DNA of 64,000 nt from Pavona decussata (GCA_977016875.1 CDRNST010000244.1:62001-126000); one strand, 5' to 3'. Shown: positions 1 to 64,000, counted from the stretch's first letter. The notes: a model not told the origin generated them from the sequence alone. Program-made: numbers and translations.

Positions 1-256
1 AAACAACAACAGCATTTTATATATAATTATTATTTTTATTATGTGTATTTATTGTTATTATTAATATTATTATTATTAATTTTTTTGGCTATTTTCATTT
101 ACAAAGTGTAATGCGCAGTTGATCATATTTACATGTTAATTTGCGCAGTAGAAATATTAAAATATTAATATTAATTCTAATTAATTTGAAATTATTACAG
201 ATATATTACAACACAACAATAACAACACTTTAAAAAACTCCCATATATTTTGTTAG

Positions 257-3021
257 ATTTTGCTCAAGATGCTGTACATTCGCCCTGATGCTGGTCTCGA
301 GGCTCAAGAGTGTAATCTGAGGGTGTCTGTTCAGCCGCTCAGACTCAACGTAGATCAGGTACTCCTCGCTCTGCATCCATGATGAACGTTTTATTTTAGA
401 CCTTCGTTTCGTGCCTTTGTTTAATGTTTCTTTTTTTTTTTTTTTGTTGACCGTTGTTAGGATGCTTTATTTTTCTTGAGGAATTTCTTCTCAGAGGTCA
501 TGGGAGAAGCAGCGAAAAATCCCAAAGGTACAGCAACTTTCACCCTTAATTCCTGTTATGTGTTACAGTCGAACCAGGTCAAGCGTACCCCCCTAGACTC
601 TATTAATGGATCGATTATTTGAAAATTGAACCCATTAGTTGTTTCAAAGAATGCATTCATTCATTCATTCATTGTTAGCGCGGATCAATGCCCAAATTAA
701 AATTCGACTCTTATTGGTTTTAATTTGAACATTGATCCGCGCTAACAGTAAAAGCAATAGCCTGTAAAATTCAAACTACAGTACATTTGAAACAGCTCGT
801 TCGTTCAAACTGTTCCCGCATGTTGTTGACACGTTCATTATGCAAATTCGATCATGGCAAGAGCACAAAGTCAAGCGCTTGCAACTGAGTCGGGCTGAAA
901 AATTCCAATTTATCTTTCATGTATAGCATTACCCACCTTGTAGCATGAAAAAGTGTGGTATATATTTTACCAGACTGTCCATTATACCGCGAAGAATAGC
1001 GAAACACATGCGCCGAAGGTCATAGCCATTGTCGAGGGTCAACTGAAATGAACATGTTCGCATACTTTTCGCTAAATTGATTGGCATATACCTCAAAAAG
1101 AGAACCGCTTATTACGATAAAACGCTTCCAATCCTTTTTTTTTTTTTGAATAACTAACGGAATAAGCGCCAGTGCATAAACGTAAAATGTCCATTTAGTG
1201 ATCATTAGTGAGTTTAAACTTACCCGACAGGACCCACTTTAATACACCATGCGCGGTTGAAAATGGCGAATTTTCTTTCTGACAGTACGCGTTGACTGCT
1301 GCAAGTCACGAGAAATCTGGTTTTTGGAAAATACTATTATATAAATCAAGAATTTCCCCTTTGAATATGATGAGGGGGGTTTTCCGGCCGGCTTTCTGGT
1401 TTTCTTGTTTCATGCATTGTTCGTATAATCCAATCAAAAATCGAATTTTGATTTGAATACTTGAAACGACTAACGCGTTCAATTTTCAAATAATAGATTC
1501 ATTAATAGAATATAGGGGGGTACGCTTGACCTGGTTCGACTGTAACTATGGGTTACCTCTAATTCCATCGTTATCGTCCATAGAGTGATTTAGATGTTAT
1601 TTAAAATTTCAATAGCTGTATAGCTGATAAGGCAAATCGTGTACAGCGAAGTGAACCGCATCACAAGAAAGTACTGCTCAGTAGCTTTTATTTGAATTTC
1701 GTGCATTTTAGGATTGTAAGTGAAGGAGTTACTTGATGTTAACTACACTGTTTGTTCTTTGTTAGGATCAAACGCCATTGATTCAAGTCCCGTGAAGGCG
1801 GCGCCAACTTCTGATTGGTTAACGGAGTCCTGTGATGCGGTAGAGGCCCTGGTGAACTCGGCTAGTGGGTCCGAGGTTGATAGCCTTGAGCCGGCCCCTA
1901 CGTTCTTTAGGTCTTTTATTTTTTCTCCCGAAGTGCCTATTAGGCTAGACTATCAAGGGAAGAGAGTTGATATGGAGCAGGTAAACAAAATTGCTTTCAG
2001 GAACAACTTCAAACTGAAGAATTGCGGTACAAATTTTGTGCTAAAACGAGCTAATACCTTGTCTCGTTCTTCGCTCTTTGGCGAAGGGCAAAGAATGTTG
2101 CTTACGTCAACTTTAGAAAACGTTAGCAGCTTAGCATGAAAGTAATGTTTTCAGTTTGTATCATTCCTACCATTACAAAATTGTACGCAATTGCTAAATT
2201 GGTCCTTTTTCCTGTGCTTTACACAAAGTGCCTGTTTTTGCCAACTATTCGGGATTTACGGCATTCAGCAGAAAACCGTTTTACTCCAGTTAGCGCTGAA
2301 ACAATCTCTGTTCTGTTTCACTCAGGGTACCTTGGCTGGCTTACTGATCGGTCTTGCTCAGCTCAACTGCTCTGAACTACGTTTGAAGCGCTTGTGCTGC
2401 CGAAGCGGCTTGCTGGGTATAGACAGAGTCGTGAACTACGCCTTGTCCGAGTGGCTCACAGACATCAAAGGCACACAGCTGCCCGGGATACTGGGCGGGG
2501 TGGGACCCGTGCACTCATTCCTCCAGCTGTTTCAGGGACTTGTTGACCTGGTGTGGCTGCCTATCGATCAGTACCGCCGGGATGGGCGTGTCATGCGGGG
2601 CTTGCAGAGGGGTGCAAACTCTTTCACCACCTCTTCTGCTATGGCTTTCATTGAACTTACCAACAGAGTTGTGCAGGTGATACAGGTGAGAGGTGACAAG
2701 TTTTGAGTAACATTGATAATTTCCCCCCCCCCCCCTCCCCTGAAAGAAGGGAACCCGCGAAAATACCCTTAGGCTATTCGTCGGGCATTAGATAAGTCCC
2801 ATCCCGTTCTCGAAATTATGTCAACTCAATTGGTGCCGATTACGCAAAAGACGCGATCCTCGGAATTTAAGGGGACAAAAGTAAGGACTCTGAACGAAAA
2901 TTAACAGTATTCGTACAAGCTTCAGTCGATAAATCAATGTCAAGTGTCCAATACATCGAAGACTATCGCAGTTTACAGTTATGTGGAAGAAAAGGCGATA
3001 AAACGTGGTTCAGACTTGGAA

Positions 3022-3052
<31 letters not shown>

Positions 3053-4727
3053 ATGCACTGCTCTACTAACTGAGCTATCAAGCCAACTGGGAGCTGGTCA
3101 TACATTCACTTTCATATAATCCTCTTCCCTTGGGTGTATGGTTGGCGTGATAGCTGAGATAGGCGAGCAATTAAATTTTAGTTGTTGTTAGTTCCTTATG
3201 TATTATTATTATTATTACGTTTTGTTTAATTTTGTTTTTAAAAGACCTTCCTATCGTTTTGGCTCCCTGAACGTTGCGCCCCCTTCCAGTTTAAGTAAAG
3301 TTTGGTAGAAGGGAGGCTTTCGCAGTTTAAAAAAAATCATTAAAAATAGTTACTTACCATATACGTCCAAATTCAATACTGAATATACAAAGACTTGCAA
3401 CTCATGGAAGTATGGCTCTGCTAATAACCCTCTTTATGTTTGCGCTTTTAGAGTAGTACACTGAGCTCAAAGGCAAGATCCGTTTTGCAAACTGATCAGA
3501 TTTTGATAACTTCTAATTGTTTGGTTTCAATTGCAGGCGGCCGCCGAGACAGCTTATGACGTAGTGAGTCCAGACTCCCCAGTGAAGCGCGGCCAGAATC
3601 GCCTCGCACAACAGCCCGCTGATTTACGGGAAGGTGTAAGCAACGCCTATCAAGTCTTCAGAGAGGTTAGCTATACTATGTGTGTTTTTTGTCTTTTCTC
3701 TGTTTTCATATGCCACACATCGACATTCAAATCCTAGCAGGATTTGTCACGTGAACCTAGTTTAATAGCCTTAAGACGCGGCTACACGAGTGAGTTTTTG
3801 CTCGCGCAGGTGATGCGATTTTTTAAAATTTTGTCGCGTCGCCAGCGCAAGATGAAAATCGCACGTGTAGCCACCTTCGAACTGGCGACGCGACAGGTGA
3901 AAAATCGCAAGAAAAAAGTCGCCAGAATTGAAATTTCCGCGACAAAATCGCAGAGATAGTCGCCCGTGTAGTCACCCTGCAACTAAGCCTTGAAATTGCG
4001 TCTTCGTCATACGCAATAGCTCGCGAAACGTCGGGGTATCCTCGACTGTAATTTCCGTCAGAAGTTGATGGTAAAATCCCCGTTCCTTTCTCCTTGCGAG
4101 CCACGTTTGCTTTTTATCGTCAAGAAGAAGAATGCAAATAGTGGATAAAACAACATCCTCTTTCAAAGGGCCGTCTGCCATGTTTGTTTATAGTGCCCAG
4201 GTCTCTTGAAGTATGCGATTCGCGCGGCTTTCAATTTGTCGCGAATCTCGCTAGAATTTGTCACTCGTGTAGCCACCCTCTCGCGCTGGCGGCGCGACAA
4301 AATTTGAAAAAATCGCATCACCTGCACGAGCAAAAAATCGCTCGTGTAGCCGCGGCTGTAGCTCACAGTAGAGCATCCAAACTAGTAATAGAAAGGTCAT
4401 AGGTGAGACTCCGTTTGGGAGAACTCGGAGAACTCTGAGTATGCCTGTCACTGACTGAATAAGACATCATTCTCATTTATTCTTCCTATTTATTTTCAGG
4501 GACTGGGTCAAACGGCCACAAATATTGTACAAGTTGCCAAAGACGAGCATGAACAGAAGGGCGTAACAGGAGCCGTGGGTGGTGTTCTTCGCCAGGTCCC
4601 GGCCACAGTGGTCCAGCCTCTTATCCTGGCTACAGAAGCGACTTCCAATGTTCTGGGAGGGGTCCGTAACCAAATCCTACCTGATGCGCGGCGAGAGGCC
4701 GCAGATAAGTGGCGAGCTAGTCCTTGA
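257..4727 (+). CDS. ATG2: Autophagy-related protein 2 (ATG2), last six coding exons; 5' part lies upstream of the window
   Basis: GT-AG exons 257-358, 461-527, 1766-1980, 2326-2685, 3537-3665 and 4500-4727 join in frame. Peptides match the ATG2 C-terminus: QECNLRVSVQPLRLNVDQDALFFLRNFF, FFRSFIFSPEVPIRLDYQGKRVDMEQGTLAGLLIGL, LPGILGGVGPVHSFLQLFQG, QQPADLREGV, GAVGGVLRQVPATVVQPLILATEATSNVLGGVRNQILPDARREAADKW. Stop TGA at 4725-4727, AATAAA at 4731. Confidence 0.95.
566..1542. mobile_element. Non-autonomous Tc1/mariner (pogo/Tigger-like) DNA transposon in an ATG2 intron
   Basis: About 85-bp imperfect TIRs beginning CAGTCGAACCAGGTCAAGCGTACCCCCC and ending GGGGGGTACGCTTGACCTGGTTCGACTG. TA flanks both sides (564-565, 1543-1544). 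Contains a small hairpin at 673-747. Confidence 0.85.
3010..3084 (-). repeat. tRNA-derived SINE-like head
   Basis: Minus strand GGCTTGATAGCTCAGTTAGTAGAGC...GGGTTCGAATCCC has A and B boxes, but the anticodon arm is degenerate. Confidence 0.65.
3774..4357 (-). mobile_element. Internally deleted PIF/Harbinger element carrying the transposase N-terminus
   Basis: About 75-bp TIRs (AGACGCGGCTACACGAG.../...CTCGTGTAGCCGCGGCT). Internal ORF 3972-4181 (-) WLARRKERGFYHQLLTEITVEDTPTFRELLRMTKTQF resembles the Harbinger transposase N-terminal motif. Confidence 0.75.
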
Positions 4728-5137
4728 TGCAATAAACCGTCTTCATCCAGGGAATATTAAGCGTAAAGAGCTAATTATTAAGAGAAAATGGATGAAAGAA
4801 CATGCACTACAGGAAAGTACTACGTAACAGCTTTTCTTTGTAACTGAACTGTCGCATTTATCCACCTATTCAAAGTGAAGTGTAGTCACATTGACTTCGG
4901 GCGGCCGGAGGGAAGGTTTCAAGATTTTAAGATTTACAGATGAAAGAATTCGAATGCGTTCCGGTTTCGACAAATTCTTGTATTTAAAATGCTCTTCTCA
5001 AACTCATTAATTATTCATGAAAAGAAAACAAAGGAAATCACTACCGTGAAGGAGGTTTGAAAATGTGATCTTAATTTATCATAAAATTTTGTGAACTTTT
5101 GCTTCGAATTTCTCCAAGAATAATCAATAGTTTGAGA

Positions 5138-5289
5138 AGCTATATCAAACACTCGAAAGAGTGTTTCCTCCTATTTCCAAACACCTCGAAGCTGGTTAAA
5201 AAAAACTCGGCTGCGCCTCGTTTTTCTAACCTACTTCTCGGTGTTTGGAAATCGGAGGAAACACTCTTCCTCGTGTTTGATCTATAACT
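5138..5289. repeat. Palindromic MITE-like repeat
   Basis: Foldback TATATCAAACAC...GAGTGTTTCCTCC...TTTCCAAACACC / GGTGTTTGGAAA...GGAGGAAACACTC...GTGTTTGATCTATA. Confidence 0.7.
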
Positions 5290-6020
5290 TCAATAATAAC
5301 AGTTCATGATTACATAAGCTTAACGTGGTGAGGAAACCCCTTGTAGTCATCATCATCATCGTCGTTATCATCAACAACAACATCAATATCAACATAAACA
5401 AAACAGGCAACAAAAACAACAAAAACGCAGACTTAGTTACTGGTATCGGTTTCCCCAATATTTTAATCGGGTGTTATTTAAGGAACGCTTTAGATGTGGG
5501 AATTGGAACACATCTTTGGCTTCTAAACGTAGTTAGGGGGATGTCTTGAATTAAAACCTGGGCACGTGTGCGTAGATGGTTTCAAGGTAACATTAATCGG
5601 GGCGATTTTTAACGCAACGTTATTGCCTCATTTACCATAGCGCCCGGGGGATTTAAAATGCACGTTTTGTTACGGACTGGCAACAAAATGTTGCGATAAA
5701 GGTAACTATTTTCAAGGAATTTAAAGTTAATTCTTATCGTGTTAAGTAGAATAGGCTACGTTAATTTGTTATTTATTCTCATTTGAAGCTTACTAGAGAG
5801 GGACAGAATATGTTTTCTTACGGGAGAGTAATTTGTTAAAGTATACTTAACAGTTATTCCGCGAGCGTGCATTGGATATGCGTTGAACCTGTATCCAAGA
5901 AGCGCGAGTGGAACAATCGTTTTAGCAAAAACAACCAAGAAATAGCTTGATCATGCTGAATTTATTTTGTTAGAACGGCGACTGAGAAGTCGATGCATGG
6001 TCGATATTTCCTGGGGATGG

Positions 6021-7557
6021 TATAAATAAACAATAGCCTCCATTTGGCGCGAAAATATGCTCAGATATTGGTCCGCGGACATTATCTGTTCCGAGAAGCG
6101 AACAGTTTTCCGAGAGCGAAGCTCGAGGAAAACTGTGAGCTTCGAGGAGCAGATAATGTCCAAGGACTAATATCTGAGCATATTTTTAAAGTCAAATGGA
6201 GGCTATTGTGTTTATTATCCTTCAAATATTTTTCGCAACATGCGGGAATCTCGCGGGAATCGGCAGGATCTGCCATTCTGTCATATGTCAATCACGTCAA
6301 AGTTTGTCAGTTGGCTTCCAAAATCTCCACGTCAGATTTCGCTTCAGGTCGAAAGCATTTGTTTGGGGAAAAGGTAAAATATTTGAAAGAAAAGTAAACT
6401 TGTTTAATTTCGTGAAAGACAAAAGCAAGATACAAGTGGTGGATAAGGTTACAGGGAATCTAACTACCTCTCGAGAACAAGCTAAAGATCACTGAAAGCG
6501 AAAAACTGTAAAGTATAGCATTCCGTAAAAAGTGTAAACTGTCGTCAACGAAACAGGCGGCGCTTTGTCGTTCACTTCCTTTATCTCGTGTTCAATTGGA
6601 GCAGCACTTTATATCGAAAATACAATTGTGGAATTTGCTAGCCGAAAACGACCTGTGAAGAAATCGAAGCTGAACCTGCAGTCGAATACGACGGTTTTTG
6701 CTGGATTCCATCAAAGCGCTTTCTTTGCTAACTTGACATTGAATGGAGCCAGCAACGAAGTCGTTCACAATCACTGAGGATTAAACTTGTTGCTCGAGAG
6801 TAGGACAAGCTGCTTCTTTTCGTAGAGAATTTCGACATCTCGGGGTAACATGGCTGGTTTTTGTTTCGTGGACGAGATTTTATGTTCGCGAGCGATCTCG
6901 ACCAGGTGAGCATTGATAGCATCATTTACCGGCTTGAACTCTGTCAGTACTGGTACTGAAATATATGTTTTCGTTATTTAAATTCATTATATCCAGGCCA
7001 GCACGAATTGCTCTCATTGAATTACAACTGTAATATTTGCCGTCGTGTAAGCGAGCTTCGAGCTTATTAATTAAACTCGTTTAATAGCTTGTTGATGGCT
7101 TTCTCATTTCGCCAGACTAAAAGAAAACCATAAATACTCTTAAATGAGATGGGCTAAAACTTTTCGCCTTTCATATTTTTCAGTTTTGCCACATTTTTAA
7201 TTCAAGGCTTGTTAAACAGAGTTCAAACCAAGAGAAAATGTCGCAAATACGAGCTTGAGTATTTCAACATTTCGTTTACGAACAGCTTACCGTCAAAAAC
7301 GTTTAGAGCGTATGTTGTTTTCTGGTACTGGTTTATCGACCAGCAGGTTTATCTCTTCTTCTGTCACAAAAGCAAACTGTTCCCCCATCTTGACCTTCAT
7401 TTTAATTGCAAACTTGACGCTCCTTGAAGTTTTTGAAATTGGGGAATATCACTTGGGGAATATCCTCGGATATTCCCCAGTTTTAGCTGGGGTATATTCG
7501 GTCACGTGAGGCGTTTAGACCAATCGCGTGGGAGCGAAAATATTTGATGGATTATAA
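6021..7557. repeat. Unclassified interspersed repeat with a 5' hairpin
   Basis: Inverted repeat AAACAATAGCCTCCATTTG / CAAATGGAGGCTATTGTGTTT at about 6027-6215, and GGGGAATATC repeats near the 3' end. Only spurious ORFs. Boundaries approximate. Confidence 0.5.
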
Positions 7558-8822
7558 TAACTGATATCTCATAGCTTCCAAGCAAATCAAAACTTTAGGA
7601 TAACATCATCCAATAATCCTGTTTTCATCTGAACTGCTATCCGGCTGGTGCCGCCGTATATAAAAATTGTACAAGTTTTTTTGTTTGTTTTTTTAATCAT
7701 TAGAAGATTTAAAATATGTACATTAAAATCTGTACATAAAAGGAGAGAAAAAATGTTTTGATGCCTGTGGAGATGTACAGAAAATTTGAGGTGTGAGTAA
7801 GAAAAATCTCTAAGCCTCGGAGTTTAATAAACTATTCAATTTTCAGTTCTTGCTCGTGTCCTGTCGAATGACTAAGTAGCCCGGTGTACAATTATGAGAT
7901 TAGCACGGAGGGGGGGGGGGGTGGGGGGCGGAGGGGGAGGGGGACTCCCTATAATCGACTATACAGGAGCTTCGCCCGAAAGAGATACCTTTTTGAGGTA
8001 TGAGGTATATAAAAGCGCAGGGATTTCGCGACTTGAAGTATAGAAACTCTCAGATATTTAACAGCCTGGGCATTTCATAAAAAGTTAATTCCAAGGGTAT
8101 GGAAAAGGTATGGAGTGGTACACACTCGATTGAAATAATGTTGTCCCGTGCAAAGCGTCAATCGTAAAAGATGCGACCTGATGGATATACGGGGGATCTA
8201 ATTGGCTTGTGTCTAATTCTCTTTGTCCGCGGGAAATATGTAAATGTTACGCTCTAAAAACCGCTCGTGCGTTTATCTTCTAAAAGAGTGTAAATAAGCT
8301 CATTGCTCAAAGGCTTCCCAGAAAGCTACTGGGTCTTATCGTTCATGGTTTATTCCTTTCACCATTTAAGGTTTTTCAACTGATGATTGGAAGAAGGAGT
8401 AAGGATTTGGAACTGGGGTCTAGCCTCCCCGTGTAAAATATTTTTTGAGTACCCCCTGTCCCCGCCCCACTTGGGGGGTGGGGGGATAAGTACAAGCATG
8501 AGACGACCAGTGCTTTTGATTTCTTGTGCGTATGTGAATAAGCCCAAGCACAAAGCGACATGCGCACGCGCAGTGTTACTTAGTTCTTGAAAGAAACTGG
8601 AGAGAGTGTAACAGTGATAATATGCTTGTGCAGTGACTGCTAATTTTCTCTCCTTATAAAAATTGTCATGATACGGAGAGAAAATTGTTGAACAGAGAAG
8701 TCCCAGAAATCGCTCTGAAAAAGCCTGATACGCTAAGTAGGTATTTTAAAGAAGGAAGCAAGGTACGGCAATTTTATTGTAGTCTTCCATTTTGTTTTGT
8801 AACTGGTACAAACCATCGTTGA

Positions 8823-9491
8823 AGGGGAAGTATCACGGGGATTTTGACCTTTTGTGATGAAAATGGTGCGACAACACCTTCACTTAGTTACCAAAAGAAT
8901 GTAGAACATCAAGAAAAAGAACATCAACTGAATTCTTGGAAGGAACAACTTATGATCTACCTTAGTGCATAGTTAATTGAAGGCAATGGTTATGAAACCT
9001 AACAAACGTCTTTGTTATATGTTTTTGTTTGCCTTTTTGGCCTTGACCCTGTACAACCAACAATAGAATTTGGAATGTATTGGACCAACTGACCAATCGA
9101 AACGTTTTTGTTAAGATATTCAACTGTGGTGTGAACGTTAAAACAAAGGATTGTGCAGGGTCGCGGCCCTTCCAACATAAACTGCAGCACCATTGTTTTC
9201 TTGGCAATGTTTCATCATGATAACCAGTCCCTCGAGTAACTATACTCAGTGCATTTTGGAAACGAAAACGCGAGAACTTGAAAACTGTTAATTAGCCAAA
9301 CTTTTTTCAAGTTGCACGGCAGTCCATTCTAACCCAGTCCATCTGTAGCCAGAGACACTCAACGATAGTCTTAGTACAGCGGGGTGGTAATCTACAACAA
9401 TTTCGAGCAATACTTTAAGGTTTCTGTTGATTGAAAACCCTTTGGAGTCACGCTTGCGGATATAACACCAAAATCCTGTGACACTTCCCCT
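8823..9491. mobile_element. Degenerate TIR element (MITE)
   Basis: AGGGGAAGTATCACGGGGATTTTG at 8823 is the inverted complement of CAAAATCCTGTGACACTTCCCCT at about 9469-9491. Confidence 0.5.
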
Positions 9492-10027
9492 TTACGTTTT
9501 AATACAAACCCTTTTCAATTTACTCTGCCGGTAACGCAACGGTTTTCCTGACGCCGCTCACATTTCAACGTCATAACCATCCGCATAAATACTCCCAGAG
9601 CTTGGTATACACCTGTTAATCAACTAGACATTACGTACAGTTATGGTAAATAAATGTAGCGGAACGTTCCGGTTGAGAAATGGTTACAATTCACTTCAAT
9701 TCGATTCAATTCAATTTATTATTATTTCCAACAAATATACAAGGACAATTTACACAACCCTCGTACAGCATTAGCTAATCTTGGCGGGTATTAGTAATAG
9801 ACAAAAATTAAGACCGTGACTACAATATTCTACAATATCGGCACTACAAGACCTTACAAGTCTGCGACGAAGAAAAAACATGCAAAGTATTTCAGGCGAC
9901 CAACTGCACCAAGTCACCCAGGTCATTACTTTTATTTGACTGGCACATGTTACACAACAGTGCAAGGATAAGCGAATTAAAATTATCTTATATCGACAAA
10001 GATAACAGAGCTGATACGTGTGCCGCT

Positions 10028-10982
10028 CTAAACGGCAGGTGCCGCAACTTGAGGTGAAATTCGAAAAACGAACTCTCTCATTTTTCTCTGTCTCCGACAG
10101 TAAATCAGCGGATTGAGAGAAGAGTTCAACATGGCAAACGTGCGGACATATGGTGAGACAAAAATTATCTTGTACAAGCCTAAATTATACCATTTCTCTA
10201 AAGACGTCGATGCCAAAACACCTAAAGGTACTGGTAGAAAAACATAACGTAACAGCAACGACAACAATCACAGTTGTCTTAAGCGTCTTGTGCTCTTTAA
10301 GGAATCTTTCTACTTCTTCTTGAGGTAGCTGCTGCGTTTTGATCTTCTTCTGGTGGCGAAGGGTTTCACGATATAAAATCGCGTAAGAAAACAAAATAAA
10401 AATAATGCGGGCAAGTAAAATGAGAGCCATAAGCTCGTTGAAAAATATTACTGCTCCGGTTCTTATGCGTCTGCCGAGATAACATGAAATGGTAAAGATC
10501 CAAATTGAGATCACCGCAACCTGAATATTTCGTTTTATGACGACGTAAGGGTGGTGCCTCGTAAATTTGATCGCAATAAGTCTCTCGCAAGTCACTAACA
10601 TTAGGTGAAGCGACGAACAAACAGCCAGAGGGCGTAAAGAAGAATTGTAGAAATCTCGAACTGAATCGTTGTCAGACCTACCAATCTAGCGGAATGCTGT
10701 CCACAGGACAAACGATGGTTGCACCGCAAGACCAGTTAATGCGTCTGTTGCTGCCAAACAGGCCAGCAAGATGTTGGTTTTGCTCTGGAGGGTTCGTCTC
10801 CTTTTCACGGCCATTATCACCAGCAAGTTAAGCAGAACAGTAAGAGGACAAGTGATGCTGTTAATGATGATCGTGGCAATGTAACTTACATGATCTGGAA
10901 TTATCCGAGAGAAAGGATCGTTCAAAAAACTCTTCGTGCTGGAGTTTGAGGAGAAGTTTGATTCGGAGACTGAGTCGTTCAT
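10028..10982 (-). pseudogene. Intronless rhodopsin-family (class A) GPCR, disrupted
   Basis: TM1-2 (LNLLVIMAV, NILLACLAATD), TM3 CERLIAI and TM7 LNSSLNPLIY lie across three ORF pieces. In-frame TAG at 10686-10688 and a +1 T in the homopolymer at 10238-10242 (LCF/LP junction). Confidence 0.85.
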
Positions 10983-12044
10983 CTTTGCAGTTCGGTAACA
11001 AAAGCTTTTTAAAGTTCAGCAAGCTAGCTGAAATGTTTTTATATTGTCTCTTAATTAACGCACAAATGTTTCCGTTGCGCTTTTTCCCATGCAGTGTATT
11101 GGCATCACTTGCCGATTGAATCGTGTCGATGGCTTTTGTACTTTGCTCAACGTCATGCATTTAATAAAATTTACTGAACAATAATTTCGTTAATCGATTT
11201 CCGCCAACTCGACCACTCAGTTGTCGGTGCCAAAATTCATTTTATTCTTTTTTATGTTACCATAAAAATATAAATTAAAAAGAAGCAATCAAACAATGAA
11301 AAACTGGTAACAAAGAAAGAAAAATACTTTTAATGAGACTTTTCAAACGCAAATTTGGTAATAAAATATAACACTGATACGGTGTGTCATTGGCCCGGGG
11401 TCAGTGGAGAAGAAGAAGAATCTACAGTGCATTTCCCAGCACTCATAATATTATGGGTGACAAATTACTGCTTAATTATAATTTTAGCGCGAAATCTCAA
11501 CGTTAATTTATAATTTCTGTGAAATTACAAAATTGCTAAATGACAACGTTTCCTAGATTTCAGTGTCAAGTCAAAACCCCACGATTATGAGTGTAATTTG
11601 AAACTCATGATGGGGTAGCACTAATCTGCGGAACTGAAGACCGCGGAACCGCGGAACCTGCGGAACCCGCGGAACCTAGAGAAATAACTAGTTTTTTTTT
11701 TTTGCAACTTACATACCAGGTATAAGGTTACAGCTGATTTCATTGCTGTGTATAGACCCGGATTTTTTTTTTACATGATTCGACCAAGAGAAGATACGTC
11801 AGTATGATTCGACATGATTCGACCAAGAGGTTACCAAGCTCATCGATGAACTCGCAAAATCATGAAGGTTCTGCACGAAGACTTGAGGTGGCGGGTGATT
11901 TATCACCAATAATTTGTACGGGGGCTCGATAAAGGAAACAGCCAATGTTCTTTTTACGAGTACCGCATTTGCTTTAAAAATCCGTAGATTGTATCGGCAA
12001 CGTGGCGAGGTGAACCGAAAGAGAAGAAAAGGACGGCAATAACG

Positions 12045-12470
12045 TAACATTTGTCGTGGTATAATCAGACATAAACAACAGTATGTTGCCCTCAAGAGTT
12101 CATTTCTCTGTTTGGCAATCACCCTCAGCTGAAGTTCAGAAAAGCAAAACAATAAGCTTGGGACGTTTGACAACCAGCCATTTTATATACCAGCATATAC
12201 TAGAAGAGATGGAGTTTTGAGGGTAATAATTTATGTATACTCTGGTGTAACTGCAAACTTTGTTCGACTTCAAACAAAGTAAAAATAATGAGTCAGACTT
12301 GCCTTTTTGTACGTAAAACCAAGGCTCAGAATCGATCGACACATTGTTGCAATGCTAAGCCGGGTCCCTGTAACGGCATGAAACCGGTCTTGGTATTCAT
12401 CTATATAGAGTTCCGGCTTGCTCCTTATCATCGCCTCTAAAACTTTGTTTTCTCTATCTGTTCCAATACC
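12045..12470 (-). mobile_element. IS630/Tc1-like transposase remnant (HTH region) split by a probable intron
   Basis: KPELYIDEYQDRFHAVTGTRLSIATMCRSILSLGFTYKK (ends 12303) continues as LRVIAKQRNELLRATY (starts 12128). This is the typical winged-HTH plus linker of IS630/Tc1-type transposases. No DDE core found. Confidence 0.6.
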
Positions 12471-12844
12471 AGCCAAAGAAACGTTTATGCTAGCATATAT
12501 TATCAAGCGCAAATAAAAGGTATTTTTGAATTGAAAATCTCGATTTTCACTGCACGTGATAATTTGCTCACTTGCACGTATCGCTGATTGAATTCAATTG
12601 TCAGGTGCGCGATTTCAAATGTTTCATAAAAAATACTGCTTCGTCTAAATAATGCGCAATTTTTTAGATAACCTGTCTTGGAAATCAACTTTTTATCCGT
12701 CAGTGGATAAGACTGTCAATTTCCTCGTGCTGTTGCCTTGAAATGTTCTCAGAATTCAAAATAATTTCAACGGCTTTTCTTTGATTGACGTCCACCAAAA
12801 CGCAACTTTATCGGAGTCTTTTGAAGGCGATAGGTCGCGTGTTA

Positions 12845-13095
12845 AGGCTGGTTTCCATATGATCGCGGATCGCAGATCGCAGATCGCAATAAGGTCTGCG
12901 ATCGTCTGCGATCATGTGGAAACATACTTCTGCGATCGTCTGCGATCGTCTGTGATCATGATCGCAGGATCGCAGACGATCGCAGAAGATAGAACATAAA
13001 GGCTGGTCTCCATATGATCGCGGATCGCAGATCGCAGACCTTATTGCGATCTGCGATCTGCGATCTGCGATCCGCGATCATATGGAAACCAGCCT
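12845..13095. mobile_element. Harbinger-type MITE with TTA target-site duplication
   Basis: TIR AGGCTGGTTTCCATATGATCGCGGATCGCAGATCGCAGA, TTA at 12842-12844 and 13096-13098. GATCGCA micro-repeats and an extra internal terminus at about 13000. Confidence 0.85.
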
Positions 13096-14254
13096 TTATT
13101 GGTAACCGCTGTAAAAGGTAATCAAATGGTAAACTCGCGAACTAGTAGAAAATACTTTCACTTTCGTTTTGTCAAAAGTCTAATAATTTCCCGAGCCTTT
13201 GACAAAAGGAAAGTTCCTAATTTCACTCGTCACCATTTGATCAACCATGCATCGGTTTGCGAATTCTTACCGGAAGTCGCTTTAGTTTCAGTTGTGTACA
13301 TGCGCATAACGTCATGCATTTTCCGGGAAAAAGCAGCATGCCAGGTGTACGTGCCACTTCCAACGAACAATTTACGTGTCGCTGAAGGCTGCTCTCTTGA
13401 AAGCAGTCGAAAGAGTACTTTTAAGGATCAAATATGGCAATTCTATTGCTCAAATACGAGTCAGAGTTGAGCTTGAAGCTGAAAGTAATATAATGGCTTT
13501 TGAAGAGAGGTTGGTTTTTTGCGTTCAACTTTGACTCCTTCGCATCGTGTGACATGCAACAATGGTTTCCTTTCATTCCGGGTTGCATTGCAACGCTCCG
13601 GTTTGGTCTTTTCATAACGTTATGTGCTGAACTCTTTCTGTTTCATGGCAATGAAGTTTTCTGGAGTCGACAAGACCAAGACTGTGACTAAGAATTTTAT
13701 TTACTTTTCTGTGGAAGCGTCGACAAGATTGCATTTGAACAGCGCACATGGTCGACGTCGCGTCCACAGGGGCGGTGAATCGGTGATCTATGATTGAGAT
13801 CATGGCATCGTGCCTGTGAGCAAGATTATTTCCCTCAAAGACTAGAAGGTTTAAAACATGAACGACTGCCCTCATTAATACATAAAGAAAGCTTTACGCT
13901 CGGGACAAGAGGAAACAAGCTGAAGAGGAGATACGAGACGCTGATGGAAACTTGTTCGATGTATAATGCTTATATATAACGAGAGGCGGTCTGGCCTGGC
14001 GAAATACTCGAGCCTCGCCGCTCGTTTCCGATGTGTGAATTTCAGCACGGTAGTGAACCAAGTTCTTCATCCCGCTACACTAACTCCTCGCCTATTTGTT
14101 GGTAGTTAATATTATATACGTGGAGTTTTCTGTTCCTCTGACCTTTTGAGGTGAGTAGCATACTTTTGAAATGATCTTTTGTGCTCGCATACTACCACGA
14201 ATACTGTAATCTGATTGGCTACCAAGCTGTTATTGTTCCCTTTCTCACTTCTGT

Positions 14255-14476
14255 CAATCTCGTACCCAGAGTCCTCATGCCCTTTGGCCAGCGGTTGGTC
14301 GCCAGGAGAGACTCTGGGAAACTAGAATTTTGTTTAAATGTTTTGGTTGGCTGCTCCGTTACGGCTAGCATTGTTTTACCGCAGAAATCCCGCGGTAACA
14401 AAATTCCAGTTTCCCAGAGTCTCTCTTGGCGACTACCCGCTGACCAAAGAGCCTGAGGACTCTGGGTACGAGATTG
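14255..14476. mobile_element. MITE with CAATCTCGTACCCAGAG termini
   Basis: About 75-bp TIRs. Flanks CACTTCTGT (14246-14254) and TACTTCTGT (14477-14485) form an 8-9 bp duplication. A mini relative lies at 15042-15086. Confidence 0.8.
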
Positions 14477-16066
14477 TACTTCTGTGGTAGGCAGTAGCAA
14501 GGGGTGTTTGACACGCGCTGTTTTAAAAACATGAAGAAATATCAGGATTTATTCAAAACAATTGGATAATTCGCTCTCGTTTACTATGCGTGATATTTGA
14601 TTTCACCCGAAGTTGAAAAAAAAAAAAAAACAAACAAAAAAAACGAAACAAAAAGCAAAAAAAACATGAAGGACTCAGCCACAAATAGTCGTATTTTGGT
14701 GGCAAGGCCGAGACACAACGAGACTTCAAATAAATAGGTATATTATAGCTACTTCGGGCAACCCTCTGGCGCGTTTTAGACGCAAAACAATTGAAACTTG
14801 CGACAGCGTACCCTTGCATTGGATGCGGTTGGACGCACCTCAACCACAGAAAAGTGGACGCAAGTTAGACACAGGTTGTGGTAACACTGAATATTTTAAA
14901 AGGCTGTTTTTTATGTGAATGCTAATGACTGGCCACGATAGTTGCTGTTATAGAAACTTAACGACCCCCGGTCAGCGATATGGAAACATGGCTATACGCA
15001 TGTCTGCAGTGTATTCGATCACACGGTCGTTGAATCGACGCCAACCTCGTCCCCAGGGTCTCTGGGAGGCCCTGGGAGCGAGGTTGAATTGCAACATGCC
15101 AGGTTTCAGTCGTGCGATCGTGAACGGATCAGTACGATAACTCTGCTATGCCAGAGTCGTGATCGCCTATTTTGGTTAGCCAAACTCGCAACTTTACTTA
15201 GTTAAAATCTGAAGTAGCATTTACATTGAAGGCTCACGAGGGATCTCGTTAAACACAATTTGAGCCACAGTTTTAAGGAATTATTCAAATGTTGCATTCT
15301 TCATTAATAAACGAAAACACTATCTTTCTCGTTATATTTGCCCGTTCGTGAAGAAAACACGCAAGCTGATCTCAGGGTCCCTATGGTTTCACAAAGTAAA
15401 ACAGGAAAGTGCTTTTGTGTTTTCACCAAGAAGCGCAAACAGTTTGTAATTTATCATGGCGTGGAGCCAGTGACGTTCCTGTAATTTTGATTTGTAGATT
15501 ACTCGTTACAAGCCTGTTTAACCACTATATCAATATAACTGGGGCTTTTTCACGAACGCGTGAGATACCAAAACCACCATGCCTCACTGACGTGAAAATA
15601 CGATCAAACACGCACTGATTGATTGCGTTGTTATTGTGGGCGTGCCGTGAAGTCAGTCCACAGTTTTTTGCACGCACCGTTGTTAGGTTCAAAGGGGTTT
15701 CGTTAAAAGGTCGGGCGACTGCTCAATCGAGAAGCAGCAACATTAAGCAAGCATTTGAAACGCATTTTGTTCTTTCCAGTTAAGGAGGACCAGCATAAAT
15801 TAAATCATCTTTTGTCTTGTAAGCCATATTATGAGAGACCTTTTTGACGTGGAGGAAATTGTTATGTGTAATCATGATGACTCAAATGGAAGTGGCGCGA
15901 CAGAGTTATACCGTTTCCTGTGGTGAACAAGGTACTTCTATAACGCATACCGAGGCAACTGAGCAGTATTTTTCTGTGATGCTGTTTCTGATGTTGCGCA
16001 AGCTGGTAGCTCCAACTTTTGAGGCCTGTAGTTTTTTCTTGGGGTACTTTTTGGATCATATTTTTA

Positions 16067-16269
16067 CCCTTGAAGCCCTAATAGTTATCAGCATTAAATT
16101 TCTCCTTGTAATATCAATTCTTATTCAATTTCTGAGGTCATGAGAATTAAGGATGTGATCACTAAAGTGAATTTTCTTGATATTCTATTAACTTCCCCAC
16201 GGTTCTTTTATAAGAAAAGTATGGTGACAAGATAGGAGAATTTGTTCTTTAATATTAAGGGTTGAAGGG
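16067..16269. mobile_element. piggyBac-like MITE (degenerate)
   Basis: CCCTT...AAGGG termini, TTAA at the right end (16270-16273) and TTTA at the left. Confidence 0.5.
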
Positions 16270-17065
16270 TTAATGCTGAATAAAAGGAACTGAGAACAGC
16301 AAAATTTCACGAGGAAATTAAACGTTCTTTGAAATGGTCAACAAACAGCAGACTACACTTAAAAAGAAAAGAAAGAAAAATGAAAACAAAAAAAAAAAAA
16401 AAAAGAGAGAGAGAGCGTAACAACCCCTCAAGTCATGACAATTAAGGATATGAATACCCAAGGTGTATTTTCTTGATGTTGAAATAAAAAGAAGACTACA
16501 CTTAAAAAAAGAAAAAAAGGGAGCGTAACAATGGCAAGATGTCGATTTTGTCGAAACGTAAGATCAAGGTTACTTTGTGAAATTTTTGCGGCTTTAACCT
16601 TTTGAGCATCCTTATTCAATGGCAACAGGAACAAAAGACCATCCCAAAACAAATTGCCTAAGCCAGCACACGAATTTCTCGTGATAAATCATCGTTCCCA
16701 CTCGCTATTGTGAGCGTGAATACTTATGAATATATTTGTATAGTTTACCCTTATTTGGATGCTTCGTGATAATGACCTACCCTCGCACCGGTTAGTGTCT
16801 TTTGTTACGCCCTATAACGTTTTAACAATATGCAATCACAGCAAAACAAGATAAACGATGGAATCAGCCAATAGAATACGTCATGTTTGTGTTAATGCGT
16901 AAATGAATAGCTTTCCGCTTGTTAGATTTGCATACTTGTTCATTCATTCGTGAAATAAATAATTTGCCATAATACAAATAGCTGTTGCGCTGACTACAGT
17001 CTTTGTGCAATCGAAGAGAAGATAGCAAGTTATTTTGTTCGATCCAGTGCTGTTTTAAGTTTGAA

Positions 17066-17561
17066 ATGGCACAGAATGGTAGACCTCCCAATCGTGCGTA
17101 CAGCCCATACGCTGTGGACAGCTTAGAAGATTTATCCAAAGAGCAGAGCTCTTTTAGCGGGGGCTACCAGAATGGCGCTTACTCAAACTTAGGACTTCGG
17201 CAAAGCCGGGAAAACATTCCAAGAAACCTCAGCACATTTAAAGGAAGCTACCAGAGTCCATCGTATGAAAATTCCGAAGCTGCACACCAATATGAAGACC
17301 CTTCTCACTTGACGATTCCTCCGCCAAGCACTGGACCTCGAAGAAAACGCAACGAGATGTATGAACCCACCGAAATTCGACAGACTGAGAAAGAAGCAGA
17401 AAGCGATGATTTTAGTGAATACACCTTTGGGGACTCGTGGCTGAGCCGACTGATATTATTTCTGATCTTGATGATCTCTCTTGTCTCGCTGCTTCTCGTG
17501 GTGATGATAGTTCTCGGCAAGCTGGGACCAAGCTGCTCCGCTTGCAGTGAAGAGCAACAAG
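17066..17561 (+). CDS. Gene A variable first exon A1: Tyr-rich cytoplasmic tail plus type II TM helix
   Basis: ATG at 17066; 496 nt; phase-1 donor CAAG/GTATGA. TM SRLILFLILMISLVSLLLVVMIVLG followed by KLGPSCSAC. Paralogous to A2, A3, B1 and B2. Confidence 0.85.
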
Positions 17562-19654
17562 GTATGATACTTTCCAATTGTCACTCCAAAGTTTACTTAA
17601 CGCTTTTTTTTCGTTATTTGACCTTTAGGTACAATGTAACGCTTGTCCAAGAGTCTGATTTTAGCGAGTTTCTTTGTTGATTGGGTCAGTTTTGTACATG
17701 CATGTTGAAATGTTAGGTATATTGCATCGGAATGTAGCGGGGTAATATTGTTCTTAATTAGAGATAATTGTGTCGACAACAATCACCTTACTGTGATTCA
17801 TAGTACTTTATGATTCTAAAACGAGGGATTTAATAGAACAAACGATACACAGAAAGTGCAAGTATACTTTCTGTCCTGAGAGTGCGACTGTTTTTCTGCC
17901 CAAGGTGCATTCACTGTGTTAAAGCGAAAGTTATTTAAAAATAACTTTCGCTTACGTAAGGGGCCGGTTCATGATCACGAGTTGTTTTTAACAAGAAACA
18001 AAAAACAAAAGGGAAAAAACCAGATTGTTCCGCTTTCCCGTGTACGGCGCATGGCTTTTCAGTTTTAATCACACCAGACGTGTTAAAACCCAAATTCCTT
18101 TGTCAGTTAAGGTTGTTTGTCCCCAAGCTTTGCTTGCCCATGGATGCAGTGCTTTTATTTTCCAGTTGATTGTCTAACGTGGCTACGTGCCATGGCAGAT
18201 TTCTCAGTAATCCTTGATGAACTTGCCGGTTTTTTGTTCACCCCACAAAGCCAATGTTCATGATTTTTAATCCTTGTTCTGCAAGATTCAAAACTCTCGC
18301 TTGTTAGCCTTTTTTTTGTTATTTTTTTTTTCACTTCACTGATGGAATTTTAAAATCACGTACGTGCCTTTTAGCAATAATTGTCTAACTTTGGTTCAGC
18401 TGTTAATCTGTTCGCGTGTTGGAAGGTTTATTAAATTAAATTAAATTTAATTTAGCCCTTTTGGAAATTTCATTTAGCCCTTTATGGAAACATCACGAGA
18501 AATTACTCAGCAGTCTTGGTAATTGTGTGTTACGCGTTCTATGGTTTCTGCAAAATTAACACACACTAACTATGATTTAGCAGAAAATGAATGGGACAGA
18601 ATTGCCGCTTCTTTCTTAACCCTGCGGTTTGCTGACATAAGATACGAGCATAAAAAATATCGCGTTAGTCAGAAAGTATCTTCATTGGTCAGAACTTAGT
18701 TGACTGAAATAGAATGCTGTCAGTATATACGTTGTCTATTGGGTCCATCCACTGGCGTTATAAAGGAAAATTACTTTGTCTATGGACGTATTTTTAGCCG
18801 TTTACTCGTAGGCTTCTTGATAAACGGAGGATTTCAGTCATATTCCCCAGCTGGCCTGCTTAGTTTGACCTTGTTCAGTATCTCTATTCCACAAGAAAGT
18901 GTGCTTTTAGTTTTTATTAAATTTGCTTCCGAATAAAAATTTATAGCCTTCGACAAAGCTCTTGTTCGTGAATTTTTCACTCTCAAAGACGATTGTAATG
19001 CAGTGCATACAATTGTAAGCTCCACAGTAACATCAGGTTTGTTGTAACACCACGATGATCCTTGCTTCGTTCTGGTTCTTCTGAAAACACGTACAACCGA
19101 TCACAACCCTGCTGAATAATTATTTGGATTATGTTTGTTTTACACCGTTTAACTTCTGCGCGGAAGAAACTTTAGCATCCCACGCAGGCGTTTTTAGGGG
19201 ACTCATATTTAACTTTGGCCAAGGCTAAGCCTCCATTGTTTACAAAAGCTTTTGCTCGATTTGAGTTGATATCATTGTCTTTAAGCCCATATCTATGTAG
19301 GGTTTATTAGTCCTTAAGCCTGTTAATTGTACCGACACGCCTCCAGATCACGTGCATTCGAAGATCAGGTTTAGACATACTAAGCGCAGTAGTTTTGCTA
19401 ATATAAATTTTCATTTTAAAAACTGCAACAAGGCCAAGGCGTTCGTTAATTATTGTGGCAAGTCCCTAGTTTCAGGTTAGAGTAGATAGGCACTGAAATA
19501 AAAGTAGCATATAAAAATTGTACTGTCGCAACACGTGAAAGGTTCTATAGACAGACGTTCGTATGGTAGTTAACTAATTTTAATGCCATTTTGAAAGGAA
19601 GTTATAAGAAAGAAAAAGAACCCATACAGTGTCCTATTTTAATAGTACACTGTA

Positions 19655-19708
19655 TAATAAATCGGTGTTTCGCAACATTTAAAAATGTTGCGAAACACCG
19701 ATTTATTA
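19655..19708. repeat. Near-perfect 54-bp palindrome
   Basis: TAATAAATCGGTGTTTCGCAACATTT-AA-AAATGTTGCGAAACACCGATTTATTA. Confidence 0.8.
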
Positions 19709-21171
19709 AGCATTCAAAGTAAACAGATTAAAGTAAGGGTTTAGGGTTGCTAGAAACTCATTTATCGGTTTAATTTTCTCTCATTTCGTAGCTACAAGTG
19801 AACAGTTATATTTTTTGCCATTTCCGCTTAGTTACCAGCATAAGCTCCTGGTCTCAGCTAAACGACCATAGGACTAGAGTGTTAACTTATGCCCCATTCA
19901 CACTAAGGCTTAAACACGTTTAAAAGCTGTTTAGTTAAACACAGTTTAAAATTATTTCCTTCGTAAAAGCTCAGTACAGATTTAGCACAAATGAAAGCAT
20001 AAGTTAGAGTTTTCTTGAATCCTATTTCAAAGCCAATGGTTCAGCTTTCTGTTACCAATTTTCATTTCATTTAACCTGGTTTAATTAAAGATGTTTTGTT
20101 GGTGTGAATGCGGCCTTAGAAAAAATTCTTCTTTGTCTGTGACTTTCGCCTTTTTGTCTCAGTTCTCCATAAAACGATTTATCGCACATTTAAGTTATTT
20201 TAATACTGAAGCGAAAAGTGTGAACGAGAGCACTTAAAATTCAAATTTTCTAATTTTATGCAAGATATCATTTCTTGTACTTAATTCCTTCTTGTTGTGA
20301 CAATTCATTCTGAGACGCCAACAGTGTCAAGTACTCAGTGTGACCTCTAGTCCACTGATCGTAAAGGGCAATAACCTTCACGTTTCTACAGCTTCATCTG
20401 GTGGCCTTCTTATAGATAAGATCTTGGTCCGAATTTGTGTTTACGGGGTGTGGTTGTGTAAGCTCTACTGTATTCTACGTGGAAACTTCATTTGCAAATG
20501 AATTGCTATTTAAAATGTTTACTTATGAAACATCAATTAATCGTTCCTCTTTCATACAAATTGCCACCGCCAATCGAATTTATGAGTGACAACAAATCTG
20601 AGAACTGATCGCATGATCCCATTTGTCACGTGCACGTATGTGTGTGACCAATTGCAAGCCGACCGATTACGGAGCTGTCTGACCTCCCCATTAGGCCACA
20701 AGGCCGGAGATCGATATAGCATGTCTCTCTAGAAAGACAAACTAGGCAGGTACCTTAGAAAAAAAGGAAAAATAGAAAATTGGAACATGTAGGCGGCAAA
20801 ATGAAGTAAATTGATTTGATGCTGTTTATTCGTCGACACTGTACGCCATGGTAGGAAAAAAATAAACAAATAGACAACGACCTGGGAAATCTCGAGAAAG
20901 CCACGAGGCCATTTCGTCAGTGACATGAACAACCTGCCAGCCTGCCATTCCGCAGGCCGGGCAAGTGAAAACGGAGTGGCCAGGAGAAGCTCATATAAAT
21001 TGAGTTCTCAACTATGTTGTAGTAATCATAGATTTCCATTCATTCGAGAAACAAGCACTGATACTGACGAATAATTTGCGTTACTGGTCTGACAATAGAC
21101 TTGTTTTATTCGAGGACGAGCCATTGTAGAAACTTTCTTTTGTGACATTCGTTACTTAACGAATTTTGAAA

Positions 21172-21688
21172 ATGGAGCTTAACGATCGGCCTCAAAATCG
21201 AGCTTACAGTCCTTACACAGTTGACAGCCCTGAAGTCGGTTCGAGAAACTCAAACGCTTTACCAAGGAGCTATCTTAACCTTGCCTATGAGAATTCAGGA
21301 GTTGCACAAAGCCATGAAAAAGACGAGGTGACAAACCGAAGTACTTTCAAGGAGGGCGATGTGCCTCGTTCTTTGTACGAAAATTCAAAGCTTGAGCATC
21401 AGTATGAAGACCCATTTAACCTGGTGATTTGTAAGAGTGCATGGAGTTCAGAAAGTTCTGGGCCCAAGAGAAAAGACAACGGGTTATACCAGTCCACCGA
21501 ACTCAAGAAGCAAGGGACAGTTCGAGAGTCAACGAGCACCGGTGACTGTGGTGTTGAAATGAGTAGAAATTCGTGGATAAGTCGTTTGATCTTGTTCCTG
21601 ATTTTGATGGTATCGTTGACCTCGCTTGTTCTCGTTATGTTGATTATAATCGGAAAGTTGGGACCAAGCTGTTGCAGTGGGACACAAG
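21172..21688 (+). CDS. Gene A variable first exon A2: Tyr-rich cytoplasmic tail plus type II TM helix
   Basis: ATG at 21172 with an in-frame TAA 15 nt upstream; 517 nt; phase-1 donor CAAG/GTGAGG. Shares NRAYSPY, YENS, HQYEDP and SRLILFLILM...GKLGPSC with A1. Confidence 0.85.
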
Positions 21689-21796
21689 GTGAGGTCTTTA
21701 CGAAATTGTATCGCCGAAAAAAAAGTTCGCCCAGGTTTTTGGTAGCAATACGAACAGTAACATTTAGAACTGGGCGTTTTTTGAGAATGATGTTTT

Positions 21797-21960
21797 AATC
21801 AGTAAATGACACAGGCACACTCGGAAAAAAATCCGAGTCCTATCAGGAGTCGAACCTAAGACCTTCCGATTACTAGTTCGGATGTTCTACTACTGAGCTA
21901 CAGGAGACTCGTGGGAGCTAAGGCCATTAAACTAGGTCAGTTCATGGGACAAACATCCTG
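21797..21960 (-). repeat. tRNA-Thr-derived interspersed repeat
   Basis: Minus strand GTAGCTCAGTAGTAGAACATCCGAACTAGTAATCGGAAGGTCTTAGGTTCGACTCC has A/B boxes and loop CTAGTAA. Related copies at about 3731-3773 plus 4358-4460, 57937-58227 and 63052-63388. Confidence 0.7.
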
Positions 21961-24947
21961 TTTGTTTTTGACTGTCACAAAATAGCTCGAACTTAACATT
22001 TATTAACTGAATCGACTAACTAGTTCAGTTTACAGAAACTTTGAATAAGTCAATTTGATTAGATATGTAGTTTGCACATGAAACCAGACTCTTTAAGTTG
22101 TGGAAAAAATGTCTGAATTTGTGTGAAAAAATCTTCAGAAGATACATTCAATTTGACCTTTTTGGTTTGTTAGCGTGTATCACTGTCAGAAGATCACCTG
22201 TTTCGTGGACCACGAGAAAGTCCCATGCATGTGGCGAATCCGCGAGAACGAACCGGTCAACAGCGCCAGGAGGCGACGCAGCGCGCGCGAGGGGCCCACG
22301 CATGCAAGCCCTTTGCTCGCCAGGTACTTTCGTGCGTTTTTGCCCTTTGCATGGGAATTGCTTGGCATGATCGTACCAATTAAGAGAAGAAGTTAATCAG
22401 GCTATACGTGCTCAAATAAGCATAACTGCTAAATTTATTGTTTGATCTTCAGTGTTAACATAAAAACAATATGACCCAGTTATTGCTTCCCTATTTTTCC
22501 CACAATATCATTCGTTTGACAAAACTTACTTAGTGCAAAACGAAAACAAATTTGCTAATACTTCGACGTTTCCAAGTTCTCAGTTTGATTTTCATCGAGG
22601 TCAATTTCTTTGTAACAAGTTCCCAGTGAGTTGGTTATAAAAACAGTCAGCCCAAAATGTCATTTCAATATTTAGCACTTTCAGTGGTAAATTTCGTGAC
22701 GGTTGAGCTCCCGTGACAGTCACTTGATAAGTACACGTGACGGTTATGACCGTGACGAATCCGTGACAGGTTTCAACCAAAGTTTTCCTTTACTTATCCA
22801 GCATGTGTTACTGATCTTGACTACGGTTTTTAACTGAGAATACCATTTTTCATTTAGTTTTTTACTCTGACCAAATCAAATTCTACTTTTCGACCATCTT
22901 GGCCCAAGATATTTCATTTTTACGTACAGTATTTTGTATGCGTACAGGCCCGCGTGCCTTACACACTTGTCGTAGGTGAGTTTCCGAGAGAAGTGAGGGA
23001 CCTTGCTAATCCCGAAAACGAAAAAGAATAAAACTGGGTGTCGTTAGAGTCTCAAGCTACTCCGGTTTTTTTTTAGTTATAAATGTCGTGACAGGCAAAA
23101 ACTTAGATGTATAGCTGAATGGTTAAGTATTTTTGATAATAGTATTTTGACAACAACAACAACAACACCAACAACAAACTTTATTAACCCCCATAGTTTA
23201 CAGGTCTTTACAAAAAGCATTTACTATGTAAAACAGAAATAATAGGGGTATTGGCTACCTGAAATAACCTTAGCGTTAAAAATGTCAGGGAGCCAGTTAA
23301 GAGAAAAGATATTTTATATGTTGAGGTCGGGCACACAAACAAACATAGACACACATTCAAAGATTTGATGATATTTAAAACTAAATCATGCTTAATGTCA
23401 CGACATCAATTTACTTCGACCATGTTGATATCTAGTTCGACCAGATTTTATTTCTTTTGAAAGCTTGAGAAACGATCTTTCGTCAGCTGTAATCTTTCTG
23501 GTTGGCTTTATGCATACAGCTGTTACAAACTGAATGAGATCAACACGTGTCAAAAGCGGTAACTAAAGTAAACTTTATTTAGCCAGGAATCTTTAAAGCA
23601 GTGGAGATTTGGTTTATCTGTTCAATAACCATTTTTAAGAGCGTACGATGGACTGGATGGAGTTCATGGCCTTTTTAGATTTTTTTCTCTTCTCCAACAT
23701 CAATATTTTGAAAAATATACAATTAAAACATGTGATTCTCGCGGTTCAGGTGACTCCTTTTGAATCACCAGTTGGCAAATCGTATTCGATTTTATCAGTC
23801 ACTTAAATACAAAAGAACTTTTTTTTTTGGATGCTGAAAATCGGCAAGAATCTGTTTCTGTTTTGTGTGCAACTATACAGGTTTTGAAGAAAAGTTTAAT
23901 TTCACATGCGTTTGTTACCCAGCAACTTCAGAAAGCGTACGTGCATTGAATCTCGATCAACTCTACGCAAGACAAAGCACGGGTTTGTGGGAGTTAATAT
24001 ATGCTGATATATGCTGTTCTGTTTCGCGTCCACATAATCGTTGCGAATGCTAATTTGGACGAGCACTCAGTCTTATTTGACAGTTGTTAGACTTTAGTTT
24101 CTTCTTCCGCTTTCGCGCGTGCAGTTTCTCAACTTCTTTTATTGTATTTTGACAGGCAATGATCTTGTTTCCTAACTGTTTCGAGTCTAAGGATTCAAGA
24201 GTGAAAGCTAGTCGCTTCTAGCCTCAAGTCTGTGAATAAAATCCTAAGGTGTTGTCATTCAAATGGAAGATACTGAGCAGGATTTTCCGTCGCGTTTGAT
24301 ATAAAATTTCTTTGCAATCGGTGACTTTATTTTTTTTTCTTTTTTATCAGCTTTGATTTTTTGATCGGCGCCTTACATTGTGTTCGTAGAACTGATGAAT
24401 GTGCTGAAAGGCATAGCACACCTTAACTTTGTTTATCTTTTTCGCATGACCGCTTCTCTTTCCGGCGATTCGATCTTCTCTCTTAGTATTCCGTATTGAA
24501 TCAATTCTGGTGATTTTCTCGTCTGCTTAAACGAAGAAAAGAATCGTTGAAAGCGATATCACCATTTGATCTTGTGCCCACGATAGCGTTGTTGCTGTTA
24601 CAAAACAAAACAAATTTCGAGTCCTTTCTAGAGACATTCCACCTGCTGACGTACAAAGCCGAGACCTTTTGTATCTACAAATTCCGCTCATGTCTCCCGC
24701 GAGAGAATCATTCATTAGATTCCAACCAATCAGCGGCCAGTGTTTTGGCGGGTAGGCCCCGTCAGCAAATCAACTCATTGAGAGATTTCACGCATTTCTT
24801 ATTCATGTATTGGCAATGAGCTTAGTGGGTGTTGTATTATTTGGTTGATATCCTGCCTGTTTAGTTGAAAACTTGAAGCCTTCACGTGGTTTAAGAATTG
24901 AGAGTAGTTTTGGATCAGAAAAATACTCTAAAATCTGACAGATAACG

Positions 24948-25410
24948 ATGCCAAGTTTCGGGCAATATCCCCAACGGGACTTCAGTCCTGTGGACATTTG
25001 CGATGTGCGTTTCGAATCACCGCGTTCGTCGCACTCACGTTTGTTGGCAAAACCGCCTCGTGAGAGCGATGAAGAAAAAGGACATCAGTACGAGGATCCT
25101 TCGACTCTTAGCGATCAAGTTCGGGTTCTTCATGGGGGAGAAAAAAGACCGCGAAAACGCTACAATGACATGTACGAACCTCATATACCATTGAAAGAGA
25201 TAAACGTCAGAAGGGCTAGAGAGGCATCGGTCTGCTCCGATCTGTCGGACACATACACAAGGGAATCGTGTTTAAATCGATGTATTTTATTTTTCGTTCT
25301 TCTCACGTCGGTCACTGCTCTGATTTTGGTGATACTGTTGATGCTGGGTAAAGTTGGGCCAGTTGTCGATAAGTGTTCCTGTGCGAATACGGAACAAGGA
25401 AAGTCGATCG
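24948..25410 (+). CDS. Gene A variable first exon A3: cytoplasmic tail plus type II TM helix
   Basis: ATG at 24948; 463 nt; phase-1 donor ATCG/GTGAGT. Contains HQYEDP, YNDMYEP and TM CILFFVLLTSVTALILVILLMLG followed by KVGPVVDKCSC. Confidence 0.85.
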
Positions 25411-25849
25411 GTGAGTAAGGATATTGAATGAAGCACGCGGTCTTAGTCTTCAAAGATATGTTAGAATTTTAAATGTGAAAATCGTTAATTATTTTTTGTT
25501 TTCATTTCGTCGTTAAAAAGTTTGGGTTTTAAAAGGCATCATTCACGTGTTCGATCACACCACTGTGGTCTGACTGTTTAATTATAAATGCGAAATTCGA
25601 CGTTATTGTAGATTACATGTAAACCCCTCCGGGTAACCATAGGAATACATGAAACGATCAGTCGCTCCGGAAGAATGTTGCATATTCTGGCTGAATTGTG
25701 TTTAATGACATCGCGTTAAGGCATAGTTGAGCACTTGAGGATCTCTGTTTGAAAACATGTTTCCTACAAATACACCAAAAATGCGACAAGTGACCCCTTT
25801 GGAAAGATCGCTAAAAATGTTGAACTATATTCTAGTATATACAAAGGCG

Positions 25850-26205
25850 TGACGAGATGCGCAAATATTTAATATATTGCTGTTTCCCTTGAAATAAAGT
25901 AGTTTGCGGCGAAAACGGCTTGAAAAGACATAAGATTAACAGAAACGAAAGTAAAGTTTTTTAAAGTTATTCTTTTTCGAATTATCATGTTTGACCCATT
26001 CAGACCACGCAAATCGTGCGTCTTTAAAAAGTAGCCATGACGAGATGAGCAAATATTTAATTGTTGTTTCCCTCGAAATAGAGCAGTTTGGGGCGAAAAC
26101 GGGTTGGAAAAACATAAGATTTAAACAAACGAAAGTGAAGTTTTTAAAGTTATTTCTTTTTCGAATTATCATGTTGTTTGACCCAACCAGAGCACGCAAA
26201 TCGTG
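25850..26205. repeat. Diverged tandem duplication, about 188-bp period, two copies
   Basis: TGACGAGATG(C/A)GCAAATATTTAAT...GCGAAAACGG...TTTTTCGAATTATCATGTT...ACGCAAATCGTG occurs at about 25850 and 26038. Confidence 0.8.
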
Positions 26206-27410
26206 GTTCTCGTTTAAGGTTGTTTAATATCGTTTCCCTTGATATCAGACCATCGCGTTAGTTTTGAATTGAGAAGGCATTAGCTACAGTCAAGCTTCAC
26301 TGCGTTTTCGACAATTTTTGTCTCCAGTAAGACTAATTTTAATACACGCATTATTTTTCAGTAATCAAGAAAGTTGGCGTTTATATGGCTGCAAGCCTTG
26401 CAAATAACCCAGTTTCACAAATGTTTCATTTCGCAGTTTCTATTTTAGGATTTAAGAGTGTTTCTTACGCTGCATATCTACGCGGAAACTAAAGAGTTAA
26501 AAATATGTAAAGTTACGTGAATTCCTGGCAATGGGGTCGCTTTATCGGGGTTTATTTTAAAATCCAAAAAAAAAGTTATTTCCTCCGGTACTGGAGGTAA
26601 ATTACCTCCACTTGAGGCATTTTAGGATTATAGTCTTGTCAACCCAGAATTGGGGTTACATCAGTTTAGTAGTCAAAACGAGCCCCCCCAAAAACCTATT
26701 TTGGGAGTTAAATATAATAATTAAGCATTACTGTGTGTGTCATCGTGCGTGGCAAGTGCAGTGGAGGAGGTGAGGGGAGGGGTGTGAAGAATGGGAGCCA
26801 AAAGACATTTAACAACAGATTTATATTTGATGAAATTAAGAACAACTAGAAGTCTTTGGGCGGACCCGGGCCAAGGCAAGGTGCGTGCTCTTTGAAGCTC
26901 ACTATTTGGAGTTATCCCCCCCCCCCCGGGGATTCTTCTCAGAACTACTATTACCCGAGCGACCACGTACACCGGACATTGCGACTGCTTGTTCCTTAAC
27001 CACGGTGAAATGTAAAAAGCTAGCAAAGTCAATTAAAGATAAGGTGTTTGCTTTTACTTTGAGATGTTCAATGCTGGTAAGCTTTTTTGGTGACTGCGAG
27101 TTTACTAAATCGTTTTATGATTTACTTGCAAAGTTTCAAGTTTTTTTTAAAAGTGAAGTACGTGACCCATTCAATCAGTCTTCGTATACTTCACTTGTAA
27201 ATGTCTTGACACTTTTTTAATAAATCATAAAATGATTTAATTAGTAAACTCACAAACCTTCTCAGCTTTGAGTTGTCAAAGTAAAACTGTCTTTAACGAA
27301 CTTTTCTTATCGTTAACGTTTGACGGTGGCTAAGCTTGGTCGAAACCATTTACGTTGTACATGCACATCAGTATTTCATTGTTTTTCTAAGTGTTGGTTT
27401 CTCTCTACAG

Positions 27411-29094
27411 CCGCAACTCCCAGAGGAGCGCAACTCGGTGGCTCTGATAGTACAGAAGGACCAAGGAATTTTGTTGCCCCATCCCCTCCTGATGTCTCTT
27501 CAATTGAAAACATGATCAGTGAACTGAAAAGAAACATTTCATTGATCAAAACATTCATGGTACGTGACGAATTTACATAGCGTATCTCTTCAACAAGAAG
27601 CTCCGCTACAAAAGGACAAGTTGCTTCTTCCTCAGACATCTTTACCTTTTGCTGATGTGAGATGCAAATTAGACACCGTTCAGTCGTGGCAAGTCATAAC
27701 TCAAACTTCCTTTGAAAAAGTGTGCCTCGAAATTTCATAATATCACCACAGCGATATAAGAGATCGGTTGCTAAATCGGTTAAAAGAGATTATTCCGAAA
27801 AAGGAGCCAATTTTGTCAATAAGGATCGTAGACAAAGGAGCTTGTTTTTTGTCATTTTTTTACGCTCTGGTGGTTGATTGACAACTGAAGTTGACTGGGA
27901 TGGCTAGGCCAGGCTACTTTTATGTTCTCCAAGAAGGCCCTTTCTATTCTGTATCTGGAGCCTTTCTTGATGAAAAGATCCCCCCAAATTATCCTATACA
28001 CATTGTAATTCTTCACCTGGCTATAGACAAAATTTTCTATGTGTCTGATTGGTTTAACTTTTATTGAGGCAATCAGTGGGGGCATCGGGTGAAATAAGCG
28101 TCGAGGCTCTGCTTCTTGGGCTAATATGTTATTGTGTTCGGCAAACGTCAGATTGTTCTGACGAATGTTTTGAAATCCCGGACTCTGTGTAAACAAATTT
28201 CCAGTGGGGAATACCTATTCATAATCATCATAGTAATCATGTAAATTGAACACTTTTTATTTCGCTTAACTTTCCGCAGACTTACTGATTAGGTATCGTA
28301 ACAGTTAGTATAAGTTTCCATATATAAAATACGTCGTAACCAACGATTGAACCATTGACCATTGAACCATGCTCTTTAGCTTATTAATCTGGCTAGTTAT
28401 TTCGAGAGTCATTAAGTTTTATACTACTTTTTGCCTTAAATATAACAGTTGAAGGCCATAAAACGGAATTTTTACGTTGGAAATGTTTTAGAGATACATG
28501 CATGATTTCAACAGCTTTGATGATTTCTAAGGCAAGATTTTCATATTTTACAGAACACACTAAGGCAAGACATTCAAGGTACCAAAGGTGATTTGAACGA
28601 CGCGAATAGAAACATTAATGGCACCAAAGATCAACTTTCACAGATTGAAAGTGGCGCACAAAATTCCATTAGGATGGTAAGTCTTTTTTTTCTCTACTTC
28701 AATGTAATTGATTTATTTTTTGTCGGAAGGTGGAAAAGAGACTTAATAGACCATTTCCGAGGTGCTTTAAGCCTCATTATCAAAGCGAGGCTAAGTACAA
28801 AGTTTTAATTATAAACATTACCTTTAATGCATAAGCAAAAATCTAATTTTCAAATGGGAAGCTTTGCACTTAGCCTCAGTTTCATAACGAGGTTCAGAGC
28901 AATTCGAAAATGGCTTATTGAGTACATTATACACCGTGATATACTGTTTTCTTAACGAAGGGCAATTTTTTTTATGGACCGAATTGAAACGCAAAGAAAA
29001 TTTTAAACTTAATTAGTAAATGTTGTTGCCATCAATCTGGGGCGGAACAATTTTAATACATGAATGCCAAGGTAAACAAAGTCACAATGCGACT

Positions 29095-29157
<63 letters not shown>

Positions 29158-31691
29158 TAATAAAGACTTTATTAACAGCATTTCCACTAAGTGGCTCTTC
29201 ATTTGTTAATATCTAACTAAAATTAATTACAACTAAGACAAACTTAAGAAAAACGGTGTTAAAATAAATAACAAAATATGTGTTCCAAAAGCTAAATGAA
29301 AATCAATCACGGTCTGGACCTGGCTTTATCTTGTAGCAATTTCTTCGTCTTTTTACTTTAGTAGCGGTCATTACCCCTTGATCGATCAAAACAAAAACAG
29401 CCAAAAACAACAAAATTAAAATTGAGCCCGGGTGTTAGGAGCTACTAATCGTCTCACTTTATCATTAACTAAAGGTGAACAAACTAAAGTTTTGAAATGC
29501 TAAAAGAAGATATGGACACCATATTTACTCACCGCCTTACCGTTTGTGTATAACAGATTCAGAATATCAGTCAGAAGCTCGATGCATCCGTGAATGCGAT
29601 AAATGTGAGTTTCTTGCAAGAGCTGGATACAGTGAGAACAAGTTTTGACTCAAAGGTAAGCGTGGGACTGCACTCTTATAACGTCTAGTACTTTCCAAGC
29701 AGGTTGCTTTATACTGAGTTTTGTAAGGGCACGAAAACATTTAAAACGTGCAATTATATAGCGTGATCAGAGATGAAACAGCTCCATCTCATTCAGCGCT
29801 TTTTCTGAACCTACCTGTCGTATTTAGCACATATACACTTACAGATGCTTTATGTCATTTTTTCACAGTTGAACAACACCGCTCAAAACTTGCTGGATGC
29901 TGATAGTTCGTTGCAAACTCTTCTCAACACAATAAACAGTTCTTTGAGCTCCCAGGTAAATAACGACTTATTGAACAGTTTGTTGCTTCTTTTCGTATCA
30001 CTTTCAACGTAGATATAATTAAAGTCAACTTTCTTCAACTCGAAGTAATGGATTAGTAATCAGGACTAACATCAAACTCCACCCTCCTTATCCAGCTTCA
30101 AGCAGATAGTACATAATGTGTTATAATCTAATTTTTTTGGTTGTGTGTTATTATTTTTCTGCTTCAACTTTTGTACTCGCAAGAGTACAAAGAGAGTTAA
30201 CCTTGCTGACCTAGAGCCCATTTTACAGTCTGCGGTATCTGTTGTGACCTGGCCTTTAGGTGGAAGCGAGGCTGCAGTTGACTTTGTTTAGATACAAACC
30301 TAGCGACGCGACGAACCAAAGAACGTCTGTGTGAGAGTCCAATGCAAACATAATTGATTTTCATTTAAATTGTTCTAATGATCTCTAGTTTTTATCAAGG
30401 GAAAATCAACGGTAGCCTCACTGTTAATCAAAGCCAGGTCGCTTAGCACGCAACTGTAAAATGGACTTTTGGTAGCAGTTGCAAAAGCACCATGTTTCAA
30501 GTTAGGTATTGATCGTTACTTCTCCTTGTAGACTACAGAAACTGCAATAGAATGTTTCAGATAGTTGAATTCACTTAAACCTATCATTTTAAAGGATTAT
30601 GCGGGTTTGGTTTCGTGGTCAATAGAATGAAAATAATTGTTTCTAATATTCCTTGCATCATATCTCCTCCAGGTGCAAAGTATAAGTAAGTTGCGAGGCC
30701 CCACAGGACCATCAGGCTTTAATGGATCCCAGGGTGACTCGGGTCAACAGGGACCCACAGGGCAAAAGGGCGAACCAGGTCAAGTAGGCAGCAATGGAGG
30801 TCCTGGTTCCAAAGGAGATCCTGGGATTAATGGTACTGATGGTGTTGCTGGACAGCAGGGTAACACAGGACCTAAGGGTAATAAAGGAGAACCCGGAACT
30901 CCAGGGCAACAGGGACTGCAAGGGCCCCCAGGACCACAAGGTCCTCAAGGAGCTGGCAACTTCAGTCAGTGTATGTACAAGACGAAAACAGCCTTAGGAA
31001 CTCGCGGTGGAGAAGTCGTCGTGGATGAGACTCAAGGAGCGGTAAGTCAATTATGGCTTACATGTAGTGTTCAGCTACTACTAACTAGCATTCGGCAAAG
31101 AAATGTTCTGTTTGTTGACTGCGGTCTGCAACCATTTTACCACAAGAAACATTTTCTTCGCGGAGATTGGGAGATATAAAGACTTTGATAAACGTCAATT
31201 AAAAATCGTCTTTATTAATTTGTGGAATCGAGTTGTATGGTGTCAGATGTTCAATCCAGATCAAAATCACTTTTTAACACCTGAGGTTAGCTTATGCCCA
31301 AGCTTTGTTCAGGAATTCGAAGGCCATGGTTTTGTTAGTATTTGCAGTTCATTCCTGGATTCATTTTGTGGGGAGCCAGTTTCCATTTTTTTACATTAGA
31401 GGAGAGGTCTAAAAGTAACATATTACGTATTTATCAGAATTTTTAGTTTATTTTAGAGTAGACCTGTGCTAATGAGGGAATTTTGTTTTCTATCTTGCCT
31501 TCCAGAATCAGAAATTTCTTGGTGTTACTTGCTCCACACCCAATGCTGCAGAATATAACTTAGTTGTAGTGCTACCAGGAAACGGCGATATAATTTTTAA
31601 CTGTAAATGTAGAGGAGAATCCTCTCTGTTTTTACAGTCTGGCAGCACAGAGTGCAGAATTCATTACTGGGAGTGCCCACTGACAACTTAA
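27411..31691 (+). CDS. Gene A constant exons: coiled coil, 29 Gly-X-Y collagen triplets, 6-Cys C-terminal domain (class A scavenger receptor-like type II membrane collagen)
   Basis: Exons 27411-27559 (phase-1 acceptor), 28554-28676, 29557-29655, 29869-29955, 30673-31041 and 31506-31691 (TAA) are all GT-AG and in frame. Predicted products are 502, 509 and 491 aa with A1, A2 and A3. C-terminus ...NCKCRGESSLFLQSGSTECRIHYWECPLTT. Confidence 0.88.
28746..28919. mobile_element. Palindromic MITE (second copy at about 44100-44270)
   Basis: AATAGACCATTTCCGA...TTCGAAAATGGCTTATT termini with internal GAGGCTAAG / CTTAGCCTC arms. Confidence 0.65.
29096..29163. repeat. (AAT)n microsatellite
   Basis: About 20 tandem AAT units. 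Confidence 0.95.
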
Positions 31692-32929
31692 GCTGCATTA
31701 TCTGACTTGTATTTATCAACTGAAAAGCATCTAATTGCCTCTTAGAGTAGCTTTTATTTGAATCGACAGGTTTTTACTTAAGAACCAGTAACATCCTTTG
31801 AGACAAATTATCGATAAAACGTTTGTGTTATTTTATTTCATAGTTCTAAAATAGATTAAGAAAGGAATCTTGCCTTATGTTTGCTGCTCCTTTTATGGAA
31901 AACCAGTCAAAACTTCGGAAAACTATAGCTTCGCTTGCGTTGGTCCAATTTTCCCTGTCACAATCCCCATTTTTTTTGGTCTCTCCGGTCGACTAAGAAA
32001 TAAACCTTGTTTAGTTTTACGACTATTTCAATACGTTTTATACAAGAGGTTGGAAATATAGCTTTTATATGGAGTTAGCTCTTTTCCCTGTCACAATCAC
32101 TGTGCTTCCTTTTCTCTTTCTCTGGTAGAAAAGAAAAGAAAAGAAAAATACACGATTGAGCAGTGCTTCACTTAAACGTTTTATTAGTGTAGTGACCAAT
32201 AACTGAGGCAAGAGAATGGATGTCTTATAACAGTATCGTTACTTTTTTTTACATCATATGTCCAAAATCCCTTCATTTGTTTTCACATGTAAAATAATGC
32301 TCCTCGTCGTGATTTCACCTTTATCAATTTTAATTCACGTACTGTCTATACTTCAAAAACGTTATAGAAGGAAACTCAAACCTCTTCAAAGTTGACACGA
32401 CCAAGGAGAGAGATAAGTTTTTGCAGTTTCATAGTGGTGTCTTTCAGAAATGAAGTTAATGCGATTTTTGTTGTCTTTATCATGGCCGTCTCCCTGGCAA
32501 GAGGGTAGACGGTATTTTACATGTATATTAAATGTGTTTAATTGCCTTTTTATTATAATTTTTTATCACAACCGAGGTTAAATTAGGAGCATCTTCATTT
32601 TATGAAACAAAATACCATATATTTATTATGCTTACTTACAGTAAGTTCATCGTCTTCAAGCCTACTAAACACAGTGTGTTTCAAATGTTTTTATTTTAAG
32701 AACGGCATTTCGATCATAACATTATATTGGTACGTTTTTGTGGTATAAATCCTTTCTCGCTAAAATTTACACAGTGCAAACAGTTGAGCATCTTATATTC
32801 TCGCTTACGCATGCGTGTTGAATTTTTCCATCTTCTTTGGTTGTATTGGACAAAGACCATATATACACATAAAGGCTTGGTAGCCGTTCCTTCAGTTTTC
32901 CTTGGATCTAACTTTCTTGGATGCGATGG

Positions 32930-35900
32930 TCAGTGACCCTCATTCTTTTTCTTAAGTGGATCAGTTCCGCTATACGTCCTGCAAAAATGAAAAAAAAAAA
33001 GTGTTTTGGATGTTCGACATCTACCTATAGGCCGTGGTCAGACAATTTCTCGCGAACGTCTTACGAAGAATAATTCTCAAAAATTAACTACGAAGAGCAG
33101 AATTGATGCCAGCTTTGAGAAATCCGTGAATAGCCCACTTTGAAAATGAGTGATGGCCCGGGTCGAGAGTAACTGCCCAAGTGATTGTGGGATTGTTTGG
33201 GGGACGATAATAATAGGCAACGTCCCCCAAACCTTCCCACAATCGCTTGGACATCTACTCTCGACCCAGACCATCACTCTTTTTCAAAGTGGGCTGTACA
33301 ATCAGCGATTGTTGAAGTCGTTTCTCACTAACTGGCATTAACAACATTTTTTTTACAAAACCTCCCGAGAAAAACAAAATGCTGAGCGGTAATTTCTTTT
33401 GACGGCCTATCAATTAAATTTATTTTAAAAATTACTTTTATTACAATGTAATTTAATTATTCATATACAAGAAGTTATGACTTCATTGAACATTGTTATG
33501 GCCTGTGCTATATGCACTGGTAATTCATGGTACAAAAGATTGAATTGTAGTTTCGTTGTTTAACAAACATCTCTCTTAAAGGGAAATATAACTTTTAGAT
33601 CAAATTGTTATTCAAGTAGTAATTCGTCACGCTACCTTTTAGTAGCAGACCATGTATATATTGTTGTAAATAATGAAAACTCGTCAGTAAATTACTTGCA
33701 GTGGTAGTTACTTGTAAATTTTAGTCCATATTTAGTGTAATAATATGTAAGGCAATCGAGCCGTATGTATAAACTAATTGTAGAGGTACACATCCACTGA
33801 TGTGGAAAAATAAAGAAACTAAAAGTTTATTAGTCAATGAAGTGATTCAGTGGTAGTATTGATTTGAGGGGTGGTAATCAAACTGCGACGTCTGCGGAAG
33901 TGAGAGCGGCCAGAACAGCAATCCAGTCTCTTTCTCCAGTAAGCGCCTAAGCTCCCATTAGTTTCTGAATCGTATCGCTTGGACATTTGTCAGGCTTTAA
34001 AGGAAACCTCCGCTCTATTCGTTTAAAAAGGACCAAGCGACAGTGCAGCCCAGAATGAAGGGATAACATTCAAATTGGTTACCTTGAGTCTCCTGAATTG
34101 TGTTTCTTTGCTTCGAGCTTTCTAAGAGAAGAACGAACAAAATTGATCTGCATGTCCTTCTCCGCCTGAAAATGCAAATCAAGTGGGGGTCTACATAACT
34201 GAATAACTTTGTAGACCAATATTGATGCGATATTGGCGTTCCCAGCACTCAGCAGATAAGCTCAGATAATGGTTTGTACCCAAGTGCGGATCGACCTTAG
34301 GCAATTTTCTTTACGATCGCGACGCATCTCCCTTTGAAGGTGTACAAATAAAGGGTACGGCATACCATGATCCAACAAACGTTTCTATGCGTTACAAGAG
34401 ATAACCCTAGTTCTTCGTTGTTTAGCTAGCGCAGTACCCCACCTCTGTTCTAGGTCCAAGCTCCATGTAGTTCTTACTCGCTTGAAGGGCCTTGAACTCG
34501 ATTTCATTAACATCACTTACTCTCACATTCGTGCTATGGGAGCTCACGATCACGCAGCAATTTCCCGGACAATAACGATAACAGGCGCGCAAACATCACT
34601 AGTTGAGGGTTACGGTTAAATGCTTGTTTGAAAACAAAAAAAGAAATACGCGTCATTAAATTGATGTATTTTTCTTGCAGATTAAATTCGAACTTTTACA
34701 ATTACTTGGCAACTCCCAAAATGTAAAAGCGTGAAGGATGTCCTTACCAAACTCTGCCGCAGGTTTTTCACATTCTCTTCAAGGGCCTTTAATCTCGCTA
34801 AGGCTTCGCTGTCTGCAGCAGCAGATCTCTGAAGCTTTTCAGAAGAAGCTAAAAAGAAAAAAAAATAGTTTACTCATCTATTTCTGCAGTCTGTTATGCA
34901 AGGTCCATTAGATAACATCCATGGAATACCCTATGAATGTTAAGGTGGATATGTTCCGCTGGGCCAAGATCAGCTGTATTTTGTAACACTAGCGATTGGA
35001 AGAGTGGATGTCTAGTAACAGGCTTGTTTTGGACCAGAGCAAGACTAAGGCGATGCTCTTGGGAACTAGGCACAAACTAGAGATCACTTCAGACTTTGCT
35101 ATTCATCTGCAGGGAAAGCTGTAACTGCCTGATTGAGCCTATTTTTTGGCTATACGGATTTATACACTAAACATTGCAAAACTCGCGCTTTGATTGGCGT
35201 AGCAGATTAGAGTACAGGCGCACAAATCACGTCATTGAGTGGTGTGACCGGCGCACGTGATCGAAGAATAAAGTCCAGCCAGAGTGACTTGTCAACAAAG
35301 TTTTGCAAACTGTTTTAAAGTCCGTGGATGAAATCTTAAAGTGTGGCCATTCTACTCAAAATATCGATCAGTACTTTAATTAATTTTTCATATGGCGCTG
35401 TTTATTACACAGCCCAAAGTGGTTCTAACTTTTGAGTCTGTGGACTGATAAGCAAGAATGATCTCAGGTTGTAATATATAAATACGGAAGTTAAAAAGAG
35501 GAACATAAATTAATTAACTGCTTAGCAACATTGACGTAAGTCGGTCGGTATTCATGAATAAAAGGATTATCGGTTTTGAAAATGACTAATCCCGCTAAAA
35601 TGATAAAATGACAATGATTAACTTAAGAACGGGACAAAAGTCTCGGTAATTAGCTTCCCCTGTATCTCTCCCTAGCTCGAGCTCTCCGTTAACCCTTTGA
35701 CCCCTGAAGACGCCTATAGGCGCGCTTTCATATATAGTGTACATTTTGCTCCAAAAGAAGGGGCCAAAGGCACTTTCTAGGCCCCAGGCCTCCTCTACTA
35801 TTGCAAGAAACAACGTGATTCAAAATGGCGTCTATTTTAGCTAGATGTTTTTAGTTTTCAGGGGAAAATTTTCAATTTTTTTCGAAGCATTGTTTACAGA

Positions 35901-37491
35901 TGTCATCTGGTGATTTAACATTGGCATCCTTCTACTCAGACATGGAGGAAATTCATCGAATTGTGATGGAAAGACCCGACATTAGCAATGTTTTGTAGGA
36001 GTACAGTTTCGAGTACGAAACCGCCGATTATTCTTGCCCAGAAGAGACCGAAAATGTGAATATTGTCGAAGCATCAAGAGAACGGCATCTCATGCACGTG
36101 CAAATCGTGATGGACAAACATTAAGATGGAAACCAGTTCGGCAACAATGCTGTAGAAATGAAGGGAAGACTCTAAACCTGAATCGAAGCGGTTTGGATTT
36201 TTTATACAATACGGAATAACCACAATTTTCAGGCCCCAACCATGGATCAACTCATGCCTTTGAGGTCGATATCAGTCCGACTATATTTTTTGACAAGCTG
36301 TTTTCAGGTGAAGTGTGATCCAAGAATGAAAACGATTGCTGATTGTTGTAGCTTATATAGTATTCAAGTGATATACTGATAGTTGGACATCAGTAGCTTG
36401 CATGGAGGGTAATAAACTTGGACCCATGACAGCAAATGTGATTTTTTTTTCTTTTCTGGCGGACATTTTGAATGACTAACCAGACTAGTTAATAATTAAC
36501 AACATATTGTTTACATTTTCAAAATGCTCATCTGATCTACTTTCTAGAAATATATGGTTATGTATGGTTTGGATGAAAACTTAAGCTTTTATTAGCCCTT
36601 TCCTCTGTCCATGTCAATTTTTAGCAAAACTTAGTAAAAAATTCAGGGGTCAAAGGGTTAATAGATCTTATAAGCAAATACATGCATGCGAGCAGAAGTT
36701 ACCAACTATACATGTGTTAGGTTAAAGCCGCGATTTGCAAGCATTTGAAAGCGCCCGTGGCGTTCACTTAAGTAATGTTCGTAAAAGCTACTGCAAGACG
36801 ATGAGAATAAGCTGTAACGAACATGCACAGCTGAGTATGTTCGTGAATGTAATAACAATGTATGGAAACAGTCGTATTCCTTCTCCGAGTTGTGCTTCTA
36901 TATGCTCCATTGATTTCTAGTAACAAGCAGCTTGGAAGAACGAGGGCGTTTGTGCTTCATAACAGTTATCAGTTGTCCCGAAGGTCCTTAAAAAATGCAT
37001 AGCACATGGCATGCTGTTTCTGCCATTTGTTCTATGTCTACTCTCCCTAGGTTAAATGATTGAAACAAACTACTTCAAGGCAGAGTGGGAAACGTGTTCT
37101 GTACTATAACATTAACTGAATCTTGTGTACCGTGTTGGTGTTTTGTCAATCCTGTTTCGCCCGATCCTCCGAAGCAAGTGTTTCCAAATAACATCAGCAA
37201 AGTCATCACAATCGCTATCACTGACGCTAAGAACGCGATGACCATCAACGTAAAAAGCAGACGATCAACAAGAATGTCAGTCGTAGGCAACGCTTCACCT
37301 ACGCCTTCTCTTCCGGGGGTCGCCGCGTTGTTCGATGTTTTGTCCACCGCTTTATCTTCGATTTCACTATCATTCTGACGGGCAGTCTTTTTCGCCTTTC
37401 TTTTAATCAACTTTGTGGCACAATCCTCTTCATTGTTGTTATTGGGGCGTTGCAATTTATCGATTTCTTGGTGTGTCTTAGCCACTGACAT
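32930..37491 (-). CDS. Gene C: short type II membrane protein with a coiled-coil-only ectodomain, paralogue of genes A and B
   Basis: Exons 37491-37131 (ATG, TM RLLFTLMVIAFLASVIAIVMTLLMLFG, phase 1), 34848-34748 (ASSEKLQRSAAADSEALARLKALEENVKNLRQSL), 34165-34083 (AEKDMQINFVRSSLRKLEAKKHNSGDS) and 32978-32930 (RTYSGTDPLKKKNEGH-stop). In frame, 197 aa. The first donor (G/GTACAC) is weak. Confidence 0.7.
33131..33298. mobile_element. Foldback MITE
   Basis: AGCCCACTTTGAAAA...TTTTCAAAGTGGGCT termini; nearly fully palindromic. Confidence 0.75.
35693..36657 (+). mobile_element. Non-autonomous piggyBac element with a decayed transposase N-terminus, in gene C intron 1
   Basis: Perfect 16-bp TIR CCCTTTGACCCCTGAA, with TTAA at 35689-35692 and 36658-36661. 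Internal peptide FSGPNHGSTHAFEVDISPTIFFDKLFSGEV resembles the region preceding the piggyBac DDD core. Confidence 0.85.
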
Positions 37492-38483
37492 TATCTCTTC
37501 TTCACGCGTTGTTGTCTAAACGTTTCAAATGTCGACAAAATCAGACACCGTTTAATGAATGCAAAGTCATGCCACCCAGCTCAGACACCTCACAACCTGA
37601 CGCCAGCAACTAATTTGAAGATCAGTACCACCGGAACATCAGGCTCCTTATGTTTTCGTGAGACTCCTCCCCCCCACCCCCCAAACTCCTCCCTCAAATT
37701 ACACCCCCTTTCTCCATCTCAAAAAAAAAATGAGGATAACCTCGGCATGACGACCATTGAGGGGTGGACCCTTTTACGGACAAAAGTTGACCTACATTAC
37801 TGGAATGGAAGGGGGAAAAAGACAATGTCGACTCCCAGAGTCAGATGTGGATGCTGGGCCGCTTAGCATAGCCCTATATGGACACGTGCCACCTCAAAAG
37901 GGTACGATTTATATGCAGCTTTGGTCTAAAACTGAAGTTGCAGATATTTGCCGTTTCTCAAGTCCAGGACGTAGGTTTGAAAATTCATTTCAAAAATCAG
38001 ATCGTTTGGTCAGAAATGGGGGTTAACTAACCTCGTCCTCACGCCTTAATTCGTTCGTCGGGCGAGCAGAGCTTTATGTCGGAGCAATTAATGCCAGTCC
38101 GGATCATCTCAACGGGTGATGTTTGATTGGTTGCCCGGCGCGCTGACTGCATGGGGACGAGGCTATGGTAGGTAACAGAACCCCCACCCTAGCCTGTTCC
38201 ATAAGGAATCCAGTTAGTAGATCCGGCGAAAGGCTAAAATAACAAAGCGAACGCGAAAACTAAACGCGATGGTATCGTTGACTGGGATTCCCTTAAGTCT
38301 GCTTCTCCAGTCCCCCTGGAGTGCCTGATGGGGCTGATTTTAGCCTTCCGCGGGCCCTTGTATCTGAGATCCAGCAACAGGCTACTCCCGCCCTCCTTTA
38401 CCCAAATAGCAAAGACTACATTTTCCCAAGCCCTACTTGCTAAAAAACTCCTTGACAAGTTTTTTTTTCCGCGTTTGAGGTGT

Positions 38484-38484
<1 letters not shown>

Positions 38485-38520
<36 letters not shown>

Positions 38521-38524
38521 CATC
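38485..38524. repeat. (CAT)n microsatellite
   Basis: About 13 tandem CAT units; they explain the poly-M and poly-I ORFs. Confidence 0.95.
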
Positions 38525-38570
38525 TTTGCGCGCCAGTAGGCGCGTAAGGCCGAGTCTGAGGCGTATTAAA

Positions 38571-38860
38571 GTGTCAAATGTCACTTCCAGTTGGGTACAA
38601 TACCGCGCAAGACAGCAGACTGGGGATAGTAGAGCGGTCACGTCAATACAGGAACGCTAGTGTCGTGATTTATAGATTTCTCTACTCCTCAGTTGTTTTA
38701 TTCTGAGTATTCAACAATTCCACATAGTTTTCTTCCTCTACAACTGAGGCATAGAGAAAACGTGAAACTAGCGTTCTTGATCCTGTTGACGTCACAGCCC
38801 TACTATCGCCAGTCTCCCGTCTTGCGCGGTGTTGTACCAAACCGGAAGTGAAGTTTGACT
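38571..38860. repeat. Foldback (inverted) repeat, MITE-like
   Basis: GTCAAATGTCACTTCCAGTTGGGTACAATACCGCGCAAGAC... is the inverted complement of ...GTCTTGCGCGGTGTTGTACCAAACCGGAAGTGAAGTTTGAC. Confidence 0.75.
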
Positions 38861-39874
38861 TGAGAACATCATGATAAAATATGACTTGATTAAAACAAAA
38901 CAAAACAAAAAGACATAGCATTAAAATAAATCACGATTTATTACTACATTAAATTTGTAATATTTTCACTGGATGCCAGTACTCTGAGGACAAGAAATCT
39001 TAATTGTCAGAAATTTCTGTAAAAAAGCTATAAAAAGGACTCAGAAATTGTAAATATTGGAAATAATCCATTTTTTGTTTACAGGTAGAAATCTTGTGAC
39101 GGCGTAAAAAAAAAAAGAAAGATAATTGGGTATACATTCACTTTCATATTATGTCCGACTGCATCCATATCTAAGCGAAAGATTCACTCAGTGTGCCATC
39201 TCAGATAAATTATTCCAAGGAGTGAGTGATGCATAAATTGTGTCATGACATTGAGTCCATGTACAGAATGTTTTCATTCCACTAAAAATGATCGATACTA
39301 GTCCCTGAGATGCTATAATAATATATGACAATAAAAAAGTACTATGAAACCTTTATTTTACAATTCACTAGCTCGCTCCAAGGATAAACAGGTTAAAACA
39401 AAAAGAATCCCCTTTAATATAGTGCAGATTCACTCAAGGAGAAATATTTGAAGAGTAAGTGAAATAATAACTGTAATTAGTAGCTACCAAAACATTTTAA
39501 AAATATGTTAAATAAATGAACTGAGCATTGCATGTGATTATTTTTTAATACTGGTTTTTCTTCTATCGAGAGCTATTGAAATAACAAAACTGATCCCTTG
39601 AAAGAACTTGCAGCTTCATAGGAGCCAAACGCACTAGCAGAACTTTGCACTACAAGAAAACCTTCAAGGTGAAGGTTTATGTCGTAGTTGTTTGATAGTT
39701 CTGCATTTAAATGTTTAATTGTTTTTCTTCTTTTTGATTCTTCCACCTCGGCGAACAATTCACTGATAAACTCCACCAAATAGTCCTTTTATGGTTCAAT
39801 TCCAACCAACCTCTACGTCTCACAGTCTTCTTCTTAGAGTCAAAAACCCGGAAAAAGTTGACTGATGGCTAAAC

Positions 39875-42800
39875 TTATGGAGCGTGTATGGGACACTCCC
39901 AGTAATACAGTATACAGTTATGTTGACCATCCGGTTTACACAAGCATTTGTAGTCGTTTAAATTGGACTGCGTTACTTGCAAGTTATACTCCTCTGCAGT
40001 TTCCGATGTGCAATACGCTCCTATTATTTTTGTATTCTGCAAAAATGAAAAAAGAACAAACGCTGAAATCATTTGTTTGACTACAGTGTAAAAAGGTAAA
40101 TCGGGGGGGGGGGGGAGGGGGGGAGTTAATTTCTACAAGATTATCTTGGGGCTACAGGCATTTTGAAAAAAGATTTGAGGCACTTAACAATATCATGATC
40201 GTTTCCATTGGAAAATACTCTCTTAAGCACAGCTGAGAAATAGAAACCAATTCTGACCCCAGGCCCAGTTTCAATGTTGTCGCACGTTATTTTCAAAGTC
40301 AATATGAAATTTGTTCAACATTGATTAAGAGGAGAAGAGATTGATTTGAACCGGCATAAAGTTGAAAAAAGCATTGTTTGCACGAAGCGTTCGAATTCGT
40401 TTTCACCACTGCTTGTAGCAGTAAGAGTAAGAGTAAGAGTAAGAGTAAGAGTAAGCAGTAAGAGGCTGGCCAGTTAGCTCCTGTAGCTCTTTCTAAAGTG
40501 TGACGGATCTGAATTCAGGCCTACCGAAAAGTATGAGGACTTGGCCAGAGTAACCCTTTGATCGATTAAGTCGTGTTCTTTTAGTTCGTTGAGAGTAAGA
40601 GGAACCCAACTGATCTAAATTACGCATGCACTCAATCGCTTGTTTTATAGTCTATAGATGATGAAAATTAGCTAGTACAGTGTAACAGTTTAGACGCATT
40701 CAGCACACGGTTGAACTGTATTTTAGTAATAGCTCTTGCACCACCTGCTAGTTACGGTAAATGTTCAATCCAGCATAAGGCATTGAAATCTCTCCCAATG
40801 TGCACAATCGGATCTTCATCTTGATGGCGCAATGGTCAAAGTGCCGGCCGCTTTCACAAATGTGGCCTGGGTTCGAATACCGGAACCCAATTCGACTTTG
40901 CTGCTGTCCCGAAAGTCTTTTGAGGGCCGCTCCATTTTCTCTCTCTCTTCAAAAACTAGTATTTCGAACTTCCTATCGATCCAGAGGGCCGCGAGGTTGC
41001 CATTCACGCAACCGTTACGTATCGCTTTTAATTGCTCTCTTTAGATAACAGAGTCTTAAGTTTAGTTACCCGAGTACGCGATCTGGAATCAGAGCTCCAC
41101 GGGTTGGCTGGTCATTTGTTGGTCAAATCTTACACTCAGGCAATGAAAAGTTGAGTTTCCTATTACATCTTATATTACAAATACAGTATCTATGTAACAT
41201 GGCCTTACCAGGGTATCACTAACGACCACTTGGGTTGTTTGCCTTTTATCCTTGTGTTCACACCAAGTGAAGTTGCCGATACCCCTTACTCCCTGTTCAC
41301 CAAGGGGCCCCTGGGATCCCGTGTTTCCACTTTCTCCTTGTAAGCCCTTAGCTCCCTTCCCGCCTGGAAGCCCTTTAGAACCTTTGGTTCCAGGAAAGCC
41401 GTTATCTCCAGGAGGTCCTTTGTTCCCTGGGGTACCATTAGAGCCGATCGTTCCTGGATCTCCTCGCAGTCCCTGTGGTCCGACGTTTCCTGCTGGACCC
41501 CTGGAACCGTTTTGGCCTCTCTCACCTACGGGACCCGGCTGTGAAATTTTTATAGCCACCTAGGAAAAAAACAAATTATACAGTTTTATTAGACACAAGG
41601 ACGACATATTGTACAAAAAATGTTTGTTTTTTCATCTGTTACTGGACATTTTTCTCACTCAGTTTCGGAAATATCATCACACACAGCCTTTGTAACCGTC
41701 AAGCTAGTAAAACCAGGAGTAAAACACATAGGTGTTGAACACCTGCTGTTCTTTCGAATAAGAAATGAGCTTCAGTTTGTAAAGGCGCGGGAAGCAATAC
41801 CTTTAGAATTTCCTTTACGCAAGTGAAATTGAGTTGTCGAAATACTATTTTCTACGGGTGTTATATGGCAAAGGTTGTTGAGTAAAAAAAACACTCTTGA
41901 GTTCTGCTTGTAAGAGAATGAGTCAAGATCTGCAATAAACGCTATGTGTTTTGAAGAAGATCTGGTCCACGTGATGCAAAAACGATCTCGGAAGGTAGCA
42001 GGGTACCTCTCGTTCAGCCACGGAGCCAAATACCCCAAAAGTCCCTGTTACACTGCTTTGCAATTGGCTTCAGATTTTGAGCGGCTTGTGGATGCCAATT
42101 TATATTACGTTATCAAAGAATGATAATTGTAGGTCATCGATCATCGAAAATAATATTTGGTTTATCAACTGAGTTGATAAGGTAATGGGCCCTTTGCAGC
42201 AAACGGTCACATGGTACAAAATCCACATTGCTGGAGAGCAAGCTACGCACTGGGACATTAAAACAAACTGAAGAAAATTCAAGTTTGACTGGATGAAGTC
42301 GCTTTGTTTTGAATGTACTCTCCAGCATGGCGGAGTTTGTATCATGTGACCGTTCATTACGAAAGGTCCATTTGGCCACCGTAAAGGATTCAAGAGCTGA
42401 ATTTTCGAGCGTTAGCTCTTTCTTGGATTCGCTCTGACAAAGGGTTAACACTCGAAACGTCAGCACTCGAATCTCTTCATGGTGGCCAAATTAACTCTGT
42501 TGATAAAACCAAGTGTTCGTCTCTACCCCTCCCCCCTCCCCCTCCCCCCTCCCCCCTCCCACCGACGCAGCACCACAGTTGCTTTAGAAACTAACCCCCT
42601 GATCATACAAAAGAGTCTTCAAAGAAACACCACAATAAGGATTTAACTAACCTGTCGCAAATAGCAACAGCAACCTGTAATTGTATTTGCTATTTTCTTA
42701 TTCAAGTTTCTTTGTTGTTGTTGTTGTTCAAAGAAAAGAGGGAAAATGAAGTATTACTTGACGAGCCATTCCATTCGTGTCCATTTCTTAGGGAAAAAAT

Positions 42801-45800
42801 CAAGTTTTAATATCGTTATTGTTGGGTACTGCAAGTTCACCTTTTTGCACACGGGTAGTTCTTCAGTTAGAGTTTCGAATCACTGATGGACCTAACCCAC
42901 CTTTTCGGCGATGGTGTCATTCATGGCGTCTATTGCACTGTCGATAGCATCATTTTGTTGCTCATATGTTCGCTTTATCTCTGCTAACTGCAAAAGAAAG
43001 TGAAGCCGGCGTGAATTTGTGAGACGTTCGGCCCGGAGGGGACATACAACCAGTTGGCATATAAGGATGGTTGCAACACTACTCTAGCTCTGTGAAAAGG
43101 CCAGCACGTGTAGCTGAAATGGCTCGATAAGGAGGCCGATACAGTAACGGTTTTTTCTTTCGAATTTTCTACGGCATTTAATTCTGTAAACCATCAAATT
43201 ATTTTTAACAAGTTGGAAAGAGCTCCCTTTATAATTAACTGAGCTTTTGATTTTTTAAGTGGCAGGCAGCAGCGAGTTGTAGCAGCTTGCTCTTTTCACA
43301 TCCCGGGAAATGAGTATCATTCACGCCCGTAACAAAAATGTCAAAGGATGCCACATGGAAACTTACCCCGAATATTTCTGTTTTCCCCCGTCACAGAAAC
43401 CTAATTTTCAAAGCCACTGAAACCGTTGATTCTCAACGGATTTTCAATTCTGTGTTTATAATCATAACATACCTCGCTCGTAAGCGTTGAATTGAGGGCT
43501 CGGAGATGATTGAATATCGGTCCATGATCCGGGTCAAACTCCTGCACTGTACCGTTGATCTGTAAAAGGAAATACGGAGAAAAGGTCATTCTAGCTGTGT
43601 TAAAGAATGGTACGCTATGCGCTCGCTGCCAGTTCTCTTCGAGCGGCATCTCTTGAACCCGGATTTTTGAGTCACATGACCGTCAGCGAGTTGAATTACT
43701 TCCGGAAAAAGTAAAACTTCGGGGCCTTATAGTTACAGCTTGGCTAGATTTCGTTCAGGATATTTATGCGGTATTCCATGGTAGCGGGTGTGCATTAATG
43801 AAGCACTGAATAATGTCTTTTCTTATGGACTTTTGAGCATATTTACCCAGCGAGAAGTAGCAATATTAGGTAGTTCATGGTACTTTTAGAAGTATACATA
43901 GTCCGTGATGAATCTTTGCTTCAAGGAATCCTCTTGAGTATAAAATCAGTAGCTGGGAGGGTCCCAATGATCTTCCTCCTTAAAAGAAACAAGCACTACA
44001 TTTCGAACCTCCCATGGGCTTCCTTTCTAAGAATAGCGACGATCTCTCATGCAAACCATCCCCTCCCTCCCTCCCCCCTGACTTTTGGGCAAATAAAATA
44101 ATAGGACATGCTGTGCATCTCATTATGAAAGCAAGGCTAAGTTCAAAGTTTTTGTAATAAAGATTAGTTTTCATTCATATGCAAACAAAACTATTTTCTT
44201 ATGAAAAGCTTTGCACTTAGCCTCGCTTTCATAATGAGGTTCACAGCAACTTGGAAATGGCCTTACTATTGATCATCCTCAACATGCAATTATTGGAGGA
44301 AACAATGAACCTGTAATCACTAATAAAAACCTTACATGATCAATGACGGAGTAGAACTGGTTGGAAAATGTTTTGATGGCTTCTGATATGTTGTTAAACT
44401 CCGTCTCGGCTGCCATAAGGGCGTCTTTGTTTCCTTTTGATTCCATTATTAAAGATTCCTATTAAGATAATAATTACAAGATGCAATGATTATATAAAGA
44501 CATCATTGATCACTTTTCAAATTGTGAATGGCCAAGCTTTTTCATACTTACGAGAACTGTTGACCAATAGCTGAGTGTTACAGACTTGGGAAAAGTCTCT
44601 TCTCCTCATCTGACCCTAATCAACTTCAACGTTGGACTTTTAATCTTACGGATATCGCTCTAAATATTTCTTACCGTTCCAGTCATCCGAGATAGTGAGA
44701 TCCTAGACATTTTTCAGCCAAGACTTAAGGTTACCCGGTACCTTCAGAGGTGTCTCGCGTTTAAGCGATGTAGCGCGTCCAGTTTAAACTGTAGATACCT
44801 AAACCCCTATATCAAATTAAAGCTTATAGAGCTGACTATCAAACCATACCAAGAATTTTGAAATAAAATAAATTGTCGAATTTTTCACGAGCTCTAATTG
44901 CGAGCGTCCGAATCACCTTTTTAAAGCTTCAAGTCAAAGTGAATTTTGTTTTTTGCTAATTTAATTTGCTCCTCAGTTTCCGGACCCAAAGCGCTAAAAA
45001 AACGTGTCTGCGTTTTGCCATATTCAATCGCAGGGAAAAGTTATAGAGCGTTTTCGAAATAGGATGAAAAAAAAAATGTGAAGTAATCGTACAAAAATCG
45101 CTCTCGGAGAAAAAACATTTCGAAAGAAAAAATTCGCAGACACGTTTTTGTTGTTTATATGTTAAACTAGCTACTTTCCAAATTTGAAGGCAAACGAACA
45201 AATTCCTTTGGAGTTTTAGCTCTTTGAAGTGGCTCCTCCTAATGAAAAAAATTATTCGAGAAAACAGCGCTAAAAATTCGGCAATTCATTTTATTTCAAA
45301 ATTCTTGGTTTAGTTGAATAGCCAGCTCTAAAAGCTTTAATTTGAAATAAGGGTTGAGGTATCTACAGTTTAAACCGGACGCGCTACATCACTTGGACGC
45401 GAGACACCTCTGAAGAAACCTCTGAACGTACCGGGTAACCTTAAACAGTTTCCTTTTTAAACATGTCTTCGCATATTAGTGTTAGTTTTTTTATATAGTT
45501 GCGAGGCACATTCAACAGCAAAGATATCTATGCCCTCTATAAGAATAAGAATTTTTATACCCTTTAAGAATAGATCTACTGGAAAAAATGTATCCAGTGC
45601 TTTATCTACGAGGCTTTCATTTTATTCTCGTGCGTTATGGTGACTGTATTCTTGGAAATTTCCAAATTATTTATAAGTAATTTTTTTTATACCTTAATTT
45701 TGCCAAGAATGCCAAGAATCACAAGTGCTTTCAGATTAATCTTACCGCTTCTTTACGAAGAGAGGAAATATTAGCTTTAAGTTCCTCCAAGACGTCATAG

Positions 45801-45891
45801 AATGGAGAGAGATCCATGTTAAACGTGCTTTCAGAAGTTTGCTCAGATGTGTTTCTCTGCTGCGACGATTTTCCAACATTTGGCGAAGCAC
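39875..45891 (-). CDS. Gene B constant exons: coiled coil, 29 Gly-X-Y collagen triplets, 6-Cys C-terminal domain (paralogue of gene A)
   Basis: Exons 45891-45746 (phase-1 acceptor), 44458-44336, 43559-43473, 42987-42901, 41559-41209 and 40036-39875 (stop) are GT-AG and in frame. Sizes 146/123/87/87/351/162 versus 149/123/99/87/369/186 in gene A. Products are 455 aa with B1 and 438 aa with B2. C-terminus ...YKCLCKPDGQHNCILYYWECPIHAP. Confidence 0.88.
40418..40463. repeat. (GTAAGA)n simple repeat
   Basis: About seven tandem hexamers. Confidence 0.85.
42156..42600. repeat. Foldback repeat bearing minimal hammerhead-ribozyme-like motifs (family also at about 48570-48735 and 61670-61895)
   Basis: TTTGGTTTATCAAC / GTTGATAAAACCAA arms; core GCT-CTGAC(G/A)A-AGGGYTAAC(G/A)CTC-GAAAC-GTC-AGC. 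A smaller MITE is nested at about 42185-42373. Confidence 0.6.
44729..45440. mobile_element. Kolobok-like non-autonomous element (TTAA target site) in a gene B intron
   Basis: About 155-bp imperfect TIRs GGTTACCCGGTAC.../...GTACCGGGTAACC. TTAA at 44725-44728 and 45441-45444; termini start with purines. Confidence 0.8.
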
Positions 45892-47491
45892 CTGTAGGAT
45901 TTGAAATCGCCTCGTTACTATGTGAGAAACACATACACAAAAACTGATGATGATTAGCAAAATACCTCAATTGCAAACGTGAATCAATTAACACTGTGTC
46001 GAGAACATACTCAGTTTGGAGTTTAAACGTGAATGGGAAAAGTAGAAAAATGTAAAAGTAGTCAATGAGATCCGATAACCGGTCGAATTTCTGCACTCTA
46101 CTGATTAACATATTTTTCAAACCAGTATCGATTTCTTAGTGTTTATAAATTGCACTTCTATACGAACGTAACAAACACATTCCATGAGCAATTTTTCTCT
46201 ACCGACTACCATTTGAAAGTCTATCACTTCAGTTGGGCGTTATACGTATCATTTTGATTGGGCTAGTGCATTCTTGCCTTACCTTCGTGAAAAATGTGCT
46301 TTAATAAATTGAATTGAATTGAATTGAATTGGCCTCGTAAAATTTGGCGACAAACAGAGTAATCCAAAAGCTAAATCACTAGCTTACGTTTTGCATTCCT
46401 ATATATAACAATCAACTCCGAAGAAATAAATAAGACTTCAGAGTACAACTATACTTAAAAGCATCACAGTGCCTTTATACTAGATGGCCCCCGAACCCGA
46501 GGGAAACTGAAGCGGTTGTTTTGGAGTCATGCACTCTAACATAACTGTTTCTCCTTATCCAACCTTGAGTTACAGATGGATTCAAACGCAATATCGACTG
46601 CATTAGATTGTTGCGTGCAACCATTCATTTTGTTTAAAAATAACTGATTATTGCTGCATTTCGTTTTCGTCCACCCACATCATTTTTTCTTGACAATGTT
46701 CCAGCACAGTAAATAAGATACTTTGGGCAATTTTGTTTTCAACTGGAGCAGATCAAAGCGCGCTTGTTGTTGTTTCAGCTTGCACATTCATTTGGAACTG
46801 AGGTGTAAACATAAAGATCAAACTCCAAGTTTCTGTGACAAGAGTTCAGCCTTTTGTTGACCTGTAGGTTACTTGCTAAAGACCCTAGTCACTATCCTCG
46901 CGTAGTGTTTATGGGAAAGACACTTCACAAAACCGACCTCATTGGTACCCAGGTGTTTCAATGGGAACCAGCGAAAACATAGGGAAACTTTGACGCTTGG
47001 GAATTATAACTCTCATACGATAGTATGGATACTGTGCCATTCAATTTATTGGTCGCGGTCGATTGGCTGTATTCCGTAATATATTCTGAGAACTGACTAA
47101 ACGGAAAACCCTAGCGTTCTCGTCTTGGGCAATTCTGCAACCTTTCGATGGCACGTGGATATTCAATAATAATATTAATTGTGATGGAAGAGCCAGCTTT
47201 TACTTGCGAAACTCTCATGGGGATTTTTAGTAATTGCTGGACTTTGTTTCTTTATTATGGAATAGAGCCAAACAAACGCACCCTTGGAAGAAATAGTATC
47301 GTTCAAACTTCTGCAGAAATTACAAAATCTCAGTCGAGCACTAACAATTGTAAGCCATGCCACTAGGCACCTGAAGACCTGTCGAGCTACAGACGTCGTG
47401 TTTCACTTTTATAAGCTTTGATTGATCTTGGAACATTAACTCCACGTTATAGACAGAAAACCTATCAGCAGTACAGTTAGCTATAGCTCAC

Positions 47492-47852
47492 CTTTTGGGT
47501 TACAAGAACAGCGATCAGGTCCCAAAACCCCAAGAACCATCAGAATAACTAAAGCCAAGGCGGCAACCGAGAAGAATAAAACTAGAAACTGAAGCAAACG
47601 GTGAAAACACAAGCCTCGGCAACACTTGTTGCTGCGACTTTCGACTTGGCCTTTGTCTCTCTTTAACTTTTCTTGCTTTCTTCCACGTTTCTTCGGTTGT
47701 TTCGTTTGCTTCGCATTGTTTTTTGGCGAGTTAATTCCTCGTTTAAGCTTTGCTGTTTCTCGAAGAACAACATACGAAGAGGTGGAATCAGCGCGCGTTC
47801 TATGTTGTTTAGGTTCGCGATTGTTTTCGGTGGATGGAACGTTGTCACCCAT
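47492..47852 (-). CDS. Gene B variable first exon B2: basic cytoplasmic tail with a single ITIM-like Tyr, plus TM helix
   Basis: ATG at 47852; 361 nt; phase-1 donor AAAG/GTGAGC. TM RLLQFLVLFFSVAALALVILMVLG followed by VLGPDRCSC. Confidence 0.85.
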
Positions 47853-48876
47853 TGTATTCACAACCACACGTTGCTCAGCTCAAAGCAGTTGTTAATCATC
47901 CTTACTCCACTTAACACACCAACGTCGTGTTAAACACTATACGTGCTTTCCGTTGTGTAAATCTTGAAAACGGAACCTACATATTTCTCCAGTAAACACG
48001 TGCTGATATACATGTAATATTGAGCCTATACTGAGTGAAGTATTACTTATCATATGCAAAAGAAACTACTAAAAAACAATACCCGCCAAAATCACTCAAT
48101 GATGATTGGCCTGCAGAATATGAAGAATGTAAAACAAGAAGTTGGCCTGAGGGTTTCATCTAGAAACACTGTGAATATATTGTCGGCGTATTTTTTCCCT
48201 TCATTTTCTGATGTTCCGATATAACTGGTTAACAAATAAACAAATTGAGATAAAAAACACGAAAGAACATAAAGCATACATAATTTCGTTTTTTTTTTCC
48301 TCCGGCGTTTTTATTTCAAACTTGTGCAATATACTAGGGATGAAACATCCAAACGGTTCAATAAGCAACGACGTTTCGAGAACTATCAGCATATAACTCT
48401 GACTATTTGTGCAACGCTTTTCCTTTATTCAGTAAAGAATTCGAAACACGGATTTATTTCAGTAAACCAACTGAACGAAGCTTGTTTTCCTAGGTATACA
48501 GGACCGGGAAATCGCGAGAATTGATATAGCATCCTTTCCTAAGTGAAATCCTTGGTTTGTTACGAATGTTTTGTTTATCAACTGAGCCGATAACTAAAGG
48601 TAAATTGATCACCGTATAGAGATTCGAGTGCTGACGTTTCGAGCGCGTTAGCCCTTTGTCAGAGCGGATTCGCTCTGACGCTCGAAACGTCAGCACCGCA
48701 GCGCCATACAGTTTCTTTGGAAACGAGCCCCTTTATCCTTTGGTTTGTTATTCCGTCACTAATGAGTTCCGACTTCCGAAATACTGTTGGAAACTGTTCA
48801 CAAAACACCGCAAATTTTAACGTGGACAGATTCCAACGCGTAAGAAGAGCAACCTAACAAGTTCTCGGCGAACTAA

Positions 48877-49171
48877 AGCCGCCGTTACACGTTGAAACTT
48901 TTAGCTGAAACTTGTGTGCAACGGCGCTGCGAAACAAGTTTCAGCTGGCGTTGCACCGTGTAACATGGTCGGTTTCGTGAAACTTTTTCGAACTTCCGTT
49001 GCGAGACAAGTTTCACGAAAAGTAGAACCGCTTTCTACTTCTGCAACGGCTCGCAACGGTCGCTGTGGTGAAAAAACAAGAGTTTCACCGTGTAACACCA
49101 CTTCGTGAAACTGGTCTCGTTCGCCGTTGCACACAAGTTTCAGCTAAAAGTTTCAACGTGTAACGGCGGCT
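48877..49171. mobile_element. Harbinger-type MITE with TAA target-site duplication
   Basis: Perfect about 50-bp TIR AGCCGCCGTTACACGTTGAAACTTTTAGCTGAAACTTGTGTGCAACGGCG; TAA on both sides. Confidence 0.9.
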
Positions 49172-50485
49172 TAACTGACATTTTCTCTCTAGCTATAAAA
49201 CTGTAGTTAGCTAGTACAAGAAAACATCATAAGTCAAGTAAATTATTAGCTCTGCGCTATGCAAAATTCGAGCAATTAAATTTGAACAATGAAAACAAAT
49301 AACTTGCAAGCCGAATTGTTCTATTGTGGCCAAACGTTTCCGTTTACAGTCAGGTTTCCTATTTTAGCTCCTGAAAACCGAAATTTTCTGCACGCAGCGC
49401 ACTTTATATTAGTACCTTTAACAGGCTGTCCTTAAAGATATTTCTCTTTTAGAGGCCACAGCGAAAAATGACGGAGAGCTTTTAACCTCTACAGTATGTT
49501 CAGCAAACAAAGCATTCAATAAACATTTTTAAAAATCAGCTTTTCATCGAATTTTGGCCTTAAAAATCTGCGGATTGATTCCATCAGTATATAAAAGGAA
49601 ATCATCTGATAAAGCTCTTTATTCATGAAGTTGTCCATTGAGAACCTACCCGCGGCGCCCGGCCTAGTTCATTCGGTTTAAAAAAAAATGAAAACAATTT
49701 TTTTGGGGGTTTTTCAGTTAAAATCTTGATTAGTCTTTATAGAAATGAGAATGTAAACCTGAGCATATTCAGTTTTACCAAGAATTGAGAGATCAATTTA
49801 TCGAAGACAGTATTTTCCTGAACTCTTTGGTACTCGCTGGTAACTAATGTTCTTATTATCATGCCAGAAACTATTTTGCTTGAGAGAAGTTTCTACATGA
49901 CGGGAATTTAAATGGGATATGTAGGAAATTTATAAGTGAACAGTTATTTATTGATCTCTATTTTACGTCTTGTAATACATTTGTTGGTGAACGAATGCTG
50001 CATAAAAGCTTGTATGCATGGAAGCGCTGCAAGATTTTACGTCAATCCTTCGCGAAGAACTTAACTTCAAAGTCTGCGGTTAGTTGTCTCTTTGTATCAC
50101 TATTTTGTGTAAAAGTACGTAAGTGTTTTGATGTTGTTCCTCCTTAAAGATTTCGCATATTGGCACGAGAAAAATTCGCAATATTTGTCAGGTCATGACG
50201 GGACAAATTCTCGAAACTGGCGATGGACCCAAACGAAACTGAATTCCGCATAGTTAGGAAAACTTTAATTCTAGTTTTTGTTTGAACTAATATTTCATCA
50301 TTTCCCTATTGTAGAAGTTACAGTTTCTATCGTGAAAATTACCAAAACAAGGCTCAATATTTAATGATGTGGCTCAGACTGAAGGAATGAATTGAATTTG
50401 CATTTACGATCCTCCAATAAACATGACAGTAATCAACAACAAATTAAAAACTGATAAGAAAAAATACAAACATAAGTGAACTCAC

Positions 50486-50897
50486 CTGATCTACTGCACG
50501 AACATTTGGGTCCAACTTTACCCATCATCAACATGATAGCCAGCAGTAACGCTACGAAAGCCACAAAAATAATCAAAAACATCAAAACAAAGCGAATTAT
50601 TTTGTCTCTCCTCCTTTGCTTTGCACGGGCCGGCTTCTTCGAAGTTTGAGAAGTCCTTGAATTCTGTTGGCTCCCAGTTCTTGGACCAACGTCATCGTAT
50701 AAGGCATTCCGTCCTTTTTGCGGCGTTGGGTTGAAGTTGTTTTGGTTGCTCCATTGTAGTGTGTTGTAAGTGTTGTCGGGTTTTTCATCGCCAAAAGAGA
50801 CATTGTCAATCGCGTTTATGCTTGCGTTGCTTCTTCGATCTAGGCTTATTGTGCTTCCGGCAAATCCCTGATTCAAACGTCTCAACTGCCCAGACAT
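50486..50897 (-). CDS. Gene B variable first exon B1: cytoplasmic tail (YNTL, YDDV) plus TM helix
   Basis: ATG at 50897; 412 nt; phase-1 donor TCAG/GTGAGT. TM IIRFVLMFLIIFVAFVALLLAIMLMMG followed by KVGPKCSC. Confidence 0.82.
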
Positions 50898-51900
50898 CTT
50901 GAAAGCAAACTGTTCAACTCGACCAAAAGCGATAAAATAGCCCTCTTCAAGTCCTGAAGGTGCTTGGATTTCAAACTACATTGCTAGCAATTTAAGTCAC
51001 AAGACCCATTCAATTTCAATAACTCATTTGCGTACAAGCCTGTTTATTCATTTCACGTTTCAGTGCGCAAGCACTCAATATACCTGAGAGCGACTTAAAG
51101 GGTTCCGCTTTGTGGGATAGGCTCACGCCATCTCATTGTTCGGACGAGCTCAACTCATCAACTCTCTCAATAGCCATATTGCTGTGACAAGTTTAATCGT
51201 TGCAACTTACATTTTACTAAACGGGAGATTTAAGGATTATCCTTATTTACTTTTTTTCCCAGACGACAAGCAAAGTTCATAGCGGTGAGTAAATAAACGA
51301 CAGATCCTACTTTGTTATAAAACCCAAGGGAGTTTTCATTGTTAAATTATTGTCCTTTTATGTTTCCAAGTCTTTTATATCGATTAGCTGTCAGTTTTAA
51401 GTAAATGCTGTGTGCCAGTTCTCTATGACACTAGTCATCCACGTATAATTTTTTTTACTTTTGTTTTACTTAGATTGTGGTAATTTCATTTCTAAACTTT
51501 ATGCTCATGTCCTAAAACAACAAGTAGCTCATTCAAAAAACTATTTCACTGGATTTAAGAAAGCTCATATACTCGTATGGCTGATTGATTAAAATCGTCT
51601 TTCACCTACAACTTTCACCTAACGTTGGAATAACGCAAAGTCAAGACTTGACGAACCCAAGGTCTTGAAGGAAGCGCTAAAGATAATTTGTCTACGCCGC
51701 GAATAATCCCTCTTGTGCTCGTCTTCATACCAAGCGAACTGCGGAGCCCTAGGACCAGACACAATGCAAATTTCTCTCAGGTTCATCCCAAACAAATTGT
51801 GCATAACATAAAAACGGCCGCTAACAGTGTCATTAAACGAACGCATTTCTTAGTTTTTTTTCCCATTTCTGGAAATAGATCTAAAGCCAGTACTTCTCAT

Positions 51901-52268
51901 TAGGACCTGAAGAAGAGACGACTACGACGCCAACGAAAACGGGGCTTAAAAAACATTACCTTCGCTTTTTCTGAATAAATTCGCGATGATTTCTACTCAT
52001 TTAGTTTGTGGAATGTGGCCGAAGTATCTAGGAGCTAACGTCTTAAGGGCGGCTTTAAAGTTCAGAAGGAAAAAAGGAAAATTAATCGTCATGCGTTCAC
52101 GTTCTCCATAAAACCTTGAATGTGGCCATTTATTGCCGTTGTTTTGCAGAGGACGGCAAAAAAAAATGTACCAAAGTTTATAACGCACGTGCAGAGCCAG
52201 TGTTCTGCTAATTAAATCTATTGTTTTTTGACGTTCTCGCCGGCGTCGTCGTCGCTGCTTAAGGTCCA
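51901..52268. mobile_element. MITE with GACGAC-rich termini
   Basis: GGACCTGAAG...GACGACTACGACGCCAACGAAAAC versus GTTCTCGCCGGCGTCGTCGTCGCTGCTTAAGGTCC. Confidence 0.6.
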
Positions 52269-52830
52269 AACACGTGACGACAACATGACAATCGACGTAA
52301 AACCACTGACCGGAAATGGAGATGTCAGGGCAGGTAAAGTGAGCAAGACGTCACTTCGCCATATAAGGGCAACAAATGACTAACTTCCGGCAAGCAATCA
52401 GTTTTCATGTGATTGTATCGCGAATTTCCTTTAATGGACACTCTATCGATATCACTTTAAGCATGTTCAAAGATTACACGTAAAATATCGTTGTCAGATA
52501 TCCCAGCACTATCGGATGACATTGAAATGACGTAACTATGGCTTGTCGGCTGTGAAAAGGGGTCGCAACTGTCGGCCGACAAGCGTGGAAACGTTCACTG
52601 GAACAAGAATTAACTTCCGTCAAATAAAAAAACTTCCCCACTTAGGAAGGTTGACCAAGACCCCAGAGGCGCAATGGCTATAAAAAATGACCCATTTCCA
52701 TATTTAAAAGAATGCAAGATGCACCTTTTTCTGTTTACTAACATCTTGTTGAAGAAGTTAAAAAGCAGCTTGTTTTGTTACAAGGCTGTCCGCTTCTCAC
52801 CCCTCACCTTTTTATCTGAACTTCATTCTA

Positions 52831-53017
52831 CAGTGGAACCTCTCCTTACGGACACCTCTTTAATACGGACACCTCTCTATTACAGACAGTTCACTACTTG
52901 GTCCATGAGAGACCGAAATTCACTATATAAACCCCGCTACTTCTCTAAAATCAACACCTCTATAATGCGGACACTTATTCCTGCCCCCTTGGTGTCCGTA
53001 ATAGAGAGGTTCGACTG
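52831..53017. mobile_element. pogo/Tigger-like MITE (related element at about 60269-60445)
   Basis: CAGTGGAACCTCTC...GAGAGGTTCGACTG termini with TA flanks and internal ACGGACACCTCT repeats. Confidence 0.8.
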
Positions 53018-53432
53018 TAGTGACATTTTGGGCTATCCAGTAAAGCATAAAAAAGACCTTGCAGGGCTTCAGACGCCTTACCTTTCGGCTTTCATGCACC
53101 GCTACAAGAGGCAAGTAACTGTTTAGCAGTGATATGGCTTCTAAATCAGCAGTACTGGACATATTTCAATTTAGCAAGACAAGGTACTGCAAAGCTCGCT
53201 GCATAATAAAGTATGAGATAGCCTGCCTGGCAAACGTTTCCGTGCGGAAACTGGGACGAGAGCGTCCTATTCCGGAAGAGAGTCAGTTGAACGCACCCTA
53301 AACTTACAGCGAAAATGTCACGGTGCATTAAAGGTATGTCAAGGATAAGCGGCAGAATTAAAAATTAAAAATTCTGTATTATAATTTAGTTTGCATCTCC
53401 TCCCTTCAGTCTCTCCTCTTCGTCCTTCATAC

Positions 53433-56400
53433 TCATAGCTCTTGCTCTTGTAATTCCTTTTTCCTTTTTTCGTAAATGTCAGTAGTAAAACTATCAGGCG
53501 TCACCTTACTTCCTTTCATTTCTTCCCAAACTTTTTCCAAAAGATCTGAACTCGAAGAGGTTCGAAGTCGACGACCAAACGCTATCAAGTCCATCCGTTC
53601 TTTAGACATCATCTTGCAGCCGTCCGTTACACAGAGATCACTTGCTTTGTCAACAACAAAACCAGGGAAAAATTCCAAACCTGAATAGCGCTCTAAATCT
53701 TCCGGCGCAACTTGAAAGTCGTGTAACTTGTGTTCGAAACTCACTGGTTCGTTTGGGACCACAAACGCTCCCACTACTGGTTGCTTGTCGTCATCTTCTG
53801 CCAAAATTACTTTGTAAAGGTGCGTTGGCACGGCAACATTGTTACTTCCAATGACCTAATAAGGACGAATCAAATCAAGTTTTACTTTACCAATAAAAAA
53901 CCAAGCAAAGTTGAATTGAAGGGCGAAGAGCATAACCTTGTTATATCCATTGCAAGGTTGATGTTTCGTTTCGCTCAAAAATGCCTGAATTTTTGCTGTG
54001 CTCTTTAGTTGCATCAAAGAACATCGCTCTGTGAGTTTTTCGCTCGAAAGCTGTTTTTCCTCTTCTTTCTTTGCTTTGCTTTTTTGTCGCTGACTCGATA
54101 TTTCGGCATCGTTTTTCTCGAAAACTAAGCATAAACCATCGGCAAAAAAACACGTAGCGATGATCTCTGACTAAAAAATTGTAAACTGCAGGGCGCATGC
54201 AAAAATCCAGGTACTTTTGGGCAAAGCAAAAGCTCGGCTTAAAACAAAAAGAAGCCGGTTATGCTCTCAGCCCTTTAATTGACTCTAGATGATATCTAAA
54301 TTTTCGTAAGAGATCAACAAATGAAATGGTGCACGGAATAAGGCCTTAAGTAACTTTTGATGTAAGGTCAAATTGTCCTTTTGTTTCACAAGCAAATGCA
54401 AGGCAATTTGGAAGGAGAATCTAGCAATTTATCAGAAGTCACTTAGGGCTTTTTTCCAGGCACCCCTTCAAATGAGAGTTCACACCAAAGAAGTGTAAAC
54501 AATTGGACTTAGATGGACCCACATAACAATGACCTCAACATTTGCTTCTTAGACCGCATCTAAATAGACAACATTTAGAATCACGTACTGTTGTTCGTAA
54601 ATACATGTGTTGGATCATGAAAATGAAAGAGAAGAAATCAGAATTCAGAATTAAGATAATTACGCTTTTTTAAAAGAAAAATTACCGAAAAAAAAAAACG
54701 TTATATGACGTTTCGATGACTTCATGTCATCATTATCAAATGCTGTAAGGAATTAAAATAAGTGGCATATATATATATATATATATACAGACAGAGATGT
54801 GTGTGAATTACAACAATGCAATTATAATAAAACAAGAGCATGCGAATGTTTACACAAAGAGTTTGGCGTGAATAGAGTCACTTAGAGTGTTCAGTTTTGG
54901 TCCTTTCTTCCTGATGAAGAGCATTTTAAAGATCAAGCATTCAAACTTGCTCTGGCATTTCTTAAGAATTTTGAAATTCTCTCGCAGGTCCGTCAGTCTC
55001 AAACCATGTTTGTCCTTGAAATGTTTGCCCTACATTTGGTGTGAAATTCTCTACCCAACATATGGGCAGAGTTAAAAACACACACAAAACAACAACAAAA
55101 AAAGAAAAAAAAAATGAAAAGAAAAAGAAAAGGCGAAACAAAATAACGCCTGGCAAAATTTTGATCATTCATTGCTTCTAAACAGTGAAAAAAAAAATGA
55201 ATGTGAGGTTTTCAATAAAAAGAACTGTGATTGTTTCACCAGAAAGTCTTTCTCCTACTAGTGGTGTTAGTACAACTGTTAAAGGTTACACAAGAGCTGC
55301 TGGAGATAGCAAGGCCTGAGCAGGATTAGGGCCACTTAGGATAAAGGTTGTTTGTTGTATCTGGTGTTTTTAGACCTCATTCCTATGGCCTCTCTTCCCT
55401 TTACTAAACAAAACACAAGAGAAAACACACAACCTCATACGTAACAATCTTCTTCCCATCTTGTTCTTTTGGTAAATACAGTGGTCCAGATACTATGTAA
55501 ACATTAGAGTATCTCTTGGTGAGACCCCGGCAGTAAGCTTCCAGTCTGTACCAAAAGTTAGCATTATTATGCAGGTCCTGTGGGACAATGTTGGACAAGA
55601 AGAATGTTGCATCCATTGCTTCCTGATTGTATTTGCTGTTACCTGAAATAAATGATACAAAGAAAAATAAATTGTTTTCCAGGCATTTTTAAGAGGTTTA
55701 TTTATGAGTAGGATGGATAGAAAGGCAGGGTCTGGGAGAATAAATTATGGAGGTAAGATGGGAACTGGAGTAATATAGGGTGGGAACTGAGAAATAGAAA
55801 CTGGGAACTGGGATAATGAGGCTGGGAATTGGGAGAATAGTGGGTGAAAACTGGAACAAAAGGAGGAGAGAGATGGAAGGAATAGCACAACAGATAATAT
55901 GCGAAAAGAAAATGAGCACTGAAAAGTAGGGGGGTGGGTACTGGGAGAAAAGTGGATGGAGAACAGGGGGAGAGAACTGGACTAAGCAAGGAGGGGGGGC
56001 TGGGGGATTGAATTAGGAGAATATGGAGATGGGAACTGGGAAAGTAGGCGATAGAAACTGGAAAAACAGGTTTGGGAGAATAGAAGGTGGGAACTAGAGA
56101 ATGGTAGCAGAAACTGGAAATGTAGGGAACAGAAGGAATAGGAGTGAGAGCTGAGAATAGGAGGAAAATAAATAAATAAATAAACAAACAAATAAATAAA
56201 TAAATACTTTATTGAACACTCCCAATGTGCTTTTAAGGGGATGGGAACTTAGAGAATTGGGGGGGGGGGGGGATGGGAGAAAGGGAGTGTAACCAAGGAG
56301 AAGAGGGCGTGGGAACTGGGGAAATAGGTGGTGCATGTAGGAAGGAGTAGAACAGAGGGTAGAAATGGGTAAATATGGAGTTCCAGTGGGAGAATGAAAT

Positions 56401-57152
56401 CTGTTGCTAAAGCTGGTATGGTCTGTGTAAAATACAGACTGCAGACTGCAGACTGCCTTGCAATGCACACTTTCTGTACCTATCCAGAGAAATGATTGGG
56501 TCTAGCAGGCCTAGACCAGTACCCATGATAGTCAACTTAAGTTCTGATCGATCAGCTTTAATAAATAATTTCAGTAATCTATAGTCTGCAGAATTGACCT
56601 AAGCTGGTAGAGTGTGTTACTAACTTGCTGGGGCCATGTGTCCTCTGGACCACCCACTGTCCCAGTAGTCATCGTTATTTGACTGAAAACGATCAGGGAT
56701 GTTAAGATCAGGTTTGAATGCAGAGCGGGCTCGATCTGCCTCTCCTTTCACTTTCTCTTTCGTCAAATGTTCCAAGACCCAGCGAGGTGTCTTCTTCGCT
56801 TGATCATAGCACAAAACGTGATTTTTATACCGCATGTATTCCGGAGACCTTTTCGGAAGGCCGTACTTGAAGACCTTGTCTTCCTCAATTTCACTGATTT
56901 CCACCTGTGTGTCCAATTTGTCAAGATTTGTTTCCACTCGACGAGAATCGATGACGCGAAGATGGCGTCCATATTTCAGATTATCATGCCTTGCTATAAT
57001 GTCCTGGATCTGTTTTTGAGTGGAATCCTTTTCTTTAAATTGTCCGAGGTCTCATAATATATTTTCATCAACCCGGCACCCACGATAAACGCAGTTAAAA
57101 CGTTACCAACACCGCTAAGCTGCGAGCCAAGTTTCTTCAACCAAGCGGCCAT
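53433..57152 (-). CDS. EXOG: Mitochondrial nuclease EXOG (endonuclease G-like), with a 1-nt frame discontinuity in exon 1
   Basis: Exons 57152-56625, 55642-55434 and 53855-53433. Active site WSRGHMAPA (SRGH is EXOG-type, ENDOG has DRGH), TFFLSNIVPQDLHNNANFW, VAVPTHLYKVIL, and the EXOG-specific C-terminal helical domain. The N-terminal hydrophobic AFIVGAGL segment is out of frame with the rest. Confidence 0.9.
55697..56400. repeat. Purine-rich low-complexity tract (GGGAACTG-like units) in EXOG intron 1
   Basis: Strong G/A strand bias with recurring GGGAACTGG / GGAGAATAG motifs. Confidence 0.75.
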
Positions 57153-57339
57153 CTTGGAAATTGAGAGAAGCCTGGGTCTGAGTATGCTATCGCGGGCTCA
57201 GGCGGCGAGCGCCTGTTTGAAACCGTTGTTTTGTTGTGTTTGACAGTATTTCGGCTGGAATCTCTGCAGTTTTGACTATTGTACAAGGAATTTGTGCTCT
57301 TAAAGTTCTTAAATGGTGTCTGAAAGGTATTAGAGTGTA
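57153..57339. promoter_or_regulatory. Putative bidirectional promoter shared by EXOG and the SDCCAG8-like gene
   Basis: Divergent start codons are only 188 bp apart; CpG-rich patch; YY1-like AAGATGGC overlaps the EXOG ATG. Confidence 0.65.
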
Positions 57340-60300
57340 ATGTTTGATGTGGACGAACCAATTTCAGATTACCAGAAGGTCGTTCGAGGTAAGAGATCTG
57401 GAGAAACCAAGGCTCAAATTTCAAGGTCTGACTACATAAGCTTTAAATTATGTACCCAAGTATTTTCTGTAAGGATGTATCTAATCGAAATTTAGTCAAT
57501 CAAAATCAATTGTGATGGATCGCAATCGATACAAATCAATCGACTAATTTTTGAAAACCGAAAAATCAATTAGTCGACTTCTTGTGATTATCGATTTTGA
57601 TTGTACCTCTGGATTTATATGATAATGATAATTTTAATCGGGTTGAATGAACTAAAACTAATGTGCAATCGCCAATGGTTTCAAACTGAAACAAATACCT
57701 TACAAAACTAATGTCTTTCTTTAGAGCGAGCTTCCCAAAGCTTAGGGCCTCTGAGATATGCATTTAATAGTCCTGTCAAATCTCCTGGTTCCAAGAAGGC
57801 TGGTTATAGAGGCGATGACTACATCTCAGCAGGTGATTGCATGTATCTGCTTTTGTATCAAACTAGGTTTCAGTTGAAAGAAATGTGATGTTTTGTTTTA
57901 AGCCTGGTGAATAAATGGTATTAAGTACTGTATATTAGGTATACTCGGAAAATGATATAGATCTGAGTTCTAGTCATCAACCTATGAACTTCCTATGATT
58001 ATTGTTACTATAATTATGTTGTAATATTGACATGGGAGCTTTGACATAAAACTGGGTTCATGTGACAAACACCCTGCATAATAATACTGCTAGGATCTGA
58101 ATGTTGATGAGTAGCATATGCTCATTGAAAGAAGTGTCTTGTTACTGGTAATTGAGTAAGGTCATGGTTGACTCCTATTGGGAGAACTTAGATTTTCTTT
58201 TACCAAGTGTGCCCATTGTCACTGACCGTGACTCAGTCGGCGTGAATCATTTTGAGAGTGTTTCTTTCCCGTGTCAGTTACAAGATTGAAGACATTACTC
58301 CAACGATATGAGAAGGCAAAGATTGTTGAACCACGAAATCCAGCCTTTACCTCCAAACCAGTGAGTTTAGCTGTTTTTCATTGTATTAAAAGTTGTTGCA
58401 AATACTTAACTATTGTCAAACAACAAATGAAATATGTCATCCAAAGTGTGAATGAGATAAGCATTACAAGAGTTTATAAAGCAGTAAATGTGGAAAGAAT
58501 AACTTACAGTGAAATTTATAAATTTCTTATCACCTTGAGCTGCCTGACATTAACAGCTGGAGGGGAACACATGAAGTCAACTCAGGACACTCCCTGGACA
58601 TGTCTTCAACAACAATCATCGCAAGGGAAACTGACATCCTGAGAAGGAGGATCAGAGATATAGTGAGAGAACTTCACTCTCAATCGAGAAAGTGGTTACG
58701 AACTACTTAGGCCCAGTTCAGACGCCGAACTTTTCATGAGCCTAACTTAATTATAATTAAGGTCGGCCCAAATCACGAAAATCCCGCCTTTTGATTCAAA
58801 CGCCAAACTTAATTAGCCGAACTTAATTTAATTGAAGAAAAACCAATCGAAATGTCAGCGGTTTTTTTATTTTTATTTTTATTTTTTTTGTTTGAAATAC
58901 ATCATAATAATTTATGCATTAGGTTCGGCTCATGAAAAGTTCGACATCTGAATCAAAGCCATTCCAAAGCCGAAATTCCCGGCTGAGCCAGGCGGAAAGA
59001 AGGGCTGAGCCGTTCCAAATTGAAACAGCTGTTCTCAACTGATCCAGACGCCGAACTTTTCATGTACTTAATTCGAGGTATTAGGTTTGGCTCGTGAAAA
59101 GTTCGGCATCTGAACTGGGCCTTAGCAATCTTTTTGGAAATTTTGTCTTTAAAACACCACATTATTGTCACATGACAAAAATTAATATCTCACTACTTGA
59201 CAAAGATTCTGTGAAGGAGTTGAAAGCTTGTATGCTTAAAAATGTATTTCTGAAAGCTACATGTATATTTTTTTCTAAATAATATTTATCTGACAGGTTT
59301 GTTTGAAAAAAGCTTATTTTTGTCTGTTTTACAATGTACCATTTTTCTTTACAACAAGAGTGGAGTATTAGATGAAGAAGCTTTCTCACCAGAAAGAAAC
59401 TATTTACCTGACACAAGTGAAGTCACCCAACTGTTGGACAGTCACTTTGCAATTCTGCAACATCTTGAAGGTCAAGTTGAATTCTACAAGGTGTGTTTAT
59501 GCTACACAAAGTCAATTTCCTTGAAGAAGTGTTAAATATGACTTTAATCTTTCTTGAGTTGATCTGAAATCTGCACACATTTATTTCCTGGGAACTTCAC
59601 TCACTTATTTCCTCAAATTCTTTTTGCTAGACATTGCCTGATCTCAAAACGGTGATATTCATTTTTAGCTCTTTATTGTCTCTTAATGATGTTACTGTCA
59701 GGTACGTGTAAAATTTGTTCATATATGTCATGTACAGTGTACAGCTGTACAGCCATATGTACCTTGTTTTGACCGTGGTTAGTAACTTGTAATGTAAAGG
59801 GAACTCTGCTTACAGTAATATTGTTATTTTTGCAGCTCAATTAAACTACAGCTTCTTACTCTCAATGTGAAGCCTTCTCATACTCTACTCTGTAAAATGA
59901 TAAATGATAATTTTTTCTTCAATTTTACCGGGAATTAACATTGTCTTGACTGAATAATTTTCAAGTACTTAGTTGAGTTTGTTTATGTTTCAGGATGCCC
60001 TAGAGTCCTTGAAGCAAAGAGCACAACTTGTGATTAATGAAAATGAAACCCTGTTTGATCATCTCAAGACACAAGCTGTCAGTCAAGTGCTGGTTAATGA
60101 AAATCAAACTGAATCTGAGGTATTATTACAACACTATTTTAAAATTTACAGCAAAAGAACTTTCCAAAGTGGGCTGTAAATGTACCCATAGAAATGGTAG
60201 CATCAAACAAAGTTTAAAATGTTCTAGCTAACAATAGAGCCCTTTATAACACTGCCCATAATACATACAGCTGAACCCCATTAATACATGTATCACCACC

Positions 60301-63300
60301 TTCTCGTCGTGAAAATGTGGTCGTTATAACGGGGTGGTCAGATTAATGAGGTTGTAAAACTAAGCAAATGACTGGACTTTCAATTCGTTTGGGGCGCAAA
60401 AACGGGGCTGTTATAACGAGGTGGTCATTAGGTGGGGTTCCATTGTATAATAATTATTATAATATTACAGAAGGCATGGAGTATTTTAATTTTTTGATGG
60501 TGTAAGGTATTCTTGTCTAATTTAAAATACATGTACCAACTGACTGAAGATCAGCTTCAAGCAATAATTTATATTTGAAATGAATTGCTATTTGCACCCC
60601 GTATTTTTAATTGATTTTTGCACATACCGGTAAGTCACTACACAAATGACTGTATGAGAAAAAAATGCCCTCACGTGTATTGTTTTCTGGTACACAGGAT
60701 CAGCTGCCATCGGATGGTGGTCGCAGAGGGAACATAATTTCAGGTGACCAAACACGAAGGAATACCAAGAGGAACGATGATGACGACATGGATGGTGATA
60801 ATGGTGATAATGATAAGGAAATTCAGAACCTTGGGGCCGCTGGAGAAAACACAGAAACAAGAACCAGGGACAAGAAAATGGACATTAAGAAACGTGATCC
60901 AGATGGCACAGAAAGGAGTGCAAGAGACAGCTTTGTTAGAAGAGACCCTAGGAAGTCTTTGATGCCAAATGTGTCGCAGAGGTCTACATTTCATGATTCA
61001 TTTGGACTGGGTGATCTTGATTCACAGGTAGAAACTTAGATTGCATGAGGCGTTCCACATTTGTTTCTTTGAGTTTTTCTATGACACAAATGTGCATGGT
61101 TTTCGAACTGAAAAAGAGACAAATGGTGAGTGTGAGACTAGCAGGCAAAAATCGATGCTTTTAGGGCTTTGTAAATGTACCTTGGGAATTTGCCCTTATG
61201 GTTATTGGCATGTCCTTTTTAATAAGACAAAAATACCTTTTTTGCAGTCTATTAATTGAACCAGTAGAACCATGAAAATACACTTTTGCATCTTCCTTTG
61301 GTGTCCAATATTATTAACCGGGTTCCATTGTACTTTCTTAACCAGATGGATTTTAGGTCACTGAATAGAGGAGCGATAGTTTTATTACCCCAAAGAGGAT
61401 ACCATCATCACATCATCTTATAGACTGTTGTTACTTTTCTTGTAAACCATAATGTGCCTCATACGCACTTATCCAATTTGTCTTTAGTTACATATAGGTA
61501 GCAAGCTTGTACACATGATTTCTTTAGACTGATAATTCTACCTCTGCATTTTAACAGCTCTTTATGTCTGCCAATGAGAGGAAATTTGTAAGTCAGCTTG
61601 AAGAAGAAGTGGTAAGTTGTAAAAATTAATACGTAACCTTTTTTTTTTTAATAAGGGAGTTAGTATCTTAAGAAATTGTGGTGCTGCGTCGGTGGGGAGT
61701 AGAAAGGAATGTTTGGTTTATCAACAGAGTTGATAACTAAAGGGAAATTGATCACCGTAAAGAGATTCGAGTGTTGATGTTTCGAACGTTAGCCTTTCGT
61801 CAGAGCGAGGTCCAAACGTCAGCACTTGAATCTCTTTTCGGTGCCCAACTGATTTTATACCTTTAACCATCAACTCTGTTGATAAGCCAAACATTCTTTT
61901 TTTTTAAAATACACTTCTTTTTCGAATGGAGTGCACACATCTTCAAAGCAAAGTCTGCTTGTAACAGCGCTGGCCATAGGGCTGGATTGTAGCATACAGT
62001 CATGGTCGTAACTTAAGGTCAAATAATATAAATCTACATCGTCTTGCAGGACAAAATACGCAAACTCCATGAAACAAAGACAAAGCATCTAGAGACACTG
62101 CTTTACTCCACAAGGTACGTACATGTAGGCGGGGTGGATTTTCCTGGATTTCTTGCTTCGCTTTGGGGATCTTCCCAACAATTTGGCCCGGGTTCAATTC
62201 TTGGCGTCACATGTGGGTTGAGTTTGTTGTTGGTTCTCGTCCTTGCTCCGAGAGGTTTTACTCTGGGTTCTCCGGTTCCCCCCTCTTCTCAAAAACCAAC
62301 ATTTCTAAATTCAAATTCAATCTGGATTATTGTCAAGCACTACTACATTATCACCTGTGCCGTGGCTGAAAATAAATCTTCACAGATTTCTGCTGTTAAA
62401 AGAGATTTAGAACAATGTTATGAGTAAATTGTGTTCTAATCAAACGATATGATGTGTTAGATGTAGATTAGCCTCAACATATCTCCAACATCATGTCACA
62501 TTACTGGTAGTAATAGTTGTCCCTGTCTCAATGGGATACTCGTCCATCGCTCCACGGTTGCTTTACGCGTCTTCTTCGCGTTGCACCTGACTCAACGTAG
62601 ATTGGACAGCCCGAGTTCGCAGCACTCAATTCTATGGCAACGGCTTTGTTCCTCCTGTCAGCAGTATCATCGCCAAGAGAACTCTGAAATTTGCAGGCCA
62701 TGCTATACGAGCCACTGACCAAAAAATCCCTGACATCATTTTGTGGGAACCAAATTTAAACTCAGTAAAATTGTCATATCTCAAGACGCTTTGCCGCTCA
62801 AGGGCTTCTGTAAGGGCTTCTGGGGAACCCAGTCGACACGATAGAAAGTATCACTTTGTACTCCCGCGCCAGAATTTTGTCAATTTGTTTAGACAGTCTG
62901 CTCTAAGCTTTCGTAACAGAGCAAGTGGAATGTCTTGCCCTAGATCACAGCACTAAGACTGAATTCAGATTTAATCTAATTCTAATATACTAACTAAGGG
63001 ATGCCGGAGTTTGAAATGAAAAGCTTTAACTTTTGTTGATAGATGAATTTTTTAGTTAGTGACACAGGCATACTCGGAAAAAATCTGAGTGCTCCAAACG
63101 AAAATCGAACCTATGAACTTCCATTTACTAGTTCGGATGCTCTGCCACTGAGCTACAGCAGACCCGTAGGAGCGAGGTCGTTAAAGGAACGCGGCCATAA
63201 GTTTTACATTGGCCTTTCAAATAAGGTGTCAAGTGTCAACCATATTAATGGCTTAGCTCCCACGAGTCTCATGTAGCTCAGTGGTAGAGCATCCGAATTT

Positions 63301-63486
63301 GTAATCGGAAGGTCTTAGGTTCGACTCCTGTTGGGAAGAACTCTAATTTTCTTTTTCCGATTGTGTCTGTTTCACTGACTGAAAATTTCATCGATCATAA
63401 CATAATTTTTCTTTATCATTTGTTGCTTACAGAGATGAGCTGGAGGATTCTCAAAGACAAGTGTCGGAGCTGGAGGCCAAGTTAAG
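57340..63486 (+). CDS. SDCCAG8: SDCCAG8-like centrosomal coiled-coil protein, first nine coding exons; continues beyond the window
   Basis: In-frame GT-AG exons 57340-57388, 57725-57832, 58278-58360, 59359-59490, 59994-60119, 60698-61027, 61558-61611, 62050-62114 and 63433-63486. Motifs YQKVVRERASQSL, AVTRLKTLL, LQHLEGQVEFYKDALESLKQRAQLVINENE follow the SDCCAG8 N-terminus in order. Confidence 0.8.
58710..59121. mobile_element. Harbinger-type MITE with TTA target-site duplication
   Basis: TIR GGCCCAGTTCAGACGCCGAACTTTTCATGAGCC; TTA at 58707-58709 and 59122-59124; internal extra copies of the terminus. Confidence 0.85.
62170..62345 (+). repeat. SINE fragment (tRNA-derived; related copy at about 40820-41000)
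   Basis: GGCCCGGGTTCAATTC B-box followed by GGGTTCTCCGGTTCCCCCCTCTTCTCAAAAACCAACATTTCTAAATTC body. Confidence 0.6.
63052..63388. repeat. Inverted pair of tRNA-Thr-derived units
   Basis: Minus-strand copy at about 63052-63180 and plus-strand copy at about 63250-63388 (GTAGCTCAGTGGTAGAGCATCCGAATTTGTAATCGGAAGGTCTTAGGTTCGACTCC). Confidence 0.7.
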
Positions 63487-64000
63487 GTGACTCTTGATAC
63501 AAACAAGATAAAACTGTTCAACCAGTTTGATCAACAATCGTTGTAAAATGATAGGAACTATTAGACGCAAAGTATTCACGTTAAACTCATATCAGTAGCG
63601 TCACTCCTTTCAGTTTTGCCTGTTCTTAGACCCAGGACCCAGTTGTTCAATGGGTGGATAACTTTATTTCCTGGATAGGTTGCTTTCCGGACAAATTGAA
63701 GAACAGCTCCCCTATAAGGCTCGTTTACCAGCCTACTCCCCGATAAACCTGTCGGGCAATTGTCGGTAAACGTCGGTCGCCGACAAGCTGCCGACAGTGG
63801 ATAGAGTTATCTGCTCCTTGAACAACCAGAGCCGGGAATGTGCAGTATAAATTTTCCTTTTCTGTAAGAACTATCCCAGGAATGCTCCCTTATCAACTCT
63901 GTACTTGACTGCGAGCAGTCGTACTTTCCTCCTCGGCATCACGTGCGGAAAGCGACATTAAAATTATGCAAATTAGAATAGTGAAAGAGGAGGCGGCTCG

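Follow-up and report, generated by a model that had tools for sequence, protein, structure and literature searches.

The window, 64,000 nucleotides of stony-coral DNA, includes six open frames encoding potential N-terminal tails with nine to zero tyrosines each, and raises the question of whether these tails constitute a graded repertoire of signaling receptors, as a sequence-only reading had proposed. The exon arrangement gave the first part of the answer. The locus consists of two genes that converge on each other and encode membrane collagens of type II, with the N-terminus inside. Interpretation of the frames as six separate genes was rejected; A1, A2 and A3 are the three alternative first exons of gene A, and B1 and B2 are the two of gene B. 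Each of the five supplies a separate start codon along with a cytoplasmic tail and a membrane anchor, and ends in a consensus phase-1 donor that is compatible with the one phase-1 acceptor at the shared exon 2 of the same gene (Table 1). Each strand has just one exon for collagen and one for the head, a single set of constant exons. The shared acceptor and the same-phase donors imply that promoter or first-exon choice would exchange the tail and leave the ectodomain as it is.

Table 1. Features of the locus, numbered from the first nucleotide of the window (~, approximate boundary)
Feature	Position	Strand	Remarks
A1 first exon	17066..17561	+	128-residue tail and anchor; phase-1 donor AAG/GTATGA; 35 orthologues
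A1 SPYAVD (Y15)	17102..17119	+	Y15 in 35/35 orthologues; also in Nematostella and Actinostola tails
A1 YQSPSYENS (Y62, Y67)	17249..17275	+	Y67 in 35/35 orthologues
A1 HQYEDP (Y76)	17285..17302	+	Y in 35/35 orthologues
A1 PRRKRNEMYEP (Y99)	17336..17368	+	Basic patch, then NxxYE; Y in 35/35
A2 first exon	21172..21688	+	Phase-1 donor AAG/GTGAGG
A2 HQYEDP (Y78)	21397..21414	+	Y78 in 8/8 orthologues
A2 PKRKDNGLYQS (Y106)	21463..21495	+	Y106 in 8/8 orthologues
A3 first exon	24948..25410	+	Phase-1 donor TCG/GTGAGT; first exon of full-length 499-501 aa proteins
A3 HQYEDP (Y48)	25083..25100	+	Motif match; orthologue alignment
A3 PRKRYNDMYEP (Y72, Y76)	25149..25181	+	Y76 in 7/7 orthologues
Gene A constant exons	27411..31691	+	Acceptor at 27411; tblastn with Oculina and Stylophora full-length proteins
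Gene A constant spans	27411-27559, ~28560-28677, ~29554-29656, ~29860-29956	+	Approximate
Gene A collagen and head start exon	~30670-31037	+	Approximate
Gene A six-Cys head exon with stop	~31506-31691	+	Approximate
Open frame "gene C"	37075..37491	-	Not judged part of the system
Gene B constant exons	39878..45891	-	Acceptor at 45891; tblastn with Porites P0130
Gene B constant spans	45891-~45734, ~44458-44333, ~42999-42898	-	Approximate
Gene B possible cassette exon	near 43.4-43.65 kb	-	Suggested by an Acropora muricata isoform pair
Gene B collagen exon	~41559-41212	-	Approximate
Gene B head exon with stop	~40039-39878	-	Approximate
B2 first exon	47492..47852	-	Phase-1 donor AAG/GTGAGC; 16 orthologues; tail dN/dS 0.18
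B2 conserved 18-residue block RTRADSTSSYVVLRETAK	47748..47801	-	RxRxxS and SxYVxL; SYVxL in 16/16 orthologues
B2 juxtamembrane CCRGLCFHR	47598..47624	-	Invariant C77, L81, C82, H84, R85
B1 first exon	50486..50897	-	Phase-1 donor CAG/GTGAGT; first exon of Porites 467-aa protein
B1 YNTLQ (Y44)	50754..50768	-	Y in 23/23 orthologues; Leu +3 in 23/23
B1 NALYDDV (Y67)	50688..50708	-	Y in 23/23, as Y[DE]x[VI]; Asn -3 poorly kept

In Acropora digitifera the locus likewise runs from A1 through A2 and A3 to exon 2 and the last exon, and gene B is again convergent. An NCBI product from this species, P0020, joins the A1 exon straight to exon 2 and skips A2 and A3, and a second gene model begins at A3 and has its 3′ end in common with P0020. 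Annotated full-length products carry the A1 tail in Oculina (475 aa) and the A3 tail in Stylophora (499 aa) and Desmophyllum (501 aa), and B1-tail products are annotated in Porites (full-length, 467 aa) and Acropora muricata. Among the annotated products found, none has an A2 or a B2 tail; for B2, a role as first exon is suggested by its conservation and its splice phase. The common constant exons and single acceptor predict B1 and B2 as different tails on one ectodomain. Tandem first exons with their own ATGs, same-phase donors and one shared acceptor before the constant exons are also the arrangement of the protocadherin alpha/gamma and UGT1A clusters. The coral genes differ from these clusters in holding only 2-3 variable exons, and they are the reverse of the protocadherins, in which the ectodomain and anchor are variable and the tail is constant; here the tail and anchor vary and the ectodomain is constant.

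The encoded proteins consist of a coiled-coil and collagen stalk followed by a small beta-sandwich head of about 85 residues with six cysteines. There is a single hydrophobic anchor and no signal peptide, and the stalk, the NFS and NLT N-glycosylation sequons and the head are all downstream of the anchor. The orientation is thus type II with a collagenous stalk, and the tails are cytoplasmic, as had been claimed. The Pfam domain Collagen (PF01391) was identified in the shared exon and in full-length orthologues. Searches of eight full-length relatives against Pfam returned nothing beyond Collagen, with neither an SRCR nor a C-type lectin domain; comparison of the head profile with the PDB gave no match, and fold comparison found no significant solved relative. 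Vertebrate class A scavenger receptors and membrane collagens (MSR1, MARCO, SCARA3, SCARA5, COLEC12; collagens XIII, XXIII, XXV) share the type II topology, the single anchor, a coiled-coil and collagen stalk expected to trimerize and a small C-terminal head, and automatic annotation names the orthologues "macrophage scavenger receptor types I and II-like", "SCARA3-like" or "collectin-12". Nonetheless, their domain content sets the coral proteins apart from class A, the six-cysteine head taking the place of SRCR or C-type lectin domains. The tails differ as well, being short in the vertebrate proteins, whereas those of the coral are 89-139 residues long, carry tyrosine arrays and are exchanged via alternative first exons. 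There is also a likeness to CTHRC1 in the short collagen helix followed by an N-glycosylated sequon and a cysteine at the start of the head (NFSQC in the coral, NYKQC in CTHRC1). CTHRC1 is a secreted protein with a signal peptide and a C1q-like head of 130-150 residues (PMC7058181). Membership in that group was rejected on account of the anchor in place of a signal peptide, the 85-aa head and the lack of a sequence match.

The open frame known as gene C had been proposed as a tyrosine-free member of the receptor family. It is a lone open frame whose orthologue is lacking from the corresponding syntenic interval in a related coral, where the stretch is missing, and no paralogue was found when its own genome was searched. 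It has no homology to the family and no family C-terminal exon downstream, and its membership was rejected. All six open frames do occur at the positions originally given, but the six tails are reduced to five real ones, with C unsupported.

The tyrosine counts of the original description are exact (nine in A1, seven in A2, five in A3, two in B1, one in B2 and none in C), and every motif quoted in it is present. A1, A2 and A3 share HQYEDP without change, and these three and B1 each have a basic patch with NxxY after it. An orthologue comparison, set beforehand as the test of the tyrosine motifs, showed them to be conserved (35/35 for A, 23/23 for B1 and 16/16 for B2). Pooled over the tails, 10 of 24 tyrosines reached at least 95% retention among orthologues, as compared with 86 of the 541 other tail residues (Fisher p = 0.003), and the conserved non-tyrosine residues directly adjoin conserved tyrosines. 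On these alignments the tyrosine motifs exceed chance. SPYAVD, (NP)xYEN, HxYEDP and PR[KR]KxNxxYE[PS] are kept in 35/35 orthologues of the A-type tails, and core A-type motifs recur in Nematostella and Actinostola paralogues. HxYEDP, with H, Y and D each at 90% or more across 18 tails that include sea anemones, and PR[KR]KxNxxYE[PS] both persist in sea anemones. The latter is also found in a hemichordate, as GPRKKxNxxYE in a protein of Ptychodera flava that shares the head, and its tyrosine (Y99 in A1) is the sole invariant tail column across the 18 tails, Ptychodera included. A fourth paralogue in the same genome has a module of HDYEDL and GPRKKTNxVYEST present twice. The conserved tyrosine motifs of the five tails are real candidate docking sites.

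The proposed gradient from nine tyrosines to none is correct as a count, but it is partly an artefact, since YQN, YSNL, Y119, YNDM and the second YENS are not kept. YQN, a Grb2-type motif, and YSNL belong to a lineage-specific insert, a segment missing from 22 of the 35 A1 orthologues. Y119 is kept in 3/35 A1 orthologues and the second YENS of A2 in 3/8. The PI3K reading of A3 YNDM fails because its tyrosine, Y72, swaps with phenylalanine (Tyr in 3/7 orthologues, Phe in 4/7). Similar exchanges at Y12 and Y62 and the one at A3 Y72 show these tyrosines to act, judged from the alignments, as plain aromatic residues. The first exons also differ in constraint. The A1 tail has a dN/dS of 0.16, and the A3 exon shows 66-70% identity in Acropora, Stylophora and Desmophyllum. 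A2 is the least constrained of the five; its tail dN/dS is 0.40, it was not found in Desmophyllum, and its copy in a related coral includes an in-frame stop and looks relaxed or decaying. The A1 tail, the one tail folded with AF2, is predicted to be disordered, with residues 1-122 devoid of secondary structure (pLDDT 46-60) and a helix at 123-150.

The family consensus at A1 YQSPSYENS is YQNPAYEN[ST], in which NPxY overlaps YxN. NP precedes Y67 at -3/-2 in 33 of the 35 A1 orthologues, in the form NP[AS]Y, while the window A1 reads SPSY and has lost the asparagine of NPxY. This NPxY consensus had been overlooked in the sequence-only reading. Asparagine at +2 is the defining requirement for binding by Grb2-class SH2 domains, and it was found in YEN in 34/35 A1 orthologues and in sea-anemone tails. 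The machinery expected to read such motifs is encoded in the genome, with at least 39 SH2 and at least 8 PTB matches, the latter including ARH/GULP/Numb-like domains, and an SHP-type locus on contig C66 in which tandem SH2 domains precede a tyrosine-phosphatase domain, all on one strand.

We consider it somewhat more probable than an even chance that the tails carry adaptor-docking and internalization motifs and that first-exon choice swaps the set displayed under one ectodomain. PTB domains would dock on NPxY/NxxY, whereas phosphorylated YxN, YxxP and YxxL/V would be the sites for SH2 domains. A ligand would cluster the trimeric ectodomain, leading to internalization or engulfment and to tyrosine-kinase signaling. 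The sets would be the four conserved motifs in the A-type tails, YxTLQ and [LV]YDx[VI] in B1, and RxRxxS followed by SSYVxLRETAK plus the juxtamembrane cysteine cluster in B2. AP-2 sorting signals have a hydrophobic residue at +3 that is missing from YEDP, YENS and YEPT, and this favors SH2/PTB docking for the A-type core; at YQNPAYEN, a canonical NPxY, PTB docking or endocytosis is as likely as SH2 signaling. The putative partners are assigned by consensus motifs known from vertebrates; phosphorylation, the identity of the partners and an inhibitory role of any isoform are what we infer.

The same motifs could be pure trafficking signals, NPxY/NxxY being read by PTB adaptors (ARH/Dab2/Numb/GULP-type) and AP-2 recognizing YxxL/V. 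In that case the tails would do no more than set the endocytosis rate and route of a scavenger-like receptor, in the absence of tyrosine phosphorylation, and the first exons would generate differently sorted isoforms. This explanation, which we regard as rather unlikely, is compatible with docking, given that such motifs serve sorting and signaling alike in LRP1 and APP. The NPxY in YQNPAYEN, the NPVY and NPTY at the core motif of Nematostella LOC5511226 and of Ptychodera, the ARH/GULP/Numb-like PTB genes and an architecture like that of endocytic collagenous receptors are consistent with it, and YNTL and YDDV of B1 and YVVL of B2 all match YxxPhi. The best-kept A-type motifs (YEDP, YENS, YEPT) do not, and the strict asparagine at +2 (YEN) and proline at +3 (YEDP) correspond to SH2 selectivity rather than to sorting. 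Moreover, the core NxxY mostly lacks the proline of NPxY, with a basic instead of a hydrophobic residue at -5; it is canonical only in the Nematostella and Ptychodera proteins just named and one B1 orthologue. NPxY- and YxxL-type tail motifs also characterize APP (GYENPTY), the LRP1/LDL receptor family and CED-1/Draper/MEGF10. Tails of this kind recruit PTB adaptors (ARH, Dab, GULP/CED-6, Shc, FE65) and SH2 proteins, and YENPTY of APP has the YxNPxY layout with overlapping YxN seen in the coral YQNPAYEN. Those receptors are type I, with C-terminal tails and unrelated ectodomains, whereas the coral motifs are N-terminal and the core motif, besides mostly lacking the proline, is preceded by a basic patch.

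A further explanation dispenses with tyrosine chemistry. The conserved islands could bind a single cytoskeletal/FERM-type partner, their basic patches could bind membrane or phosphoinositides, or they could direct to the nucleus a tail freed by cleavage within the membrane; signal-peptide-peptidase-like proteases are known to cut other membrane proteins of type II. The K/R-rich patches present in every tail resemble nuclear localization signals, conservation reaches H74, D78, P79, R92, K94, R95 and N96, and several tyrosines are replaced by phenylalanine. We find it very improbable, since the four core A-type tyrosines and those of B1 and B2 are never phenylalanine in 35, 23 and 16 orthologues, respectively. 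The absence of this substitution suggests that the hydroxyl group matters, through phosphorylation or specific hydrogen bonding.

Gene B bears on the possibility that one ectodomain delivers opposing immune-style signals, with B2 as an ITIM-type tail recruiting an SHP-type phosphatase and B1 and the A tails activating through adaptors. SSYVVL of B2 matches the ITIM consensus (S/I/V/L)xYxx(I/V/L), and [ST]-S-Y-V-x-L is present in 16/16 orthologues. Valine at +1 with leucine at +3 suits SHP-class SH2 domains, for which the locus on contig C66 is a potential source, and the ectodomain is common to B1 and B2. The type II lectin-like receptors NKG2A/NKG2C and Ly49 likewise signal according to their N-terminal tails. 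ITIM/ITAM-like motifs are reported from the tails of the Hydractinia Alr family of cnidarian allorecognition proteins (PMC9546547). The coral forms would differ from the vertebrate pairs, which are separate genes whose activating partner depends on a charged residue in its anchor together with an ITAM adaptor, in being isoforms of one gene with a single motif. Most vertebrate inhibitory receptors have two ITIM/ITSM motifs that engage both phosphatase SH2 domains. A single tyrosine matches the loose ITIM consensus by chance in about 6% of cases, the annotated products include no spliced B2 tail, and the proposed tyrosine-free member, gene C, is unsupported. An activating/inhibitory pairing, which would stand at the level of consensus matches, therefore seems improbable to us.

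The conservation within the B2 tail extends beyond its tyrosine. R18, R20, S23, S26, Y27, V28, L30, T33 and A34 of the conserved block are at least 90% kept. The length of the block, 18 residues, is a further argument against the pairing and would rather fit a partner of greater specificity or a cluster of Ser/Thr phosphorylation. Outside its two motifs, the B1 tail shows rapid evolution (dN/dS 0.61). Next to the B2 anchor, CCRGLCFHR is a candidate palmitoylation cluster.

Corals and sea anemones must choose which microbes and algal symbionts to admit or reject and, to our knowledge, few of their surface receptors have been tied to intracellular signalling. The window contains no runs of N (the source assembly is 602 Mb), and an open-frame check found all six frames that the sequence-only reading had described as a graded repertoire of signalling tails. 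Tails were taken from the first ATG to the splice donor, and Tyr residues were counted ahead of the hydrophobic anchor. There are nine in A1, seven in A2 and five in A3 (first exons of gene A, forward strand), two in B1 and one in B2 (first exons of gene B, reverse strand), and none in the open frame called gene C, the same counts as claimed before. All the Tyr motifs cited were present. HQYEDP is identical across A1, A2 and A3, and a basic patch followed by NxxY occurs in A1 (RRKRNEMY), A2 (KRKDNGLY), A3 (RKRYNDMY) and B1 (KGRNALY). The B2 tail carries RTRADS, SSYVVL and a juxtamembrane CCRGLC. Five of the tails proved to be real and better supported than that reading could have known, while the sixth and part of the gradient were lost.

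On each strand only a single collagen exon and a single head exon were identified, and this held for the all-against-all comparison of open frames, for tblastn with full-length relatives and for a head profile alike. Consensus phase-1 donors close A1, A2, A3, B1 and B2, and each gene has one strong phase-1 acceptor at exon 2 and one set of constant exons. Therefore, judged by these splice signals, A1–A3 are alternative first exons of gene A and B1–B2 those of gene B; the six tails described are not six genes. The locus of Acropora digitifera has the order A1, A2, A3, exon 2 and last exon, followed by the convergent B collagen exon; runs of N in this locus kept the gene A collagen exon and the interval between A and B from being read. 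Spliced models were compared exon by exon. In the NCBI product from this species (P0020), the A1 exon is spliced directly to exon 2, skipping A2 and A3, and a second gene model starts at A3 and shares its end point with P0020. Full-length products were found with an A1 tail in Oculina (475 aa), an A3 tail in Stylophora (499 aa) and Desmophyllum (501 aa), and a B1 tail in Porites (467 aa); none with an A2 or B2 tail was seen among the annotated products. This is an unusual gene design, in which the variable first exon encodes the cytoplasmic tail and not the ectodomain. Compared with the protocadherin clusters the layout is mirrored: the tail varies and the ectodomain is constant. Isoforms X1 and X2 of Acropora muricata were considered as a case of first-exon switching and rejected, since they differ by a cassette exon. 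The 29-residue segment that separates them is matched by an open frame in gene B, which probably represents a cassette exon of the coiled-coil stalk. A related coral has two Endonuclease_NS (PF01223) open frames upstream of its B1 exon.

Coordinates of the features discussed (window positions unless a locus is named; G000, genome of this coral; L, fetched loci)
Feature	Location	Strand	Remark
Gene A constant exons	27411-31691	+	Single phase-1 acceptor at 27411
Gene B constant exons	45891 down to 39878	-	Single phase-1 acceptor at 45891; gene convergent with gene A
Head, gene A	30958-31691	+	
Head, gene B	39878-41280	-	
Probable cassette exon, gene B	43401-43649	-	
Open frame C	37075-37491	-	
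Stretch missing from related coral	35.1-38.2 kb		Includes C
Dispersed repeat	35689-36661		
Reverse-transcriptase-like fragment	~34996-35124		
Endonuclease_NS open frames	L002 859-3422	+	Related coral
A2 copy of related coral	L006 15096-15617		Contig ctg14551
Candidate SHP/Corkscrew-type gene	G000:C66:1230539-1243774	+	
Intronless PTB frame	L007 3006-4175	+	Nearest solved structures ARH (LDLRAP1), GULP, Numb
Intronless PTB frame	L007 7630-8625	+	In tandem with the preceding frame
Intronless PTB frame	L008 2030-2674	-	Nearest solved structures ARH (LDLRAP1), GULP, Numb
Fourth family gene	G000:C4:272896-273147; L004 7882-8604, 3205-3858, 1126-1302	-	This genome

Gene C had been presented as a Tyr-free member of the set. 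No paralogue of its frame was found in the coral's own genome, tblastn detected no family-protein match between 31.7 and 39.8 kb, and the head profile found no head-domain exon there. Against the tail profiles the frame scored only 7–14 bits, driven by its hydrophobic anchor segment. The related coral, whose A1 is 87% identical and in which the non-coding DNA of the interval aligns at 74–79%, lacks the stretch that includes C. This 3-kb indel also contains a dispersed repeat of about 970 bp, of which the genome holds at least 45 copies at 83–96% identity. About one open frame of 138 codons is expected by chance per 64 kb, as estimated by us from base composition. For these reasons C was set aside as an unsupported open frame, neither a sixth tail nor a family member. 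The protein collection searched has no entry with the boundaries of C, a result that is uninformative. A reverse-transcriptase-like fragment lies just upstream of the repeat.

The tail is predicted to be cytoplasmic, with the stalk and head C-terminal of the anchor. This orientation follows from the lack of a signal peptide together with a single anchor, from the strongly basic N-side flanks in B1 and B2, and from the location of the collagen stalk, the N-glycosylation sequons (e.g., NFS/NLT at the head start) and the disulphide-rich head, all C-terminal. In an AlphaFold2 model of A1 built with 41 sequences, residues 1–122 have no secondary structure (pLDDT 46–60) and are followed by a confident anchor helix. 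The head, of about 85 residues, has six invariant Cys and an N-glycosylation sequon, and was modeled confidently as a six-stranded beta sandwich (AF2, pLDDT 90). A profile search found no sequence relatives of the head in the PDB, and Foldseek returned no PDB match at E ≤ 0.001. The best VIA-align results, the PCSK9 C-terminal domain (Z 6.5) and resistin (Z 5.3), are both under the noise of the tool (about Z 8). The idea of a resistin-like trimeric head is no more than a lead. ESM Atlas look-alikes were bacterial hypothetical clusters only (near 0.91) and are uninformative. Class A scavenger receptors and membrane collagens have a similar architecture, and orthologues have been named accordingly by automatic annotation; public names for the family are automatic or "uncharacterized" only. 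Since collagen was the only domain that Pfam detected in the proteins, with no family for the head, and no head relative or fold match was found, they fall outside the class A scavenger receptors on domain content. CTHRC1 membership was also weighed and rejected. This family falls outside a survey of scavenger receptors in cnidarians, because inclusion there depended on SRCR or lectin domains (PMC5119243). No published description of these tails was found within the limited literature searched.

Orthologue sets were assembled for each tail with three word-based searches plus an exhaustive profile search, and then sorted into orthogroups. The A1 frame has homologues among the named proteins of Desmophyllum pertusum and Acropora digitifera; further family matches came from the stony corals Oculina, Stylophora and Porites and the sea anemones Nematostella and Actinostola, which identifies the window as nuclear DNA of a stony coral. 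Conservation among orthologues was the check that the sequence-only reading had set for its motifs, and the core motifs of all five tails are conserved. In A1, Y15 (SPYAVD), Y67 (xYEN), Y76 (HQYEDP) and Y99 (NxxYEP) are each present in 35/35 orthologues, down to 49% identity. Less well kept are Y62 (32/35, Phe in the others), Y12 (27/35) and Y119 (3/35), and Y34 (YQN) and Y39 (YSNL) lie within a segment missing from 22 of the 35. Among eight A2 orthologues, the tyrosines of HQYEDP and NxLY[EQ]S are found in all and the second YENS in three. A3 keeps Y76 in 7/7 and Y48 in 6/7 orthologues; Y72 of YNDM, which had been proposed as a pYxxM site for PI3K p85, is Phe in 4/7, and that assignment was dropped. 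Both B1 tyrosines are invariant in 23 orthologues, as YxxL and Y[DE]x[VI], with the Asn at −3 of Y67 poorly kept. In the 16 B2 orthologues SYVxL is invariant, within an 18-residue block (RxRx[DS]S..SSYVVLRETAK) kept at ≥90%, and CCxGLCxHR is also fixed; no non-conserved motif was listed for this tail.

With the tails pooled, 10 of 24 Tyr are kept at ≥95% compared with 86 of 541 other residues (3.8 times likelier, p = 0.003). Conserved residues other than Tyr lie beside the conserved tyrosines, an island pattern that is typical of short linear motifs. Chance is excluded as the source of the Tyr motifs. A role independent of Tyr phosphorylation, a minor rival and the least probable of the explanations weighed here, is disfavoured because the core tyrosines never become Phe in orthologues. 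The dN/dS values of the tails against the related coral are 0.16 (A1), 0.18 (B2), 0.40 (A2) and 0.61 (B1). A2 is the weakest of the five tails because an in-frame stop interrupts its copy in the related coral, from which three tyrosines have been lost, and no A2 exon was found in the Desmophyllum locus. In some lineages this exon may be on the way to becoming a pseudo-exon.

In the reading towards which we lean, with somewhat better than even confidence, the tails would serve as modules for adaptor docking and internalisation. NPxY/NxxY would be the docking site for PTB domains and phosphorylated YxN, YxxP and YxxL/V those for SH2 domains, and the choice of first exon would pick the docking module for a fixed trimeric ectodomain. 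The closest working likeness is with the NPxY/YxxL tails of APP, LRP1 and CED-1/Draper. At least 39 SH2 matches and at least eight PTB matches were found in the genome; for some of the latter, the nearest solved structures are those of ARH, GULP and Numb. Tails that are purely endocytic, a rather unlikely reading that overlaps with adaptor docking, would accommodate the B1 and B2 motifs, which match the SH2 and AP-2 consensus alike. AP-2 signals have a hydrophobic residue at +3, which is missing from YEDP, YENS and YEPT, and Asn at +2 and Pro at +3 are fixed in the A-type motifs, as selectivity for Grb2- and Crk/Nck-class SH2 domains would require. Three PTB open frames are intronless and may be retrogene-like copies of an endocytic adaptor.

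The sequence-only reading had interpreted the tails as paired activating and inhibitory receptors. B1 and B2 are compatible with such pairing, which depends on a loose consensus and a single motif, and we consider it quite improbable. The interpretation in that reading is a reasonable hypothesis, one that has come through its check at the sequence level. On one strand of another contig, two SH2 exons are followed by tyrosine-phosphatase exons, the architecture of SHP, making this a candidate SHP/Corkscrew-type phosphatase gene. A more ambitious proposal, to which as a whole we give a shade less credence than to pairing, is that of an ancient, pre-bilaterian receptor family in which promoter or first-exon choice switches the sign of the signal. 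Gene B would then alternate between an activating-type tail (YxTL plus YDxV) and a single-ITIM tail that would recruit an SHP phosphatase. If true, an animal that lacks adaptive immunity would have arrived at the logic of paired receptors by switching isoforms, and might use it to control the uptake of symbionts or microbes. The conserved tail motifs make the family a concrete, testable entry point, with defined tyrosines, motif peptides and countable isoforms.

The Tyr motifs are fixed among stony corals; sea anemones also share the core ones, and a hemichordate shares one. A profile search of 1.84 billion representatives returned only 126 relatives; the named ones are all from corals or sea anemones save one hemichordate protein, and no vertebrate member was seen among them. 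In an alignment of 18 tails, the sole invariant column is the Tyr of PR[KR]KxNxxYE; conservation reaches ≥90% for H, Y and D in HxYEDP and for R, N and E in the core motif. All four A-type motifs occur in the same order in Nematostella "collectin-12" and LOC5505053. These two, LOC116619587 and LOC5513022 lie on one chromosome-scale record (17,865,913 bases), which suggests a paralogue cluster in Nematostella too. The hemichordate protein (Ptychodera flava XP_070578545) combines a long tail, in which GPRKKKNPTYEE is kept, with an anchor, a coiled coil, a short collagen segment and a six-Cys head of the same type. If it is orthologous, the family would be older than the cnidarian–bilaterian split. 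The A1 segment YQSPSYENS corresponds to a family consensus YQNPAYEN, a canonical NPxY overlapping YxN that had been overlooked and is laid out like YENPTY of APP; the window's own A1 has lost the Asn of NPxY. The genome has a fourth family gene, on a different contig, whose first exon contains the module HDYEDL plus GPRKKTNxVYEST twice; a long coiled-coil exon and a six-Cys head exon follow, without collagen. Orthologues of this gene (P0083, 464 aa) are present on many 2.2-kb Logan contigs that resemble mRNAs.
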